DNA of 57,628 bases from Candidatus Micrarchaeota archaeon (GTDB lineage Archaea; Micrarchaeota; Micrarchaeia; Micrarchaeales; CABMGC01), in contig JAGDXY010000005.1 of the NCBI GenBank assembly GCA_023256495.1, forward strand, positions 14,485 through 72,112, in the 5' to 3' direction. Below the pieces are notes generated by a model. It had not been told where the DNA came from. It saw nothing but the letters and a program-made list of their open reading frames with translations, and did no database searches. Position numbers and translations under genes: made by a program. Positions within the stretch are counted from its first letter, which is position 1; each line of letters starts with the position of its first letter. Of this stretch, positions 1 to 57,628 are shown one piece after another.

Positions 1-210
1 CAGGTAATTGCCCTGCTAAATCCATTGCAATCTCATAAACAGCATAAATTAAAACCATGGCAATGACTACTAATCAAAAATATGCAATAAGTACTGCTAT
101 ATGTGCATTTACTTCATCTGCCATGTAACAATTTTACAAATTAAATATTAAAATCTATACTATTGATTTGAAATCTAAAATCTGTATATATCGATAAATT
201 AAGTTTAAAA

Positions 211-283
211 TGGGGAGTCCGAGATTTGAACTCGGGTCGCCAGCGCCCAAAGCTGGAAGCCTACCAGGCTAGCCTAACTCCCC
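211..283 (-). tRNA. tRNA-Pro (anticodon UGG)
   Basis: The reverse complement folds as a cloverleaf. Acceptor is GGGGAGT/ACTCCCC; anticodon stem CCAGC/GCTGG carries loop TTTGGGC (UGG, G37); T-arm is CCGAG-TTCAAAT-CTCGG; discriminator is A. No CCA is encoded. The gene is a GC-rich island in AT-rich DNA. Confidence 0.9.
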
Positions 284-717
284 TTTTTCTTTCTACCTCT
301 CAGCCTAGGCACTTTTAGATAAGGAAAAATACGAGAGAGCAACTCTCTACTAACATCAAAATCAAAGCCTAAACCAATTACAAGAGAACGCAAAAAATAA
401 GCGTTTGCTATTGGCAATAGCTCTTCTTTTCCTTTGCATGCACTTAAAATAATGTCCTTTGCTTCTTTTTTTGACATTTCACTTATAAGCTCGCCTAGAG
501 TCTTAAAGTCTTTTCTCTTCCCTTTTATTATATTGCTAACATAATTATCTATTATACTAGTATCTATTCCTAATATCTCAAAAGCTTTTCTATCTATAGA
601 CTCTCTTATAGACGCTAGATGAAATGCTACTTCTTCTGGTTTTGTATCTTCACTTATCTCTAGTTTTTTTACTGCTATCCATCCTTTATATTGCGCTAAA
701 AAATCAATACTGTCCAT
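274..717 (-). CDS. hypothetical protein (147 aa)
   Basis: Long ORF packed 1 nt after the stop of 719..937. No family recognised by eye. Its last 10 nt, including the TAG stop, lie inside the 5' end of tRNA-Pro. Confidence 0.55.
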   Translation of the reverse strand: MDSIDFLAQYKGWIAVKKLEISEDTKPEEVAFHLASIRESIDRKAFEILGIDTSIIDNYVSNIIKGKRKDFKTLGELISEMSKKEAKDIILSACKGKEELLPIANAYFLRSLVIGLGFDFDVSRELLSRIFPYLKVPRLRGRKKKGS

Positions 718-718
718 T

Positions 719-937
719 TCATTGCTGAACTAAATAATAACCAGCGGCCTTTTCTCTAGCTATTCTCTTTATTACGCCTTTTTGCACTAAAGAGTTTAAT
801 GCATTGTTTACTAATCCTTTTGGTCTGTTTGATTTCTTTGCTATATCATCTGCAGTCTTCTTCTTCTCTTCGCTTGTAGCTCCTAATTCCTTCATTGCTT
901 CTACAACAGCCTGTTCAATTGGGGTTAATTCTACCAT
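719..937 (-). CDS. small winged-helix-like DNA-binding protein (72 aa)
   Basis: Shows an HTH/wing-like pattern (TADDIAKKSNRPKGLVNNALNSLVQKGVIKRI...GYYLV). Co-directional with L40e upstream. Confidence 0.5.
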   Translation of the reverse strand: MVELTPIEQAVVEAMKELGATSEEKKKTADDIAKKSNRPKGLVNNALNSLVQKGVIKRIAREKAAGYYLVQQ

Positions 938-959
938 ATGATCACCTAAACATTAAAGA

Positions 960-1112
960 TTATTTCCTGGCAGCTACCTCCTTCTTCTTAGGCCTTAAGA
1001 AAGGATAGCCACACTTTCTGCATTTTTCAGCGCCAGGCTTATTTCTAGCCTTGCATCTTCTACATATATAAACATTGAGTAATACAGAGTCAGCTATTGG
1101 AAATCTTCCCAT
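960..1112 (-). CDS. rpl40e: ribosomal protein L40e
   Basis: Absent from the ORF track because it is only 50 aa. My translation is [50 protein letters not shown]. It has a CxxC...CxxC zinc ribbon and the overall pattern typical of archaeal L40e. Confidence 0.85.
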
Positions 1113-1160
1113 AAAAACCACTTACTATTCTATTTTGATAAAGAAATTATAAAAAACTTT

Positions 1161-2627
1161 CTAAAATATATAGATTGCTATAAATCTAACGAGCTTCTTT
1201 ATGAATAAATAGAATGGGTTAGAATTTTTCTTTACATCTTTGACTAATGGCCTATATTTTTGCTTCTCTTCTGGAGTTAACTTACCTTCTTTTATGACCT
1301 CTGTCTTCTTGCCATCAACTATTTGAACTTCTCTTTTGCTTATTATCTCTTTTTTTATCATACCATACCACTCATCTAAAGTATTTCCATGTCTCTTTAT
1401 CTCTCTTATAAAATCACCTGTAGTTATTTTCTTCTTTTTTCCAGTCCTATCCTCATATACTGCAGCATGCAATGCAGCTTTATCGCATATTTCATATATA
1501 TCTGCTTGTGAGAAGCCCATTGTAGCTCTTGCCAATCTGCCAAAATGAACAAATCTAGATATAGGCATATTCCTTGTATTATATATAAAAGCAGCCTTTC
1601 TCTCTTTATAATTTGGTGGTGGTATATAAATGGCCTCGCCAAACCTCTTACTCCTCTTCAATGCAGGATCTATATCCCAAGGCTGGTTTGTCGCACCAAT
1701 AACAAATATTCCTTCTGGATTTTGTTCTACGCCATCCATCTCTTGTAGGAATTGGTTAACAGCCATCCTCATATAGCTTTGTTGTTCACCCATACCTTCT
1801 CTTTTTCCGCCTAATGCATCTATCTCATCAAAAAACAATATGCACGGTGCATTCTTTCTTGCTTGCTCAAAGATAGCATGCATATTCTTTTCAGTATTGC
1901 CCGCATACATATCAACAATTTCATTTATATTTGCTATTATTACGTTTGCGTTGGTCTCGCCTGCTATTGCTTTAACCAAATAAGTTTTACCGTTTCCTGG
2001 TGGTCCATAGAACAATACTCCTGTACCTAATTTTTTACCATATGAACGGAGCAATGCAGGCTTTTTTATAGCTAATATTATATTCTCATATATCTCTTCC
2101 TTTACCTTTTCCAAACCTACAACATCTTTTAATGTAATATTTGATTTATACCATCTTACTTTTTTGATTTGGCCCTCTTCTATAACTGTTTTATTCTCCT
2201 CTATATTACTACTCTCTTGAATAGTAAAATTATTCTTATTTAATAGTTCAAGGCTGGTCTTTGCAGGAGCATAATTTGGATTTATAGACAGGGCTTTTTC
2301 GAACCACTCTTTTGCACCTTCATAATCATGCTGCAATTCTGCTATACGGCCCATTAAATAATATGCATCAAATGCATTGGGCTCAAATTTAAGCACTATA
2401 TCTATATCCCTTAGCGCCTTCTCATATTCACCAAGTTCTGTATAAGTTAAGGCTCTATTAAAATAAGCGCTTGAATACTCTGGGTCTATTTCTATAGCTT
2501 TAGTATATAACTCAACAGCATCATTGAATTTTTCTTGATCAAATAACTTGCCTGCTTCATCATATAATGCCTTAGCTTGTGGATTTGGCATATGCTGTTG
2601 CTTTTGCTCGTCTACCATATAAAACAT
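1161..2627 (-). CDS. TPR-repeat AAA+ ATPase (classic AAA family)
   Basis: N-terminal TPR repeats (AYFNRALTYTELGEYEKAL, AYYLMGRIAELQHDYEGA). The AAA module has Walker A GPPGNGKT and Walker B ILFFDEIDAL. Confidence 0.85.
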   Translation of the reverse strand: MFYMVDEQKQQHMPNPQAKALYDEAGKLFDQEKFNDAVELYTKAIEIDPEYSSAYFNRALTYTELGEYEKALRDIDIVLKFEPNAFDAYYLMGRIAELQHDYEGAKEWFEKALSINPNYAPAKTSLELLNKNNFTIQESSNIEENKTVIEEGQIKKVRWYKSNITLKDVVGLEKVKEEIYENIILAIKKPALLRSYGKKLGTGVLFYGPPGNGKTYLVKAIAGETNANVIIANINEIVDMYAGNTEKNMHAIFEQARKNAPCILFFDEIDALGGKREGMGEQQSYMRMAVNQFLQEMDGVEQNPEGIFVIGATNQPWDIDPALKRSKRFGEAIYIPPPNYKERKAAFIYNTRNMPISRFVHFGRLARATMGFSQADIYEICDKAALHAAVYEDRTGKKKKITTGDFIREIKRHGNTLDEWYGMIKKEIISKREVQIVDGKKTEVIKEGKLTPEEKQKYRPLVKDVKKNSNPFYLFIKKLVRFIAIYIF

Positions 2628-2730
2628 ATTTCGTTTTTTATATTTTTAAATATTTTGTATTTTGAAATTTGTTAAAAAAGCATATGTTAGTAAAAAGATT
2701 TAAAAAAAAGATATTTTAATAATTAAAACC

Positions 2731-2913
2731 ATGCAAAAAAAGAATAAAAAAGAAAAGGGTATAGAAAAAGAAAGTAGTATAAAAGATATAAGAAGAGAAG
2801 ACAAAAAAGACAATGTAAGTAAAATGGAAGATATAAGTGAATATGAACTTGAATTTGGTTTTCCTGAAAAAGAACCAAATGATAGAAGGAGAAGATGCAT
2901 TGATATCCCTTAA
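2731..2913 (+). CDS. possible small K/E-rich protein (60 aa)
   Basis: The only ORF in the 380-nt gap between two minus-strand genes. Its composition is low-complexity charged, so it may be spurious. Confidence 0.2.
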   Translation: MQKKNKKEKGIEKESSIKDIRREDKKDNVSKMEDISEYELEFGFPEKEPNDRRRRCIDIP

Positions 2914-3006
2914 CTTCTAATTTAAATAATCTATTAAACTAAAACAAATATAGCTATTTATACTATCTCAAAATAAACTTATGACTTTATGTGAAGCATT
3001 TTTTAA

Positions 3007-4317
3007 CTAAGGCAGCATTCTCTCAGGTGTTCTTGGAAATGGAGTAACTTCAAGTATGTTTGGTATATTTAACAATTGCATAGTAAATCTCTCTATCCCT
3101 ATACTAAAACCACCATGAGGAGGGGCACCGTATCTAAAGAACTTAGTAAACCATTCTAGATTCTTTTCATTTAAGTTCTTCTCTTTTATTTGATCTAATA
3201 AAACATTATATCTATGCTCTCTTTGTCCACCAGAGCTTAACTCTACACCTTTATATTCTAAATCATAACTTCTAGCAAATATGTTATCATCTTTCATTAC
3301 ATAGAATGGCTTGACTTTAAAAGGAAATCTATTTATAAAGAAGAAATCACTATCGTAATGCTCTTTTACATAATTAAAGATTAACAATTCGTCTTCTCTG
3401 CTTATGTCCTCTTCAAAAGGTATCTTTCTACCCATAGAAGACAATATATCATATATATCTGGAAAATTTACTACTGGAAATCTCGTATTATCTGGTATAG
3501 ATAACTCTTTGTTTAATATCTTTAATTCCTTTGTCCCATATTCAACAACATATTTTATAGCATGTCTTACTAAACGCTCTTCTAAGTCCATAAGATCATT
3601 ATTTCCTTCAATGTAAGCCATCTCTACTGCACAATTTCTATGCTCACATAAATGTCTGGTTGTATGACTAAGCTCCGCCCTCCAGCTTGGCCCTATATCA
3701 TAAACCCTATCAAAACCAGCTATTATTAACAATTGCCTATGCAGTTGTGGATCTTGCCTTAAATAAGCCTTTTTATCAAAGTATTTTACCTCAAATACCT
3801 CAGATCCACCCTCAGCAGGTGCCCCAATTATACAAGGAGTAAATATCAATGAAAAGCCTTCTTTATTTAGATAATCTTGTAAGCCTCTTACTAATAATGA
3901 TTCTATTTTTAGAATAGCTGCTCTTTTCTCATCCCTTAATGCAATACTACGCCAATCTAAAATAACATCAAGACCAGATTCGAATTCTCCACTCATATCA
4001 ATAGGTAATGGCTTCTCTGCTTTCGTTATTAGCTCTATATAATTTGGTATAATTTCTAAGTAGTTTTTAGAGATAATCTTAGAAGGTATAGTTCCTTTTA
4101 CATAAATAAAATCATGTATAGCTAGGCTATTTGCTTTATCCAAAATATTTTTATCTAAATTATTCGGTATAGTAATTTGTATTTTTCCAGTGCCATCATT
4201 TAGCCATATAAACTTTATCTTACCTATATCCTTTATTCTTTCTATCCAACCCCCTACAAAGTATTCTTTGCCCTCTTCTTGTTTAATATCGCTTATTCTT
4301 GTTCTTTTCATAATCAA
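3007..4317 (-). CDS. aspS: aspartyl-tRNA synthetase, archaeal type (class IIb; AsnRS not strictly excluded)
   Basis: N-terminal OB-fold region, SWRAE motif-2 region, SSGGQREH, motif 3 GAPPHGGFSIGIERF and a C-terminal FPRTPERMLP. At 436 aa it has the size typical of archaeal AspRS. Confidence 0.85.
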   Translation of the reverse strand: MIMKRTRISDIKQEEGKEYFVGGWIERIKDIGKIKFIWLNDGTGKIQITIPNNLDKNILDKANSLAIHDFIYVKGTIPSKIISKNYLEIIPNYIELITKAEKPLPIDMSGEFESGLDVILDWRSIALRDEKRAAILKIESLLVRGLQDYLNKEGFSLIFTPCIIGAPAEGGSEVFEVKYFDKKAYLRQDPQLHRQLLIIAGFDRVYDIGPSWRAELSHTTRHLCEHRNCAVEMAYIEGNNDLMDLEERLVRHAIKYVVEYGTKELKILNKELSIPDNTRFPVVNFPDIYDILSSMGRKIPFEEDISREDELLIFNYVKEHYDSDFFFINRFPFKVKPFYVMKDDNIFARSYDLEYKGVELSSGGQREHRYNVLLDQIKEKNLNEKNLEWFTKFFRYGAPPHGGFSIGIERFTMQLLNIPNILEVTPFPRTPERMLP

Positions 4318-4365
4318 ATCATTAAACTTTTAAAGTTTAAAAGCTTAATTAAAATAGGGGTATTT

Positions 4366-4764
4366 ATGAAGAAAAATGAACTTTCTCCTTTCGATATAGA
4401 TCCTATAATAAAAAAATTATTTGAAATTCCTATGGGCTTTATCTCAAAAATGCCAGCGATAGATATAATAGATAAAGATAAACAGCTACTAATAAGAGCA
4501 GATTTACCAGGCGTAGATAAAAAAGATATAAAGCTAAAGATTGATAAAAATTCATTGATAATAGCAGCAGCAAGCTCAAAAAAGCAAGAAAATAAAAAGG
4601 AATATTACTACTATAGCGAAAGAAGAAGTACAAGTTATTACAGAAGAATTGCATTGCCAGTACCTGTAGTTCCAGAGACTGCAAAAGCCAAATTTGAGAA
4701 TGGAACCCTAGAAATAATAGTAGATAAGGCGAAAGAAGAGGGCAAAGATATAGAAATTTCTTAA
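4366..4764 (+). CDS. hsp20: small heat-shock protein, Hsp20/alpha-crystallin family
   Basis: Alpha-crystallin domain (IDIIDKDKQLLIRADLPGVDKKDIKLKI...AKFENGTLEIIV). I moved the start to ATG 4366 because the track start at 4279 overlaps the aspS start codon region. Confidence 0.85.
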   Translation: MKKNELSPFDIDPIIKKLFEIPMGFISKMPAIDIIDKDKQLLIRADLPGVDKKDIKLKIDKNSLIIAAASSKKQENKKEYYYYSERRSTSYYRRIALPVPVVPETAKAKFENGTLEIIVDKAKEEGKDIEIS

Positions 4765-5081
4765 TGAATTTCAAATTTGATTTTTTTATTAAATAGTAAA
4801 TATAAAGACATGAGAACAATTCTGCAAATAAATTCGTGATTCTTTTTGGCTTAATACCTATTAATTTAAAGGTTAATAGCTACCCTAATTTCCAGTGTTG
4901 CCATTTTATGAATACAATGCTCCATTTGCATACATCGCATTCATCATTGAAATAGTGGGTTTTTCGCTCATTTTTATAAGTAGCCTAAACTCACATTAGC
5001 TTGAAATAGAAGCAGATTCAGAAGAAAAGATAAAATAGGTAATAGAAAAAAGGTCTTTTTAAATATTTAATACTCATTAAA

Positions 5082-5153
5082 GGCCTTGGCCGGGAATCGA
5101 ACCCGGGTTTGGAGGTCCACAGCCTCCCGTGCTGCCACTGCACCACCAAGGCC
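5082..5153 (-). tRNA. tRNA-His (anticodon GUG) with genome-encoded G-1
   Basis: The reverse complement parses as G(-1)-GCCTTGG-TG-GTGC-AGTGGCA-GCAC-G-GGAGG-CTGTGGA-CCTCC-AAAC-CCGGG-TTCGATT-CCCGG-CCAAGGC-C. G-1 pairs with C73, the His identity feature. Confidence 0.9.
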
Positions 5154-5199
5154 ACAAAGCTATAATAATTTTTAATCTTATAGATATAAATATTTAGAT

Positions 5200-5311
5200 G
5201 GCGGGGTAGCTCAGCTGGTAGAGCGCCAGACTCATAAACATTGTTTATGAGTGATGAGCTCATAGCTGTGAAGAAATCTGGAGGTCGCGTGTTCGAATCC
5301 CGCCCCCGCCA
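5200..5311 (+). tRNA. tRNA-Met or tRNA-Ile2 (anticodon CAU, elongator type) with 39-nt intron
   Basis: Acceptor GGCGGGG/CCCCGCC; D-arm GCTC-AGCTGGTA-GAGC; anticodon stem CCAGA/TCTGG interrupted after A37. The G1-C72 pair and weak anticodon-stem GC content argue against an initiator. T-arm is GCGTG-TTCGAAT-CCCGC. Confidence 0.85.
5237..5275 (+). other. tRNA intron at canonical 37/38 position
   Basis: Removing 39 nt (AACATTGTTTATGAGTGATGAGCTCATAGCTGTGAAGAA) restores a 7-nt anticodon loop CTCATAA. The intron contains TTTATGAGT, complementary to the anticodon-loop region ACTCATAAA. The run of A's makes the boundaries ambiguous by 1-2 nt. Confidence 0.7.
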
Positions 5312-5313
5312 CA

Positions 5314-5457
5314 TTAAGTAATGTAAAGCTTATTCTTCATCTCTATTAAGTAATTCGTAAATGCTATATTAAATTCATTTTCAGCGCTTATGAATTGTAT
5401 CATTATTGCTATGAGAATTATCGTAACAAGTATTACTATTATAAAATAACTGATCAT
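5314..5457 (-). CDS. possible small single-TM protein (47 aa), last gene of pilus-like operon
   Basis: Not in the track. Its ATG directly follows the TAG stop of 5458..5739. Translation is MISYFIIVILVTIILIAIMIQFISAENEF..., a hydrophobic N-terminal helix. Confidence 0.3.
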   Translation of the reverse strand: MISYFIIVILVTIILIAIMIQFISAENEFNIAFTNYLIEMKNKLYIT

Positions 5458-5739
5458 CTAACCACCTATACAATAAAGACTTGAGTTAATAATAAAGCAG
5501 GTTCTATTGCTTAAATTTAAACTAGACTTAATAGTTAAATTTGATAGACAAGAAATATTATATATGCATTTATTACCAAAATTCTCTATATCATAAACGC
5601 TTATATAAGATTGAAAATATTCATATAACATGTATAGATGCTTAAAATTTATACTCAATAAATTTATATAAAAATACAAAATAGAAAAAGAAAGTATTAT
5701 TGAAACAACAACCTCTATTGAATAAATTTGTATCCTCAA
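5458..5739 (-). CDS. pilin-like protein (93 aa)
   Basis: N-terminus MRIQIYSIEVVVSIILSFSILYF has a short basic leader, a Q-x-x-S-I-E motif and a hydrophobic helix. It overlaps the upstream gene by 4 nt. Confidence 0.5.
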   Translation of the reverse strand: MRIQIYSIEVVVSIILSFSILYFYINLLSINFKHLYMLYEYFQSYISVYDIENFGNKCIYNISCLSNLTIKSSLNLSNRTCFIINSSLYCIGG

Positions 5740-6950
5740 TGTTCCACCAGAAGATTAGACCCATCATATGTTAATGAGGTATTAGTAAGGAATTGCGATC
5801 TAATGATAATAGTATAGTTAAAACCTTTTGTTTTGCATATGAATACATTATCGTATCTACTACAATTAATCGGAGCAAATTTTTCTATTTTACTAAGTAG
5901 CTTATTATATGAGTAGATTTCTTCATTAATTTGGCTTTGCTGATTTGAATTTATATCACTACCATTATAGAAAGAAAGAAGGGAATATAAATTATATTTA
6001 GTGGTATTAAATAGGTTAAATAAAGAATAATTTAACATGCCAACATTGCTAGAATTGCCTATTAATTCTATATCTTCATTTACTTTAGACGTTGCATTTC
6101 CAAAAACATTATTATCTGACAAAAGTATATTATAGGGCCTATAGCTAGATAGAAGTGAATAATATACATTTTGATTACTTATTATAGATACATTAATATT
6201 ATACAGGTAGTTAGGTTTGCTTATATAATAAGAAGTATTTTTGGGTATAATACATGTTGTAGTGGTTGGTCCATAGCCAAATGTATAGCAATAATCAGAG
6301 AACATCATATAGTACCAACCATCTGAAGTACCACATTGCACATTCATAGGCAAAGGCTTATATGAAAATGAGAGATAAGTACAATGAGAAAAAATATCTA
6401 AGTATGTAAAATTTGACTTATTGTTTACAAGCATTGAAGTATTATATTGCTTTATAGAAAATGATAGATTATTAGAAAATGAATTAATTGAATATGTATA
6501 TATAAAACCAAGCAGCGATGATTTATATGATACGTTATTGCATGATAAATTGTATTGAACTGAAAAATTGTTTAAACCAATAGCGCTAGGAACAATATAT
6601 TGTGATATGTCTTTTGATATTGATATAGGTGTAGAAATATTTGTATATTCAAATTTTATAGAATTTGAGTTAAAATAAATTTTTAGAAAACCATTGGAAC
6701 AACCATAAACCAATATATAGAGTTTTGTTGGCATGTCAAAAAGGGAATAATTAGAATAAATCAAATCTATGTTTGGATTGTTTTTTATGCTTACATTATA
6801 TGTTTTGATGTCAAAATTTACTTTATTTAATCCTTTTAGGCTAGAATTAACAATAGTTATTGTTAGTGCAGATAATAATAATATTGAACTTAATATTAAT
6901 AAAAACTCAAGAGATGTTTGAATAAAAATATGTCTCATATATTTTACCAC
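5736..6950 (-). CDS. large pilin-like/secreted sequon-rich protein (404 aa)
   Basis: N-terminus RHIFIQTSLEFLLILSSILLLSAL is a class III signal-like motif. The remainder has many N-x-S/T sequons. The start may instead be the internal Met at 6938. Confidence 0.65.
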   Translation of the reverse strand: MVKYMRHIFIQTSLEFLLILSSILLLSALTITIVNSSLKGLNKVNFDIKTYNVSIKNNPNIDLIYSNYSLFDMPTKLYILVYGCSNGFLKIYFNSNSIKFEYTNISTPISISKDISQYIVPSAIGLNNFSVQYNLSCNNVSYKSSLLGFIYTYSINSFSNNLSFSIKQYNTSMLVNNKSNFTYLDIFSHCTYLSFSYKPLPMNVQCGTSDGWYYMMFSDYCYTFGYGPTTTTCIIPKNTSYYISKPNYLYNINVSIISNQNVYYSLLSSYRPYNILLSDNNVFGNATSKVNEDIELIGNSSNVGMLNYSLFNLFNTTKYNLYSLLSFYNGSDINSNQQSQINEEIYSYNKLLSKIEKFAPINCSRYDNVFICKTKGFNYTIIIRSQFLTNTSLTYDGSNLLVEH

Positions 6951-7218
6951 CTAAATAGATAACTCTCTTTAAACACGAACTACATTTATTTAATGACAAA
7001 TAGACATGAGTGATCTTCTCCGTATTTAGCAAATAAGTTGAGTTGAATCCATAATAATATATCTCATTTAGCTCTATGTTTGATATCTTAAAAATATAAA
7101 ACGTTTTGATAACAAGTAAAGATAAATTGTAGAAATTAGTAAAATATTTATAAATTGTTAAGACTAAAAAAGTAAAATAGAATAATAAGACAAATGTAGC
7201 AAATAGATTATCAATCAT
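6907..7218 (-). CDS. small membrane/pilin-like protein (103 aa)
   Basis: Hydrophobic N-terminus MIDNLFATFVLLFYFTFLVLTIY. Sits within the operon and overlaps both neighbours. Confidence 0.45.
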   Translation of the reverse strand: MIDNLFATFVLLFYFTFLVLTIYKYFTNFYNLSLLVIKTFYIFKISNIELNEIYYYGFNSTYLLNTEKITHVYLSLNKCSSCLKRVIYLGGKIYETYFYSNIS

Positions 7219-7342
7219 AGAAATACCCGCTTAAATTTCTTATTATATGTGCTATGTAAAGCATATGCGCCAGATGAGAAAGTACTACTAGCACTATAGA
7301 GAAAATTATCAAAATTATTAAGTAATCTATAATGACTTTCAT
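7211..7342 (-). CDS. possible small single-TM protein (43 aa)
   Basis: Not in the track. Its ATG overlaps the TGA of 7339..7668 (ATGA). Translation is MKVIIDYLIILIIFSIVLVVLSHL.... Its stop overlaps the start of 6907..7218. Confidence 0.3.
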   Translation of the reverse strand: MKVIIDYLIILIIFSIVLVVLSHLAHMLYIAHIIRNLSGYFYD

Positions 7343-7668
7343 GATATCAACCATTTACCATTCATATAATATACGTGGTTATTTCCGCACTTGAAGAAAC
7401 CATTGACTGGTATAAAAAACGAAAAATTATATGGACCAATGCCATTCTTTATTGAAAAATTACAATAATCATTAAATGAGATATTAAAATTATTATAGCC
7501 ATTTAATACTTCTATTGCAAGTTGTTGGTTTAAGTCTTCTAACTCTATTAATTTAATTCTATAGTTATTTTTTAGAATAAAACTGTTAATCATAAGCATA
7601 GAAAATAGTATAGAAAATAACTCAAAAGAGTAAAGTAAAATAAACTCAATAGATAGTTGGAGTTTCAT
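7339..7668 (-). CDS. pilin-like protein (109 aa)
   Basis: N-terminus MKLQLSIEFILLYSFELFSILFSML has a class III signal peptide-like Q-L-S-I-E-F followed by a hydrophobic helix. Confidence 0.55.
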   Translation of the reverse strand: MKLQLSIEFILLYSFELFSILFSMLMINSFILKNNYRIKLIELEDLNQQLAIEVLNGYNNFNISFNDYCNFSIKNGIGPYNFSFFIPVNGFFKCGNNHVYYMNGKWLIS

Positions 7669-7673
7669 ATTAT

Positions 7674-7910
7674 CTATGTTGAATTAGATAGCTGATTTAA
7701 TTGATTATCGATTTGGTTTATTATTGAAGAGTTTCCTGAAGCAAAATGCGGCAAAACTACATCTTTAACTTTTACTATCATTGTTAAAGCTATCAATATT
7801 ACTATGCTTGCTGCTGCTAACATCATTATGTATTCTAATGAACCTTGCGCCTTCTTATATTTGGCTTCTAGAAAAAGTAATCTTATTGTTTCTAGGTACA
7901 TTTTATACAC
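7674..7910 (-). CDS. type IV pilin-like protein with class III signal peptide (78 aa)
   Basis: KKAQGSLEYIMMLAAASIVILIAL matches the archaeal prepilin cleavage pattern (K/R)-x-Q-G|S-L-E-Y followed by a hydrophobic helix. Confidence 0.65.
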   Translation of the reverse strand: MYKMYLETIRLLFLEAKYKKAQGSLEYIMMLAAASIVILIALTMIVKVKDVVLPHFASGNSSIINQIDNQLNQLSNST

Positions 7911-8454
7911 CCAGATACAAGTTGATTATCTTAGTGAATATGAATAAATTAAATGAAAATATAGTGCCTATTACTATTGCTAAAAGCAATGCTCTTAATG
8001 CATTAAATGAATTAAAATAACTTGTAAAAAATGAAATAGAAAATGAATAGAATATAAAAATATTGAAATATGGCAATAAAGAAATCTTATCTATCACAAA
8101 AATAAGATGCGATGCAACACTCAAAAGTAATGGAATAAAGATTATTAGACCAAAGTAAATTAAGTAATATGCAATCCCAAAACGATCTCTTATCTTTTTA
8201 TAAAGTTGCTTTTTTGTATTCATATCTTTTAAAAATCTTTTGTAAGTTAATAGGCTTAAAGAATCTTGAAATATCCTCATCAATAATATATCTTTGAAAG
8301 AATTAATACTACTATAAAAATAACCTAGTCTATATTGGTTTTTTATCCTTAAATTGAAATCTTTTATACTATAATAGTAATTATCTAATATAGGATTATT
8401 GTTCTTTATGTTAAAAATATTAGATAGATTAATCTTACGCAAGTAGATCACCAT
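7903..8454 (-). CDS. TadC/FlaJ-like polytopic membrane protein, C-terminal half (183 aa)
   Basis: Soluble N-terminal segment followed by hydrophobic helices. Lies directly downstream of the secretion ATPase and of a similarly built 167-aa ORF. The family call comes from position and architecture, not from recognised motifs. Confidence 0.5.
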   Translation of the reverse strand: MVIYLRKINLSNIFNIKNNNPILDNYYYSIKDFNLRIKNQYRLGYFYSSINSFKDILLMRIFQDSLSLLTYKRFLKDMNTKKQLYKKIRDRFGIAYYLIYFGLIIFIPLLLSVASHLIFVIDKISLLPYFNIFIFYSFSISFFTSYFNSFNALRALLLAIVIGTIFSFNLFIFTKIINLYLGV

Positions 8455-8938
8455 AAAATATAATATAGAAAATAATGAATAGCAAAGGTATTACAATGTC
8501 AAACAGAGTGATTAACAAAGAATTAGATATAATAGATTTATCTAAAATAGATAATCCTACTATGCCAACTATCAAAAATGATGGAAGCAAAATAGCTATA
8601 AAAGAGGAAAATAATAATAGTGAACCTAACTTGTTTGCATTAGCTTGTATTATCTCTTTTACATTAAGTTCAGAACCTAAAAGATAACGATTGTATAATT
8701 TTTTATCTACATTTATCAATGGCCTCTTTAATAATGAATGTTCTAGTTCATATTTAAATATGGAATTTTCAAATTTTATCAAATTGATTCTTTTTATTAT
8801 TATAAAAATAAAATAGATAAAAGAAAACATAGATAAAAACAACAGCAAATAAATTAAGTAACTAAATTTAAAGAGTAGCAAAAATATAGAAATGAAAAAT
8901 GCATATGCTATTATTATATCTCTCAACTCAACCACCAC
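8435..8938 (-). CDS. TadC/FlaJ-like polytopic membrane protein, N-terminal half (167 aa)
   Basis: TM helices flank a soluble loop. It overlaps the ATPase gene by 16 nt and the next ORF by 20 nt. Confidence 0.5.
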   Translation of the reverse strand: MVVELRDIIIAYAFFISIFLLLFKFSYLIYLLLFLSMFSFIYFIFIIIKRINLIKFENSIFKYELEHSLLKRPLINVDKKLYNRYLLGSELNVKEIIQANANKLGSLLLFSSFIAILLPSFLIVGIVGLSILDKSIISNSLLITLFDIVIPLLFIIFYIIFYGDLLA

Positions 8939-10353
8939 TCTTCTATATTATATCTCACATTTACTATATTACTTAAATCAGATGTAATTTTGACTAATTT
9001 ATTAAACGATTTAAACGCGTCATCAATAGATATTGCTTTTAATTGAGCATAAAAATCAATTACCTTAGAATTTCTTATTGAAAAATTACTATCTTTAAAT
9101 ATAGGATTTAACGAGAATTGATTTTCACCTATCTTATCCCCATGCTCAATCTCCCCTCTGCTTAACCATTTGAATTCAAATATACTGTCAACCTTTCTTT
9201 GATCTAAGCCAATTTGCTTCATAAATATAGCAACATCTAAATTTGCTATATTTATAAAATCTACGTTCATAGGTGGTGAAGTTAATCTAGAAATCAAATC
9301 TATAGGAGCTGGATCGCTGTGTAGAGTAGTAATAAAAGGTATACCAAAATTGCCAGAAGAGAATACTTCTTTTGCTTCGCTGCCTCTAATTTCTCCAATT
9401 GCAATAAGATTTGGTCTGAGACGCAAAGCGTTTGTTATCTGAAAGCTAATGTCTTGGCCTAGTCTCTTTGATGCAAGTAAAGAAGAAAAATTCCTATCTA
9501 TATCTAGCTCATTTGTACTGTCTTCTATTATTACAACATTAATAAAATTTGGTATAAGTTCTAATAGCGATCTTAATAATGTTGTTTTTCCACTTGCAGG
9601 TGGTCCTGCTATTATTATGCTACTTCCACTTCTGATTGCAAATAATAAATAACTTAATATCAATGGATCTATGCTTCTGATTTCTAATAATTTGTTTATG
9701 TTTATCTTTTCCTTGTTGTGTAATCTTATAGAAGCAATAGCTCCTCTTATTGCAAATGGCTTTATTTGGGCATGAACTCTTATATCGTTTATATATGCAT
9801 CTAATATAGGGGTATCATCGTTAATTGAAAATGGTGAATCAAAGACAAGCTTGTTAATATTTCTTTTGAATCCATTTATATCATAAAAATATAGGTTTGT
9901 ATTACAAAAACCATATTTGGGTATATATACTTGAATAGCGTTGCTTATACCATTAACCTTTATCTCTTCTATATTATCTTTTTCTTCTAACAAAATGCTA
10001 AATGGCCCATATCCTATAGTCTCGTTTATAGTAATATAAGCTAAATAATCAAAATTTTCAACATTGCTAAATTTCTCTTTAAGTATATTATATATGTAAT
10101 TATAATTTATGTTGCTCAAATCTTTATCTTCAAGTTTTTTGATAACATAACTTTTCATTTCTAACAATGTATTGCTTAATTCAAAAGGTTCTATATAGAA
10201 TATTACTTCTCGACCTGCTTTTACTATACTTTTATACTTTGATAACCTCTTTATTTCTGAATCAAACTTTATTTCCTTTGTATAAAATGTAAATTTCTCT
10301 ATATTTTTGTTTTTTACTAAAGTATACAAATATTTACTTAAGTACATAATCAT
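8923..10353 (-). CDS. type II/IV secretion-family ATPase (FlaI/TadA/VirB11-like)
   Basis: Walker A GPPASGKTT, Asp box IIEDSTNEL, Walker B RPNLIAIGEIRGSEA, His box TTLHSD. Confidence 0.9.
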   Translation of the reverse strand: MIMYLSKYLYTLVKNKNIEKFTFYTKEIKFDSEIKRLSKYKSIVKAGREVIFYIEPFELSNTLLEMKSYVIKKLEDKDLSNINYNYIYNILKEKFSNVENFDYLAYITINETIGYGPFSILLEEKDNIEEIKVNGISNAIQVYIPKYGFCNTNLYFYDINGFKRNINKLVFDSPFSINDDTPILDAYINDIRVHAQIKPFAIRGAIASIRLHNKEKININKLLEIRSIDPLILSYLLFAIRSGSSIIIAGPPASGKTTLLRSLLELIPNFINVVIIEDSTNELDIDRNFSSLLASKRLGQDISFQITNALRLRPNLIAIGEIRGSEAKEVFSSGNFGIPFITTLHSDPAPIDLISRLTSPPMNVDFINIANLDVAIFMKQIGLDQRKVDSIFEFKWLSRGEIEHGDKIGENQFSLNPIFKDSNFSIRNSKVIDFYAQLKAISIDDAFKSFNKLVKITSDLSNIVNVRYNIEEWWLS

Positions 10354-10480
10354 TTACTTTTGTAAACAAAATAATATAAATGTTTTCCAAAAGGAAATAA
10401 AATATTTAAAAGCTTTTATATGATTTCGTTATTTGGCAAAAAACAAAATAATTTAAGCTTTAAGTTCTATAATTAGGTTA

Positions 10481-10813
10481 ATGACAATACATAAGCTAGC
10501 AGGAGATGACATTTGGTTTGTTAGGAAGATCTTCAGTAGGCCTAACTATGCTGTATTAAAGCTGCTATCAGAGAAATCACCAAGAACCACAAAAGAGATT
10601 TACTCATTATTAGGCAAAAAGTTTACTAGAAAAACATTAATAGTAGCACTAAAGAATTTATCTATGACTTATAGTATAATAGAGCCAACACATATAAGAA
10701 CAGAGAGTGGCTATGATTTAGGATATTCATTAAGTCCAAAATTCAAAGAATTAATAACAGATATAGAGGCTTTAGAAAAGAAATTAGAGAAATATACTAA
10801 TAGAAAAGGTTAA
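10481..10813 (+). CDS. winged-helix transcriptional regulator-like protein (110 aa)
   Basis: wHTH-like pattern (NYAVLKLLSEKSPRTTKEIYSLLGKKFTRKTLIVALKNL). Divergent from the pilus-like operon and 1 nt upstream of the next gene. Confidence 0.5.
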   Translation: MTIHKLAGDDIWFVRKIFSRPNYAVLKLLSEKSPRTTKEIYSLLGKKFTRKTLIVALKNLSMTYSIIEPTHIRTESGYDLGYSLSPKFKELITDIEALEKKLEKYTNRKG

Positions 10814-10814
10814 T

Positions 10815-11525
10815 ATGATCATTAAAAAACCTTATTTTTTAGAAAAAATAACAAAACTTACTCCAGATGTGACATCATTTGAATTTAAGGCCCAAGATTC
10901 TTTACAAGTAGATTTTACTCCTGGCATGTTTGCTATGCTTACTTACAAGGATAATAATACAAAAGAGGAAATAACAAGAGCTTATTCTATTGCAAATGCG
11001 CCTCCAGCAGATTATTTTGAGTTCTTTATATCAATGGTTGGTGGTAAACTTACATCAAAGCTTGCAGAGGCAAAGATAGGAGATATTTATTATATATCTG
11101 CACCTTATGGTCAATTTAAATTTGAATATGGCGAAGATAAAAAATATCTATTCTTAGCAGGTGGTACTGGAATAGCACCATTCTTTTCTATGCTTAGATA
11201 TGCAAAAAGTAAAAATAAAAAAATTGATATAAAGATGATATATAGCGTAAAATACCCATATGATATTATAAACAAAAGCGAGCTAGATTCATTTAGTAAT
11301 ATAGGGCTAGAATGGCATGCAACTGTAACAAGATATGACAATACTATGGAATGGGATGGCTTAAAAGGGCATATTGATAGTGGAATGATAAAAAATATAG
11401 TAAATGATTATAACAATAGAGAAGCTTATATCTGTGGACCCCCTGCTTTTGTAGATGCAATGAAAAAGGCTTTAGATGAATTAGGTGTAGATAAAACAAA
11501 GATAAAAGCAGAATTTTGGGGTTAA
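10815..11525 (+). CDS. FNR-like FAD/NAD(P)-binding oxidoreductase
   Basis: RAYSIAN (RxYS FAD-binding motif), LAGGTGIAPF (GGxGxxP NAD(P)-binding motif) and YICGPP near the C-terminus. No Fe-S cysteine cluster is present. Confidence 0.8.
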   Translation: MIIKKPYFLEKITKLTPDVTSFEFKAQDSLQVDFTPGMFAMLTYKDNNTKEEITRAYSIANAPPADYFEFFISMVGGKLTSKLAEAKIGDIYYISAPYGQFKFEYGEDKKYLFLAGGTGIAPFFSMLRYAKSKNKKIDIKMIYSVKYPYDIINKSELDSFSNIGLEWHATVTRYDNTMEWDGLKGHIDSGMIKNIVNDYNNREAYICGPPAFVDAMKKALDELGVDKTKIKAEFWG

Positions 11526-11567
11526 TCATAAATAATAAGGTTTATAAATGAGCAATGTAAAGTTAAA

Positions 11568-12629
11568 TTGATGATAAAAGAAGCATATAAAACATTTTAT
11601 AAAATACTTGATAATAATAAAGTTGAATGTAGAGCCTGTAATAGGTTGTGCAAAATACCACAAAATGGGCATGGATTTTGTTATGTAAGAGAAAATATCA
11701 ATGGCAAGCTATATCTAGCAAACTATGGCTTATTAGAGGCATTACAAATAGATCCAATAGAGAAAAAACCATTTAATCATTTTTACCCTGGCTCTTATGT
11801 CATTGGCTTAGGTACATCATCTTGTAATTTTGGGTGCCTATTTTGTCAAAATCATTATATATCTAAGGATCATGAAATAAAAGGGTTTGAGTTTAGTCCA
11901 GAAGATATTATTGAAATAGCAAAAAAGTATAGATTAGATGGAATAGCATATACTTATAATGAGCCTACTATATTCATAGAATATGCATTAGATGTTGCAA
12001 AACTAGCAAAAAAGAATGGTCTCTTCAATGTTTTTGTAACTAATGGTTATATGACTGAAGAAGTAATTGATGAAATGTCAAAATTAATAGATGCTGCTGT
12101 TGTTGATTTCAAAGGAAACGGTGAAGATAAGTTCGCAAATAAGTATGAGATGGTATTATCAAATGAGCCTATAAAAGACAATTTAGTAGCGATGAATGAA
12201 AAGAAGATGCATATAGAGATAACTGACCTAATAATACCAAAAGTCGGAGACAATTTAGATGCATGCGATAAGCTTACTAAATGGATTTATGAAAATCTTG
12301 GAGCCGATACACCAATGCATTTTACAAGGTTTTTCCCAGATTACAAAATGTTAGATTATCCTATTACTCCTTTTGAAACATTAAAAAGACATTATGATAT
12401 AGCAAAAAAGAATGGACTTAATTATGTTTATATTGGAAATGTCGCAAATGAATATGAAAATACATATTGTCCAAATTGCAATAGCCTAGTTATAGAAAGG
12501 TCTGGTTTTTATATAACAAAGTGGAATCTGACAGATGATTTTAGATGCAAAAACTGCAATTATAAAATAAATATTAAAGGAAAAGTGCCTAAAAAATTTG
12601 AATATAGGGATATTATCTCATTAATATAA
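11568..12629 (+). CDS. AmmeMemoRadiSam-system-type radical SAM enzyme (PflA-like)
   Basis: CNFGCLFCQN (CxxxCxxC), an N-terminal Cys cluster CRACNRLCKIP..GFC, then DPIEKKPFNHFYPG. The ATG at 11571 is the likely start. Confidence 0.8.
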   Translation: MMIKEAYKTFYKILDNNKVECRACNRLCKIPQNGHGFCYVRENINGKLYLANYGLLEALQIDPIEKKPFNHFYPGSYVIGLGTSSCNFGCLFCQNHYISKDHEIKGFEFSPEDIIEIAKKYRLDGIAYTYNEPTIFIEYALDVAKLAKKNGLFNVFVTNGYMTEEVIDEMSKLIDAAVVDFKGNGEDKFANKYEMVLSNEPIKDNLVAMNEKKMHIEITDLIIPKVGDNLDACDKLTKWIYENLGADTPMHFTRFFPDYKMLDYPITPFETLKRHYDIAKKNGLNYVYIGNVANEYENTYCPNCNSLVIERSGFYITKWNLTDDFRCKNCNYKINIKGKVPKKFEYRDIISLI

Positions 12630-12986
12630 TTAAAACATACTTCCAATTCCTGAGCTTATATTTTCATTTTCTTTTTCTATATATTCTCTAAATTTATTAA
12701 TCATTGAATCATCTTCTCTTCTAATGCCCTTTACTTCTTTACTAAGCTTATCATATGCCTTTTTTATAAAGTCATCATCACCTTCTAGAAGGAGATATAC
12801 CCTATTAGGGTCAAAACCAAGTAATGAACCTTCTCTAAGATAAAAATTATGCCTTACAAAAATAATATCATTTTTTCTCTTTTCTAATTCCTCACTAGAG
12901 AGAGACATATCTGTATATGGATCATATCTTAATATCTTATCGAGGTGCTCTTCTTCTTCTAAAGGAAAACTATAGACAACATACAT
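12630..12986 (-). CDS. hypothetical acidic protein (118 aa)
   Basis: ORF 7 nt downstream of rps8e on the same strand. No family recognised. Confidence 0.5.
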   Translation of the reverse strand: MYVVYSFPLEEEEHLDKILRYDPYTDMSLSSEELEKRKNDIIFVRHNFYLREGSLLGFDPNRVYLLLEGDDDFIKKAYDKLSKEVKGIRREDDSMINKFREYIEKENENISSGIGSMF

Positions 12987-12992
12987 TAAAAA

Positions 12993-13385
12993 TCACACTA
13001 GCTTTGCATTTATTACTCCATCTTGTCCTGGCCTGCTTGTTACGATTGCTTTTCCTAATTCAGTATCTATTAAACTACCTTTAGTTATTATATTCAATCT
13101 TGCAAAGTTTCTATTGTCTTTTGATTCTATTACGCCTTTTATCGCTACTTTCTTATAGCCATTTTTAGTAATTACATTCGCATATTTAGCATATAATAAT
13201 CTAATTTTTTCATTTCCGCCTCTCGTTCTATCTACTCTTCTCTTTTCTTCTTGACTAAGCCTAGTAGATGTAAAATAACTACCTATCTCATATCTCTTTT
13301 TGTCTCTAGCCTTCTTTACTCTTTTACCACTACCTCTAAGAACTCTATCAGATCTTAAATGAAACTGCTTTCCAAATTGTGACAT
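12993..13385 (-). CDS. rps8e: ribosomal protein S8e
   Basis: RTRGGNEKIRLL and NIITKGSLIDTELGKAIVTSRPGQDGVINAKL match the S8e pattern. Confidence 0.9.
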   Translation of the reverse strand: MSQFGKQFHLRSDRVLRGSGKRVKKARDKKRYEIGSYFTSTRLSQEEKRRVDRTRGGNEKIRLLYAKYANVITKNGYKKVAIKGVIESKDNRNFARLNIITKGSLIDTELGKAIVTSRPGQDGVINAKLV

Positions 13386-13423
13386 AATAAGAATTTTATT
13401 ACTAAATATATAAAAATATTTGT

Positions 13424-13825
13424 ATGGAACTGTTTTGCTATAAATGCAAATGCGATAATATAAGTGAGCTTATAGATATTGCATCAAAAGAGAGATTTTT
13501 GTTAGTTGTAAATGATACAAAAGAAATAAGAGATAAGCTAATAAATGCTTACTTAGAGGCTTTTATACTAGAAAGAGACAATTCTTTGCATGCAAAGAAC
13601 ATTGCATTAGAGGTTATATGCCTATTAGCTAATACTTTTAATATAAAAGAAGCCATAGAAAAGGTAGTGCCCAAAAATGGCAATGATTTTCTAGTAGTTA
13701 GTGATGATATTGAATCTATAGAGAAAATATTGCATTTGTGCAAAGAAAAGAAAGAGATCAAATTAGAATTTAATATAGAATATGGTAGTGATATCTCTAA
13801 TTTAGAAATAGAAAAGGGGCTATAA
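13424..13825 (+). CDS. possible KEOPS subunit Cgi121-like protein
   Basis: The segment LHAKNIALEVICLLANTFNIKEAIEKV resembles the conserved Cgi121 core, and the 133-aa size fits. Recognised by eye only. Confidence 0.45.
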   Translation: MELFCYKCKCDNISELIDIASKERFLLVVNDTKEIRDKLINAYLEAFILERDNSLHAKNIALEVICLLANTFNIKEAIEKVVPKNGNDFLVVSDDIESIEKILHLCKEKKEIKLEFNIEYGSDISNLEIEKGL

Positions 13826-13831
13826 AGCCCC

Positions 13832-14332
13832 CTACTGTGGTGGTGTTATAATAAGAGATGTGGTCGCCTTGCCAGCATCAATTTTGTAATAAACTTTGTG
13901 ACCAAGTTGATATTTTAGTAATAATCCATCTCTATATAATCTATTTAATCTAGAACTTGCTGCATTTTTTCCTTTATAGCCCATATATGACTTTACATCA
14001 TCTGCTGTAACCATACCTCTTTCTTGTATGAAATTAACAATCTTTGTATCAGTCTCAGATAGCAATATCTCTTTCTCATTTTGTTGTATTGTTATCTGAT
14101 CATTTGAACTTACATCTTCAAAAGTGCTATCTATAACTGCTTCTAATTTCCTTATTTTATTACTTATCTCCTCTAGCATCTTATTGGTTCTTTCTCTTTC
14201 TTCAATAATAAGGTTTAAAATATCTTTAACATTTATATCAGAATAATCAGAGTAATCAATTTTTTTGTTGTTAATTGCTGCTAGCTCTTTTTTCAATTTT
14301 TCTAATTCATTTTTTATTTCGTCATTTTTCAT
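13832..14332 (-). CDS. coiled-coil protein with C-terminal winged-helix domain
   Basis: N-terminal heptad-like K/E-rich region. The C-terminal part TDTKIVNFIQERGMVTADDVKSYMGYKGKNAASSRLNRLYRDGLL is wHTH-like. Confidence 0.55.
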   Translation of the reverse strand: MKNDEIKNELEKLKKELAAINNKKIDYSDYSDINVKDILNLIIEERERTNKMLEEISNKIRKLEAVIDSTFEDVSSNDQITIQQNEKEILLSETDTKIVNFIQERGMVTADDVKSYMGYKGKNAASSRLNRLYRDGLLLKYQLGHKVYYKIDAGKATTSLIITPPQ

Positions 14333-14483
14333 TCATATCCCTTTCACATATCTTTTGTGATTCTATCATGATTATTTCATGAAAAATATATAAATCTTTC
14401 TCATATGTTAATTAGATATAGATACATGAAAATGAAAAGTAAACAAATTAAAATTTAAAGAAGAGTAATATAATAAGATAATT

Positions 14484-14981
14484 ATGGATGAGATAACTGT
14501 CCCAAAAAATAGAATAAAAATAATAAAAAATTCGATACAAAAGGTAGAATATTATACTAATACTAAGATTAAAATAGAAAATGAAAATGAAATTATAATA
14601 GAGGGAGATGCATACAATGAGTATAATGCAAAGAATATTATACAAGCTATTGCAAGAGGATTCAAATTAAATGATGCGTTAAAGCTATTAAATGAAAATA
14701 TATATGCAGATTATATTCAGTTAAAGGAATTTTTAAACAATGAAAAACAGATAAAGAACATAAAAGGCAGAGTAATAGGAAGGGAGGGAAAAGCAAAAGA
14801 GGAAATAGAGGCGATTAGTGGGGCTACTATAGCAGTATATGGCAACACAATAGGTATTATAGGCGCTATAGAAAGTATAACAATAGCAAAAGCAGGTATA
14901 GAGGTATTAATTAAAGGAGGCAAACATAATACAGCTTATAAGGTAATGGAAAAGAGAAAAAGAACTTTGGATAGGTGGTAA
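14484..14981 (+). CDS. KH-domain RNA-binding protein (archaeal Dim2/Pno1-like)
   Basis: KH signature GRVIGREGKAKEEIEAISGATIAV followed by GNTIGIIG...AKAGIEVLIKG. Confidence 0.7.
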   Translation: MDEITVPKNRIKIIKNSIQKVEYYTNTKIKIENENEIIIEGDAYNEYNAKNIIQAIARGFKLNDALKLLNENIYADYIQLKEFLNNEKQIKNIKGRVIGREGKAKEEIEAISGATIAVYGNTIGIIGAIESITIAKAGIEVLIKGGKHNTAYKVMEKRKRTLDRW

Positions 14982-14983
14982 TA

Positions 14984-16567
14984 ATGGAACAAAAAAGTGC
15001 TAACGATATTTTTAAAGAGTTTAAATCACATTCAATATCAGAATTCTTTAAAAGAAATAGCCAAATGCTAGGCTATGCTGGAAGAGTAAGATCATTGACT
15101 ACAGTAGTACATGAATATGTTACAAATTCATTGGATGCATGTGAAGAAGCAGGGATATTACCAGAGATATTTGTAGAGATTAAAGAAGTTGAAGAGAGTA
15201 AACATCTAGTAACAGTTAGAGATAATGGGCCTGGAATACCTTCGCAGTTTATAGGTAAGGCCCTAGCAAGTATTCTCTCTGGAACAAAATTCCATAGGTA
15301 TCTACAGCAAAGAGGCCAACAAGGAATAGGTGCAAGTGGCTGCACGCTATTTGCGCAGATAACTACAGGCAAAGGGGTGCATGTAGTTTCTAGAACAAGC
15401 TCAGAAAGCTTTGAATGTGATGTTGCAATAGATGTTAACAAAAATGAACCTATTATTACAAACTTTAAGAATATAGAAGGTAATGGTTTTACAGGATTAG
15501 AGATTATTGGATTATTTGGTGAAACAAAATATGAAAATAGCGAAAGAGGTGTATTAGAGTATTTGAAAAGAACAGCATTAGTTAATCCACATGCAAATAT
15601 AACATTAAAAGATCCAGATGGCAAAGAGCATGTTTTTGTAAGAACATCTAATATATTGCCTGAGAGACCAAAAGAGTCAAAGCCACATCCTTTAGGTATA
15701 ACAACAAGCGATTTAATGTATCTAGCGGAGTTAAGTAGTTCTAGATATATATCAACATTTTTAGTAGAATCATTATCTAGAGTAACAAAACAGAAAATCG
15801 ATGAACTAAAAAACTTAATACCTGATATTGATTTAGAAAAATCGCCACATGAATTGACTTGGGAAGAAGGAGAAAAGATAGTTAGAGCTCTAAAGAAAAT
15901 AAAATGGATGGCGCCAGAAACAGATACCTTATCATTAATAGGAAAAGAGCAAATAGAAAAGGCAATAAGTGCTATATTGATGCCAGAATTTGTCTCAACT
16001 ACTCAAAGGAGACCTAGAGTATACATGGGGGGTATACCTTTCGTTGTAGAAGCTGCTATAGCCTATGGCGGTAAAGCAGGTAAAGAAAGGGAAGAATTTA
16101 GGGGTGGTGAGATATTAAGATTTGCAAATAAAGTACCTTTGTTGTTTGATAGCGCAAATTGTGCGATAACAGAAGCAGTTAAAAGTATAGATTGGTCTCG
16201 TTATGGGATAAAGAATTTTGATGAAGAGCCTGTAAGTGTTTTAGTAAACATATCGAGTGTTTATGTGCCTTATTCTGGTGTAGGAAAACAAGCAGTAGCA
16301 GAAGAAGAGGAAATTATAGATGAAATAAAACTAGCTGTTATGGAATGCGCTAGAGATCTACAAAGATATCTTAATGGTGTAAAAAGGAGAAGCGTACAGG
16401 AATCAAAATATAAAACTATAATGAGATATGTTAATCAATTATCAGATGATCTTAGCGCAATTACAAGAGTTAGTAAAGATGAAATAAAAGAAAAATTAAT
16501 ATCAATATTAAAGGAACATTATTCTGGTCTATTTGAAGAAGAGACAAATGAGACTAAAGATAATTAG
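14984..16567 (+). CDS. top6B: DNA topoisomerase VI subunit B
   Basis: SISEFFKRNSQMLGY; GHKL/Bergerat motifs VHEYVTNSLDA and VRDNGPGIP; a transducer region follows. ATG 14984 is preferred over the GTG at 14975. Confidence 0.93.
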   Translation: MEQKSANDIFKEFKSHSISEFFKRNSQMLGYAGRVRSLTTVVHEYVTNSLDACEEAGILPEIFVEIKEVEESKHLVTVRDNGPGIPSQFIGKALASILSGTKFHRYLQQRGQQGIGASGCTLFAQITTGKGVHVVSRTSSESFECDVAIDVNKNEPIITNFKNIEGNGFTGLEIIGLFGETKYENSERGVLEYLKRTALVNPHANITLKDPDGKEHVFVRTSNILPERPKESKPHPLGITTSDLMYLAELSSSRYISTFLVESLSRVTKQKIDELKNLIPDIDLEKSPHELTWEEGEKIVRALKKIKWMAPETDTLSLIGKEQIEKAISAILMPEFVSTTQRRPRVYMGGIPFVVEAAIAYGGKAGKEREEFRGGEILRFANKVPLLFDSANCAITEAVKSIDWSRYGIKNFDEEPVSVLVNISSVYVPYSGVGKQAVAEEEEIIDEIKLAVMECARDLQRYLNGVKRRSVQESKYKTIMRYVNQLSDDLSAITRVSKDEIKEKLISILKEHYSGLFEEETNETKDN

Positions 16568-18794
16568 ATATTTCATTTACAGGGATTATTGTAATTATAT
16601 TTTGATATATGCCAAGTCTTATTATGCTCATATTCGGATCATTGCTTCTATGTATCTCTCTCATAAGCTCATCTGCTACCTCCTGCTTTAATGTAACTAT
16701 AAAGACCTTTTCATTTCCAATAGGTATTGGTTTAAGTTTTTTAGATTCAGATGAATAAATTATTATATAGAATTTTGTATTATTTTTCACAACTTCTATA
16801 TCTGCAATATCGCTCTTATCTAGTTCAGTAAATAACAGAGAATGCGATACGAAATAATCTCTGAGTTTTCTAAATATTACCAAATATTCTGCATCGTGAC
16901 CAGACTCACTTATCCATTGTGTTGGTATATAATAATCTTCTACCTTCTTTACCAGACCCATCGAAACTAATAGATCTAAGTTCTCTTCAAGATTTTTTGT
17001 TGTAGTCGCAAGAGGTAAATTATTATACCTCATAAATGTACTCAATCCATTTTTTATTTCACTTATTGTAAGAGGCATATACTTCCATTTGAACAAGTTG
17101 TTTACTTTACTAAAGACACTCATAAAATCTTCTTTCTTTATATGCACTATAGATGCGTTTGTTTTTGGAAAAGACGGAACATCTATAAAATATTGGTCTA
17201 CAGGAGGATTTCTAAGCATTACATTCAAAAAGACAATTACAATTAACGCTATAAAGAATTCTATATAAAGTGGTGGTATAATAAAGCCTTTTGGAGAAAA
17301 TGTAGAAGAGTAGTTAAAAGTAAAATTGAATATTGTAATTTGAAAGGTTTGATTTCCAGTAGGTATAAATGCGCTTGTTGGCAGCGAATAATATATAATG
17401 CCATTTCTAACAGTACCATTTTGTGTATATTCTTTATTTATGCTAATAGAATAAGATACATTCGATACTGTTTGGCCAGCACTAGATACAAAAAATTCAA
17501 ATGTTTTGTTTGAGAAATTCATTGATATAGGATAAATAGAAACTGGAGCTATGTAAAAAGAACCAACAGTAATTGTCTTATTTGAAAAGTTTTTAACTTC
17601 AGCAATATAAAAACCAGGAGGAAAATTAAATGGAATGTAATCTACTATAGATAAAGATACATTGAAGAATCCTAAGTAAAAATATTTGTATGGCTTATCA
17701 GTTGAATTTATTATTTCTAGACTAAATGTATTAACTGCATTTGACTTATTGAATATAGAAACATAAATTGGCTCTAAAGAAGATAAAGGCACTTCAGCAG
17801 GTATAGATATGTAACCAAGATTTGGCATTGTTGCATGAAATGAAGTTATATATTCATTTTTATTCAATGAATTTCCATAGTTAAAGTACAGAACTACAAA
17901 TACATTGCTTACGTTTTCTGGACTATAATGAATTTTAGAAAATGAAAATAATAAGGAGCTTAAGCCTTTTGATAAAGATAAATTTTGCGAATAAAAACCG
18001 TAATTTTGAATATAAAGGTATCTGTTTACTATAAGATTGCCTATATCATGAGCCATAAGGGTTACATTTGGCCAACTAAAGGTTGGATAATTTGAAAATG
18101 CAATTATCTTACCATTACTTATATTAAAATAGGTAAATTGATTAACATATATAGGGCCTGAGCTACGATTTCCAAAAGCAAATGTCATGTTTCTAAAGTA
18201 ATAGCTAGAGTTTATTTGAATGGAAGCACTATTTATAGGGTAGTATTGTATTTGTGGAAGTTGATCAAGAAGATAAGATGGTGTTACATATATAACACCA
18301 TTAGGACCAACAGTATAATTCAATGCCCTTCCTATATATATTATAGTATCTCCTTTCTTAAATAAAGAATTTAAATAATTAAACATATAGCTTGGCATTA
18401 AACCAGATCCGATTATTATTATTGAGTTATTTGGTGTTAAATTTAGCATATTTGGGTTTATTAATGATGCATTTCTATAACCATGATCTGATAAAAACTT
18501 ATTCAATGAATAAGTAAATGCATATATATTGTAGCAAAATACGCAATACGTTGTGGTATTTAAGACATATATCTGTTTATTAGGATTGCTTAAAAACAGC
18601 TTTGCAGTTAAATTAAGATGTGTTAAATTCATTGTTGAATAATTTAAAAAAACATAAGGTACTAATAAGCTTTTGTTATAAATAGATAAACCATATTTTA
18701 TGTTATTTAATTTAAAATATGGTGCGCCGATAGGTTTGGCGGTAATCTTAATTGAACTAATTGATACATAAATAAAGCTAATTATTAATATCAA
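16554..18794 (-). CDS. 746-aa bitopic surface protein, sequon-rich ectodomain plus cytoplasmic wHTH-like domain
   Basis: N-terminal hydrophobic signal/anchor. A ~500-aa region is dense in N-x-S/T. One internal TM (LYIEFFIALIVIVFLNVML) is followed by a ~210-aa C-terminal domain containing LATTTKNLEENLDLLVSMGLVKKVEDYYIP. Confidence 0.7.
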   Translation of the reverse strand: MILIISFIYVSISSIKITAKPIGAPYFKLNNIKYGLSIYNKSLLVPYVFLNYSTMNLTHLNLTAKLFLSNPNKQIYVLNTTTYCVFCYNIYAFTYSLNKFLSDHGYRNASLINPNMLNLTPNNSIIIIGSGLMPSYMFNYLNSLFKKGDTIIYIGRALNYTVGPNGVIYVTPSYLLDQLPQIQYYPINSASIQINSSYYFRNMTFAFGNRSSGPIYVNQFTYFNISNGKIIAFSNYPTFSWPNVTLMAHDIGNLIVNRYLYIQNYGFYSQNLSLSKGLSSLLFSFSKIHYSPENVSNVFVVLYFNYGNSLNKNEYITSFHATMPNLGYISIPAEVPLSSLEPIYVSIFNKSNAVNTFSLEIINSTDKPYKYFYLGFFNVSLSIVDYIPFNFPPGFYIAEVKNFSNKTITVGSFYIAPVSIYPISMNFSNKTFEFFVSSAGQTVSNVSYSISINKEYTQNGTVRNGIIYYSLPTSAFIPTGNQTFQITIFNFTFNYSSTFSPKGFIIPPLYIEFFIALIVIVFLNVMLRNPPVDQYFIDVPSFPKTNASIVHIKKEDFMSVFSKVNNLFKWKYMPLTISEIKNGLSTFMRYNNLPLATTTKNLEENLDLLVSMGLVKKVEDYYIPTQWISESGHDAEYLVIFRKLRDYFVSHSLLFTELDKSDIADIEVVKNNTKFYIIIYSSESKKLKPIPIGNEKVFIVTLKQEVADELMREIHRSNDPNMSIIRLGIYQNIITIIPVNEISNYL

Positions 18795-18837
18795 TATAAT
18801 AATGAAGAGTATAGCTAATTTATAAATAATTTTAATA

Positions 18838-18984
18838 TTAGCTCACCCCTTTTTTATTTATGTATTTTTCAACTAGATCGCTTACTAATCTAGATAGATA
18901 ATTCTGTTTAACTATTTTGGTTTTTATAGTAAATGCCTTAATGTATCTAAATCTCTTTATTATCTCGGCTCTATAAACAACCAT
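18838..18984 (-). CDS. possible small basic protein (48 aa)
   Basis: Not in the track. Translation is MVVYRAEIIKRFRYIKAFTIKTKIVKQNYLSRLVSDLVEKYINKKGVS. It fills the gap between the 244-aa and 746-aa genes. The strand-helix pattern could be RHH-like, which is weak evidence. Confidence 0.3.
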   Translation of the reverse strand: MVVYRAEIIKRFRYIKAFTIKTKIVKQNYLSRLVSDLVEKYINKKGVS

Positions 18985-18988
18985 AATA

Positions 18989-19723
18989 CTAACCTTTTAT
19001 TTCTAAGTAGCCTAGAGAGACCATTTTATTTAATATCTGCTCTACTCTAGGCATAGGCACGCTATTTGCTTTAGAAAATTCCTCTATATCTATAAGATTA
19101 TTATGTGATTCTAGCCATTCTTCTACCATTATCATAAGAGACTCATCCGAATATTTCAATAAAGCATCTATTTCCTCTTTTAATGATTTGTTTTCATCGC
19201 TTAGCCTAGACGCCTCTATGGTCAAATTTCTATTAGAATTCGCAAGTTCATCTGCAAGCTTCTTAAGCTCAGTATAAGAAGCTAATAGGTATTCATATTT
19301 GCCGAGTAGTTGAGTATAGTCTACATTGAGTGCGCCAAGTAAATTATCTATAGAAGAATCAATGAAAGGAAGCAATTCTTTTAGATCTATAGATATATAA
19401 TCATTTATATACAAAATTAATTCTATAAGATATCTACTAATATTTGCTCTTCTTACTCTTTCGCTAATCTCATGTGGTAATGAGTATGTAATCTTCAACT
19501 CATCCTGTTTAATTGTAAAAATATGAAAGAGATAAGGCTCTTTTTTTATGTTTCTACTTTCAACTTTAGCAAGTGTTATTGTATCATTTGAATAAGAGAA
19601 TAAATAAAGAGGTATTGTACTTAATTTTTTTGATATATCATCTAGAGTAGAATTAATCTTTATTTTTATTGTTAATTCCTCGACCTTCGGATTAAGCGAT
19701 TGTTGCTCTTCCATTTCGCTCAT
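18989..19723 (-). CDS. coiled-coil protein with C-terminal wHTH-like segment (244 aa)
   Basis: Central coiled-coil (LKKLADELANSNRNLTIEASRLSDENKSLKEEIDALL). The C-terminus EEFSKANSVPMPRVEQILNKMVSLGYLEIKG looks like a winged helix. Confidence 0.6.
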   Translation of the reverse strand: MSEMEEQQSLNPKVEELTIKIKINSTLDDISKKLSTIPLYLFSYSNDTITLAKVESRNIKKEPYLFHIFTIKQDELKITYSLPHEISERVRRANISRYLIELILYINDYISIDLKELLPFIDSSIDNLLGALNVDYTQLLGKYEYLLASYTELKKLADELANSNRNLTIEASRLSDENKSLKEEIDALLKYSDESLMIMVEEWLESHNNLIDIEEFSKANSVPMPRVEQILNKMVSLGYLEIKG

Positions 19724-19747
19724 CTATTAATATATAAATAAAGTTAT

Positions 19748-20098
19748 TTATCTTTTTTTATTTAATTTGAGTGCTGGAACCTCAATTAATATTATAATTA
19801 TAAGAAATAATAATCCTAAAATGAGAGATGCCATTATAGAATAAAGACTAGGATATAAAAATAAAGAGAATGAAAAGAACAAGACCCAAAGTATTATATA
19901 CAAATATTCTCTTCTCTTATATCTTTTATATGCTTCTTTATATTTAGGGTAGCATTCTTTGCAAACTACTAGTCTATTGTTTTTTACATTCTTTGTTATA
20001 TGCGTCTTAAACCATTTTATAATGGCTATTTGCAAATCTTCTTCTATTTCTATGCCGTCTCTTTCTCTACCACATATAATGCAATAAGATTTTTGCAT
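19748..20098 (-). CDS. zinc-ribbon protein with C-terminal 2-TM hairpin (116 aa)
   Basis: CIICG...CKEC (CxxC...CxxC), then two hydrophobic helices LYIILWVLFFSFSLFLY and ASLILGLLFLIIIILI. Confidence 0.6.
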   Translation of the reverse strand: MQKSYCIICGRERDGIEIEEDLQIAIIKWFKTHITKNVKNNRLVVCKECYPKYKEAYKRYKRREYLYIILWVLFFSFSLFLYPSLYSIMASLILGLLFLIIIILIEVPALKLNKKR

Positions 20099-20395
20099 TT
20101 ATTCAACCTTTATATCTATAATATTTCCATATAACATCTTTATTTTTTCTTCTTCAAGAAGTGTAATCATATTGCTTATATCAACATCACTAACACCTAT
20201 TCTTCTTAATATAATTCTTATTTGATTATAATTTAAACCATATTTTTGCAATAGGTCTATGAATGTTACTGCATTTATGTGTTTATGCATCTTATCTAAT
20301 TGGCTTATTATCTCTAATATATTCTTATCGCTAATATTAAATAATGATAATATCTTTATAAGCTCTATTTTTTTAACTATAAAAGTTTGAGGCAT
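20099..20395 (-). CDS. small helical protein with two HhH-like repeats (98 aa)
   Basis: Abuts the ATPase stop. Contains DLLQKYGLNYNQIRIIL and ILRRIGVSDVDISNMI, which resemble the C-terminal tail of the upstream ATPase. Confidence 0.55.
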   Translation of the reverse strand: MPQTFIVKKIELIKILSLFNISDKNILEIISQLDKMHKHINAVTFIDLLQKYGLNYNQIRIILRRIGVSDVDISNMITLLEEEKIKMLYGNIIDIKVE

Positions 20396-21925
20396 TTAAA
20401 CACCTAATTGCATAAACATCCTGCTTATTAGGAAATCAGGCATACCGAAGTTCCTTAGTAAGTTTGTTATATTCTCTTTAGATACGCCTATTCCAAGCAA
20501 TGTTGTAGCCAAATCTTTTATATCTACTTCTCTTCCTTTTGCATCTAATGCTTTAAATATAGAATCTATTATATCAGTAGAAAAGTTTATATTTATAAAC
20601 ATCGCTGTAAGATCTGGTTTCTCAAAAATAAATTCTTTTTCAATAGTACCGCTTGCTAGCTCATCGTTTGATAAAATTGAGGTTATATTGAATGAATATG
20701 TATCTAGTGGTACTTCTCCTACCACTTTATTCAACAAGAATGTATCTGGGAATTGTATGTTTGTTTGAAAAGACATGTTAACTGCAGCTTGACCTACTCC
20801 AAATTTGCTTATTTCTCTTCTCATAAACTCAGAGAAATTCAAAGAACCTTGTATATAATCTAAGAATCTTTCAAATCTTACTCTTAATATTATATTAGTT
20901 CCAACATTAGAAAATATAGTTTCATTTATATCTGTAGGATTTTGCGAAGCAACTATAAGACCAAATTGATACTTTCTACCTTCTCTTATAATAGTAATTG
21001 CATCGCTTCTATCATCACTAGCTACTTTCCATGCCTCATCTAATACTACAAATGTCTTTATACCTTTCTCACTGCTCCAACCTTCCATCCTCATTCTCTC
21101 TTTTAATGTTTGTAAAATAAATAATGAAGCAAGAGCCCTAAACTTTTCATCAGGTAAGCCAGATAGATCTATATCAACTAGGCCAGAAGTAGTTAAACTG
21201 CCTATATCAATTGTGCTCTTTCTTGCAAAGAAATCTTCACCTTCTCTAGCAAATTGCCTAAGCCTATAAATTGCATTCTCTAATTCAGCAGGATAAGGAT
21301 AATTACCTTCTTGCAATCTTTCTTGCAATAATGCAATAACATTCTTTAATGTTGGGGCATCTTTATTTTGGTCCGGTCTCTCAGCTAGTCTAAAACCAGC
21401 ATTGAGATATGTTTGCTCTATAGCCTCTTCAGTTAATCTCATCTGCTCAGGAAATTCTGCTATATCAGTTAATATTTGTAATGATGTCATTATCTGCTTA
21501 GTTCTATCCAGAGGTCTCATGCCACCTAAATCCATTATATTAAGATAAGCTCCTTTGCCAAGTTCAACTACAATGCCCCCTGCTTGCTTTACCCACGCTT
21601 TGTATTCGCCTGCCCAATCTATTATTACTGCATTTGTATTCCATATGTAACTTGCTCTTAACAAAAAAGTTTTTACAAAGAAGCTCTTACCTGCTCCGGT
21701 TATACCTACAACACATATATGTGGATTAGTAACATTATATAGACTCCAGGTAAATGGCACACCAAATATTTTTGTATTACCAATATACAAAGCACTTGTT
21801 AAGTCATTTAGTACAAATTGATGAGGTGGTTCAGGGGGTCTACTAAGTATACATCTTTTTCCTAATTCTGTATTCATAACAGTTTGAATCTTAATCAAAC
21901 CCATAATATCACGCTTGCTTAGCAA
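20396..21925 (-). CDS. VirB4/HerA-type (FtsK-HerA superfamily, DUF87-like) P-loop ATPase
   Basis: Walker A GITGAGKS (about 21683..21706), IIDWAGEY, Walker B FVVLDEAWK, and REGRKYQFGLIVASQNPTDI. The C-terminal ~60 aa form an HhH-like tail. Confidence 0.88.
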   Translation of the reverse strand: MLSKRDIMGLIKIQTVMNTELGKRCILSRPPEPPHQFVLNDLTSALYIGNTKIFGVPFTWSLYNVTNPHICVVGITGAGKSFFVKTFLLRASYIWNTNAVIIDWAGEYKAWVKQAGGIVVELGKGAYLNIMDLGGMRPLDRTKQIMTSLQILTDIAEFPEQMRLTEEAIEQTYLNAGFRLAERPDQNKDAPTLKNVIALLQERLQEGNYPYPAELENAIYRLRQFAREGEDFFARKSTIDIGSLTTSGLVDIDLSGLPDEKFRALASLFILQTLKERMRMEGWSSEKGIKTFVVLDEAWKVASDDRSDAITIIREGRKYQFGLIVASQNPTDINETIFSNVGTNIILRVRFERFLDYIQGSLNFSEFMRREISKFGVGQAAVNMSFQTNIQFPDTFLLNKVVGEVPLDTYSFNITSILSNDELASGTIEKEFIFEKPDLTAMFININFSTDIIDSIFKALDAKGREVDIKDLATTLLGIGVSKENITNLLRNFGMPDFLISRMFMQLGV

Positions 21926-22733
21926 ATATTGAAAACAACGTTTCTTTTGGATACACTACAAAATCACTGTTGAATAGATAATATAATTCTCTACCCACTA
22001 CTCTTGTTATTGATACATCAAATATATTAAATGCTACTTGTAATCTATTTAATTTTGCATTTAGATCATCTATAGCACTCTTTTCTGTAACACCATAACC
22101 TATTGTTTCTATATACATTATTGCAGATACTGGCCTTTCCTCTCTAGAAAGCCTCTCAAGTCTTGCACGCATTACGTTTATTTTTCTTTGAAGCTCATCT
22201 ATAGTCTGTTGATTTGGATTTCCAGACATCATTTCTCTATTTAATTGAAACTCATAAAATCCTATCTTGCCTTCTATGTCTTCTCTATATTTTTGCACGT
22301 CTTCTCCAATTGCTATAATATTATATCTAAATGAAAAATCTATATTGCTAACTAAGTTTTCCCACTTATCAACAGATTCCAACATTCTTTCTTCATCAAA
22401 TTCACTTACTTGCTCTGCTGTAAACACATAATTGTATATATTTGCAGTTAAATAACCTATTGCATAATAAATATTGTTAACATACCTTAAAACACAATCT
22501 TGTTTGCTAGGTATTATATAATCCTTGCCAACTATAATTTCCTTATTAAGCAACATAGTGACAACAGGAAAAACAAGAAAATCAGCGTAGTTAATTAAAA
22601 ATATCATTGCAATTCCAAAAATTGCAAGTGCAGATACAATTATTGAAAAAGGACCATAAGCGCCAGCACTGAAAAGTAATATAATAAATGTCAAAGCGCC
22701 AAAACCCAAATATATCATTGTTTCTTGATCCAC
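21909..22733 (-). CDS. 2-TM protein with ~200-aa cytoplasmic domain (274 aa), paralogue-like to 22733..23533
   Basis: Two N-terminal hydrophobic helices are followed by a soluble domain with a coiled-coil (IDELQRKINVMRARLERLS). It overlaps the ATPase start by 17 nt. Confidence 0.65.
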   Translation of the reverse strand: MDQETMIYLGFGALTFIILLFSAGAYGPFSIIVSALAIFGIAMIFLINYADFLVFPVVTMLLNKEIIVGKDYIIPSKQDCVLRYVNNIYYAIGYLTANIYNYVFTAEQVSEFDEERMLESVDKWENLVSNIDFSFRYNIIAIGEDVQKYREDIEGKIGFYEFQLNREMMSGNPNQQTIDELQRKINVMRARLERLSREERPVSAIMYIETIGYGVTEKSAIDDLNAKLNRLQVAFNIFDVSITRVVGRELYYLFNSDFVVYPKETLFSIFAKQA

Positions 22734-23533
22734 TAAACCACCACATTTTCTCTAAGTTTTTCTGTAATTAGCTCTATAGGCACATAAGTGGTTGGCTCAC
22801 AGAATAGTAATATTTCATCCCTTGTTGCTACAGATGCATTTACTCCTGTTAATGAACTAATTCCAGAGGCTATCTCTTCAGCCCTTTGCATAGCTAGATT
22901 CGATGCTTCATCCTCGTTACCACCAACTGCGCTAACCATAACAAATGTAACTAAATCCCTTGGCGATGCTTTTGACAAACCATCCAACAAATTATGCCAC
23001 ATTGTTAATGCTCCTTTTAATCTATCTAAAACCCTTTCATCTTTTTCGTTTGCTATTTTTTCTTCAAGCTCATTTATGTTGTTTATTATTGTTGTTTTAT
23101 GTATAGATGTATTTACTAAATATACTTGTGAAACTATTTTAAATGGATATTGACTAATTATAGCTAATCTACTAAAAAGTTTTGCAAATTCCAGTTTCTC
23201 ATCATTGTTCATTTCAGAAGCAGATTTATATAAAGGTATTTTAACAAATGCAGAGGCGTATACACTATTGCCTTCCCTTCTAAATATAACATTTCCACTA
23301 GGACTCAATACATATGGTGGATCATCATATAGATTAATTTTATTTCCTCTTGACTTTATAGCAGGTATTAATATGTAACTATAATAACGCATTGAAAATC
23401 CAAGCAAACCAAGGAATATTGCAACTAAAGCAAGTATAAATTTAACTATTGTTATATCTATTAAAAAAGAGAATACTATAACGGCCCACGAAGCAAAAAT
23501 TAAGGTGATGAAATACATTAGTTGAGTTTGCAT
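22733..23533 (-). CDS. 2-TM protein with ~200-aa cytoplasmic domain (266 aa)
   Basis: Same architecture as the 274-aa neighbour. By-eye correspondences are YVLSPSGNVIFRREGNSVYASAFVKIP vs YIIPSKQDCVLRYVNNIYYAIGYLTANI, and VTFVMVSAVG vs AIMYIETIGYG. Confidence 0.65.
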   Translation of the reverse strand: MQTQLMYFITLIFASWAVIVFSFLIDITIVKFILALVAIFLGLLGFSMRYYSYILIPAIKSRGNKINLYDDPPYVLSPSGNVIFRREGNSVYASAFVKIPLYKSASEMNNDEKLEFAKLFSRLAIISQYPFKIVSQVYLVNTSIHKTTIINNINELEEKIANEKDERVLDRLKGALTMWHNLLDGLSKASPRDLVTFVMVSAVGGNEDEASNLAMQRAEEIASGISSLTGVNASVATRDEILLFCEPTTYVPIELITEKLRENVVV

Positions 23534-23565
23534 TAATCTTTTTTATACTTTTAAATTTAAAAAGA

Positions 23566-24639
23566 TTATATTATTCCCATGCTTAACAGGCCTCTAGGTT
23601 TGTAGTAAAGCCCACCTAGAAAATCACTTATTGTTATTATAGTAGCGTATGTTATTGAATAGATAAGCATAGGAAAGAATAGAACAGATAAGAAATAAGA
23701 GCCAATACTTGATGATATTGCATTTAATTGAGTTGCTATTGAATTTGGATTTCCTGGTGGATTAATACCTGTATTAAGCACACCTTCATTAGTTAATGTA
23801 TTTAGTCTAGATGAAATTGAAGAGAAGGTACTTGCTAAGCCATTAGTAGTTATGCCATAAGACAATGCAAATAATACAGGCATTACTCCATAAAGGCCAA
23901 TTCCTATACCAATCATTAATCCACCTATATGCCTTGTTGGTAATATTGAACGGAAAACTACGCCTGGTATAATAAACAAAGGTATAGAAAAATACATAGC
24001 AAATAAAATAATATAGAACTCTATATTTAATAGTAGTAAGCCATCAGCTAAAAATGGTGTTATAGTCTCTATAGGTAAAAGAACGAATATGTTTATTAAA
24101 CTAAATAAAATTGGAAAGATAGAATTAGGAACCTTAAATGCTGATACGTATACATTTAAAGTAAGTGTAGTAATTGGGGCTGCAACAACATATACTTTAT
24201 ATAAAGAGTTTATGAGCGTTTCTGTTTGATTTATTGTAGAATTTATATAATACAACGAAGTGTTATACGGATCTATATTTCCTATTAATAATCCAGGAAA
24301 ACCGCCGAATATTAATGCCATTATAAATAAGAAGCTTATAACAATTAATGCAGTAGCACCTGCTTCATAAAATTCAGCTATAGCAAAATCTCTAAGTTTT
24401 GAATTATTAAGTATAAAACTTAGCATAAATAATATAGTACCTATAGAGAATGAAGCAAAAACAGCAATTATAACTATTGGATACCATGTTAACCAAGTAT
24501 TTGTAACTATTGTATTTACTTGACTACAATACCATGAAGGTAAAATTGTTTTTTCTGGTGATTCGCATACATTACTTTGGGCATTTATAATATACAATAA
24601 GATTAATAACAAAATAAAATATAACTTATTTAACCTCAT
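23566..24639 (-). CDS. polytopic membrane protein, paralogue P6 (357 aa)
   Basis: Signal-like N-terminus MRLNKLYFILLLILLYIINAQS followed by a Cys pair, then many hydrophobic helices. Family signature is VFRSILPTRHIGGLMIGIGIGLYGVMP; the C-terminus ends ...LLSMGII. Confidence 0.75.
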   Translation of the reverse strand: MRLNKLYFILLLILLYIINAQSNVCESPEKTILPSWYCSQVNTIVTNTWLTWYPIVIIAVFASFSIGTILFMLSFILNNSKLRDFAIAEFYEAGATALIVISFLFIMALIFGGFPGLLIGNIDPYNTSLYYINSTINQTETLINSLYKVYVVAAPITTLTLNVYVSAFKVPNSIFPILFSLINIFVLLPIETITPFLADGLLLLNIEFYIILFAMYFSIPLFIIPGVVFRSILPTRHIGGLMIGIGIGLYGVMPVLFALSYGITTNGLASTFSSISSRLNTLTNEGVLNTGINPPGNPNSIATQLNAISSSIGSYFLSVLFFPMLIYSITYATIITISDFLGGLYYKPRGLLSMGII

Positions 24640-25715
24640 ATTAATCTCACCAACGCATCTACGAGATTTACCTTTTCTCCTACTGCATTTGACATATCTA
24701 AAATAAATATGTTAACAATAGTTATATTTAATATTGGAAACAAAATAGTACCGATTCCTATAGCCATAAATAAATTTATTAGCTTGATAATTTCTATAGT
24801 TGCTATAGAAGTAGATAATAATGTAATAGATATGCCAAAGATTGAAAGAAAACTAAGAATAGAGCTAAAAAGTAAAGAAGCTAAACCAATAAAAGGCAAT
24901 ATAAAAAGTGATACTAAAGAGATAAATATTATATAAAATAATATCGTATTACTTTCTATAAACGATGTAATAGGTCCATAAGTAAGAATAGTTATAATTG
25001 GATAAAATATTCCTATACCTATACCCATTACTATCAAGGTATTGCCAAAAGTCCTACTTACAAGAAATATTCTAGCCAATAATCCAAGACCAACAAATAT
25101 TAACAATAACATAAATGAGCTTGCTAACATATATTCTTGCATTACATTTAGAATAGCAAGAGTGTAAAGAAAAGTAATGAGGGGGCTTATAAAACCGATA
25201 AATGAAAAAGGAAATTCTACGCTAAAACTTAGACCCACACCTTTCATTATGCTTATACCTATATTAAATGATGGGATAAGATCTATAACGAGCATCGCAT
25301 AATAAAATAAACCCATATAATCATTGAAATAAGAATTAAATGTATGCATAATACATGTAGAGATGGAATTAATAGTAGTTGAACCATAATTTGAATTAAG
25401 ATTGCTCGTGCTTGTACATTGTTGTGGCACATAGTTATTAAGATATGATGGTGAGGTATTGTTAATATTTGTATAAAAATCTATAAAAAAATTGAATAGC
25501 AAAACAAAGACTATAGTCAAGAGCACATCATATATCTTTTGATTAAGCCATATATGCATATTAGTTAGCCCTAAGAATTTGCTTAAAGCAAATAATATAC
25601 CTATTATAGATAAAATTGCCAATGAAGTTAAACCAACTAATGCAAATATAGCTGTTTCTATATTATTTAAAATTTGACTTTCAACTTGTAGTAATATTAA
25701 ATTTATAATCATCAT
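24636..25715 (-). CDS. polytopic membrane protein, paralogue P5 (359 aa)
   Basis: Degenerate signature LARIFLVSRTFGNTLIVMGIGIGIFYP; the C-terminus ends ...ALVRLI. ATGA overlaps at both ends. Confidence 0.75.
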   Translation of the reverse strand: MMIINLILLQVESQILNNIETAIFALVGLTSLAILSIIGILFALSKFLGLTNMHIWLNQKIYDVLLTIVFVLLFNFFIDFYTNINNTSPSYLNNYVPQQCTSTSNLNSNYGSTTINSISTCIMHTFNSYFNDYMGLFYYAMLVIDLIPSFNIGISIMKGVGLSFSVEFPFSFIGFISPLITFLYTLAILNVMQEYMLASSFMLLLIFVGLGLLARIFLVSRTFGNTLIVMGIGIGIFYPIITILTYGPITSFIESNTILFYIIFISLVSLFILPFIGLASLLFSSILSFLSIFGISITLLSTSIATIEIIKLINLFMAIGIGTILFPILNITIVNIFILDMSNAVGEKVNLVDALVRLI

Positions 25716-27070
25716 ATTATCCTACCTAACAAACCCTCTCTACTTAATGAAGGTGCACCGAGTAGATCACCCAATATCTCTAATAACTCATAAGATATTA
25801 TAAATGCTACTGCTAAACCCAATATCTCAGCAACAAAATAAAAGAAAAAACTGATAAATACACCAAGAAGTTGAATTGTAAGAGAGAATAATGAACTAAA
25901 AATCGAGATAAATCCGATAAAAGGAAGAAGATATGAAAACAATGAAATTACCATATTTACTATAATGTTATGAAAACCAGAAGCAGTCGTAGTAGGAATT
26001 ATAACAGTTGTAAGTCTAAGATCAATTTTATTAAGTATTAAAATAAGACTATAAAGCAAAGCAGGGAAAAAGAAATAAATAGAGATAAATGCAGCTATCA
26101 TAGCACCACCTGCAGCTCTAGTCCAAGGAAAAGATCTAAAAACAACGCCAATTAAGAAGAGAATAGGAAATACTTGATATATTATTATAGAGAGAAATGC
26201 AGTTGCAAGCATTAATCCAATAACCCAAATCATAGTATTTATCATAAAACTGATTGTTGTAATTAAAACTGACAAATTAAAAATTGTAAAACTGAATCCA
26301 GGTATAAGTGGTATTAGAACAAAGCCACCAAGAGAAACTAAATTTAGACCATATGGAGCAAGTGAAATACTAAGTGAGTTAATTATATCAAACAAGAATT
26401 TTATAGCAAGAAGTTCAGCATAGAGTCCTATAGAATTGCCAAGATTAGAAATACTTTCTCCACATAATGCAGTAAAGAGTGCTTTATCAGAACTAAATGA
26501 ATTTACTTGTGTGTTTGTTGCATATCCAATAAACTGCGCTATGCCACTAACAATAGAAGGCATGGAGGTAAATAAGAATAATACAAAAATAATAAGTATA
26601 AGATTGAAGATTTGTTCAACGTATTCTGCTTTAGAAAATTGAACTAATTTTGAAAAATTAAAACCAATACCTATTGCATATGCTAAGCCAACTACACTAA
26701 GAACCATTAACGATATTAAAAATGCAATAGATAAAATAGAAGATATATAAGAACTTTTGAGTTGAGGAACTATTCTCTGATTCATCAAAGTACTGCAAAA
26801 CTCATTTTGAATAGAATTAAAATTACCGCTTGGTGAGATTACTATTTGGCCATTTATTGCTGTCGTAGTTGAAGCTGAAGTTGTAGAAGCCGTTGAAGAC
26901 GAAATGCTAGATGTTGAAACAGATATTGGAATTGTTGTAGTTATAGATGTTGTTGGCCTTGGTGAGATAGGTACTCTATATTGCATAGGATAAAAATAGC
27001 TGAGCAAAAAGACATTGTATAATATTAATAAAATAAATGATGGTTCAAAAAGATATTTTTTGTAGTTCAT
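25712..27070 (-). CDS. polytopic membrane protein, paralogue P4 (452 aa)
   Basis: Signature VFRSFPWTRAAGGAMIAAFISIYFFFP. An N-terminal S/T-rich tract reads TTSITTTIPISVSTSSISSSTASTTSASTTT. The C-terminus ends ...LLGRII. Confidence 0.75.
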   Translation of the reverse strand: MNYKKYLFEPSFILLILYNVFLLSYFYPMQYRVPISPRPTTSITTTIPISVSTSSISSSTASTTSASTTTAINGQIVISPSGNFNSIQNEFCSTLMNQRIVPQLKSSYISSILSIAFLISLMVLSVVGLAYAIGIGFNFSKLVQFSKAEYVEQIFNLILIIFVLFLFTSMPSIVSGIAQFIGYATNTQVNSFSSDKALFTALCGESISNLGNSIGLYAELLAIKFLFDIINSLSISLAPYGLNLVSLGGFVLIPLIPGFSFTIFNLSVLITTISFMINTMIWVIGLMLATAFLSIIIYQVFPILFLIGVVFRSFPWTRAAGGAMIAAFISIYFFFPALLYSLILILNKIDLRLTTVIIPTTTASGFHNIIVNMVISLFSYLLPFIGFISIFSSLFSLTIQLLGVFISFFFYFVAEILGLAVAFIISYELLEILGDLLGAPSLSREGLLGRII

Positions 27071-28428
27071 ATTAATCTACTCAAAGGTCCAAGATTTGTC
27101 TCACCGCCTATTAAAGATGATATTCCAATAGATCCGGATATTGTTAAAATAATGTTAAATAAAGGTATTAATAAACCCGCTATTGCTGTATAGCCATATG
27201 CATGAGCCAATGTAAATACAGTATTTAAAGCGTTTTCAGGTCCACAACCACTAATTATTATACCCCCAAATGTATTAACTAAATTTACTACAGAAAATAG
27301 TGCAGTTAATGGAAACGTAACTGGAAGAAGAAATGTAGCTGCATCTTTCACCTCCTCAAGCAATAAGTTACCGTCAATAGGCCAACAACCATAATAATTC
27401 TCTATTTGTGTATCATTTGGTAATATAAACATATTAATAGCATTAAATGTATAGATATTATTAGTATTAACCTGTTTTTGATATATAGTCATAGAAGGTA
27501 GAGAATTTGCGCCTATTGGAGAAAGTTGATTGTTACTAAAACTTACAAATTCTATCATATAAGTAAGAGGTAATATAGAGATTAGACCAATTGCAAATCC
27601 TATAAATAAGCCACCAATCCTTCTAAATACAGGCAAAGAACGTAAGAATATGCCAACACCAAGTAAAAATGGCCATATATAAACTATTGCCCCTAATAAA
27701 ATTAATTCAGCAATCAATAAGTAGTTCATCAAAATTGCTTGTACTATTATTGGTTTTAACATTGTATCTAACAATGAGTATCCAGCAAACACCCTCTCTC
27801 TAGCCGTAATAAATATGTCTGCCTGAGACTCTAGACCTTGAATTTCACATGTTTCACCTATACATAATGCAAACGTTGGAGTTAATTGTGAAAAGAAACT
27901 AACTAAGCCACTAAAGATATAAAGTGCATTGAAGTTGTTCATTTCTTGGTTTGTCACATTTGCCACTATAAAATAAGTAGTAGCTAATCCGTAATCTATT
28001 GCAGCAGTTGAAGGATCTGGTACATTACCATTTGGATTAATTATAGATTCCATTGCAATAAATTCATTACTTGTTTGATTTATTAAACCGAAAGGAGAAT
28101 TCGATAGATATTGGATGAAATACTCATTTATCTGACTTGGTGAAAGTATAGATGAAAATACCTTTGATAAGATAGAACTTATAAACCAGGTAGTTATTAT
28201 TATAATTATAAGAGTATATAATAACTGATAATACTCTAAACGTGCTATATTTTTTATCTTTGAGCTGTTTGCTATTGCCCCTATAATATATACTATAGAT
28301 ATAACTAGTAAACCAGTAATAACACCTAATATTGCTATAGGAATCCAAGAACTAACTACGCTATAACTAGTAATCAAATTCTGCGTTTGAAAGAGCAAAT
28401 ATTCAGCTCCAAAAGCCACTTGGAACAC
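27067..28428 (-). CDS. polytopic membrane protein, paralogue P3 (453 aa)
   Basis: Signature FLRSLPVFRRIGGLFIGFAIGLISILP; the C-terminus ends ...PLSRLI. It overlaps the 3' end of P2 by 26 nt. Confidence 0.75.
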   Translation of the reverse strand: MFQVAFGAEYLLFQTQNLITSYSVVSSWIPIAILGVITGLLVISIVYIIGAIANSSKIKNIARLEYYQLLYTLIIIIITTWFISSILSKVFSSILSPSQINEYFIQYLSNSPFGLINQTSNEFIAMESIINPNGNVPDPSTAAIDYGLATTYFIVANVTNQEMNNFNALYIFSGLVSFFSQLTPTFALCIGETCEIQGLESQADIFITARERVFAGYSLLDTMLKPIIVQAILMNYLLIAELILLGAIVYIWPFLLGVGIFLRSLPVFRRIGGLFIGFAIGLISILPLTYMIEFVSFSNNQLSPIGANSLPSMTIYQKQVNTNNIYTFNAINMFILPNDTQIENYYGCWPIDGNLLLEEVKDAATFLLPVTFPLTALFSVVNLVNTFGGIIISGCGPENALNTVFTLAHAYGYTAIAGLLIPLFNIILTISGSIGISSLIGGETNLGPLSRLI

Positions 28429-29524
28429 CCAATATAGATGGTATAGAGTTTAGGCCTTTATAAATGCCATAGGCAAGTGCTAAAGTAAACATAAAATCTA
28501 TTGCAATTAAAAATATTCCTTCAAAATAAAATACTCCTAAAAGATATGAAAGTTCATACAATATGTTTGGTGGATCAGTTAATGCAGTTAATAATGTTTT
28601 AAGATTGAAGAAACTAAAGAAACCTAATATATCATTAAATATATTCGGCAGTTGGGTTATATTTTGATTAAAAATAGAGTTGAATGTAAAGTCTAGCTCA
28701 TGCGAACTTGCTAGATATACATCAAATGAATCAATATTTTGCATTATATAAGCATCCATTATTATAGTCAAAGGAAGTATAAAATAAAATGCAATAGATA
28801 TAGCTATAAATGCATTTGCAGTATCCCTAAGCTTATTTCCCAAAAATGCAAAAGCTCTTATTATAAGTGCTACAGGTAAAACAAAATTTAATGCTAATGC
28901 CTCTATAACAAACATAATTAAGAGCAATATGAATAATACACCCATTGGTATTATAGCCAAAAACCCGAATACATCGCTTAATAAAACACCATAAATACCA
29001 ATCAAGGCAGCAACCGGCTTTCCTATTGAAAGGCCTACTGAAGCAAATGCTACAGAAGCACTACGAGTAGAAGAAAAAAGAAGGGCTGAATAATAATCGA
29101 GTATTATACCTGCAGCATATAGATTAAAAGAATCCGCAAAAATCTTTACTACTAAATATGTGCCTTGTTGAAACACCATTTGTGACAGATAATATGTTGA
29201 AAATGAAAACGGATTATTGAATCCAAAAGAGCTTGATATCTGTGAACCTATACTACATCCTATAATAGAGAATGAAAATATAGCTGATATTAAAATAATT
29301 CCAAAAACAGCTGTAGCAAACTCGATTTTTGTTATTCCGCTTATCTTTTCTCTTTGCTGTGCTGGGAAAAATCTACCAATTGTATATATAATAGAAGCAA
29401 GCATAAGAGAAAAAAGTATTACCAATATATTTATGTTCACCCAACCTATAGATTGGCTAATGTATTGAAAGCTAGTGCAATAGGTATTTGCATAGATTGT
29501 CTGGAATAATATTGGCATTAGCAT
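28403..29524 (-). CDS. polytopic membrane protein, divergent paralogue P2 (373 aa)
   Basis: Same position and architecture as its neighbours. The signature is degenerate: IIRAFAFLGNKLRDTANAFIAISIAFYFILP. Confidence 0.7.
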   Translation of the reverse strand: MLMPILFQTIYANTYCTSFQYISQSIGWVNINILVILFSLMLASIIYTIGRFFPAQQREKISGITKIEFATAVFGIILISAIFSFSIIGCSIGSQISSSFGFNNPFSFSTYYLSQMVFQQGTYLVVKIFADSFNLYAAGIILDYYSALLFSSTRSASVAFASVGLSIGKPVAALIGIYGVLLSDVFGFLAIIPMGVLFILLLIMFVIEALALNFVLPVALIIRAFAFLGNKLRDTANAFIAISIAFYFILPLTIIMDAYIMQNIDSFDVYLASSHELDFTFNSIFNQNITQLPNIFNDILGFFSFFNLKTLLTALTDPPNILYELSYLLGVFYFEGIFLIAIDFMFTLALAYGIYKGLNSIPSILGVPSGFWS

Positions 29525-29525
29525 A

Positions 29526-30779
29526 TCAAATACCCAATTTTCTTGTTATAGTAGGGCTTATTCCACTTGAACTGCCTAACAACTTTGCTATGTCATTAGT
29601 TAATGAGAGACCTATCACTAGATCTATGATATAAAGTATATATTGTACTATTATATAAACACCATTTCCTATTGGAGCTATCGATATGCCCTGGGCTTGT
29701 GATTGAGTAATAAGGAAGTGATTAAAGAACGGGAATATGCTATTTATTGAAGAAAATGCAAGAAAAATATCTTGAAACGCAGAAATAGAACTGACTAACA
29801 AAGTAACAAGTTGCACTAATAAGTCACTGGCAAATCCATTGGTATTACCTAAATTAACTGTGCTTATACTATAAAATTGCATAGCAATATTTGATATTGG
29901 CGCATTTAAAAAGATTAATAAAGATGGATATATTAAACTTATTCCAATTCCTATACCTATTAGTGTACCGCCTAATGGCCTTAATATAGGAAACGATCTA
30001 AATGCAATGCCTATAGGTATAAAAAGTATTAAGCCCAAAAACATTATAAAATCTAAGAATTTATACTGCAATAAGAATAGTAAAAAGGTATAAAAAGCAA
30101 TGAAATATGTATCAACAATTATAGAATAATTACGCGAAAATATAAAAGAAGTAGTAAGAGATCCAAATACCTCACTATTAAAGAAACTAGATTTGAAACC
30201 CCAATCTACACCAATCGTTACAAATTCTGCTAAGACTGCTACACCTGCATCAGCATCTATAGTAAAAGATCTTAGAAATCCAGAGGCTATTGTAAATATG
30301 TAAAGAAAATAAAGGCTTTGCTCTGTTAGTTCACACCCTTGTTGCAAGTAGTTTGTTCTTACGATATTAGCAAATGCTTCTACCATATTATTAAAATTTA
30401 CCGTATTTGTTTGTGTTGATGCTTGACTTGTTTGTGTTTGTAATGATGTTGTTGTTTGAGCTATATTAACAAGTATAGATGTAATGAACAGAATGATAGA
30501 ATAGATGCTTGCTAGTATTATAAGAGATTTGATTAATTCCCATGATTCATTTTGTGTGACCCACTGCCTTAAACCTATATTTGGAAAAATTGTACCTATC
30601 ATGTAGCCTAAAGCCATTATGGCTAAAGAAAGCATAATACCTATTAAGCCAAGAGATATTGCATTTGTAGTGTTTATAGGAAAAGATAATGTATTAAAAG
30701 AAGTGCAAGGATCAGTATATGTTTGAGCATGCAAAGTAAACAATAACAATAATAATAACAATATGTAAGTATTTTTCAT
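29526..30779 (-). CDS. polytopic membrane protein, paralogue P1 (417 aa)
   Basis: Signal-like N-terminus MKNTYILLLLLLLFTLHAQ followed by Cys. Has a Q/T/S tract QTTTSLQTQTSQASTQTNT. Signature is AFRSFPILRPLGGTLIGIGIGISLIYP. Confidence 0.75.
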   Translation of the reverse strand: MKNTYILLLLLLLFTLHAQTYTDPCTSFNTLSFPINTTNAISLGLIGIMLSLAIMALGYMIGTIFPNIGLRQWVTQNESWELIKSLIILASIYSIILFITSILVNIAQTTTSLQTQTSQASTQTNTVNFNNMVEAFANIVRTNYLQQGCELTEQSLYFLYIFTIASGFLRSFTIDADAGVAVLAEFVTIGVDWGFKSSFFNSEVFGSLTTSFIFSRNYSIIVDTYFIAFYTFLLFLLQYKFLDFIMFLGLILFIPIGIAFRSFPILRPLGGTLIGIGIGISLIYPSLLIFLNAPISNIAMQFYSISTVNLGNTNGFASDLLVQLVTLLVSSISAFQDIFLAFSSINSIFPFFNHFLITQSQAQGISIAPIGNGVYIIVQYILYIIDLVIGLSLTNDIAKLLGSSSGISPTITRKLGI

Positions 30780-30839
30780 ACTATTAAAAATTTGATTAAT
30801 TAACTTATTTAACTTTTCTCTTAATAAAATTTTTATAAT

Positions 30840-31547
30840 TTATAATTTTCTCAATATAGGATATGCTCTTATGTATGCTAATGCTATAAATATAATGAGA
30901 TATGGTAATAAGAATAAAGAAGTTATAATTAATAATATATATTCACCAATCTCGTTTGGTAAGAGCGTAGTTAGTATTGAATCAAATAATAACAAAGAGA
31001 TTAATGCTATAAATAACCATAAAACGAAATAATAAAAGCCATAGCTGCTTTTTATGTATCTTATGTTATCTATTATTGCTCCTTTTATAGACCTATCTTT
31101 TAGTATTATAGAGGCAGGAGAGTAGAATATAAAGATAAATAAAATTAATGCAACTAAATCGCTAAGCAAATGTGAAACTAAATAAGATGCGATGAAAATT
31201 ATATAGAATATAAAGAATAGTATAAAAACCCTTATTGTATATGATTCTATATTTCTAAGGTCCCTTTTCCCAATCTTTGTCTTTGTTTTGATTGATTTAA
31301 CTATCATCACTATTAAAACAAATGCCAAACTAAACAAAGTAAGAGAAAACAAAAAAGAGATTACAATAGATAATATTATTATTGGAGTTAAATCAAAGGA
31401 TCTTATAAAAATACCACCTAAAGCTATAAATGATGGAAGAGGAAAAGCCAATGGAATCAATAATGATATGAAGAATGCTAATGAAAATATTGATACTAAC
31501 TTTATATTCGCTAGATACAATAAAATGCTCTCTTTTAATATGTTCAT
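30840..31547 (-). CDS. polytopic membrane protein (235 aa, about 6 hydrophobic helices by eye)
   Basis: Its ATG directly follows the TAG stop of the MoxR gene. Almost entirely hydrophobic. The segment GGIFIRSFDL weakly echoes the FRSxP signature. Confidence 0.65.
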   Translation of the reverse strand: MNILKESILLYLANIKLVSIFSLAFFISLLIPLAFPLPSFIALGGIFIRSFDLTPIIILSIVISFLFSLTLFSLAFVLIVMIVKSIKTKTKIGKRDLRNIESYTIRVFILFFIFYIIFIASYLVSHLLSDLVALILFIFIFYSPASIILKDRSIKGAIIDNIRYIKSSYGFYYFVLWLFIALISLLLFDSILTTLLPNEIGEYILLIITSLFLLPYLIIFIALAYIRAYPILRKL

Positions 31548-32459
31548 CTAATCAACCGATGCTAAAATACCATCTATAATACCACTAACTCCTATACCAC
31601 CTGTAGCTCTTGTCACTATTCTATGGCTTAGAACTGGTTTTGCTAAGAATGTGACATCATCTTTAATTACTTTGTTTCTTCCTTCTATTAATGCCTTTGC
31701 TTTTGCGCAATTTACTAAAGCAATAATTGCTCTAGGGCTAGCACCCATTACAACATGTATATCGCTTCTTGTGGCATCTACAATCCTAATTATATAATTT
31801 GCTATATCATCATCTAATGATACATTCTTTACCATAGACTGCAAGCTTAGTATTGTCTCTATATCAACTACTTTATTTATCTCTAGTTGTGTATCTTTTT
31901 CCTTTAACCTTATCATCTCTATCTCTTCGTTCTCTGATGGATAGTCTACATTAATCTTCATAATAAACCTATCTGCAAGTACTTTTGGCAATGGTTCTGT
32001 TCCTTCAATATTTAATGGGTTTTGTGTAGCAAATGCAATGAATAGATCAGGTAATTTATAATTTATACCACCTATAGTAACTACTCTCTCTTCTAGCATT
32101 TCTAGAAAGGCGCTCATTGTCTTTGGTGGCGTTCTGTTTAGCTCATCAAGCAAAAGCAAGTTTGTAAATATTGGTCCTTTATGAACTTTTAGGTTGTTGT
32201 CACTAGGGTCTATGTAGGTATAGCCCACTATATCTTGAGGAGTTAAATCAGATGTACCTTGTATTCTCTTAAAATCTGCATTTATAGCACTAGCAAGAGA
32301 TTTTACCATTGTTGTTTTTGCTACACCAGGCACACCCTCTAGCAAAACATGCCCATTTGCAACTAAACCAATAAACATAAGCTTTATTACATCTTCTTTT
32401 CCTGCAATCTTCTTTTTAACCTCTTTTAATACTAAATTATAAACTTCTTGTGGCTCCAA
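31548..32459 (-). CDS. MoxR-family AAA+ ATPase
   Basis: HVLLEGVPGVAKT (Walker A), FKRIQGTSDLTPQDIVG, LLLLDELNRTPPKT (Walker B) and ATQNPLNIEGTEPLPKVLADRF. Confidence 0.9.
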   Translation of the reverse strand: MEPQEVYNLVLKEVKKKIAGKEDVIKLMFIGLVANGHVLLEGVPGVAKTTMVKSLASAINADFKRIQGTSDLTPQDIVGYTYIDPSDNNLKVHKGPIFTNLLLLDELNRTPPKTMSAFLEMLEERVVTIGGINYKLPDLFIAFATQNPLNIEGTEPLPKVLADRFIMKINVDYPSENEEIEMIRLKEKDTQLEINKVVDIETILSLQSMVKNVSLDDDIANYIIRIVDATRSDIHVVMGASPRAIIALVNCAKAKALIEGRNKVIKDDVTFLAKPVLSHRIVTRATGGIGVSGIIDGILASVD

Positions 32460-32530
32460 GGGTTATCACTATTAAAAATTTGAACGAAAGGTTTTAAATC
32501 TATTACTTAACTAATTATATTAAGAGCTCT

Positions 32531-32881
32531 ATGATAGGAAAAGAAGTTAAAAGTAGTTCATATCTTGCATTAGGTGAAGTAAAGGAATTATTAGAAGAAA
32601 GGAAGAAGGAAGGAGAGTTAGGCTATGAGCAGCTAGAAGCATATGAATATGTAAAGAAGTTTGCAAAACTCAATGCAAAAGAATCTAGAGAATTAATAGA
32701 AAAGATAATGAATTATAGCATTAGCGAAAAGGCAGCAGCAATTATAGCAAATATATTGCCAGATAATCCATTACAAGTAAAGCAAATATTGAGCATTGAA
32801 AAGAATGAAGTAAATGATGAGATAGTTAGCAAGATAATAGAGATAGTAAAAGAATATAGTGGTAAGCATGGTGATAAATAA
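32531..32881 (+). CDS. rpoF: DNA-directed RNA polymerase subunit F (Rpo4)
   Basis: MIGKEV...LGEVKELLEERKKEG...AYEYVKKFAKLNAKESRELIEKIM...ANILPDN follows the Rpo4/RpoF pattern. It is followed by a DUF655-like gene, as is common in archaea. Confidence 0.8.
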   Translation: MIGKEVKSSSYLALGEVKELLEERKKEGELGYEQLEAYEYVKKFAKLNAKESRELIEKIMNYSISEKAAAIIANILPDNPLQVKQILSIEKNEVNDEIVSKIIEIVKEYSGKHGDK

Positions 32882-33441
32882 TGGATCAACTAGAGGAGTA
32901 TGCTTTAGTATTATCTTATCTACCTACAGGAAAGCCTACTTCACCAAAACCAGAGCCGTTGGTCCAATTAATTGGTGAATCTTATTTTACTTTACTAGAA
33001 GCTATTCCAAAAGTAAATGATATAAAAATTGGCGAGAGAGTATATATAGGCAAAGGAGATAGACCTAAAATAAAGATAATAAAAGGAAGAATAAGCTATA
33101 ATGATCTAACACAAGGGGCTATAGATGAGCTTCCTAGGCTTATAGAAGAAATAATAAGAAGCAATGAGAAGAGATTTGTTGACTTTTTTAACAACGCTGG
33201 CCCAATAAACATAAGAATGCATTCTTTAGAGCTACTTCCAGGCATAGGAAAAAGACATTTGGATGCTATATTAAAGGAAAGAGAAACAAAGCCTTTTGAA
33301 AGCTTTGAAGACATTGAAAAAAGGGTTCCTCTACTCTCAAATCCTGTAAAACTACTTGTAGAGAGGGTATTAATAGAGCTAAAAGGAGAGACTAGATTCT
33401 ATATATTAACAAAACAGTTCCAGAAAAAAGAATTTAGCTAA
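32881..33441 (+). CDS. DUF655-family protein (OB-like plus HhH)
   Basis: VLSYLPTGKP...LVQLIGESYFTLLEA at the N-terminus and an HhH motif LELLPGIGKRHLDAILKER. Its start overlaps the rpoF stop (TAATG). Confidence 0.75.
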   Translation: MDQLEEYALVLSYLPTGKPTSPKPEPLVQLIGESYFTLLEAIPKVNDIKIGERVYIGKGDRPKIKIIKGRISYNDLTQGAIDELPRLIEEIIRSNEKRFVDFFNNAGPINIRMHSLELLPGIGKRHLDAILKERETKPFESFEDIEKRVPLLSNPVKLLVERVLIELKGETRFYILTKQFQKKEFS

Positions 33442-33724
33442 GCTTCTCTAGATGTAATGGTTCTACTATGAGCTTCCTTTTTGCATGCTTGCCTAGCTCT
33501 ATCTCTACTACATAAGCTTTTCCTCTCTTTTCAATTATAGTACCTACCCTGCCTCTATATTTTGGATGTGGTATTGTCTTGTCTACCTTTTTTGGTAATA
33601 TAACTACTTTATCTCCTACTTTAAGATCCTTTATATAATCAGTAATTGTAAGTGTTGATGGCTTATGGTGCTTTACCAATGTTCTACTTCTACCTGATAA
33701 AAGACCTCTTGAGCGCTCTACCAT
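33434..33724 (-). CDS. rpl21e: ribosomal protein L21e
   Basis: MVERSRGLLSGRSRT...VGDKVVI...HPKYRGRVGTIIEKRGKAYVVEI matches L21e. ATG 33724 is preferred over the TTG at 33733. Confidence 0.9.
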   Translation of the reverse strand: MVERSRGLLSGRSRTLVKHHKPSTLTITDYIKDLKVGDKVVILPKKVDKTIPHPKYRGRVGTIIEKRGKAYVVEIELGKHAKRKLIVEPLHLEKLS

Positions 33725-33796
33725 ATTTATCAAATAAGTTTTTGTAATAAAGATATTTATAAATATTACTGATTTAAATTTATTTTAGGGATTTAC

Positions 33797-34087
33797 ATGA
33801 CAAAGATATTAAAGCCAAAATTTAAAATAGAGAATATAGTAGCAAGTGCAGATTTAGGTGTAGAATTAGATCTATATGGCATAGCAAAGGCGTCAAAGAA
33901 TGTAGATTATGAGCCTGAGCAGTTTCCAGGAGCAATATGTAAAATAGATAAGCCAAAAGCATCTTTATTACTATTTAAAAATGGTAAGATTATATGCACA
34001 GGTGCCAAATCTGAAAAGGAAATAGAAGAGGCATTAGAGAAAGTAATAAAGATTGTAGAGGGCCATACGTTAACTGCCCCTCAATAG
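33797..34087 (+). CDS. single-repeat TATA-box-binding-protein-like protein (half-TBP, 96 aa)
   Basis: IENIVASADLGVELDL, YEPEQFPGAICKI and LLLFKNGKIICTGAKSEKE are the hallmark segments of one TBP repeat. The ORF ends after one repeat and the next gene is on the other strand. Confidence 0.8.
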   Translation: MTKILKPKFKIENIVASADLGVELDLYGIAKASKNVDYEPEQFPGAICKIDKPKASLLLFKNGKIICTGAKSEKEIEEALEKVIKIVEGHTLTAPQ

Positions 34088-34662
34088 TTTATCTTATTTT
34101 TTATTCTTTTTATAAAATAAACAAATACAAGATACAATATAATAAGGAATATTGCTACGAATATTATTGTATTGAATAAATTTAATGAAAGCGCATAGTA
34201 GCCAAATGCAATGAGCAATGCATTATATAAAAGAATGCCAATCAATGAAAATACAGAAAATCTTATCACATTCATCTTTGCAAAACCAGCAGGAAAACTT
34301 ATTAAGCCCCTTATTACAGGGACAAATCTACTTATAAGCACTGTAGGCTCACCCTCTCTTTCAAAGAATCTATAAACCATATCTAGATGCTCTTTCTTAA
34401 TCTTAAAACGCATTGCATGCCTATAAACAAATTCTTTATTCAAAAAGAAGCCTATATAATAATCAATCATTATTCCAAAAAAAGAGCCTATTACTGATAC
34501 AATATAAGAGACAAATGGATTTATAATACCGCTCTTTGATAAAAAACCAATACTAGGTAAAACTATCTCACTTGGTATAGGAAGTGATGCAGATTCAAGG
34601 AGCATTAATAGGAATATGCCTAAATAGCCATAAGTTTGTATTATGCTTACTATATCAAACAT
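34081..34662 (-). CDS. DedA-family membrane protein
   Basis: YGYLGIFLLMLLESASLPIPSEIVLP and RFVPVIRGLISFPAG motifs, with multiple TM helices. Confidence 0.85.
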   Translation of the reverse strand: MFDIVSIIQTYGYLGIFLLMLLESASLPIPSEIVLPSIGFLSKSGIINPFVSYIVSVIGSFFGIMIDYYIGFFLNKEFVYRHAMRFKIKKEHLDMVYRFFEREGEPTVLISRFVPVIRGLISFPAGFAKMNVIRFSVFSLIGILLYNALLIAFGYYALSLNLFNTIIFVAIFLIILYLVFVYFIKRIKNKINY

Positions 34663-34738
34663 AGATTATATTCTATTTAAGTAACTATAAATTTCTTTCT
34701 AAAAACATTTTATAAATAAAGATGCATTAATTTTATTT

Positions 34739-35743
34739 ATGAAAATAATAAGATTCAAAGACAATATACTAAGAATAAAAGTTGATTCAATAGAGGATCT
34801 TTATCTGCTAGAGAGAATAATAAATAAAGGAGATAAAGTAAAGGCAAAGACATTAAGAAAATATAAGTCGCAAGAAAATGATAAAGGCGAGCTTAAAGAA
34901 GTAATATTAAAAATAGAAGTTGAAAAGGTTGAACTAGACAAGAATAATGCAATATTGAGGATAAATGGCCAAATAATAGCTGGCAAGCCAGAGCAATTTA
35001 TAACACTGCACGCATATCATACAATAAATGTAAAACAAAAAAGCATTATAGAAATAGAAAAGAGTGAATGGAAGAGGTATATATTGGATAAGATAATAGA
35101 ACAAAGCAAAAAAGCAAAAGAACCTAAAATAGGCATAGTAGTATTAGATGATGAAACTGCTACAATAGGAGAAGTAAGCGATATTGGTATTGTAATAAAA
35201 AGCGAGATAGAAAGCAAACTTAGCAAGAGAATGAGCCAAAAGCTATTTGATGAGGCAAAAAATAGATATTTTGAATCTATTAAAAAGGTAATAGAAAACA
35301 TTAGTACAAATATAATAGCAATTGGTGGCCCTGGTTTTATGAAAGACGAATTGTATAAATTCCTAAAAGAATCAGATATTAAAAAGGATTTTATTCTGGC
35401 TTATGCAAGCGATGTTGGAAGATCAGGAATAAAAGAGGTATTGAATAACGAAAGTGTAAAAAGATTCTTTGCAAAAAGCTTATTGCAAAAAGAGTTTAAT
35501 TCTTTAGATGAGCTATTCAAAGAATTAGTAATAGGTAAGGGCATAACAAAAAAAGATGAAATAAAGGAGCGTATCTATGAAGTTAAAAAGATCCTTGTAA
35601 ATGATAGTGTATTAAATAATGAAGAAATAAAATCAATTTTAGATATGGCAGATAAGCTTGGTATTCCTATAGAAATTTTCAATAGCAATGATGATGCAGG
35701 AAAACAATTGAAAGGTTTAGGAGATATAGTAGCATTAACCTAA
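34739..35743 (+). CDS. pelA: Pelota (Dom34) mRNA-surveillance/ribosome-rescue factor
   Basis: N-terminal pattern KDNILRIKVDSIEDLYLLERIINKGDKV, and GGPGF in the central domain. The 334-aa size is typical. Confidence 0.85.
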   Translation: MKIIRFKDNILRIKVDSIEDLYLLERIINKGDKVKAKTLRKYKSQENDKGELKEVILKIEVEKVELDKNNAILRINGQIIAGKPEQFITLHAYHTINVKQKSIIEIEKSEWKRYILDKIIEQSKKAKEPKIGIVVLDDETATIGEVSDIGIVIKSEIESKLSKRMSQKLFDEAKNRYFESIKKVIENISTNIIAIGGPGFMKDELYKFLKESDIKKDFILAYASDVGRSGIKEVLNNESVKRFFAKSLLQKEFNSLDELFKELVIGKGITKKDEIKERIYEVKKILVNDSVLNNEEIKSILDMADKLGIPIEIFNSNDDAGKQLKGLGDIVALT

Positions 35744-36772
35744 ATTGCTCATATTCAATGCTTGCACCCCTGAGCCACATACATTACTCCACAAAACAGC
35801 AATCCTATATAAACCTGGATAAAATGTAACGTTGCTACTATATTTAGTTGCGTTCTGTAGCACCCATGCTTTTCCATTAAAGACTTTATTCCAATTGCTA
35901 TATGGGCTAGCTACTTCATAATAAACTTCCATAGCATCATTTGTAACTATACTAATTGGAACTGTTCTTTGCGAATTAAAATAAAGCATAGTGTAAGCTG
36001 CTGAAAAAGAAGAATTCCTATACATACAATAAATATTTGGGTTTGATAAATAAAATAAAGGACTTGGGAAATATTCTGTTATAAAACCTAAATAATTATT
36101 ACCTATATAACCTGGTGTTCCATAAGAATAGCCTAATATGCCTTGTGGTGTTATATTCCTTATGAAAAATCCATTAGCTAGTATTATGTATCCTTTAGGT
36201 ATTAGGGGGGGCATAGGCGAAGAAGAACCAAGGGTTACTCCTGGCAAAGCCTCTGCCTCTACTACTGCAAAAATTATTGGATTTATTTGTGACGCTTGCA
36301 AATAAAATGAACCAGAAAATGAAATGTTTGAATAACTATTGCAGTTATACCATGTAAGATTCTTTATATTGCCATTGCAAGAATAACCATTTATTCTAAA
36401 AAAGCCACTTTCTTCATTGCCTATAGGAATAGAAGAATTTATCACAACTTCGCATACTGAAGAGCCATCAGGATAAACAAAAGTAGGATTACAATAACCT
36501 ATGTAGTACTTGCCATTAAACTCTAGTTGAATATTTGTTAAGTTAAGAGGTATACCTATTCCATTAGAGAAAACAAAAGTAAATAATGAATAGGTAGAAT
36601 TTGAATATAAATTAGAATAATAACATGACAAACCACCATAAGTATTGCATGTATTTGGTATAGCAACCCTACCAATACTAGCAAAATAAACAAGCAATGT
36701 TATTACTATACCTATAATTATCAACAAGAAGCTATACGTAGATAAAAACTCAATAGCGCTTTGTGATTTCAT
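35735..36772 (-). CDS. secreted pilin-like protein with class III signal peptide (345 aa)
   Basis: MKSQSAIEFLSTYSFLLIIIGIVITLLVYF is a textbook archaeal prepilin-type N-terminus. The rest is rich in N-x-S/T and Cys. Confidence 0.65.
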   Translation of the reverse strand: MKSQSAIEFLSTYSFLLIIIGIVITLLVYFASIGRVAIPNTCNTYGGLSCYYSNLYSNSTYSLFTFVFSNGIGIPLNLTNIQLEFNGKYYIGYCNPTFVYPDGSSVCEVVINSSIPIGNEESGFFRINGYSCNGNIKNLTWYNCNSYSNISFSGSFYLQASQINPIIFAVVEAEALPGVTLGSSSPMPPLIPKGYIILANGFFIRNITPQGILGYSYGTPGYIGNNYLGFITEYFPSPLFYLSNPNIYCMYRNSSFSAAYTMLYFNSQRTVPISIVTNDAMEVYYEVASPYSNWNKVFNGKAWVLQNATKYSSNVTFYPGLYRIAVLWSNVCGSGVQALNMSNLG

Positions 36773-36802
36773 TAAATTAGATTAAAATAAGAAATATTAA
36801 AT

Positions 36803-38110
36803 TTATAACTCTATATTATCTTTTATCTTTGGTACATACACATTAAACTTATTTTTAAAATGATCAGCTAATTCGATACTCTTTCTCTCTTCTCCATGAA
36901 CAACAAAAATATTTTTTAAGCCGTTTATACTATTTATGAAATTCAATAATTGCATTCTATCTGCATGTGCAGAAAGATGAAAATACTCTACTTTATTTTT
37001 AATTTCTATTTCCTTTTCATCTATAACTATCTTTCTTTCACCATCTTTTAGTTTTCTTCCATTTGTACCTTCTGCTTGATAGCCAACAAGTATTATTTTA
37101 TCGTTAGAATTATTTGCAATATGCTCTAAATATTTAAATGCAGGCCCTCCAGTAAGCATACCACTTGTTGTTACTATAATTGCTGGCTCTTTGCTCTTTG
37201 CGACTCTTAATCTCTCACCTTTGCCTTTTATGAAATGGAAATATTTGCTTTTAAATGGATCGTCATCGCTAATAAGTATTCTCTTTTGTATGGCATCATT
37301 GCAATAAATCACTTCATGTCTATAAATACGCATTGCCTTCCTTATCATACCATCTATATATATATTTGCTTTTGGTAATATACCAGAGCGCATGTGATTT
37401 TCTAATATAAACAATACCTCTTGTGCCCTACCTACAGCAAAAGAGGGGATTAATACTTTACCACCGCTTAATATTGTATCTTTTATGCTATTAACAAATT
37501 TGTTTACTATACTTTTATATTGCTCAAATACATCTTCTTTGCCTCCATAAGTGCTTTCAGTAATTAATGTACTAGCTCTTAAATCCTTACTATATGCACC
37601 ATCTAAAAGCGCAGTATTTTTTATAGTAAAATCGCCAGTATATAATATTTTTTCATTTCCATTGCTTGTTTCTATCATTGAACTACCAAGGATATGGCCG
37701 GCGGGATATAGTTTAATACTAATGCCATTTATGTTATATTCTTTAAAATAATCAAGAAAAGAGAACATTTTTTGTGTTGTTATCAATGATTTCTTATTTA
37801 TATCTGGATGCGACAAGTTTAGATAATCGCTAAGCAAAACCATAGTAAGCTCGCCAGTTGGCTTTGTTAGATAAATCTTTTTTTCTAGACCATAATCTAT
37901 TATATGTGGTAAAAAGCCACTATGATCTAAATGGGCATGACTTATTATAAAGAAGTCTATATCTTGAAGTTCATCTTTTTCAATCAATGGTAATTCTTCA
38001 TGTTCACCTAATTTAACACCAGCATCTAAAGCAATCTTCTTATCTTTAATCTCTAAAAGAATAAAACTCCTACCTACCTCTCTTGCTCCACCAAAAAAAG
38101 AAATTCTCAA
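36803..38110 (-). CDS. beta-CASP metallo-beta-lactamase RNase (aCPSF2-like)
   Basis: HAHLDHSG motif, a beta-CASP region and a C-terminal FVVHGE. At 435 aa it lacks N-terminal KH domains. Confidence 0.8.
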   Translation of the reverse strand: MRISFFGGAREVGRSFILLEIKDKKIALDAGVKLGEHEELPLIEKDELQDIDFFIISHAHLDHSGFLPHIIDYGLEKKIYLTKPTGELTMVLLSDYLNLSHPDINKKSLITTQKMFSFLDYFKEYNINGISIKLYPAGHILGSSMIETSNGNEKILYTGDFTIKNTALLDGAYSKDLRASTLITESTYGGKEDVFEQYKSIVNKFVNSIKDTILSGGKVLIPSFAVGRAQEVLFILENHMRSGILPKANIYIDGMIRKAMRIYRHEVIYCNDAIQKRILISDDDPFKSKYFHFIKGKGERLRVAKSKEPAIIVTTSGMLTGGPAFKYLEHIANNSNDKIILVGYQAEGTNGRKLKDGERKIVIDEKEIEIKNKVEYFHLSAHADRMQLLNFINSINGLKNIFVVHGEERKSIELADHFKNKFNVYVPKIKDNIEL

Positions 38111-38120
38111 TTATACCACT

Positions 38121-38594
38121 TTATTTTTGTTCATTGTTATTATTTTGATTATTACTAGATTTCTTGTCTTTTATTATTGCAACATCTGCTAAACTTATTT
38201 CATTGTTAACTACCTGTTTCTTTGCCGGTTTTTCTTTTACTTTATTATATAATTTTCTATATAAGCTATCTATCTTCTTGCTACTTTCTTTTATTTGAGT
38301 ATCTAATTCTGCAATTTTCTTATTTAGCTCTTCTAGATCTTTATCTATATACTCTATCTTTTTCTTTAGCTTATAGCTTTTCATTGCCTCTTTTAACTCC
38401 TCTTCTATCTTGTTCTTCTTCTTTATCAACTCTCTTTCTGCTTCTAGGGTATATGCTTCTGTTGCTATCCTAAACTCTAGTCTTTCTTTTGCCTTTCTTA
38501 GATATCTTATATCTTTTGTCTGCGCTTTTAATAAATTAAAGAGCTTTTCAGCTGCTTTTTTCTCTTCATCCTTATATCTAAGCTTATTCCTCAA
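38121..38594 (-). CDS. coiled-coil K/E-rich protein (157 aa, TTG start in track)
   Basis: Continuous heptad-like charged sequence. No ATG lies near the 5' end. No family recognised. Confidence 0.45.
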   Translation of the reverse strand: MRNKLRYKDEEKKAAEKLFNLLKAQTKDIRYLRKAKERLEFRIATEAYTLEAERELIKKKNKIEEELKEAMKSYKLKKKIEYIDKDLEELNKKIAELDTQIKESSKKIDSLYRKLYNKVKEKPAKKQVVNNEISLADVAIIKDKKSSNNQNNNNEQK

Positions 38595-38661
38595 TTGCTT
38601 AATCTGATCTATTAGATCTCTTCTTTTTTTCTGTTCTTCTTCTAATTGTTTTTTAAGTTCT

Positions 38662-39828
38662 TCATTCTCTACCAGGTATATCCCCCTTTAAAAGCTTTTC
38701 ATAAAGATCAACAAGTAACTTAGTGACATTGCCCTTAGAAAACTTTCTTGCAGTCATAATACAATTATTCTTATATACTTCTGTATTTTTTAATATTTCC
38801 ATTAATTTCCTTGAGCAGTCTAAAGGATCATTTGGTTTAAATTTAAGTCCATTTTTATGATCTATTATTAGTTCATGAAGTGCCATATAATCTGCACCAA
38901 CAACAGGCTTGCCTAATGCCATTGCTTCCAAAACAACTATACCTTGCGTTTCAAATGTAGAGGGCATGCAAAAGACATCGGCTGCTGCATAAAGATATGG
39001 CAATATATTTTGTGGGACAAAACCTATAAATCTTACTATCTTTTGTATACCTAATTTCTCAGACAGTTTCTTATAATATTGCTCAGCAGGACCAGTTCCT
39101 CCAATTATTACCTTTATGTTCTTTTCCTTCTTATACAATATTGCTATAGCCTTTAGCATCACATCTATTTTTTTCTCATAACTAAGCCTACCAACATATA
39201 AGATAAGCTTATCGCTTTCATTTAAACCATATCTCAATCTTATTAATGAACCATCTAATTTATAATTAAATATTGATAAATCAACCCCATTAGGTATTAC
39301 ATAAATATTATTTATTCCGTGTTTTTCCAATTCTAGCTTTACTGTATTGCTTGGCGCTATAACTGCATCGCATTTTTTATAAAAATATTTTGTATATTCC
39401 CATAAATATTTTGAGGTCACATTCTTTATGTATTTATTATTAGGATAATAATTCTCTATAATACTCTTATCGTTTACCCATGTATGAAATGAGCATACAA
39501 AAGGTATATCATTTATTCTTGCATTCATTAAGGCTGTGAGCCCCATCATATATGGGGTATGTGCATGTATTATATCTGCTTTATTTTTTATAAAGCTATA
39601 AAATGGGAATATAGCAATCCTATATTGTGGATATGGTTTAAATTTTATGCTTGGAAACAAGATTGTATCGTTACTTTTTTTAAAAGAAACAGAATTAGAT
39701 GGTGCATAAAGAGTGACTTTATAACCATATTTTGGCAATTCACTTTTAAAAGATAAAATTGAGGTAACTACCCCATCTATAGCAGGCAAATAAGTATCTG
39801 TAAAGAATGCAACTTCATGTTTAATCAT
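38662..39828 (-). CDS. glycosyltransferase family 4 (GT-B)
   Basis: N-terminal FFTDTYLPAIDGV and C-terminal PSTFETQGIVVLEAMALGKPVV (the EX7E region). Confidence 0.85.
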   Translation of the reverse strand: MIKHEVAFFTDTYLPAIDGVVTSILSFKSELPKYGYKVTLYAPSNSVSFKKSNDTILFPSIKFKPYPQYRIAIFPFYSFIKNKADIIHAHTPYMMGLTALMNARINDIPFVCSFHTWVNDKSIIENYYPNNKYIKNVTSKYLWEYTKYFYKKCDAVIAPSNTVKLELEKHGINNIYVIPNGVDLSIFNYKLDGSLIRLRYGLNESDKLILYVGRLSYEKKIDVMLKAIAILYKKEKNIKVIIGGTGPAEQYYKKLSEKLGIQKIVRFIGFVPQNILPYLYAAADVFCMPSTFETQGIVVLEAMALGKPVVGADYMALHELIIDHKNGLKFKPNDPLDCSRKLMEILKNTEVYKNNCIMTARKFSKGNVTKLLVDLYEKLLKGDIPGRE

Positions 39829-39837
39829 CTATACACC

Positions 39838-40221
39838 TTAAACCTTGACTGCCTCTCCACCTACTTTTTTTATTTTCTCTAGAGCAATCCTAGAGAAATC
39901 GCTAGCCTTTATAATAAGTGGTTTTGATAAATTGCCACCACCCAAAACCTTATAGCCATATAGATTTACTTCTTTTTCATTGCCAAATTTTTCATTTATG
40001 TAATCTAAATTAACTTCCTTCATTCTTACCTTAACCCTTGCAAAACCTTTTTTTCCAATAGTATCTGGGGCATATTTAACTATATATGTCCATTTATGCT
40101 TTCTTCCTGCCTTACCTACTCCTCCTCTATCACCAGATCCTCTATTATTCTTTATATTTCCTGCACCCCATCTTCTATTTCCCAAATACTTTCTAGATTT
40201 TTTTGGAATCCTAACTACCAT
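39838..40221 (-). CDS. rpl15: ribosomal protein L15 (uL15)
   Basis: GNRRWGAGNIKNNRGSGDRGGVGKAGRKHKW matches the uL15 N-terminal pattern. Confidence 0.9.
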   Translation of the reverse strand: MVVRIPKKSRKYLGNRRWGAGNIKNNRGSGDRGGVGKAGRKHKWTYIVKYAPDTIGKKGFARVKVRMKEVNLDYINEKFGNEKEVNLYGYKVLGGGNLSKPLIIKASDFSRIALEKIKKVGGEAVKV

Positions 40222-40652
40222 TATAGAGCACCCATTCTTTTTAATAAATTAATTATATCAATACCTCTATACCCTAAATCACCACCATCTTTTATATTCT
40301 TCTTAGTAGATCTAAAGCCTTTGCTTGGAGGATGTAATCTAATAGGTAATTTTAATACTTCTTTTATCTTCTTCTTTCCATTTAATATAGCTTCTATATC
40401 GCTATCACTTATCTCTATGCCTTTCTTTTTCAATATTTTCTTAAATATATCTTTTTCTATTTCACCATAAGTAATAAATGCATCGCATTTCCTTATCATT
40501 CCTATAGATGATTTATTTCCAATAGTAAAACTAAGATTATGTATCTTTGGCAGGTTTAATCTTTCCAAGGTTTCTTCTATATCACTCCTAGTTCCTGGCC
40601 TGCCTCTTACTCTTACTAGTGCTATTAATTTACCATCTAGATTAGCATTCAT
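40221..40652 (-). CDS. rpl30: ribosomal protein L30 (uL30)
   Basis: LIALVRVRGRPGTRSDIEETLERLNLPKIHN. ATG 40652 is preferred over the TTG at 40664. The stop overlaps the rpl15 start. Confidence 0.88.
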   Translation of the reverse strand: MNANLDGKLIALVRVRGRPGTRSDIEETLERLNLPKIHNLSFTIGNKSSIGMIRKCDAFITYGEIEKDIFKKILKKKGIEISDSDIEAILNGKKKIKEVLKLPIRLHPPSKGFRSTKKNIKDGGDLGYRGIDIINLLKRMGAL

Positions 40653-40773
40653 AAAAACCGCCAAAAGATATATTTTATTTTATTAATACATATTTAAATA
40701 ACTTCCTAAAGTTTAATAGATAAAAATTTATAATAGCAAAAATTTAAAAATTTAAAATCAAATCTTTTAGATT

Positions 40774-41556
40774 ATGAAGCTAATGTTAATTAATTTTATA
40801 ATTTTCTTTGCAATATCTCTTGCAATATTAAATGCAGGTACTGTAACTTTAACAGGCACATGCTTGCTAAAAGGCAATAATCTTACTTTTAGCTTAATAA
40901 ATAATGGCAATGAAAGCGCATTAAATCTAATAATACAACCAAATTATGTTGGAGTGCAAGGTAATAGTTCTTACCTGTTACTAAGGTATTTAAATCCAAA
41001 TCAGCCATACAATATAACACTTCCTTTAAAAATTTACAATAAGGGCTCATTTCTAGCTTATTTTAATGTAACATATGAAGCTGGAACTAATGTTTATTCT
41101 GCGGTATTTCCATGCCTATTGGCTGAAAATAATAGTTTTGGATCTTTTGTATATACATTAGTAAATGAAAGTGAAAAAAACAATAATTATCTAATTACTG
41201 TAAATCTAACAAACCAGGGGCCAAAGCCGATAAATGTTTCTGTTTATCTATTAATACCAAAGACATTTTCTGCAAAGTATGTAAGTACTAATATAACATT
41301 ATATCCAAACAAGAATAGAGAAGTAAACTTCTCATTTAGTGGAGAAAATGGGTATAATAGCTTTGCTTTAGGTATAGGAACTTATTATGTATTAGATAAT
41401 AAAAGCTACGCAACACTGAATATTTTAAGTATAGCACCAAAAAATACTAAAAGCGACTATACTTACATAATTGCTGGTGGCATATTCTTTATAATTGCTG
41501 TATTATTTGGTCTTTATATAAGAAAGATAATATCAAAAAAGATAAACAAAAGTTAG
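40774..41556 (+). CDS. secreted sequon-rich protein with C-terminal TM anchor (260 aa)
   Basis: N-terminal signal MKLMLINFIIFFAISLAILNA, many N-x-S/T sites, and a C-terminal YIIAGGIFFIIAVLFGLYI followed by a basic tail. Confidence 0.6.
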   Translation: MKLMLINFIIFFAISLAILNAGTVTLTGTCLLKGNNLTFSLINNGNESALNLIIQPNYVGVQGNSSYLLLRYLNPNQPYNITLPLKIYNKGSFLAYFNVTYEAGTNVYSAVFPCLLAENNSFGSFVYTLVNESEKNNNYLITVNLTNQGPKPINVSVYLLIPKTFSAKYVSTNITLYPNKNREVNFSFSGENGYNSFALGIGTYYVLDNKSYATLNILSIAPKNTKSDYTYIIAGGIFFIIAVLFGLYIRKIISKKINKS

Positions 41557-43334
41557 GTATTTGAATAATTGAGTATATAGTAAAAAGCAACAGGCCCTTG
41601 TGATGTAGGATACTTTATTATAAGCTTCATGTTATATTTGCTAACATATGATGAGCATAAGTTGTTATATGGGGGTACAACGCACCAATAACCATAATCA
41701 AAAATATAACAGCTATAATTGCTAGTTAATTCATGTGATTCAAAATAACCTATTTGCGCTGCATTTTTACCATATTCAAAAAATATGTCTGGAGTAAAAG
41801 AGAATACAAGACAATTGTTTGGTATGTAATTTTGATAATTAAACTCAAATTGACTTGCGTTATAAATTACAGCTTGTTGTGGCATTTGTGAAGGCTTCAA
41901 AGAGAAAGTAGGTATAGTAAATACAAAGTATATAGATGCTAATAAAAGCACAGAGGCTGAATAAATTTTTTTATCCTTGATAAAGAGTGTTAATATAAGC
42001 ATAATTATTACAAAAACAATTTGAGGAAATAATGAGGTATAGCTAATATTAACAAATGAAAATATAGGTGTATTGTATATTCTAAAGTTATTATATATTA
42101 CATAAGCAAATAATAGCAATAGAACAATTGAGGCAATAAATACATTTTTACTATATGTTTTATCAGCAAAAAATAAAGGTAAAGAAAATAAAATCAAAGA
42201 TGGAACTAATGATAGCATAAATCTTGAATCTACACCATATGTAGCAAAGCCTGCATAATAAACAGAGTAGAATAAAAAGTATGCAATAAAAATAAAACCA
42301 GGGATTAAGAGATTTTTCTTATTAAAGCTGCTAATTGCAATGAATATCCCAAATAAAGCAAGTATAAATAAAGTTGGTGAGAATATAGCAGGATAATATT
42401 CAACAAAATCAAAATATCCATTTAAATATTCAAAGTTTATATATGAAAAGTTTAAAAGATAAGAAAAAGAAATTAAAGGGGAATTTCCTTGGCCATAAGT
42501 GGGATTAGAATATTCGTATCCAATGAAATAAATCTCTGGTGCTATAAGGAAGATAAATAAAATTAAAATAGGCAAATAATTATCATTATCAAATAGTTCG
42601 ATGAAAAAATTTTTATCATATAAAATAAACAATATAATATATATAAAAAGAAGTAGAATAGACTCAACACGCATATATAGAGTTATGCCAAGTATAGACA
42701 AAAAAGCTAGTAATGAATATTTTGTCTTTCTCTCTATGTTATATAAGAAAAATAGCATTGAAAGTATAGAAAAGAACATGAATGTTAAATCAGGTATTGC
42801 TTGTGTTCTAGCCCATATATAAATTTCTGGCTGTATTGCAAAAAGCAATGAAGCAATACCAAAACTATACTTTTTATTTGTAAAAAGTATTGCTACTATT
42901 GCAATAGCTATTAATGAAAGCAAGCCTATAATAAATTGCAGATTAAATGCAGTATTTATTGAAGCGCCTCCGAAAAGAAAGGCAATTGCTATAATAAATG
43001 GTTCTCCTATAGGATCATGGTATATAGCATTTGAGAAGCATTTGTATAAATAGCCAGTACCATATTGGCACCATTCACCATTTAGATTATGCAATATATT
43101 TAGCGCTATACCTTGGTATATGTTTTCATCAAAATAGAGCTGCTCTACAGGCTGTACTAAAAATAGTCCTATGAAAATGTATATCAATACAGAAATCGAA
43201 AATATGATAATATCTAATTTTGATATATATGGCTTTAATCTCTTATAAATCCCTTTTCTTTCTTTAAAAATAGCTAAGAAAAATAATACATATAAAACAA
43301 TTAATGAGATTACAAATATATTGCCAATATCCAT
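41553..43334 (-). CDS. GT-C-fold polytopic glycosyltransferase (ArnT/PMT-like)
   Basis: More than 10 hydrophobic segments by eye. The first extracytoplasmic loop has the acidic motif YFDENIY. A soluble domain lies at the C-terminus. No WWDYG motif is present. Confidence 0.6.
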   Translation of the reverse strand: MDIGNIFVISLIVLYVLFFLAIFKERKGIYKRLKPYISKLDIIIFSISVLIYIFIGLFLVQPVEQLYFDENIYQGIALNILHNLNGEWCQYGTGYLYKCFSNAIYHDPIGEPFIIAIAFLFGGASINTAFNLQFIIGLLSLIAIAIVAILFTNKKYSFGIASLLFAIQPEIYIWARTQAIPDLTFMFFSILSMLFFLYNIERKTKYSLLAFLSILGITLYMRVESILLLFIYIILFILYDKNFFIELFDNDNYLPILILFIFLIAPEIYFIGYEYSNPTYGQGNSPLISFSYLLNFSYINFEYLNGYFDFVEYYPAIFSPTLFILALFGIFIAISSFNKKNLLIPGFIFIAYFLFYSVYYAGFATYGVDSRFMLSLVPSLILFSLPLFFADKTYSKNVFIASIVLLLLFAYVIYNNFRIYNTPIFSFVNISYTSLFPQIVFVIIMLILTLFIKDKKIYSASVLLLASIYFVFTIPTFSLKPSQMPQQAVIYNASQFEFNYQNYIPNNCLVFSFTPDIFFEYGKNAAQIGYFESHELTSNYSCYIFDYGYWCVVPPYNNLCSSYVSKYNMKLIIKYPTSQGPVAFYYILNYSNT

Positions 43335-43373
43335 AATAAAATTAATTTAAGAATAAATCTATTTATAAATTAT

Positions 43374-44426
43374 CTAAATCAATATCTTATGCATATCTCC
43401 AACTAATGTTTGATATGCTTCGCAAGCGGTCCATGAAGGTGGCTCCTTTCCTTCTTTTATTAATTTCCTTATATTCTTTGCATCATTACTATTAATTATT
43501 GGTATTAAATCATAGCTAGTTTCCCTTATATTACCAAGCTTATAATCCCAAACAATAGAAGGAAATACGTTTCCAAAACTATCTAAGAAAATAGACGCTT
43601 CTAAACTTCTATTTTTCATCGGAGACTTTCCAGTATCTACATAAGTTATAAGATTTCTAATAAATGCATTTTCTACAAGTTCAATTGGACTTAATGAAAA
43701 TCTTCTATTTTTTAATAAATATCTTATATCATTTTTAATAGCTTCTCTTTCACCAATAAAATTTGAATTTTTATTATTGTAATAATGCTCTGATATTTGA
43801 CCAACATTTACATGGAAGTAATTAAAATCTACAAAAGGCAATATATTTTTTACATATTCTATTGTCTCTTTTAGTTTGCCTTGATTATATCTGCTAATAG
43901 TATAGCCAAAGTAGAAACTTAGATTCTTATGCTTATTTTTTAATTCTTGCAATGCTTTTGCAAGGTCCATTACTCTATCAAAATTACCCTTTATGCCACG
44001 TATTTGATCATGTAGTTCTTTGTAGCCATCTAGGCTTAGAGTTATTACTACTCTAGGTATACCTAAATTTAGTATCTTCTCTAAGTTTCTAATTATTAAA
44101 TCTTTATTGGTGAGAGAATTTGTTGGTATTGTAAGCATATATATATTGTTTGTATCATTAATTGCCTTTGCTATATCATATATATCGCTTCTTAAGAAAG
44201 GCTCGCCACCTGTAAGTTCAACCCATTTAAAAAATCTATTTTTGCTTGCAAAGAGTTTAATTTCATCTAAAGTAAGTTCATTGTTTGGATGCATCTGCCA
44301 TATATTACATGTTAAACAGCGTGATTGACATCTATAAGTTATTGCAAAATTTAGCTTATATGGTAATTTTAATTCAGAGAAATTGCTTTTTATTATTGGT
44401 ATTGCTAGATCAATTAATTTGTACAT
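43374..44426 (-). CDS. radical SAM protein
   Basis: YRCQSRCLTCNIW (CxxxCxxC) and ELTGGEPFL. Confidence 0.8.
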   Translation of the reverse strand: MYKLIDLAIPIIKSNFSELKLPYKLNFAITYRCQSRCLTCNIWQMHPNNELTLDEIKLFASKNRFFKWVELTGGEPFLRSDIYDIAKAINDTNNIYMLTIPTNSLTNKDLIIRNLEKILNLGIPRVVITLSLDGYKELHDQIRGIKGNFDRVMDLAKALQELKNKHKNLSFYFGYTISRYNQGKLKETIEYVKNILPFVDFNYFHVNVGQISEHYYNNKNSNFIGEREAIKNDIRYLLKNRRFSLSPIELVENAFIRNLITYVDTGKSPMKNRSLEASIFLDSFGNVFPSIVWDYKLGNIRETSYDLIPIINSNDAKNIRKLIKEGKEPPSWTACEAYQTLVGDMHKILI

Positions 44427-44481
44427 TATAAAAATATTATTACTAAACTCATTTTTATACTTTATTACTGAAAAAGATAAT

Positions 44482-45162
44482 ATGGAAAAACCATTTGTAT
44501 CAATAGTAATACCAACATTAAATGAAGAAAAAAACCTAAAGACGTTGCTTCCTGATTTAATTAATGAATTGAAAGATTATAAATATGAGATTATAGTCGT
44601 AGATGGCCATTCAAAAGATAAAACCGTAGAGATAGCTAAAAAATTTGGATGCAAAGTATTTTATGAAAACAAAGGCAAAGGATATGCATTAAGATTAGGC
44701 TTCAAAAAGGCAAGAGGGGATATAATAATATCAATGGATGCTGACTTATCACATAGACCAAAAGAAGCAAGATTACTAATAGAAGGAATAAAAATAGGAT
44801 ATGATATAGCAATGGGTTCTAGATTTATTATAGGTGGTGGCTCTTCCGATATGCCTTTCTATAGGAAATGGGGTAATAAATTCTTCGTATTTCTTGTAAA
44901 TCTTTTATTTAAAGGAGAGTATACAGACTTATGTTATGGCTATAGGGCATTTAATAGAAAAGCACTAAAAAAGCTAAATCTAAAAGAGGATGGATTTGGC
45001 ATAGAAACTGAGATAAGCATAAAAGCATTGAAAAATAAGCTTAAGATTATAGAGATACCAAGTTTTGAAAAGAAGAGAGAATATGGAAATGGCAAGTTAA
45101 GAACTTTTAGAGATGGCTATGTTATATTAAAGACAATAATATTAAATTTATTTAGCAGATGA
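44482..45162 (+). CDS. glycosyltransferase family 2 (dolichyl-phosphate sugar synthase-like)
   Basis: VSIVIPTLNEEKNL, VVDGHSKDKT and a DxD motif in ISMDADLSH. ATG 44482 was chosen because the track start at 44383 overlaps the divergent gene. Confidence 0.85.
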   Translation: MEKPFVSIVIPTLNEEKNLKTLLPDLINELKDYKYEIIVVDGHSKDKTVEIAKKFGCKVFYENKGKGYALRLGFKKARGDIIISMDADLSHRPKEARLLIEGIKIGYDIAMGSRFIIGGGSSDMPFYRKWGNKFFVFLVNLLFKGEYTDLCYGYRAFNRKALKKLNLKEDGFGIETEISIKALKNKLKIIEIPSFEKKREYGNGKLRTFRDGYVILKTIILNLFSR

Positions 45163-46308
45163 AACAATCTTTATTACATCATTATCTTTTAGTACATAAT
45201 TCTTCTGTACTCTCAACTTCTTTTTTGCATCAATAGCATATAGCATGTTTTTTCCTAAATCTGTATGTATCATATATGCTAATTCCTGCGCAGTAGTTCC
45301 TTTTTTAACTAAAACAGAATCTGGTAGTATATGGCCAAAGTGGTCTGTATATTTATTCTCATCTTCTACAGGATAAACAACAATATAATTTAATATATCA
45401 AAGACTATTGTATTAAGTAGCTCTTTTACCCCTGTTGTCTTATACTTTTCTAAGAACTTGTTTATATAATCTATTGCACTCCTTTGCTCTTGAGTAAGCT
45501 CTTTCAAAACTTCTATCTTTTCATTGCTTATCCTAATAAAACCTTGGTTGATTGCTCTTTGTATTGCTAATTCTAAACCTGCAGAACAGCCTATTACATT
45601 AAAATCTTTTAGCCTTTCTTTTAATTCATTTATTCTGTTAGGCTCAACCTTATCTAACTTGTTTGCTGCTATTATTATTGGTTTTGCTTTCAATAATAAA
45701 GCTTTAGAAAATTTCTTTATAGTATCTTCATCCCAATTTATTTTAGTAATTGTTAAACCAAGCTTATTTGCTACATCTTCTATATCTGTTTGTGATACTT
45801 TCAAAGAGCTCAATATTTCTTTTAATTGTTCTTTATTTTCTGTTCTAGATAAAATAGATATATGCTTTTTTATTATATCTGCTATCCATTCTGTTATCTC
45901 TGATATAACCATTTCTACATCATCTGCAGGATCACAATTTTCACAGTAATAGCCTTCTTTATCTGTTTTTCCACTTGCATCAATTACTATTATTAGTGCA
46001 TCTGCTCCTGCTATATCATTTAAGAACTTATTTCCCATTCCTCTACCTTCATGAGCTCCTTCTACTAAACCAGCAACATCTACTACATTTATTGGTATAT
46101 ATCTAATTCCATCTATACATTTAGAATTTATTGGATTGCATTTAACACCAAGTTCTCTTTCAACACATTGTTTGGTAACAAAAGCTATGCCTTTATTGGG
46201 ATCTATTGTTGTAAATGGCCTATCTTCTATCTTTACATTTATTGAAGTTATAGCTGAAAACAAAGTAGATTTGCCTTTATTTGGTGCTCCAACAATACCG
46301 ATAAGCAT
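45148..46308 (-). CDS. Obg-like GTPase (YchF/DRG-type) with C-terminal TGS-like domain
   Basis: G1 GAPNKGKST, G2 PFTTIDP, G3 DVAGLV, G4 NKLD. The C-terminus VLKDNDVIKIV is TGS-like. Confidence 0.85.
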   Translation of the reverse strand: MLIGIVGAPNKGKSTLFSAITSINVKIEDRPFTTIDPNKGIAFVTKQCVERELGVKCNPINSKCIDGIRYIPINVVDVAGLVEGAHEGRGMGNKFLNDIAGADALIIVIDASGKTDKEGYYCENCDPADDVEMVISEITEWIADIIKKHISILSRTENKEQLKEILSSLKVSQTDIEDVANKLGLTITKINWDEDTIKKFSKALLLKAKPIIIAANKLDKVEPNRINELKERLKDFNVIGCSAGLELAIQRAINQGFIRISNEKIEVLKELTQEQRSAIDYINKFLEKYKTTGVKELLNTIVFDILNYIVVYPVEDENKYTDHFGHILPDSVLVKKGTTAQELAYMIHTDLGKNMLYAIDAKKKLRVQKNYVLKDNDVIKIVSSAK

Positions 46309-46344
46309 AAAATTAATTCAATGTAAAAGAATTAATAATAATAT

Positions 46345-46431
46345 GCGAGGGTGGCGGAGCCTGGTCAAACGCGGCAGGTTCAGGTCCTGCTCCCCTTAGA
46401 GGGTGCGTGAGTTCAAATCTCACCCCTCGCA
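46345..46431 (+). tRNA. tRNA-Leu (anticodon CAG)
   Basis: Acceptor GCGAGGG/CCCTCGC; anticodon stem GCAGG/CCTGC with loop TTCAGGT; long variable arm; T-arm GTGAG-TTCAAAT-CTCAC; discriminator A. Confidence 0.9.
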
Positions 46432-46478
46432 TGAAAAACTTTTAAATTTATCTTTACTAACTACAATTAGTGATAAAT

Positions 46479-46751
46479 ATGGCAAAAAAAGAGGATTTTT
46501 CTAATATGGAGCATTTTGACAGGGTATTAGAGTACAATGCCAAGCAGAGTGGTTGGTATATCTTCAGGACAATCTATTGGGGGATATATCTATTGTTCTT
46601 GTCGTTCTTGCTAATAAATGCCCCAGCATCATTCAGCACATCAGAATTTATAGGATATGCAATATTGCTATTAGCAGTAATGATAATAATATATGGCATT
46701 GTAGAGGCACTACACCACAATTTAATGAGAAAACATATGTCAAGAAGATAA
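46479..46751 (+). CDS. small 2-TM membrane protein
   Basis: Two hydrophobic helices (WGIYLLFLSFLLINA, AILLLAVMIIIYGIV). The start could be ATG 46479 or GTG 46470. Confidence 0.45.
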   Translation: MAKKEDFSNMEHFDRVLEYNAKQSGWYIFRTIYWGIYLLFLSFLLINAPASFSTSEFIGYAILLLAVMIIIYGIVEALHHNLMRKHMSRR

Positions 46752-46811
46752 TCTAAAACTAAATCTTTTTATTTTTCAACTTTCTAATTCTTTTATTCTT
46801 TGGCATTATAT

Positions 46812-47945
46812 ATGAACATATATACTACTAAATATGTTAAATTTTATCCTATAATACCTTTAGCTTTATTTTTAGTAGGGTTAATAGCGCTAAATTTCAT
46901 GGAATATAGTACAAGCCTGAAAGGGGGTATTGAAATAAATATAATAACGAACTACACTTATTCTACATCACAAATATATAACTTATTAAGCAAGCTAAAT
47001 ATATCAAATGCAGAAGTAACACTATCGAAAGGAGGAATAACCATAATATTGCCAATGAATGCAAGCTTAGCAAAAGCAAATAATTACTTAATAAATTTCT
47101 ATTCAAATTATTCAACATATCAAAGTTTAGAATTAAATAAAACAACTATATCTTTATCTTTAAATAAAAAATTTAATGAAACATTAGCAAATGAATTAGA
47201 AAATATAAATAATAGCATAGAAATCACAAAGAAAAATTTGACAAATTTAGCATATATGGAATATAAGGCTATAGCAAATATGATAAAAAATAAGTATAAT
47301 ATAACGAACAATAGCATTGATCAATTGCAAGTCATTATATCTGATATGTATTCAAATGCAAGCAAATATTATGTAAACTTCATAATAAATGGATTAAAAC
47401 AAGGTATAAATATAACTTCTTATTCTTATCAACAAGTTACACCTACGCTGAGTAAATACTTTACACAACAAGTATTATATGTATTAATAACTGCATTTAT
47501 ATTAATAGCAATATTTGCATTCATTATATTTAGAAGTTTCGCACCATCATTTACAGTTGTCTTTGGGGCATTAAATGATTTACTAGTAGCTATAATATTT
47601 ATGGATATTTTGCATATACCTTTTGGTCTAACTTCATTGGCTGCTCTTCTTATGTTACTTGGTTTTGCAATGGATACTGATATGCTAGCAGCAATTAGAA
47701 TATTAAAAAGGCATGAAGGCAATGTAGAGGATAGAGCCTATAATGCAATGAGAACAGGTATAACGATGACAACATCTGCTATTGCTACATTTTCTGTTTT
47801 ATTCGTAATATCTTTAATATTCTATGTTCCTACATATTATGAGATATCTGGTGTTGTATTATTTGGATTGATTGGCGACATATTCACAAGCTGGTTTGGA
47901 AATGCAGTATTCTTAATGATTTACAAGAAAAGAAGGGGTGGTTAA
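46812..47945 (+). CDS. secF: protein-export membrane protein SecF (enlarged extracytoplasmic loop)
   Basis: The C-terminal TM bundle FRSFAPSFTVVFGALNDLLVAIIFMDIL...LGFAMDTDMLAAIRILKR is typical of SecD/F. It is followed by secD with an 8-nt overlap. Confidence 0.8.
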   Translation: MNIYTTKYVKFYPIIPLALFLVGLIALNFMEYSTSLKGGIEINIITNYTYSTSQIYNLLSKLNISNAEVTLSKGGITIILPMNASLAKANNYLINFYSNYSTYQSLELNKTTISLSLNKKFNETLANELENINNSIEITKKNLTNLAYMEYKAIANMIKNKYNITNNSIDQLQVIISDMYSNASKYYVNFIINGLKQGINITSYSYQQVTPTLSKYFTQQVLYVLITAFILIAIFAFIIFRSFAPSFTVVFGALNDLLVAIIFMDILHIPFGLTSLAALLMLLGFAMDTDMLAAIRILKRHEGNVEDRAYNAMRTGITMTTSAIATFSVLFVISLIFYVPTYYEISGVVLFGLIGDIFTSWFGNAVFLMIYKKRRGG

Positions 47946-49482
47946 AATTATAAAAGAATATATCAAAGACTATAGAATTGCGACTTTGCTCATACTTGTT
48001 ATAATATTTGCCATTCTTGATATAAAGTATGGAATACACTTCGGTATAGAATTTGTTGGTGGTTATGAAATACCTGCTCATTTGGTATATCCTGCAAATC
48101 CTGATCAAATGGCACAAGAGATTAATGTTCTACAAAATAGATTATCTAAGTTTGGACTTAGCCAGGTAGAGGTACAAGGAATAGGCAATTCTGATATAGA
48201 GATATTAATACCTAATTCATCTGTTACAAACATAAATCAGACTATAAAAATTATAGAGAATAGAGGTTTCTTCTTAGGTATAGTAAATGGTAAAGAAGTA
48301 TTGAATAGTAGTTCTATAATTCCAGGAAGTATTGGATATGTTGTACCCACAGGTCCTGTAAGTAGTTGGTCTGTTTCATTTTTGCTAACTACACAAGCTG
48401 CTGCAAACTTTGCAAAACTGGTATATGGAGAGGGAAATCAACCATTATATATGTTCTTAGATAGACCAAATAATACAATAGTAGTATTAAATAAATCTTT
48501 ATTACCACAATCATTCAATTATACAGAGGAGATAAATGCAATAAATAATGCTACTAGATTAGGCAATAGCTCTATACCTGTAATAATATTCTCAAATACA
48601 AGCAATTTATACAATCAATTAGATAAGCTATTGAATAAATATAGCAAGATTATTGCCCCTTCAAATCTAAAATTAGAAATAAATAAAAGCAATGTTAGCA
48701 TAGAGTATATGAGCATAGAAAATATCACGCCAGAGTTTGTAGAAACAAATAATAGCAAAATTGTATTAAATAGCTGGCCTGCTATAGGCCTTTTGTCTGC
48801 ACCTATACTAAGCCCATCTATAACAAATGGCAATGTAACACAGAGTTATGAAATAAGTGGGCCAATACCACCAGGTATAACACCACAACAAAGCATATCA
48901 TATGCGTTGAACAATTCAAAGTTAATATCAACTATATTAAGTGGTGGCGCATTGCCAGTACCTATTATAGTAGAGCCTTATTCACATATACCACCAACTT
49001 TAGGAAAACATTTCTTATATATAAGCGGTATAGCAGGTCTATTTGCAATAATTCTAGTAATAGCTATAATTACATATAGATACAAAAGACCTTTCTTAAT
49101 AATACCAATAATAATAACAACATTATCTGAAATATTCTTAATCTTCTCTATAATTGGACTAGTTGGTACAGTTGATCTTGCTGCTGTTGCAGGTATAATA
49201 GCTGTTGTAGGTACTGGTGTAGATGCACAAATAATAATAACAGATGAAATATTGACAAAAAGGGAAGGTTCTATAAAAAATAGATTGAACAATGCATTTT
49301 ACATTGTATGGCTAAATGCATCAATGCTCATTGTAGCCATGTTGCCTTTGTTATTCAATACATCGCTTATTCAAGTAATAGGGTTTGCAGAATCAACAGT
49401 ATTAGGTGCATTGGTTGGTGTACTCATAACAAGGCCAAGTTATGCCGCAATAATAAGCAAACATTATAAAGAAAAGCAATAG
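47938..49482 (+). CDS. secD: protein-export membrane protein SecD
   Basis: Large periplasm-like loop, then the SecD/F TM bundle (AGIIAVVGTGVDAQIIITDEIL). GTG start. Confidence 0.85.
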   Translation: MVKIIKEYIKDYRIATLLILVIIFAILDIKYGIHFGIEFVGGYEIPAHLVYPANPDQMAQEINVLQNRLSKFGLSQVEVQGIGNSDIEILIPNSSVTNINQTIKIIENRGFFLGIVNGKEVLNSSSIIPGSIGYVVPTGPVSSWSVSFLLTTQAAANFAKLVYGEGNQPLYMFLDRPNNTIVVLNKSLLPQSFNYTEEINAINNATRLGNSSIPVIIFSNTSNLYNQLDKLLNKYSKIIAPSNLKLEINKSNVSIEYMSIENITPEFVETNNSKIVLNSWPAIGLLSAPILSPSITNGNVTQSYEISGPIPPGITPQQSISYALNNSKLISTILSGGALPVPIIVEPYSHIPPTLGKHFLYISGIAGLFAIILVIAIITYRYKRPFLIIPIIITTLSEIFLIFSIIGLVGTVDLAAVAGIIAVVGTGVDAQIIITDEILTKREGSIKNRLNNAFYIVWLNASMLIVAMLPLLFNTSLIQVIGFAESTVLGALVGVLITRPSYAAIISKHYKEKQ

Positions 49483-49977
49483 CTATATATGCCTTCTTTC
49501 ATATGACAATATACCAAAGACCATACTACTTAATATAAGGATTAAGAAAGGCAATAAGAATTGAACAACAATAAACTCGGTTATGCTCTTTATATTTAAA
49601 AGGATAAACAAAGAACTTAGGAATGATGGAGTTAGATAACTAATAAACTCAAAGTATATCAAAATAAATATACCATATATCAAACCAGTATATATGCTAT
49701 TAAATATTGCAACTTTCATAACCCTATCAGTAGATTTAAAGCTATAACCAGATGCATCTCCTATTATCAAACCTATTATTATTGGTATTATTATGTTTCC
49801 AGGATATAAGATAAAATAAAAAATTACAATACTGCTTTTGTATAAATTGAAAGCATATAATAAATAAGATAATAGAGATATAAACAAAAGAATTAACCAT
49901 AATGTTATAGGAGCCTTTATGCTAGGTGCCTCTTCTTTGATTTCTTCTTTCTTCTCATCATTAAAATCTTCTGCCAT
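49483..49977 (-). CDS. hypothetical polytopic membrane protein (164 aa)
   Basis: Acidic N-terminus followed by four hydrophobic segments by eye. No family recognised. Confidence 0.5.
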   Translation of the reverse strand: MAEDFNDEKKEEIKEEAPSIKAPITLWLILLFISLLSYLLYAFNLYKSSIVIFYFILYPGNIIIPIIIGLIIGDASGYSFKSTDRVMKVAIFNSIYTGLIYGIFILIYFEFISYLTPSFLSSLFILLNIKSITEFIVVQFLLPFLILILSSMVFGILSYERRHI

Positions 49978-50068
49978 ATTTATTCCATTTTAATTTAAAA
50001 TTAATAAATGTTATTAAAAGTGAGAAAATAGAAAAGTTATTAAATGAGAAAATATATAATTCATAAAT

Positions 50069-50701
50069 ATGGAAATTAAATGTGCCACATGCAATAATAG
50101 CAATAAGAACATAGAATTTTATGGTCCTTTTTGTGCAGATTGTGCAAAAAAGAAAAAAAGTGCAGAGATAAATGAAGAAATTAATATAGATAAATGTAGC
50201 TCTTGTAACATGCTCTTATTTGGAAAAGAAAGATATAACGATAGCAAAGAAAACATTGAATTTATAATAAGCCATAAAATAAAGAAACCAACTAGAATTA
50301 TTGAATTATACAATGATAAGGTATTACTTGAGATCATAGATGAATTCTATAATAAGACGATATTGCTGAATAAAGAAATAAGGATAAGATATAATAAGAG
50401 ATTGTGCCAAGTATGCGCAAGGAAAAAAGGGGGTTACTATGAAGCAATAATACAGGCTAGAGGAAGTGATGAAAAAATAGATAGGTTCATAAATGAGATT
50501 AAGAGATATCTAGAAGAAAGAGAGGCATTTATAACAAAGATAGAAAATGTAGCAAATGGTAAAGATTTATATATAAGTGATAATTTATTAACAAAGTCAT
50601 TTTTGCACAATAAAGGATTTAAAACAATAAATTCATATACTTTAAAAGGTATGCAAAATGGAAAGAGATTATATAAGGTAACATATGCATTGTATTTATA
50701 G
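50069..50701 (+). CDS. NMD3-family protein (archaeal homologue)
   Basis: Several CxxC pairs (CATC, CADC, CSSC, CQVC) and GGYYEAIIQARG, resembling the NMD3 N-terminal domain. Confidence 0.6.
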   Translation: MEIKCATCNNSNKNIEFYGPFCADCAKKKKSAEINEEINIDKCSSCNMLLFGKERYNDSKENIEFIISHKIKKPTRIIELYNDKVLLEIIDEFYNKTILLNKEIRIRYNKRLCQVCARKKGGYYEAIIQARGSDEKIDRFINEIKRYLEEREAFITKIENVANGKDLYISDNLLTKSFLHNKGFKTINSYTLKGMQNGKRLYKVTYALYL

Positions 50702-50710
50702 TTGATCTAC

Positions 50711-51871
50711 ATGCTATATAATGCATTGATTAATACAAGATATTTAATATATGTGTTTGCAATATTTATGTTTATAATTGTATTTAGCCCTTATTTATTT
50801 TCAAAAGAATGTTATATACAATATCCTCTAAGTAAAAGCACTAGTTGTCCAGATGGCAATTATACAACAATAATGACTGTTTTTAATAATACATACCCAT
50901 GGTATATAGGAAATATAACTTATATTACTATATCTAACACAATCTCAAACCCATATAATATATACAATAATCCTTGCACTATACAAAGTGGTAAGAGCTC
51001 TGTTTGCTTTATGCAAATACTACCATTTCCAATTACAAGTGGCAATGGCTGTAAAAATTTCAACATTACTGTTTATATGGAAAATTCAAATGTCTATATA
51101 AATAAAACTTATATCAATGTTACTGTTTGTCATTATCTAAATGAAAATGAAACTGCATTAATTAAGAATTATTCCATTCTTACTAATGAATTCAATAAAA
51201 TAAAAAACCAATATAGTTATTATTGCTCAACTTATCTTATATGTAATAATACATTAAATTCTTCAATAATTAATACAAGTATCAACTTAGAAAAACTAAA
51301 TAACTCAATAAATAAAGGCAATTATAGCTATATGCAAAATTTCAAAAATCAAATATATTATTTAAGCTACTTGTTTAACAAATATAATGAATCAATTAAT
51401 TTTATTTTACCAAATATAATAAGTGGTAATAGCTATATAGCAAAATCTATTGTATTAATAAATAGTAATAGCTCTTTGCTAAATAATTGCAGCTACAAAA
51501 ATGGCACGACATATGCTAGCTATCTAAAAAATAAAATAAATTCATTAAGATTATATAAGATAAATAACGAAAGTTCATCTATCGCATTTTTATCAAATGC
51601 AAAATCATTATATAACCAAACAAATTATTTAATAGCGGATTGTAAACAACCTGCACAAACATCTTTTAATATAACATTAAATGCAAATGTTAGCATATTA
51701 GTTGTTCTAGGATTAGCTTTAATAGTAGTGCTTATTTTTGTATATATACTTGGTGAATCTTTAAGAGAAAATAATAAAGAAGAAACAAGCAAAATAATTA
51801 ATAGTAATGTAAAAGAAGAAAATGAAAATAAAAGTTCTTTAGAAGACTGGCTAAGCAAATTTAAGATATAA
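50711..51871 (+). CDS. secreted sequon-rich protein with C-terminal TM anchor (about 386 aa)
   Basis: N-terminal hydrophobic segment, a very high density of N-x-S/T sites, a C-terminal TM ILVVLGLALIVVLIFVYIL and an acidic tail. Confidence 0.55.
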   Translation: MLYNALINTRYLIYVFAIFMFIIVFSPYLFSKECYIQYPLSKSTSCPDGNYTTIMTVFNNTYPWYIGNITYITISNTISNPYNIYNNPCTIQSGKSSVCFMQILPFPITSGNGCKNFNITVYMENSNVYINKTYINVTVCHYLNENETALIKNYSILTNEFNKIKNQYSYYCSTYLICNNTLNSSIINTSINLEKLNNSINKGNYSYMQNFKNQIYYLSYLFNKYNESINFILPNIISGNSYIAKSIVLINSNSSLLNNCSYKNGTTYASYLKNKINSLRLYKINNESSSIAFLSNAKSLYNQTNYLIADCKQPAQTSFNITLNANVSILVVLGLALIVVLIFVYILGESLRENNKEETSKIINSNVKEENENKSSLEDWLSKFKI

Positions 51872-51911
51872 AGGTTTTTAAAAGTTAAATTATAAAGTTA
51901 GTTTAGTGATT

Positions 51912-52319
51912 ATGATGGGCAAGCTCTCTATAATAATGTTTAGCGGCACTATGGATAAGTTTATACCTCTTGGTGTATTGTCTTCTGCTGCTTCTGCGCT
52001 TGGAGATGAAGTAAATATCTTTGTTACAGGATTTGCATTACTGGGCTTTATGAAGGAAAAGAAACCACTGCCTTTTCCTGATGAATTTAAGGATATGGCG
52101 CCAGCATTAGAAGAAGGTATGAAAAGAACAAATACAAAGAGCTGGTATGATATGTTAAAAGAGGCTAAAGAAAGTGGAAATGTAAAAATATATGTATGCT
52201 CATTAATGGCAAGCATATTTAATTTAAGTAAAAATGATTTAGATCCTATTGTAGATGACATTGTAGGCGCTACAACGTTCTTAACGCAAGCAGAGAATGG
52301 TATGGTATTATTTATATAA
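51912..52319 (+). CDS. DsrE/DsrF-like sulfur-relay family protein
   Basis: KLSIIMFSGTMDKFIPLGVLSSAASALGDEVNIFVTGFAL has the DsrE-like Rossmann pattern. It sits immediately upstream of a TusA-like gene. Confidence 0.7.
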   Translation: MMGKLSIIMFSGTMDKFIPLGVLSSAASALGDEVNIFVTGFALLGFMKEKKPLPFPDEFKDMAPALEEGMKRTNTKSWYDMLKEAKESGNVKIYVCSLMASIFNLSKNDLDPIVDDIVGATTFLTQAENGMVLFI

Positions 52320-52329
52320 AGTGACAAAC

Positions 52330-52563
52330 ATGGGAAAAAGGATTGTAGTTGATGCACGTGGCTCAAGTTGTCCTGGACCTATAGTAGAATTATCAAAAGC
52401 TTATAGAAATGCAGCAGTAGGTGATGTAATAGAATTATGGGCAACTGATCCTGGGGTAAAGGCAGATACTCAAGCATGGGCAGAAAAAACTAAGAACAAG
52501 ATAGAAAGCATAAAAGAAGATCAAGATAAAATAATAATAGTAATAGATATAGAGAATAGGTAA
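52330..52563 (+). CDS. tusA: TusA/SirA-like sulfurtransferase
   Basis: VDARGSSCPGPIVELSKAY carries the Cys-Pro-x-Pro active-site motif. ATG 52330 gives a 77-aa protein. Confidence 0.8.
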   Translation: MGKRIVVDARGSSCPGPIVELSKAYRNAAVGDVIELWATDPGVKADTQAWAEKTKNKIESIKEDQDKIIIVIDIENR

Positions 52564-52567
52564 AAGA

Positions 52568-53740
52568 ATGGAAAAGATAGTAATAGTTGGTGGTGGAGCA
52601 GGAGGCTTAATCTTAGCAAATTCTTTAGACCCTAAAAAATTTGATATAACAGTAATTGATAAGAGCCCTATTACAATATTCCAACCAGCTTATCTTTATA
52701 TTGCTTTTAAAGGAGCGCATGCAAATATAACAAAACCAATAAGAAGTATACTTAAAAAGGGGAGAAAGTTTATAGAGGAAGAAGTAATTAAAATTGACTT
52801 AGAAGAAAGAAAGGTATATACTAAAAATAATTCATATTCTTATGATAAATTAGTAATAGCTACTGGAACAATTACAGATACAAGCAAGATGAAAGGATTA
52901 AAAGAAATTAATGATCAGTTTGGTGATTACCATACAAATATAGAAAATGCACAAAAGGTATGGAAGAGTCTCAATAATTTTAAAGGCGGCTCTTTAATAA
53001 TTGGCATGTCTTCACCTATATGTAAATGTCCACCATCACCATTAGAAGGTGCCTTCTTAGCAGAAGAATTTATTAATAAAAAAGGCTTAAAGAATAAATC
53101 AAAGATAACTTTCTTTACTCCATATCCTAGAGCATATCCATCTGAGCCTATTAATGAAGTAATAGAGCCATTACTTAAAAGCAGGAATATAAATATAATG
53201 ACATTCTTTGACTTAGATTATATTGATACTGAGAAAAAGACAATTTATTCTATAGAAGGCGATGAAATAAGCTATGATTTACCAATAATAATACCCCCTT
53301 GTGTTGGAGTTAATATAGAATATAATCCAAGCAATGTTTTAGATGAAGATAGATTTATAAAAGCAGATAAATACACAATGCAAATAAATGGATTTGATGA
53401 TGCCTATGCAATAGGAGATGCAACAAATATAGCAACAGCTAAATCAGGGGTTACAGCCCATCTAGAGGCAAAAGTATTAGCAAATAGATTAAATGGCATT
53501 GATGATAAGTTTAATGGCAGAACAAACTGTCCTTTTGATGTAGGTTATGGAAAAGGTACCTTTGTAATTGGCTCATATACACAACCTGTAGTAAAGTATC
53601 CACCAACAAGAATAAAGCATATGATGAAAAAAGTAATGCAATTAATATATTGGCAAAGCTTAAAAGGCACATTTGATTTTGCATTTGATATATTCTTTAA
53701 AATGACAGATCCAGAAAAGCTAAATAAGAAATATAAATAA
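52568..53740 (+). CDS. sqr: sulfide:quinone oxidoreductase-like FAD-dependent disulfide oxidoreductase
   Basis: IVIVGGGAGG dinucleotide fold, PICKCPPSPLEGAF (an SQR-type Cys region), YAIGDATN, and a second Cys in NCPFDVG. Confidence 0.78.
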   Translation: MEKIVIVGGGAGGLILANSLDPKKFDITVIDKSPITIFQPAYLYIAFKGAHANITKPIRSILKKGRKFIEEEVIKIDLEERKVYTKNNSYSYDKLVIATGTITDTSKMKGLKEINDQFGDYHTNIENAQKVWKSLNNFKGGSLIIGMSSPICKCPPSPLEGAFLAEEFINKKGLKNKSKITFFTPYPRAYPSEPINEVIEPLLKSRNINIMTFFDLDYIDTEKKTIYSIEGDEISYDLPIIIPPCVGVNIEYNPSNVLDEDRFIKADKYTMQINGFDDAYAIGDATNIATAKSGVTAHLEAKVLANRLNGIDDKFNGRTNCPFDVGYGKGTFVIGSYTQPVVKYPPTRIKHMMKKVMQLIYWQSLKGTFDFAFDIFFKMTDPEKLNKKYK

Positions 53741-54592
53741 TCAAGAATTTCTTTTATACCAAAAAAGATATTGCTGGGCATAACCCGCTAAATTATTCCA
53801 TTTTTTATTTGCATATTCATGTATCTCTTTTACGTTTGCTTTCTTCAATAAATAATGCTCTTCCATAGCTTTCTTAACCCATGTATCTATAGGAAATGCT
53901 TCTAATCTTTTATAACCAAATAATAATATGCAATCAGCTACTTTGTCACCTATCCCCTCTAGCTCCATTAATCTATTCTTTGCTTCATTATAATTTAGCT
54001 TATTTATTTCGTTGATAAAATCATAATCTATAGAGTTTACTATACTATAAAGATACTTCGATCTAAAACCTAAGCCTAATGAAAGAAAATCATTTAGGCT
54101 AGCTTTTCTAAGATCTTCTAAATCAGGGAATAGTTTTTTATTTTCATTTCTAATATTTAATTGCTTACCAAATTTTTCTATTAGATTCAATGTAATCTTT
54201 CTTATTCTTTTTATATTATTTTGTTGAGAGATTACAAATACTACTATAGTTTCAAAAGGGTCATTCTTAGTTACTCTTAATCCATATAAGTTTCTTATTG
54301 CATTTTCTATATACGAATCTGTATTTATTTTACTATAGATATAGTTGAGGTCATCATTTAAGCCTAATCTATCTATTATTTCTTTTCTTGCATCTTCATC
54401 TGCATAATCTCCATAAAATTCATAAGATAGAGAATTATTATTCATTGTTATATAAAAGATACCTTTTGTTGTAGGATAAGATAAAAATTCATTATTATTA
54501 TCTAATTTATAATCACCAAAGAATGCTAGAGGTTGACCGCTCTCAAAAGTATATTTTAAATTAAATGGGCCTTTGATATCTAGATTTATCAT
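53741..54592 (-). CDS. ogg: HhH-GPD DNA glycosylase (Ogg-type N-glycosylase/DNA lyase)
   Basis: FNLKYTFESGQPLAFF at the N-terminus; HhH-GPD region LMELEGIGDKVADCILLFGY...FPIDTWV. Met 54592 is preferred over 54655. Confidence 0.78.
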   Translation of the reverse strand: MINLDIKGPFNLKYTFESGQPLAFFGDYKLDNNNEFLSYPTTKGIFYITMNNNSLSYEFYGDYADEDARKEIIDRLGLNDDLNYIYSKINTDSYIENAIRNLYGLRVTKNDPFETIVVFVISQQNNIKRIRKITLNLIEKFGKQLNIRNENKKLFPDLEDLRKASLNDFLSLGLGFRSKYLYSIVNSIDYDFINEINKLNYNEAKNRLMELEGIGDKVADCILLFGYKRLEAFPIDTWVKKAMEEHYLLKKANVKEIHEYANKKWNNLAGYAQQYLFWYKRNS

Positions 54593-54663
54593 CAAGACAC
54601 CATTATATTTTATTTTTAAATTAAAGATTTTAATACTATTAACAAAATAAAACAATTTTAAAA

Positions 54664-54736
54664 TGGGGAGTCCGAGATTTGAACTCGGGTCGCCAGCGCC
54701 CGAAGCTGGAAGCCTACCAGGCTAGCCTAACTCCCC
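54664..54736 (-). tRNA. tRNA-Pro (anticodon CGG)
   Basis: Identical to the gene at 211..283 except for g at 54702 versus a at 249, which turns the anticodon loop into TTCGGGC (CGG). Confidence 0.9.
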
Positions 54737-55822
54737 TCAAAGGAATATAGATTTATCTTTTTTAATTACAATCTCGTCTTCTATTCTTATGCCTCCTATA
54801 CCATCTATATAAATGCCTGGCTCATCACTAAATACCATATTTTCTTTTAGAGGTTTTTCACCATAAGGAGCTAAATAGTATTCAATCCCAGGATCATGTA
54901 CTTCTAAGCCAACTGAATGTCCTAAAGAATGAATAAACTTGCCTTTGAACTTTCCTCCTTTTGCATTATCAATGAAATTCAATACTTCGCTATATACCTC
55001 TTTACCCTTTACACCTTCTTTTGCTTTTTCTAGACCAAGCTTTTGAGCTTCTTCAACTACTTCATATGCTTCACTCAATAACTTATATTCTTTACTATTC
55101 TTATCAGGTTTAAAGAAGAATGTTCTTGTTACATCTGAGCAATAATTTTCGTATTTTAAACCAACGTCAAATAATACAACTTCATTTTCTTTTAATTTTG
55201 TATTGTCTGGTAAATGATGGGGTATTGCAGCATTAGCTCCAAAAGAAATGATAGGCTCAAATGATGGTCCATCACTCCTCTCATTTATTAAATTAATAAT
55301 CTTACTTTCTACCTCTTTTTCAGTCATACCCACATTTATCTCTTTATATACCTCTTCTATGATCTCTTTCATCAAATCAGATGCTCTCTTTATCTTTTCT
55401 ATTTCATCCTCATCTTTTACTACTCTTAACTCATTAATATATGAGCTGATATCTATAACATCTCTTGCTCCAAAATCTTTCTTAAATAAATTAACATATA
55501 AGAAAGGAAGGTATTCTCCATTTACTCCTATTAATGCGTTTTTTCCATATTCCTTTATTATTTCTTTAAATTCTTGCTTAGATGTAAAGCTTTTCTTGTA
55601 AACAATAAAATCATTAGGTTTTGGCTTTTTGTCTAGTATGTTTGCTATATAATCTATATGATCTCTAAATATAAATAAGGCTGCATTTTCATATATCCCT
55701 TTTTCAAAACCAGTAAAGTAGTAAAAATTAGGATCTGGCTCAAAAGATGCATTTATTATTACTACAACCTCAACATTACTAATCAAAGAGAAGAGTTTTT
55801 CAACCCGGTTTTTTATGTTCAT
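54737..55822 (-). CDS. pepQ: M24-family Xaa-Pro aminopeptidase
   Basis: The metal-ligand pattern FDVGLKYENYCSDVTRT, HSLGHSVGLEVHD, SDEPGIY and IRIEDEI. Confidence 0.88.
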   Translation of the reverse strand: MNIKNRVEKLFSLISNVEVVVIINASFEPDPNFYYFTGFEKGIYENAALFIFRDHIDYIANILDKKPKPNDFIVYKKSFTSKQEFKEIIKEYGKNALIGVNGEYLPFLYVNLFKKDFGARDVIDISSYINELRVVKDEDEIEKIKRASDLMKEIIEEVYKEINVGMTEKEVESKIINLINERSDGPSFEPIISFGANAAIPHHLPDNTKLKENEVVLFDVGLKYENYCSDVTRTFFFKPDKNSKEYKLLSEAYEVVEEAQKLGLEKAKEGVKGKEVYSEVLNFIDNAKGGKFKGKFIHSLGHSVGLEVHDPGIEYYLAPYGEKPLKENMVFSDEPGIYIDGIGGIRIEDEIVIKKDKSIFL

Positions 55823-55885
55823 AAAATAAATTAAATTATAAAAGAATAAAAGGTTTTTATATTAGAAAATCAAATATATTTTATA

Positions 55886-57049
55886 ATGAAAAGTGTTTAT
55901 ACAAGATTAAAAGACCCTAAGATAATATCAAAATTAATAAATAATATAAAGGATATAAGTAATAAGAATAGCCTTAATTCTATAACACCACCAGATATAT
56001 TTATAGGGAGAATTGGTTATCCATATGTCTCAATAGGCCCTCTTTTTGGAAATGATGCAAATGAGATATTAGCAAAGCCAGAGTATTGGGTTCATGACAA
56101 TTTAGATGATATAATAATGAAAAGGATAAGCTTATTTAGGGGTTTATACAAAGTAAAAATAAATGATATAGAGAATAAAGAAGTAATAAAATTAAGTGAA
56201 GCAGCAATAAGCTATAGAAAGATAGATGGAGAATTTCATATAGGTAAAGTAACCAATAATCTATTGTTAGATGAAAGATCTTTGCCTTTTGGACCTGGAG
56301 TAAAATTAAATGATTTTTATTTATATAATACAAATAGTGATAAGAGATTAGAAAATGCATATTATGATATTGATGCTAATGCAAATGATATAGTATTTGA
56401 ACTATATAATAAAGGAGTTGAAGTTTCTAGCATACAGAGATTATTCTCTATAGGAGGCTTAGGAATAAAGAAAAATAGAAAGTTGGTACCTACTAGATGG
56501 AGCATAACAGCAGTAGATGATATAATATCAAAAAGGTTGATAGAAAAGAGCAAGGAATTTAATCTCATAGATCATATAGAATTATTCTCTTATTCAGCAC
56601 TAGACAATCATTGGCTTATCTTTTTTATACCAGGAACATGGGAGTATGAAGTAATTGAAGCGTGGTATCCAAATGAAACATGGAATATAAGTAAAGAAAT
56701 AGAGATAGAATCATCTTATGAGCCTTATTATGGAAGAAATACTTATGCAGAGATTACTGGTAGCTACTATGCAGCTAAATTAGCTATAGGCGAATATCTA
56801 AATAGGATAAATAAGCAGGCAAAGGTATTAATATTAAGAGAAGTAAGAGAGGGCTATAAAATACCTGTCGGTGTATGGAATATAAGAGAGCATATAAGAG
56901 ATGCACTAAAGCAGAAACCAATTATCTTAAATGAATTAAATGATGCAATAACAATAATAAATAGATTTATGAGACTTAAGTTTAATGTTTGGCTAGAAAA
57001 GAGTAAATTGCTAAAAAATTTAATTTATCAAAGAAGATTGTTTGTTTAG
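55886..57049 (+). CDS. Nre-family (DUF650/DUF651-like) putative DNA-repair protein
   Basis: PPDIFIGRIGYPYVSIGPL and RKLVPTRWSITAVDD resemble the conserved Nre/DUF650 core. Recognised by eye only. Confidence 0.5.
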   Translation: MKSVYTRLKDPKIISKLINNIKDISNKNSLNSITPPDIFIGRIGYPYVSIGPLFGNDANEILAKPEYWVHDNLDDIIMKRISLFRGLYKVKINDIENKEVIKLSEAAISYRKIDGEFHIGKVTNNLLLDERSLPFGPGVKLNDFYLYNTNSDKRLENAYYDIDANANDIVFELYNKGVEVSSIQRLFSIGGLGIKKNRKLVPTRWSITAVDDIISKRLIEKSKEFNLIDHIELFSYSALDNHWLIFFIPGTWEYEVIEAWYPNETWNISKEIEIESSYEPYYGRNTYAEITGSYYAAKLAIGEYLNRINKQAKVLILREVREGYKIPVGVWNIREHIRDALKQKPIILNELNDAITIINRFMRLKFNVWLEKSKLLKNLIYQRRLFV

Positions 57050-57051
57050 TT

Positions 57052-57591
57052 TTACTTTATTATTTTTGGAATATGTATACCTCTTTGCCCTAAATAACTG
57101 CCTTTATATGAATTTTTAACTCTATTCAGAGTAATTTCAAATATTACATGCGCAAATCTTAATTTTGGCTCTAGTTTTATTTTGTATGGTGAGCCATTGA
57201 ATACCTCTAATGTAATGGTGCCTTCAAAACCAGCATCTGTTATAGTCGGTGGCATTATAAGACCATGTCTAGCCCATGTACTTCTTAGTTCAACAAATCC
57301 AACAAGATTGTCTGGCATTTTTATATATTCTATAGTCGATAGAAGAACTTGCTGATAAGGGGGAATTATTAATTCTTTTTTGTTTCTCTCTATTATGTAT
57401 TCTTTCTTTATATGCTCTTCATTTGATGGATCTATTATAAAATTATCTCCTATGTTTAGATTATGTAATGCTATTTCATCATCTAACCTTAGATCTACAC
57501 CATTTTCTCTTATTATCTCTTTATTAAAAGGTTTTATTACTAACCTTTTATCTCTTATCATATTTATTAGATCGAAATCAGATAGGATCAT
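57052..57591 (-). CDS. dcd: dCTP deaminase (dUTPase superfamily)
   Basis: MILSDFDLINMIRDKRLVIKPF...ENGVDLRL...STWARHGL...DAGFEGTITLE is the typical Dcd pattern. Confidence 0.9.
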   Translation of the reverse strand: MILSDFDLINMIRDKRLVIKPFNKEIIRENGVDLRLDDEIALHNLNIGDNFIIDPSNEEHIKKEYIIERNKKELIIPPYQQVLLSTIEYIKMPDNLVGFVELRSTWARHGLIMPPTITDAGFEGTITLEVFNGSPYKIKLEPKLRFAHVIFEITLNRVKNSYKGSYLGQRGIHIPKIIK

Positions 57592-57628
57592 ATTGGTCTA
57601 TCAACATTATATTTAAAATTATTAAAAA

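Follow-up and report, generated by a model that had tools for sequence, protein, structure and literature searches.

The gene cluster at positions 16554–32459 of the window (the whole stretch of 57,628 nucleotides analysed here, part of a Micrarchaeota (DPANN) chromosome) is best explained as an envelope translocon that belongs to the Ced/T4SS lineage, is encoded in the chromosome and inherited vertically, and has an expanded make-up peculiar to Micrarchaeota; we assign this reading a probability of roughly 0.6. Judged from profile comparisons, we are dealing with a distant homologue of the archaeal Ced/T4SS family in expanded form rather than with a categorically new machine, and its function, predicted by homology, would be the transfer of DNA or another macromolecule at host contact, probably in the direction of import. 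An earlier note on this DNA had proposed a candidate undescribed envelope machine, with T4SS (VirB3/4/6) and Ced (CedA/CedB) as nearest analogies. It named the nearest relatives rightly, and we likewise found no description of this system in the literature and no described system of such composition, but the links to these relatives appear to be remote homology instead of analogy (hhalign and HMM links of g9, g10 and g3–g8) and place the machine in the Ced/T4SS kind. Profile matches to a characterised system, which the note had held would speak against its proposal, were thus found in part, because the ATPase is, and the membrane paralogues probably are, remote Ced/T4SS homologues.

The cluster consists of 16 open reading frames (ORFs), all on the minus strand, with intergenic gaps of −26 to +60 nt. 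Fifteen of them are in the ORF list, each with 50 aa or more; the sixteenth is a frame of 48 aa at 18838–18984. In transcription order, in which the genes are numbered g1 to g15 with the 48-aa frame as g14b, the gaps are 0, 60, 1, −26, −4, −4, −4, 32, −1, −17, 0, 0, 24, 4 and 43 nt. The earlier description of a train of 16 ORFs on one strand is therefore accurate, as are the junctions it cited (31547/31548, ATGA at 27067, 25712 and 24636, abutting genes at 20395/20396 and 20098/20099) and the identities it gave to a MoxR ATPase, a VirB4/HerA-type ATPase, seven polytopic proteins (2646 codons in sum) and a pair with N-terminal two-helix hairpins (both by TM scan), a zinc-ribbon protein and a large, sequon-rich bitopic protein. 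The single operon it proposed is plausible in this genome, but in some other genomes the cluster is broken into modules, with breakpoints between g8 and g9, g10 and g11, or g13 and g14. In ARM-1 and L006, no membrane genes of the cluster were found beside the ATPase gene.

Homologues of the ATPase g11 number at least 1068, with named sources that are nearly all Micrarchaeota/Micrarchaeia; the best 120 of the at least 1068 share 64–72% identity with it. A g11 relative is encoded in 105 genome stretches, 80 of which were retained (one per species), and in most of these 80 species-level Micrarchaeota genomes g2 to g15 are colinear on one strand. The gene for Topo VI-B is found directly downstream of g15, in convergent orientation, in 57 of 57 loci, and dozens of species keep the locus in this place, with RpoF/DUF655 on its other side. 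The median identity is 59% for Topo VI-B versus ~65% for g11. The flanks of the cluster are housekeeping genes, base composition (GC) is even through the window, no att-like repeats flank the cluster, Pfam identifies no integrase or replication gene within it, and a search of IMG/VR returned no relative on viral contigs. Because the gene order is kept, always against Topo VI-B, and an integrase is missing, we regard the cluster as vertically inherited and not mobile, which agrees with the importance and non-mobility that the earlier note had read from it. The same observations bear on the alternative that the cluster is a remnant of an integrated conjugative element or provirus and not a cellular system. 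Archaeal mobile elements often encode HerA/VirB4-type ATPases (PMC4158269), the nearest outgroup of the ATPase occurs in small modules beside tyrosine integrases (five loci), and one PHROG family with no assigned function matches g11 (7e-23). However, the position fixed across dozens of species, a conservation of g11 that equals that of Topo VI-B, the lack of integrase, replication gene and flanking repeats, the even GC and the lack of IMG/VR matches make this alternative extremely improbable. A present-day mobile element is effectively refuted by the fixed site, the missing integrase and att sites and the even composition; an ancient origin from a mobile element is likely.

Gene g11 (20396–21925, 509 aa as listed) encodes an intact P-loop motor ATPase of the VirB4/CedB/HerA clade, comprising a motor domain and a helical tail of ~95 aa; its true start is probably the ATG at 21904, which gives 502 aa. 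The Walker A (GITGAGKS) and Walker B (FVVLDE) motifs are both intact, and the assignment draws on Pfam (DUF87 1e-15, AAA_10 3e-13, TraG P-loop 2e-9), NCBIfam and PDB. The NCBIfam matches are CedD (71.8 bits, E 4e-20), a CD1110 VirB4-like family (3e-17), CedB (60.7 bits, E 1e-16), TraC (1e-15) and HerA (2e-14), all with scores far under the curated cut-offs; the equivalog cut-offs are 700 bits for CedB (NF041017), 600 bits for CedD (NF053655) and 643 bits for VirB4 (TIGR00929, which g11 matches with 46.2 bits, E 1.9e-12). By these scores g11 is a homologue of the CedB/CedD clade and not an equivalog. The VirB4 structure 4ag5 in PDB matches residues 65–335 (E 1.7e-8), and the kinship with bacterial VirB4, as far as sequences tell, is at superfamily level only. 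Across Micrarchaeota the identity of g11 is 62–72%. Outside the Micrarchaeota-type ATPases the search reaches proteins of 813–983 aa with 30–35% identity, which match the NCBIfam CedB model at 1e-34 to 1e-36 over positions 14–587 of 590. Upstream of these ATPases are genes of 84 aa and 291 aa that match CedA1 (9e-16) and CedA (6e-23) in NCBIfam, respectively, and that both carry the precomputed Pfam assignment PF27251 CedA1.

The transmembrane segments and the VirB4-like N-terminal domain of such an ATPase are also present in the cluster, on separate polypeptides. Genes g9 (22733–23533, 266 aa; a TM hairpin followed by a cytoplasmic domain) and g10 (21909–22733, 274 aa) encode two paralogous modules of membrane hairpin and N-terminal domain that are fused to the motor in related systems. 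In hhalign, g9 matches the N-terminal 300 residues of 21 CedB-like ATPases of the fused type with a probability of 95.3% (E 2e-8, 240 columns; reversed control 0.5%), and its HMM matches have E-values of 1e-7 to 3e-3. The corresponding value for g10 is 93.2% (E 3e-7), and the two proteins are paralogues of each other (97.2%). The AF2 model of g10 (pLDDT 81.8) has TrwK/VirB4 of R388 as its top Foldseek matches in PDB, with a probability of 0.84 but an E-value of 0.13. The hairpins of the pair described before as 2-TM proteins are real, but the pair represents the detached N-terminal module of the ATPase and not VirB3 alone. A further part of the motor is duplicated in g12 (20099–20395, 98 aa), a free-standing paralogue of the C-terminal tail of g11: its HMM matches the tails of g11-type ATPases (E 4e-21 to 3e-6), and it aligns to g11 residues 416–509 with 26% identity. 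The HhH-like segment suspected earlier is not demonstrated in g12 or in the g11 tail, which form a helical repeat without a convincing fold match.

Six of the polytopic proteins, g3 (29526–30779, 417 aa), g4 (28403–29524, 373 aa), g5 (27067–28428, 453 aa), g6 (25712–27070, 452 aa), g7 (24636–25715, 359 aa) and g8 (23566–24639, 357 aa), are ancient paralogues of one family. Comparison by hhalign with the other paralogue families gives 98–99% for g3, 96–98% for g4 (to g3 and g5–g8), 96–99% for g5, and 97–99% for g6 and g7. Motifs are FRSFPILRPLGG in g3, FLRSLPVFRRIGG in g5 and VFRSFPWTRAAGG in g6, which also has a Ser/Thr-rich N-terminal extension. The most divergent of the six is g4. The best conserved is g8 (orthologue identity 31–43%), with the invariant residues C25, W36, Y37 and C38 as well as R230, P234, R236, G239 and G240. 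The superfamily profile, to which g8 belongs, matches the CedA-like neighbours of the fused ATPases with probabilities of 85.1% and 88.5% (E 6e-6 and 3e-6, ~255 columns), values that fall under the usual 95% comfort level of hhalign; controls give at most 0.3% for reversed alignments and at most 1.7% for unrelated TM families. Both families share the motif PFR..R..G..L.A..I....P and a C-terminal LGG. By this profile and motif evidence the g3–g8 family probably shares its ancestry with CedA, the VirB6-like channel. No Pfam match was found for any of g3–g8, no direct match of g3 or g8 to the NCBIfam CedA/CedE models, no precomputed CedA1 match among orthologues and no match of the g8 profile to PDB sequences. 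A structure search with the AF2 model of g8 (pLDDT 76.6, all-helical) returned neither VirB6 nor another fold (best E 0.29, TM <0.27). CedA itself has been linked to VirB6 by others (PMC9905601), and any link of g3–g8 to VirB6 would run through CedA alone. The seventh polytopic protein, g2 (30840–31547, 235 aa), is a conserved 7-TM protein by TM scan (orthologue identity 31–41%) that is always encoded directly upstream of the six paralogues. It is related neither to these nor to CedA-like proteins, and has no relative in Pfam, NCBIfam or PDB.

The first gene, g1 (31548–32459, 303 aa), encodes a MoxR-type AAA+ ATPase (Pfam AAA_3 7e-49, AAA_lid_2 4e-18) with intact Walker A (GVPGVAKT) and Walker B (LLLLDE) motifs. 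A MoxR gene heads the cluster in three of the five lineages examined; it is found at the head in L112 and L113, is missing there in L081 and L111, and is located elsewhere in L064. It is hence a variable neighbour and no conserved member of the system, probably co-transcribed with the cluster here without being a core part. Of the two unrelated ATPases emphasized previously both are present, but the role of MoxR was overstated. This also concerns the alternative that the cluster is a module of HerA type for DNA repair or for defence against viruses, or a MoxR-chaperoned membrane complex unrelated to transport. While g11 matches HerA, DndH and mad8 models in PADLOC as well as HerA structures in PDB, the HerA matches are confined to the shared P-loop core and a larger part of the domain is covered by the models for VirB4 and CedB; g11 is the only cluster gene matched by PADLOC, and no NurA, Mre11, Rad50, Sir2, DUF4297 or similar partner was detected with PADLOC and Pfam. 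MoxR abuts the cluster, yet its linkage is not conserved and no VWA or DUF58 partner occurs within the cluster or directly beside it. A repair or defence role would also leave over 2600 membrane-protein codons with Ced-like relatives unexplained, and we consider this alternative very unlikely.

Together with g2, the genes g13 to g15 are conserved partners unique to this system. Gene g13 (19748–20098, 116 aa), present in 76 of 80 loci, encodes a cytoplasmic zinc ribbon with the motifs CIIC and CKEC, whose four Cys are kept in 63–71 of 71 orthologues, and a C-terminal TM hairpin. The product of g14 (18989–19723, 244 aa) is soluble, with a coiled coil and, at the C-terminus, a winged helix, described by weak matches: a ZapB-like coiled coil, weak or faint precomputed CdvB_HTH matches in orthologues, and the CdvB winged helix of PDB 2xvc (E 0.27). 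It is followed by g14b, a basic ORF that has counterparts of 47–51 aa in the same position in L081 and L111–L113. Gene g15 (16554–18794, 746 aa) encodes a bitopic surface protein with a hydrophobic N-terminus, an ectodomain of ~500 aa, one TM segment at about residue 501 (TM scan) and a cytoplasmic tail of ~220 aa, the latter being its most conserved part. It has 31 N-X-S/T sequons, 28 of them in the ectodomain, compared to 11.6 ± 3.3 in shuffled sequences, and no relative in Pfam or PDB. The description of the small genes as DNA-binding-like accessory proteins is unproven: the searches of g12–g15 confirmed neither a nuclease or relaxase nor a clear DNA-binding domain, the winged helix of g14 resembles the protein-binding one of CdvB, and g12 repeats the tail of the ATPase.

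A compact relative (L114), situated beside archaeal pheT, consists of one pilin-like gene, one channel gene (2e-32 against the superfamily HMM), one N-terminal-domain gene (3e-26), the ATPase gene and a homologue of g14 (E 1e-29). Since channel and N-terminal domain are each encoded once in this ancestor-like form, the expansions are lineage-specific. Relatives of the cluster carry one or two pilin-like genes at their head. Their p120 pilin-like gene is akin to the N-terminal part of the channel proteins that they themselves encode (hhalign 83% in one run, 49% and 74% in others) and not to CedA1, a kinship that mirrors the relationship of CedA1 and CedA (PMC9905601). The window locus has no homologue of the CedA1-like or p120 pilin-like families, and both the pilin-like gene and a ~600-aa gene of the relatives are missing from the window.

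These findings are relevant for a tentative rival, on balance unlikely, in which the same Ced/T4SS-derived hardware serves as a surface-structure, protein-secretion or adhesion machine that moves no nucleic acid. Such a machine would build a pilus of conjugative type, or display and secrete factors for attachment to the host. It is consistent with the pilin-like genes of the relatives, with the size and the sequon-based, heavy glycosylation of g15, with the resemblance of the g14 winged helix to the protein-binding one of CdvB and with a cluster in which no DNA-binding or DNA-processing domain is confirmed; T4SS often secrete proteins and build pili (PMC12857230). However, the characterised archaeal homologues, namely Ced, Ted and the conjugative plasmids, all move DNA (PMC9905601, PMC11868833, PMC12857230), the closest relatives outside Micrarchaeota have a C-terminus with wHTH and PD-(D/E)xK-like parts, as read from their sequences, and some of them adjoin integrases, two features that point to DNA. 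The window locus, moreover, is pilin-free and yet retains all other parts.

For the preferred reading, a translocon of the Ced/T4SS lineage, we propose that a g11 hexamer would be tethered to the membrane through g9/g10 and would dock on a hetero-oligomeric channel in which the six CedA-like paralogues are joined, possibly as single copies. Through its glycosylated ectodomain and conserved cytoplasmic tail g15, together with g14, may link the motor to contacts made at the cell surface. The substrate would most likely be DNA or another nucleic acid and the direction most likely import, proposals made because of the analogy with Ced and the host dependence of the symbionts. As the locus is without a pilin-like gene, the machine may work pilus-free or use a pilin encoded elsewhere. 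A more specific version, which we regard as rather improbable, takes the six paralogues as a pseudo-six-fold hetero-hexameric port matching the g11 hexamer, with g15 as surface receptor, for docking and uptake of DNA, RNA or other macromolecules of the host as food on the symbiont side. For example, the docking and uptake apparatus could be the barrel of ~21 nm that cryo-ET shows in the envelope of ARM-1, at the place where host nanotubes dock (PMC11329633).

It is not yet understood how DPANN archaea draw DNA, nucleotides, lipids and proteins from the host cell; contact structures are visible by cryo-ET, none of which, to our knowledge, has yet been assigned genes. With a conservation equal to that of a core replication gene, an occurrence throughout the Micrarchaeota sampled and a descent from machinery for DNA transfer, the cluster offers a defined gene set that is testable in the two cultivated systems, Ca. 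Micrarchaeum harzensis and ARM-1. As a concrete candidate for macromolecule exchange between symbiont and host, it extends to DPANN the Ced/Ted family, of which the earlier descriptions come from Crenarchaea. It also constitutes a natural experiment in machine evolution, in which motor and anchor have been separated and the channel has been duplicated six-fold, with a compact single-copy relative for comparison.

With respect to known systems, the T4SS of epibiotic Patescibacteria (CPR) is a functional parallel only: near-universal, chromosomally fixed, VirB4-based and relaxase-free, in an ultra-small, host-dependent lineage (PMC12102498). It is bacterial, of MPF-FATA descent and with other accessory genes, and we propose homology to the cluster for the ATPase superfamily only. 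A role in feeding on the host has been proposed for it (bioRxiv 10.64898/2026.06.21.733656), and the uptake port described above, if true, would be the parallel case of a conjugation-derived machine repurposed as a DPANN feeding organ. The inner-membrane complex of bacterial T4SS (VirB3-VirB4-VirB6-VirB8; R388, monoderm MPF-FATA) has a motor of the same superfamily as g11, and the layout of hairpin, N-terminal domain and motor in the cluster is that of a VirB3-VirB4 fusion. In contrast to these systems, the cluster has no VirB8, VirB1, VirD4 or relaxase, no Pfam TrbL/VirB6 match and no VirB6 fold match. None of its 15 larger proteins matches VirD4 coupling-protein or relaxase families, g11 showing a weak TrwB/FtsK P-loop overlap only.

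Ted of Thermoproteales and archaeal conjugative plasmids (pNOB8-type, pT33-3) follow the same minimal logic of VirB4, VirB6-like channel and pilin, and share with the cluster an S-layer-bounded monoderm cell and the lack of a recognisable relaxase (PMC9905601, PMC12857230). The pilins and channels of Ted are unrelated in sequence even to those of Ced, and the plasmids additionally carry a VirD4-like protein. Ced and Ted are domesticated T4SS (PMC9905601), and a missing relaxase, coupling protein and integrase is normal for such systems. The Ced-like modules with fused CedB-like ATPases of ~880 aa (L083–L110, GC 40–54%) are the nearest detectable outgroup of g11. The N-terminal 260 aa of their ATPases are homologous to g9 and g10, and a polytopic neighbour of ~295 aa is the best match of the g3–g8 superfamily. 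Their parts are single-copy (a secreted protein, a CedA1-like and a CedA-like protein, a 2-TM gene of ~62 aa, then the ATPase) and have a mobile-element context, with some beside integrases, and the fused ATPase ends in a wHTH and a nuclease-like domain that the window cluster does not have.

Among the closest characterised systems is Ced of Sulfolobales (CedA, CedA1, CedA2, CedB, CedD, CedE), which is induced by DNA damage. It imports DNA and has gained the paralogues CedD and CedE, with N-terminal domains that match parts of that of VirB4 (PMC11868833). Ced and the cluster are alike in being chromosomal and free of relaxase and coupling protein; each has an ATPase of the VirB4/HerA clade with a module of TM segments and N-terminal domain, and in both paralogues of the ATPase module and the channel have been gained (PMC11868833). 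The family of the cluster probably also has, like Ced, a polytopic channel of CedA type, with an N-terminus akin to a small two-helix pilin. They differ in that the cluster has six channel paralogues versus one or two in Ced, and in that its ATPase is split into the motor g11 and two N-terminal-domain proteins free of an ATPase domain, whereas CedB and CedD are each full-length. None of the cluster proteins reaches the NCBIfam Ced cut-offs, and g2, g12, g13, g14, g14b and g15 have no Ced counterpart. The hosts differ as well: the cluster is found in DPANN symbionts, whereas Ced operates in free-living Crenarchaea.

The gene train at 16554-32459 carries all 15 of its ORFs of at least 50 aa on the minus strand; a 16th ORF of 48 aa (g14b, 18838-18984) occupies the sole larger gap, and intergenic gaps across the cluster range from -26 to +60 nt. 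Every junction quoted by the earlier note proved correct when checked, and the gene content is as described there: a MoxR ATPase (g1), a polytopic set, a hairpin pair, a further ATPase, a zinc-ribbon protein, a coiled-coil protein, and a 746-aa protein. The 7 polytopic membrane proteins (g2-g8) sum to 2646 codons. Two proteins (g9 and g10) have a hairpin at the N-terminus, the ATPase g11 contains DUF87/AAA_10/TraG-P-loop domains with an intact motor, the zinc-ribbon membrane protein g13 has conserved Cys residues, g14 is the coiled-coil protein, and the bitopic g15 (746 aa) has 31 sequons, compared to 11.6 ± 3.3 expected. The window is AT-rich (GC about 29%), evenly along its length, and the cluster is flanked by archaeal housekeeping genes, namely Topo VI-B and a KH/Dim2-like gene on one side and RpoF/Rpb4, DUF655, and Pelota on the other. 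Elsewhere in the window, a tRNA-His (5081-5153, minus strand) adjoins a 112-nt tRNA (5200-5311, plus strand). The latter is found by Rfam and missed by ARAGORN, and therefore presumably contains an intron; a 98-aa ORF at 5018-5314, overlapping both tRNAs, is probably spurious.

Relationships within the cluster were obtained by profile-profile comparison of orthologue families. The polytopic proteins g3-g8 are mutually homologous (96-99.4% for all pairs) and have in common a loop motif, F-R-S-x-P-x-x-R-x-x-G-G ... P, and a C-terminal LGG; g9 and g10 are likewise homologous (97.2%). The 7-TM protein g2 has no relation to the g3-g10 families and is ruled out as a seventh channel paralogue. The small protein g12 duplicates, as a separate polypeptide, the ~95 residues that end g11: the tails of g11-type ATPases are matched by its HMM with E-values of 4e-21 to 3e-6, and its alignment with the g11 tail has 26% identity. 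The HhH segment formerly read in g12 is dropped, as the only PDB matches of its profile are EF-hand proteins and designed helical repeats. We note a 39-nt direct-repeat family (23897-23935, 27587-27625, and 29944-29982) in DNA encoding the GG..IG.GIG motif of three paralogues, reflecting the paralogy at the nucleotide level rather than a regulatory repeat.

Direct family scans with Pfam, NCBIfam, PHROGs, and PADLOC gave no match for g2-g10 or g12-g15, and family profiles of g8, g10, g2, g14, and g15 yielded nothing significant against PDB sequences. A VirB4 N-terminal domain was sought in 62 members of the g10 family, with no recurrent CagE/TrbE match in Pfam at E-values up to 10, and Foldseek with the g8 model (pLDDT 76.6) returned no VirB6 and no other fold match. 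After direct scans of the membrane proteins had given nothing, the link to known systems came via the ATPase. Searched exhaustively, g11 has relatives outside Micrarchaeota in two tiers: ~500-aa proteins with the same tail, and proteins of 813-983 aa that are 30-35% identical to g11 and have about 280 residues ahead of the motor. The latter match the NCBIfam CedB model over nearly its whole length (E 1e-34 to 1e-36, model positions 14-587 of 590). Genes of 84 aa and 291 aa upstream of these long ATPases match CedA1 (9e-16) and CedA (6e-23) in NCBIfam, and precomputed annotation places the newer Pfam CedA1 model on both. In 25 further loci the constant module consists of a secreted protein, a CedA1-like and a CedA-like protein, a ~62-aa 2-TM gene, and the fused ATPase; a tyrosine integrase is found near the module in 5 of them.

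Both g9 (hhalign 95.3%, E 2e-8, 240 columns) and g10 (93.2%) align with the 300-aa N-termini of the fused ATPases; a reversed control scores 0.5%, and HMM matches give additional support. The g3-g8 superfamily aligns with the CedA-like family over near full length (85.1%, E 6e-6, 255 columns) with motifs in register, rising to 88.5% when a compact homologue is included; reversed alignments and unrelated membrane families give at most 1.7%. Independently, for an AF2 model of g10 (pLDDT 81.8) the top PDB matches are R388 TrwK/VirB4 chains, at a weak probability of 0.84 and E 0.13. By these matches to the fused ATPases and their CedA-like neighbours, g9/g10 together with g11 make up a CedB/VirB3-VirB4-type protein in split form, and the six paralogues g3-g8 are probably channels of the CedA/VirB6 type. 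In seven fused ATPases (P0297, P0298, P0303, P0313, P0325, P0333, and P0410) the C-terminal ~200 aa appear by eye to hold a winged helix and, after it, a PD-(D/E)xK-like motif (GG..H...V... D.V.D..IA.EVE). If this reading is right, each of these would be a membrane-anchored CedB-like motor with its own candidate nuclease-like domain. Neither the cytoplasmic tail of g15 nor g14 corresponds to this C-terminus (hhalign at most 0.8%).

The ancestral arrangement is suggested by a compact relative from a high-GC archaeon (L114, positions 1-6043, Logan SRR22388139, 59% GC), which adjoins an archaeal pheT. The locus consists of a 5-TM protein, an 81-aa two-helix pilin-like protein, a single-copy 323-aa polytopic protein (superfamily HMM 2e-32, hhalign 98.8%), a single-copy g9/g10-like protein (3e-26), an ATPase 43% identical to g11, and a g14 homologue; its membrane proteins have no matches to the NCBIfam Ced models. 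Since it has one channel gene and one g9/g10-like gene, the six-fold and two-fold duplications are expansions on the Micrarchaeota line.

In several Micrarchaeota the cluster head also contains one or two ~120-aa genes and a ~600-aa polytopic gene. The ~120-aa protein comprises a signal peptide, a Cys, two hydrophobic helices, and a C-terminal Cys, and its family matches the channel-family N-terminus at 83% in one run and at 49% and 74% in others. CedA1 is related to CedA (PMC9905601), at 96.8% in the families built here; because its relation to the channel N-terminus parallels that pair, the ~120-aa protein is likely a pilin. The pilin-like family itself has no similarity to the CedA1-like family (0.1-0.2%), and neither g2 nor the ~600-aa protein is an extra channel paralogue (hhalign 0.2-0.6%). 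In two related loci (L112 and L113, positions 900-3300) both genes lie between MoxR and g2. In our window MoxR abuts g2 directly and homologues of the two genes are found nowhere in the 57 kb; compared to close relatives, this genome has lost or moved both (window 32459-32531).

At least 1068 homologues of g11 were found; where a source is named it is nearly always given as Micrarchaeota or Micrarchaeia, and identity to g11 is 64-72% among the best 120. A collection with one genome per species contains 105 stretches with a gene for a g11 relative; 80 were kept, including cultivated ARM-1. Gene order and strand of g2-g15 are conserved in most of these loci of sufficient length, and Topo VI-B follows g15 directly and convergently in 57 of 57. 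Topo VI-B, a core replication gene, has a median identity of 59%, so that g11, at about 65%, is conserved no less well. Four fuller contexts have the same outer flanks and exactly six paralogues each. No integrase is found in the cluster or the compared contexts, a search for att-like direct repeats around the cluster gave only chance-level AT-rich matches and the paralogue motif itself, and a scan of viral contigs with g11 gave no relative. We conclude that the cluster is chromosomal and inherited vertically, and is not a mobile element.

Full Micrarchaeota-type clusters also occur on contigs labelled 'Candidatus Acidiferrales bacterium' and 'Marsarchaeota' (L053, DATLRT010000039.1; L003; L045), with g11 64-69% identical; these are probably mis-binned or mis-named Micrarchaeota contigs. 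Two g11 orthologues from other metagenomes, P0261 (1196 aa) and P0262 (1026 aa), contain long insertions with Hint/LAGLIDADG-like features, read by eye as inteins, one lying shortly after the Walker A GSGKS, the second shortly before Walker B. Inteins favour essential, highly conserved genes.

The earlier note had read the train as one operon. Since the cluster is broken in some genomes at g8|g9, g10|g11 (ARM-1 and L006), and g13|g14, it behaves as linked modules rather than as an obligatory single operon. The window, L112, and L113 have MoxR at the cluster head, L081 and L111 do not, and L064 has it elsewhere; MoxR is therefore treated as a variable neighbour.

We assign a probability of about 85% to the cluster being a translocon of the Ced/T4SS lineage. 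A g11 hexamer would be held at the membrane by g9/g10, beneath a hetero-oligomeric channel of the six paralogues g3-g8. The glycosylated ectodomain and conserved cytoplasmic tail of g15, together with the coiled coil and CdvB-like winged helix of g14, may relay surface contact to the motor. For Sulfolobales, it has been proposed that the VirB4-like N-terminal domains of CedB and CedD complement one another (PMC11868833). That the substrate is DNA and the direction import is suggested purely by analogy with Ced, Ted, and archaeal conjugation (PMC9905601, PMC11868833, PMC12857230) and by the host dependence of the organism; nucleic-acid import is considered somewhat less likely than not.

About 6 kb from the cluster, a type IV filament-like locus (5458-10353, minus strand) encodes a T2SSE-type ATPase (8923-10353, Pfam 1.4e-18); next come two small 3-4-TM proteins (8435-8938 and 7903-8454) and then ORFs with archaeal prepilin-like N-termini (7339-7668 and 5736-6950), all on the minus strand. 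The Ced system of Sulfolobales needs Ups type IV pili for cell contact.

We found no published description of the cluster in literature on Micrarchaeota/DPANN with VirB4, HerA, Ced, or nanotubes, whose incomplete coverage makes this absence of evidence only; it is likewise undescribed in the ARM-1 genome and cryo-ET, Micrarchaeum harzensis, archaeal dark-matter, 2025 T4SS nomenclature, and Patescibacteria T4SS literature. At sites where host nanotubes dock on ARM-1, a cryo-ET study reports a ~21-nm barrel of unassigned identity within the symbiont envelope (PMC11329633); speculatively, the cluster is one candidate for it. In this lineage, such a system would be directly relevant to exchange between symbionts and their hosts. 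The cluster is real and not categorically new: with its channel-type family anciently fixed at six copies, its anchor/N-terminal-domain module detached and duplicated, and a conserved accessory set (g2, g12, g13, g14, g14b, and g15), it is an architecturally distinctive new form within Ced/T4SS.

Follow-up and report, generated by a model that had tools for sequence, protein, structure and literature searches.

Within the window, by which we mean the whole 57,628-nucleotide stretch of Candidatus Micrarchaeota DNA analysed here, the frame at 33797..34087 (+) is intact, running over 96 codons from an ATG to a TAG, and its sequence contains the hallmark motifs of a TATA-box-binding protein (TBP). 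The gene, which we call half-TBP, stands among genes for a ribosomal protein, an RNA polymerase subunit, a membrane protein and Pelota, and the features of the locus are collected in Table 1. The source names of the homologues place the group in the Micrarchaeota, a DPANN phylum. Elsewhere in the window, two long open reading frames at 16557–18794 (−, 746 aa) and 41556–43334 (−, 593 aa) gave no Pfam match at E ≤ 1e-5.

Table 1. Features at the half-TBP locus, in window coordinates
Feature	Position	Strand	Remarks
RpoF (Rpo4) and DUF655 genes	32531..33441	+	Part of the conserved slot
L21e ribosomal protein	33434..33733	−	Divergent neighbour, 63 bp upstream of half-TBP; marks the TBP slot
Perfect 14-nt palindrome ATATTTATAAATAT, TATA-like	33753..33766		Sole one in the 63-bp L21e/half-TBP gap (33734–33796)
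Weak Shine-Dalgarno-like AGGGA	33787..33791	+	5 nt (33792–33796) before the ATG
Single-repeat TBP gene, 'A-type' half	33797..34087	+	96 aa plus TAG stop
TBP repeat proper	33818..34060	+	Residues 8–88; model strands S1–S5, helices H1 and H2
Stirrup motif and first DNA-inserting Phe, E39-P40-E41-Q42-F43	33911..33925	+	Aligned with solved TBPs
Second DNA-inserting Phe, F60 (LLLFKNGK)	33974..33976	+	Alignment with solved TBPs
DedA/VTT-domain membrane protein	34081..34662	−	Convergent, 7-nt overlap with half-TBP
Pelota (eRF1 domains 1–3)	34739..35743	+	Downstream neighbour, kept within the family

The encoded protein is a single TBP repeat

The 96-residue protein contains one PF00352 repeat at residues 8–88 (106.7 bits, E 5.5e-31, with a cut-off of 22.9 bits), and the match covers profile positions 1–83 of 85. 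No Pfam family except PF00352 was found in it and no catalytic domain, and the protein stands alone. Against solved structures, it scored 83.1 bits to the N repeat and 76.8 bits to the C repeat of the M. jannaschii TBP (2Z8U), and 76.8 bits to the N repeat and 73.3 bits to the C repeat of the P. woesei TBP (1PCZ). An earlier note on this DNA had claimed exactly one TBP repeat with its hallmark segments, which the Pfam search, the reading frame and the motifs all bear out. Two tandem repeats in one chain are not found, as the protein has a single PF00352 stretch only; it is a member of the TBP repeat family that lies outside the canonical two-repeat architecture.

An AlphaFold2 model built with 96 homologues reached a mean pLDDT of 84.8, and about 90 over residues 21–90. 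Its strands (residues 14–19, 36–38, 46–50, 55–59 and 64–70) and helices (residues 26–32 and 73–87) follow the S1-H1-S2-S3-S4-S5-H2 order of the helix-grip alpha/beta fold of a TBP lobe. The model matches 44 TBP chains at E ≤ 1.3e-5 (TMq 0.71–0.84) and superposes on one TBP lobe with an rmsd of about 1.5 Å over about 83 columns, and the next folds to appear, the phosphoglucomutase C-domain and OGG1, do so only at E > 0.1 and TMq ≤ 0.55.

The E39–F43 segment aligns with YEPEQFPG in both repeats of 2Z8U and in the C repeat of 1PCZ, while F43 and F60 align with the phenylalanines of QFPG and (I/L)F-x-SGK in 2Z8U and 1PCZ. F43, F60 and E39-P40-E41-Q42 are invariant among the 96 homologues. Following published TBP structures, we take F43 and F60 to be the phenylalanines that kink the DNA and E39–Q42 to be the stirrup that binds TFB. 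Because of the scores to solved TBP repeats, the fold match, these invariant residues and the orthologous locus described below, the gene is a TBP proper and not another TBP-fold family; the Pfam and fold searches both give TBP, and neither showed a better match to the glycosylase or RNase HIII N-domain families that the earlier note had named as alternatives.

The gene is complete, and the assembly shows no other TBP repeat

The assembly of this organism comprises 605,534 bp in 28 contigs and is 87.7% complete. A Pfam search of the whole assembly at E ≤ 10 returned no TBP match besides 33797..34087, and a six-frame search of the 28 contigs with an HMM built from 68 relatives and run with filters off gave 146 bits at half-TBP and nothing else above 7.4 bits. 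Both searches thus leave half-TBP as the sole TBP repeat of the 605-kb assembly; the genome-wide search that the earlier note had proposed, for a full-length TBP or a second half, found neither. The claim that the locus leaves no room for a second repeat also stands, given that DedA overlaps the gene by 7 nt on the opposite strand and that no second repeat lies elsewhere in the assembly.

The stop codon at 34085..34087, which had been marked for checking, is matched by a 725-nt Logan contig (run X1) that covers 33624–34348 with zero indels; this contig, at a depth of about 6, derives from the likely source hot-spring sample of the genome and is not an independent sample. It differs from the window at two sites, 34076 G>A and 34078 C>A, giving A94T. 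Since the contig crosses the stop without an indel, the stop codon is real. None of the sequencing runs listed for this sequence is an RNA run. One repeat per stop-to-stop frame is also the rule in the order, where it was found at 68 of 69 TBP loci taken from 40 genomes (this one and 39 relatives, with G038 left out), in frames of about 100–190 aa and one of 274 aa.

Contigs of higher depth from the same sample, 553–1332 nt long, match the gene solely at 33900–33936 (37 nt, encoding YEPEQFPG), and their flanks diverge. As they share this stretch alone, the same community includes one or more further Micrarchaeota TBP genes whose core is nearly identical.

Half-TBP occupies the TBP slot

In the order, the A-type half lies in a slot of the form RpoF-DUF655-(L21e)-TBP-(DedA)-Pelota. 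At 14 of 14 further loci, drawn from 12 other families, TBP is divergent from L21e-RpoF-DUF655, and this holds for one-repeat and two-repeat genes alike. Since half-TBP sits at the slot that TBP occupies in both one- and two-repeat families, it corresponds by position to the normal TBP gene, as its orthologue, and is no additional, accessory copy. The slot also varies in its internal orientation: in a comparison of window positions 32531–33733 with loci L111–L124, RpoF-DUF655 is inverted relative to L21e in this family (RpoF+, DUF655+, L21e−), whereas in the other 11 families examined L21e, RpoF and DUF655 form one co-directional unit divergent from TBP.

The palindrome ATATTTATAAATAT lies about midway in the gap between L21e and half-TBP, with distances from its centre of 35.5 nt to the start codon of L21e (33724) and 37.5 nt to that of half-TBP (33797), and a TATAAATAcCTTT box is conserved at the matching position in family relatives. 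It may serve as a single shared TATA box for the two genes, a promoter function that we infer from the sequence. The palindromic box was considered as evidence for a symmetric TBP and dropped, since archaeal TATA boxes are near-palindromic in general and the genome is 70% A+T. At the position of the Shine-Dalgarno-like AGGGA, relatives have GTGGT or GTGAT.

Upstream regions across the genome (n = 224, intergenic) show an asymmetric A-rich stretch at −35 to −32 followed by TTTWAA at −30 to −25, with an A frequency of 0.58 at −34, T frequencies of 0.51–0.55 at −30 to −28 and W-A-A at −27 to −25, a signal that fits a BRE followed by a TATA box. It stands only 25–35 nt before the predicted starts, where start codons were called crudely, and many transcripts may be leaderless or have very short leaders.

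Single-repeat TBPs are widespread in the Micrarchaeota

A survey of related lineages for the same one-repeat form, another suggestion of the earlier note, found it to be common in both the order and the phylum. In the order set, made up of this genome and 40 relatives from three families, a TBP match was found in all 41 genomes, and a TFB with two cyclin repeats in 39 of the 41; the unpublished genome G038 enters these counts and those of the phylum sample but supplied no sequences. The only two-repeat locus among the 69 in the order is that of G019, where both repeats lie in one frame cut by a contig end. The phylum set was an even sample of 100 species with at least 90% completeness, 98 of which had a TBP match: 64 of these 98 have single-repeat genes only (families f1, f3, f7, f10, f11, f12, f14, f15, f16 and f17) and the other 34 carry a two-repeat gene in fused form (f4, f5, f6, f8, f9 and f13).

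One single-repeat gene and nothing else was found in 27 of the 98 species. Even at E ≤ 10, a single repeat was all that appeared in the single-contig genomes G018 and G058, and likewise in G003 (97% complete), G044 (98%) and G094 (100%), and the 51 species sampled from the two nearest families yielded no TBP with two repeats. Comparisons of the repeat among A-only genomes gave dN/dS values of 0.036–0.064, with synonymous sites near saturation, and the repeat is under strong purifying selection. At NCBI, the label of most single-repeat TBP genes is 'hypothetical protein'.

A second half in relatives and a gap in the assembly

Most genomes of the order carry two unlinked halves, types A and B. 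In the window's family, type B lies between a GT4 glycosyltransferase gene and a thermosome gene; it is about 100–130 aa long, is recognised by the diagnostic residues IQNIVVS, LH, GAIFR and IILFKNGKL, and retains the Phe pair and the EPEQ stirrup. It is present in 15 of the 24 other genomes of this family in the order set and in every sister-family genome with a TBP match. Members of the window's family in the phylum sample divide into 7 of 20 with B and 13 of 20 with A only, closed genomes being among the latter, so that relatives show both gene contents, A alone and A with B. Two B-type halves of the sister family, L060 (G030:C3) and L057 (G027:C2), lie in long open frames of 274 and 185 aa and may carry N-terminal extensions. 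The absence of B can be genuine: in G018, G003 and G020 it is so, because the genes that flank the B locus lie 111–870 bp apart with neither B nor the glycosyltransferase gene detected between them.

No B-type half was detected in the present assembly, in which the two genes that would flank it lie at contig ends, one at the end of C11 and the other where C26 starts. A B gene hidden in the C11–C26 break is possible, since only 196 nt precede the thermosome ATG on C26 and B begins 200–252 nt from that ATG in relatives. The assembly also lacks the glycosyltransferase gene, which is always found together with B, the end of C11 does not overlap the start of C26, and an exact-pattern scan with the thermosome start gave no match among the metagenome contigs, a set from which near-identical records may be missing. 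Right after the B-flank gene fl1, the last ~40 nt of C11 end inside a truncated tRNA-like sequence (GGGCCTGTAGCTTAGCCTGGTTGG...). No tRNA that could link C11 and C26 was found in the loci of relatives, and because relatives are without a tRNA there, a local rearrangement or insertion at the end of C11 may have broken the assembly.

TFB offers a gauge of how far such absences can be read. TFB is essential, and it was not found in this 87.7% complete assembly by its family PF00382; it must therefore lie in the unassembled part, where further missing genes are to be expected, and absence from the assembly is thus weak evidence. Taking the locus and its relatives together, we consider it rather likely that the organism truly has only this half.

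Natural fusions and the history of the repeat

Two-repeat TBPs of the Micrarchaeota (among them P0124, P0137 and P0169) reach 73% identity to the window protein. Within a fused Micrarchaeota TBP, the N repeat is 46–91% identical to the C repeat, compared with a median of 39% in 64 canonical TBPs, and this high identity points to re-duplication or homogenisation. The repeats of the A–A fusions P0121–P0124 are 84–91% identical; these proteins are nested in an A-only clade (bootstrap 91), with their N repeats forming a clade within their C repeats, and they thus stem from an A half that was recently duplicated in tandem and fused. Re-fusion is seen a second time in G019, whose sister genome G011 is A-only. 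The predicted fold of P0124 (pLDDT 90.6) is a complete saddle with TMt 0.83–0.92 to solved TBPs, and this predicted structure is the nearest available proxy for an A–A dimer.

In a FastTree phylogeny of 185 repeats, those of the Micrarchaeota all group together (SH-like 0.90). Most N and C repeats of canonical TBPs fall outside this group, with a few canonical sequences beside or inside it, and the A and B clades are sisters (SH-like 0.88). An N-vs-C HMM classifier, correct for 118 of 128 repeats in cross-validation, scores the window half as N-like at +3.4 bits, in a family range of +3.4 to +10.3. Most one-repeat families are N-like by the same classifier, the C repeats of fused Micrarchaeota genes are mixed, and B is ambiguous (−1.5 to +1.1 bits). 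A simple split of a canonical gene, with A derived from its N half and B from its C half, is unsupported, given the ambiguity of B and the sister relationship of A and B.

In a midpoint-rooted tree of L21e, RpoF and DUF655, the fused families form one clade (0.89) nested among one-repeat families, and at least nine nodes among the repeats join an all-N clade to an all-C clade of the same proteins. Read from short alignments with weak rooting, the trees are suggestive of a one-repeat ancestor of the phylum that came from an N repeat and was followed by several re-duplications; homogenisation of the repeats by gene conversion is possible. Because it is closer to the N- than to the C-terminal canonical repeat, half-TBP itself is probably secondarily reduced and not a relic. 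The likeness to an ancestral state of TBP drawn in the earlier note accordingly survives purely as an analogy, the N-like score suggesting secondary reduction.

The position of this genome is unstable across trees. It is basal, on a long branch and with weak support, in the TopoVI-B and three-protein trees, and nested among A-only genomes, again with weak support, in the TBP tree; the long basal branch is probably a composition artefact of its 29.9% GC.

Comparison with known systems

Half-TBP shares PF00352, the fold, the Phe pair and the stirrup with canonical archaeal TBPs (2Z8U; P. woesei 1PCZ/1AIS/1D3U; S. acidocaldarius 1MP9), and is about 45–50% identical to each of their repeats. Unlike them, it has one repeat per polypeptide, so that its saddle must be formed by two chains held together non-covalently, and a homodimer would lose the asymmetry between N and C repeats. 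With the fused Micrarchaeota TBPs it shares the L21e-RpoF-DUF655 slot (f4, f5, f8, f9 and f13), but those two-repeat proteins are covalently fused. The B-type half of the order is alike in having one repeat, the Phe pair and EPEQ, and differs from A in its own diagnostic residues and its different locus.

Stand-alone single TBP-fold domains of a similar size, about 90–100 aa, are known as TbpA in Halobacteria and as monopartite proteins in Thermococcales, where they are accessory and occur in genomes that also encode a full-length TBP; cells can do without TbpA, and the sequences from Thermococcales have moved far away from TBP (PMC3597702, Brindefalk et al. 2013). Compared by description, half-TBP differs from both in being the only TBP detected and in lying at the TBP locus, and a full-length TBP beside the half was found neither in this assembly nor in the closed relatives G018 and G058. 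The hypothetical homodimeric ancestor of TBP is a further parallel, as a lone repeat that needs to dimerise, and the re-fusions repeat the duplication–fusion step; unlike that ancestor, the half is N-repeat-like and the Micrarchaeota repeats form one clade, which fits secondary loss of a repeat. A monopartite TBP is still treated as a hypothetical prototype in a 2026 paper (PMC12917281). In the literature on one-repeat or divided TBPs of the Micrarchaeota and other DPANN archaea, we found no report of such a protein replacing the fused TBP; the nearest items are the study of accessory proteins in Euryarchaeota cited above (PMC3597702) and a broad remark on the conservation of TBP among DPANN archaea.

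A dimeric half-TBP as the probable TBP of the organism

Very likely, the 96-residue protein is the TBP of the organism and acts as a non-covalent dimer, with its own copy as the most likely partner and an A/B pair possible should a B gene lie in the assembly gap. A non-covalent dimer is the one reading that agrees with the retention of TFB in the lineage, the conserved TBP residues, the strong purifying selection on the repeat and the closed genomes that carry this one gene. Dimerisation, DNA binding and TFB recruitment are what we infer. Since a single lobe cannot form a saddle, two copies would have to associate, and they would do so through their central S1 strands, rebuilding a saddle of ten strands able to bend the TATA box. 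One Phe pair and one EPEQ stirrup would come from each subunit, and a homodimer would be a truly two-fold symmetric TBP. As both stirrups would then be identical, directionality would have to come from TFB and the BRE, and promoter polarity would be set entirely by TFB reading the BRE, which flanks the TATA box on a single side. Such a mechanism is plausible, as the BRE reportedly sets the polarity of archaeal promoters, a result attributed to Bell et al. in 1999. If paralogue B does lie in the assembly gap, an A/B heterodimer would be the alternative.

Such a heterodimer, with an unlinked B-type gene in the unassembled part of the genome, is the rival to be taken most seriously, though we think it unlikely in this organism. 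It draws on the presence of B in 7 of the 20 sampled family members and in the sister family, on the retained Phe pair and EPEQ stirrup of B, on the position of both B-locus flanks at contig ends, and on an assembly that lacks TFB as well. Against these stand the 13 of 20 family members that are A-only with closed genomes included, the missing companion glycosyltransferase gene, the tRNA that follows fl1 in place of that gene, and the TBP tree, which puts the genome among A-only genomes with weak support. The homodimer is most likely for this organism. That the gene is an artefact, a normal two-repeat gene shortened by a sequencing or assembly error or by recent pseudogene formation, is hardly credible: low sample coverage, with a contig depth of about 6, is all that speaks for it, whereas the Logan contig has no indel at the stop, no remnant of a repeat is left downstream, where DedA overlaps, or in any of the six frames, and the single-repeat architecture recurs in 64 species with a dN/dS of about 0.05.

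Two further readings would deny the half the role of TBP. The earlier note had considered a competitor of full-length TBP, and an accessory regulator or competitor beside a two-repeat TBP missed by an incomplete assembly would have a precedent in the single-domain proteins that exist beside full-length TBPs (PMC3597702); yet the half occupies the TBP slot itself, scores on a par with canonical repeats, unlike the divergent Thermococcales proteins, and is all that closed genomes carry, and neither this assembly nor any of the 51 species sampled from the two nearest families shows a separate two-repeat TBP, the exception in the order set being the one re-fused copy in G019. We regard this role as very improbable, and give as little credence to the idea that the half binds nucleic acids as a monomer in a role that is not that of TBP, in an organism where something else initiates transcription. 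Single TBP-fold domains do act alone in other families (PMC3597702; PMC12917281), and RNase HIII binds RNA/DNA hybrids through a lone TBP-like domain, but all TBP-specific residues of the half are invariant, TFB and BRE/TATA-like promoters are kept in the lineage, no alternative TBP was detected in closed genomes, and the natural fusions are predicted to give a canonical saddle.

Implications for the origin of TBP

To our knowledge, experiments on TBP have so far dealt exclusively with proteins in which two repeats are fused, and the idea that TBP began as a homodimer of single repeats has rested on symmetry of structure and sequence alone. The value of this window by itself is lowered by its incomplete assembly. 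For the lineage as a whole, we lean, with some reserve, towards a picture in which TBP is assembled from free half-size subunits, being in one-gene lineages a symmetric homodimer whose polarity comes wholly from TFB and the BRE, and in which one- and two-repeat forms have repeatedly replaced each other, leading from a one-repeat ancestor to the A/B pair, to the clade of tandem fused genes and to the recent A–A fusions. If true, these shifts between one- and two-repeat TBP would be a natural replay of the proposed duplication–fusion origin of TBP. The finding also bears on annotation, given the name under which most such genes stand at NCBI. A lineage with single-repeat TBP only, and with re-fusions nearby, would open questions of TBP origin to ordinary biochemistry: whether a symmetric TBP can initiate transcription directionally, what the covalent link and the N/C asymmetry are worth, and how easily two halves re-fuse.
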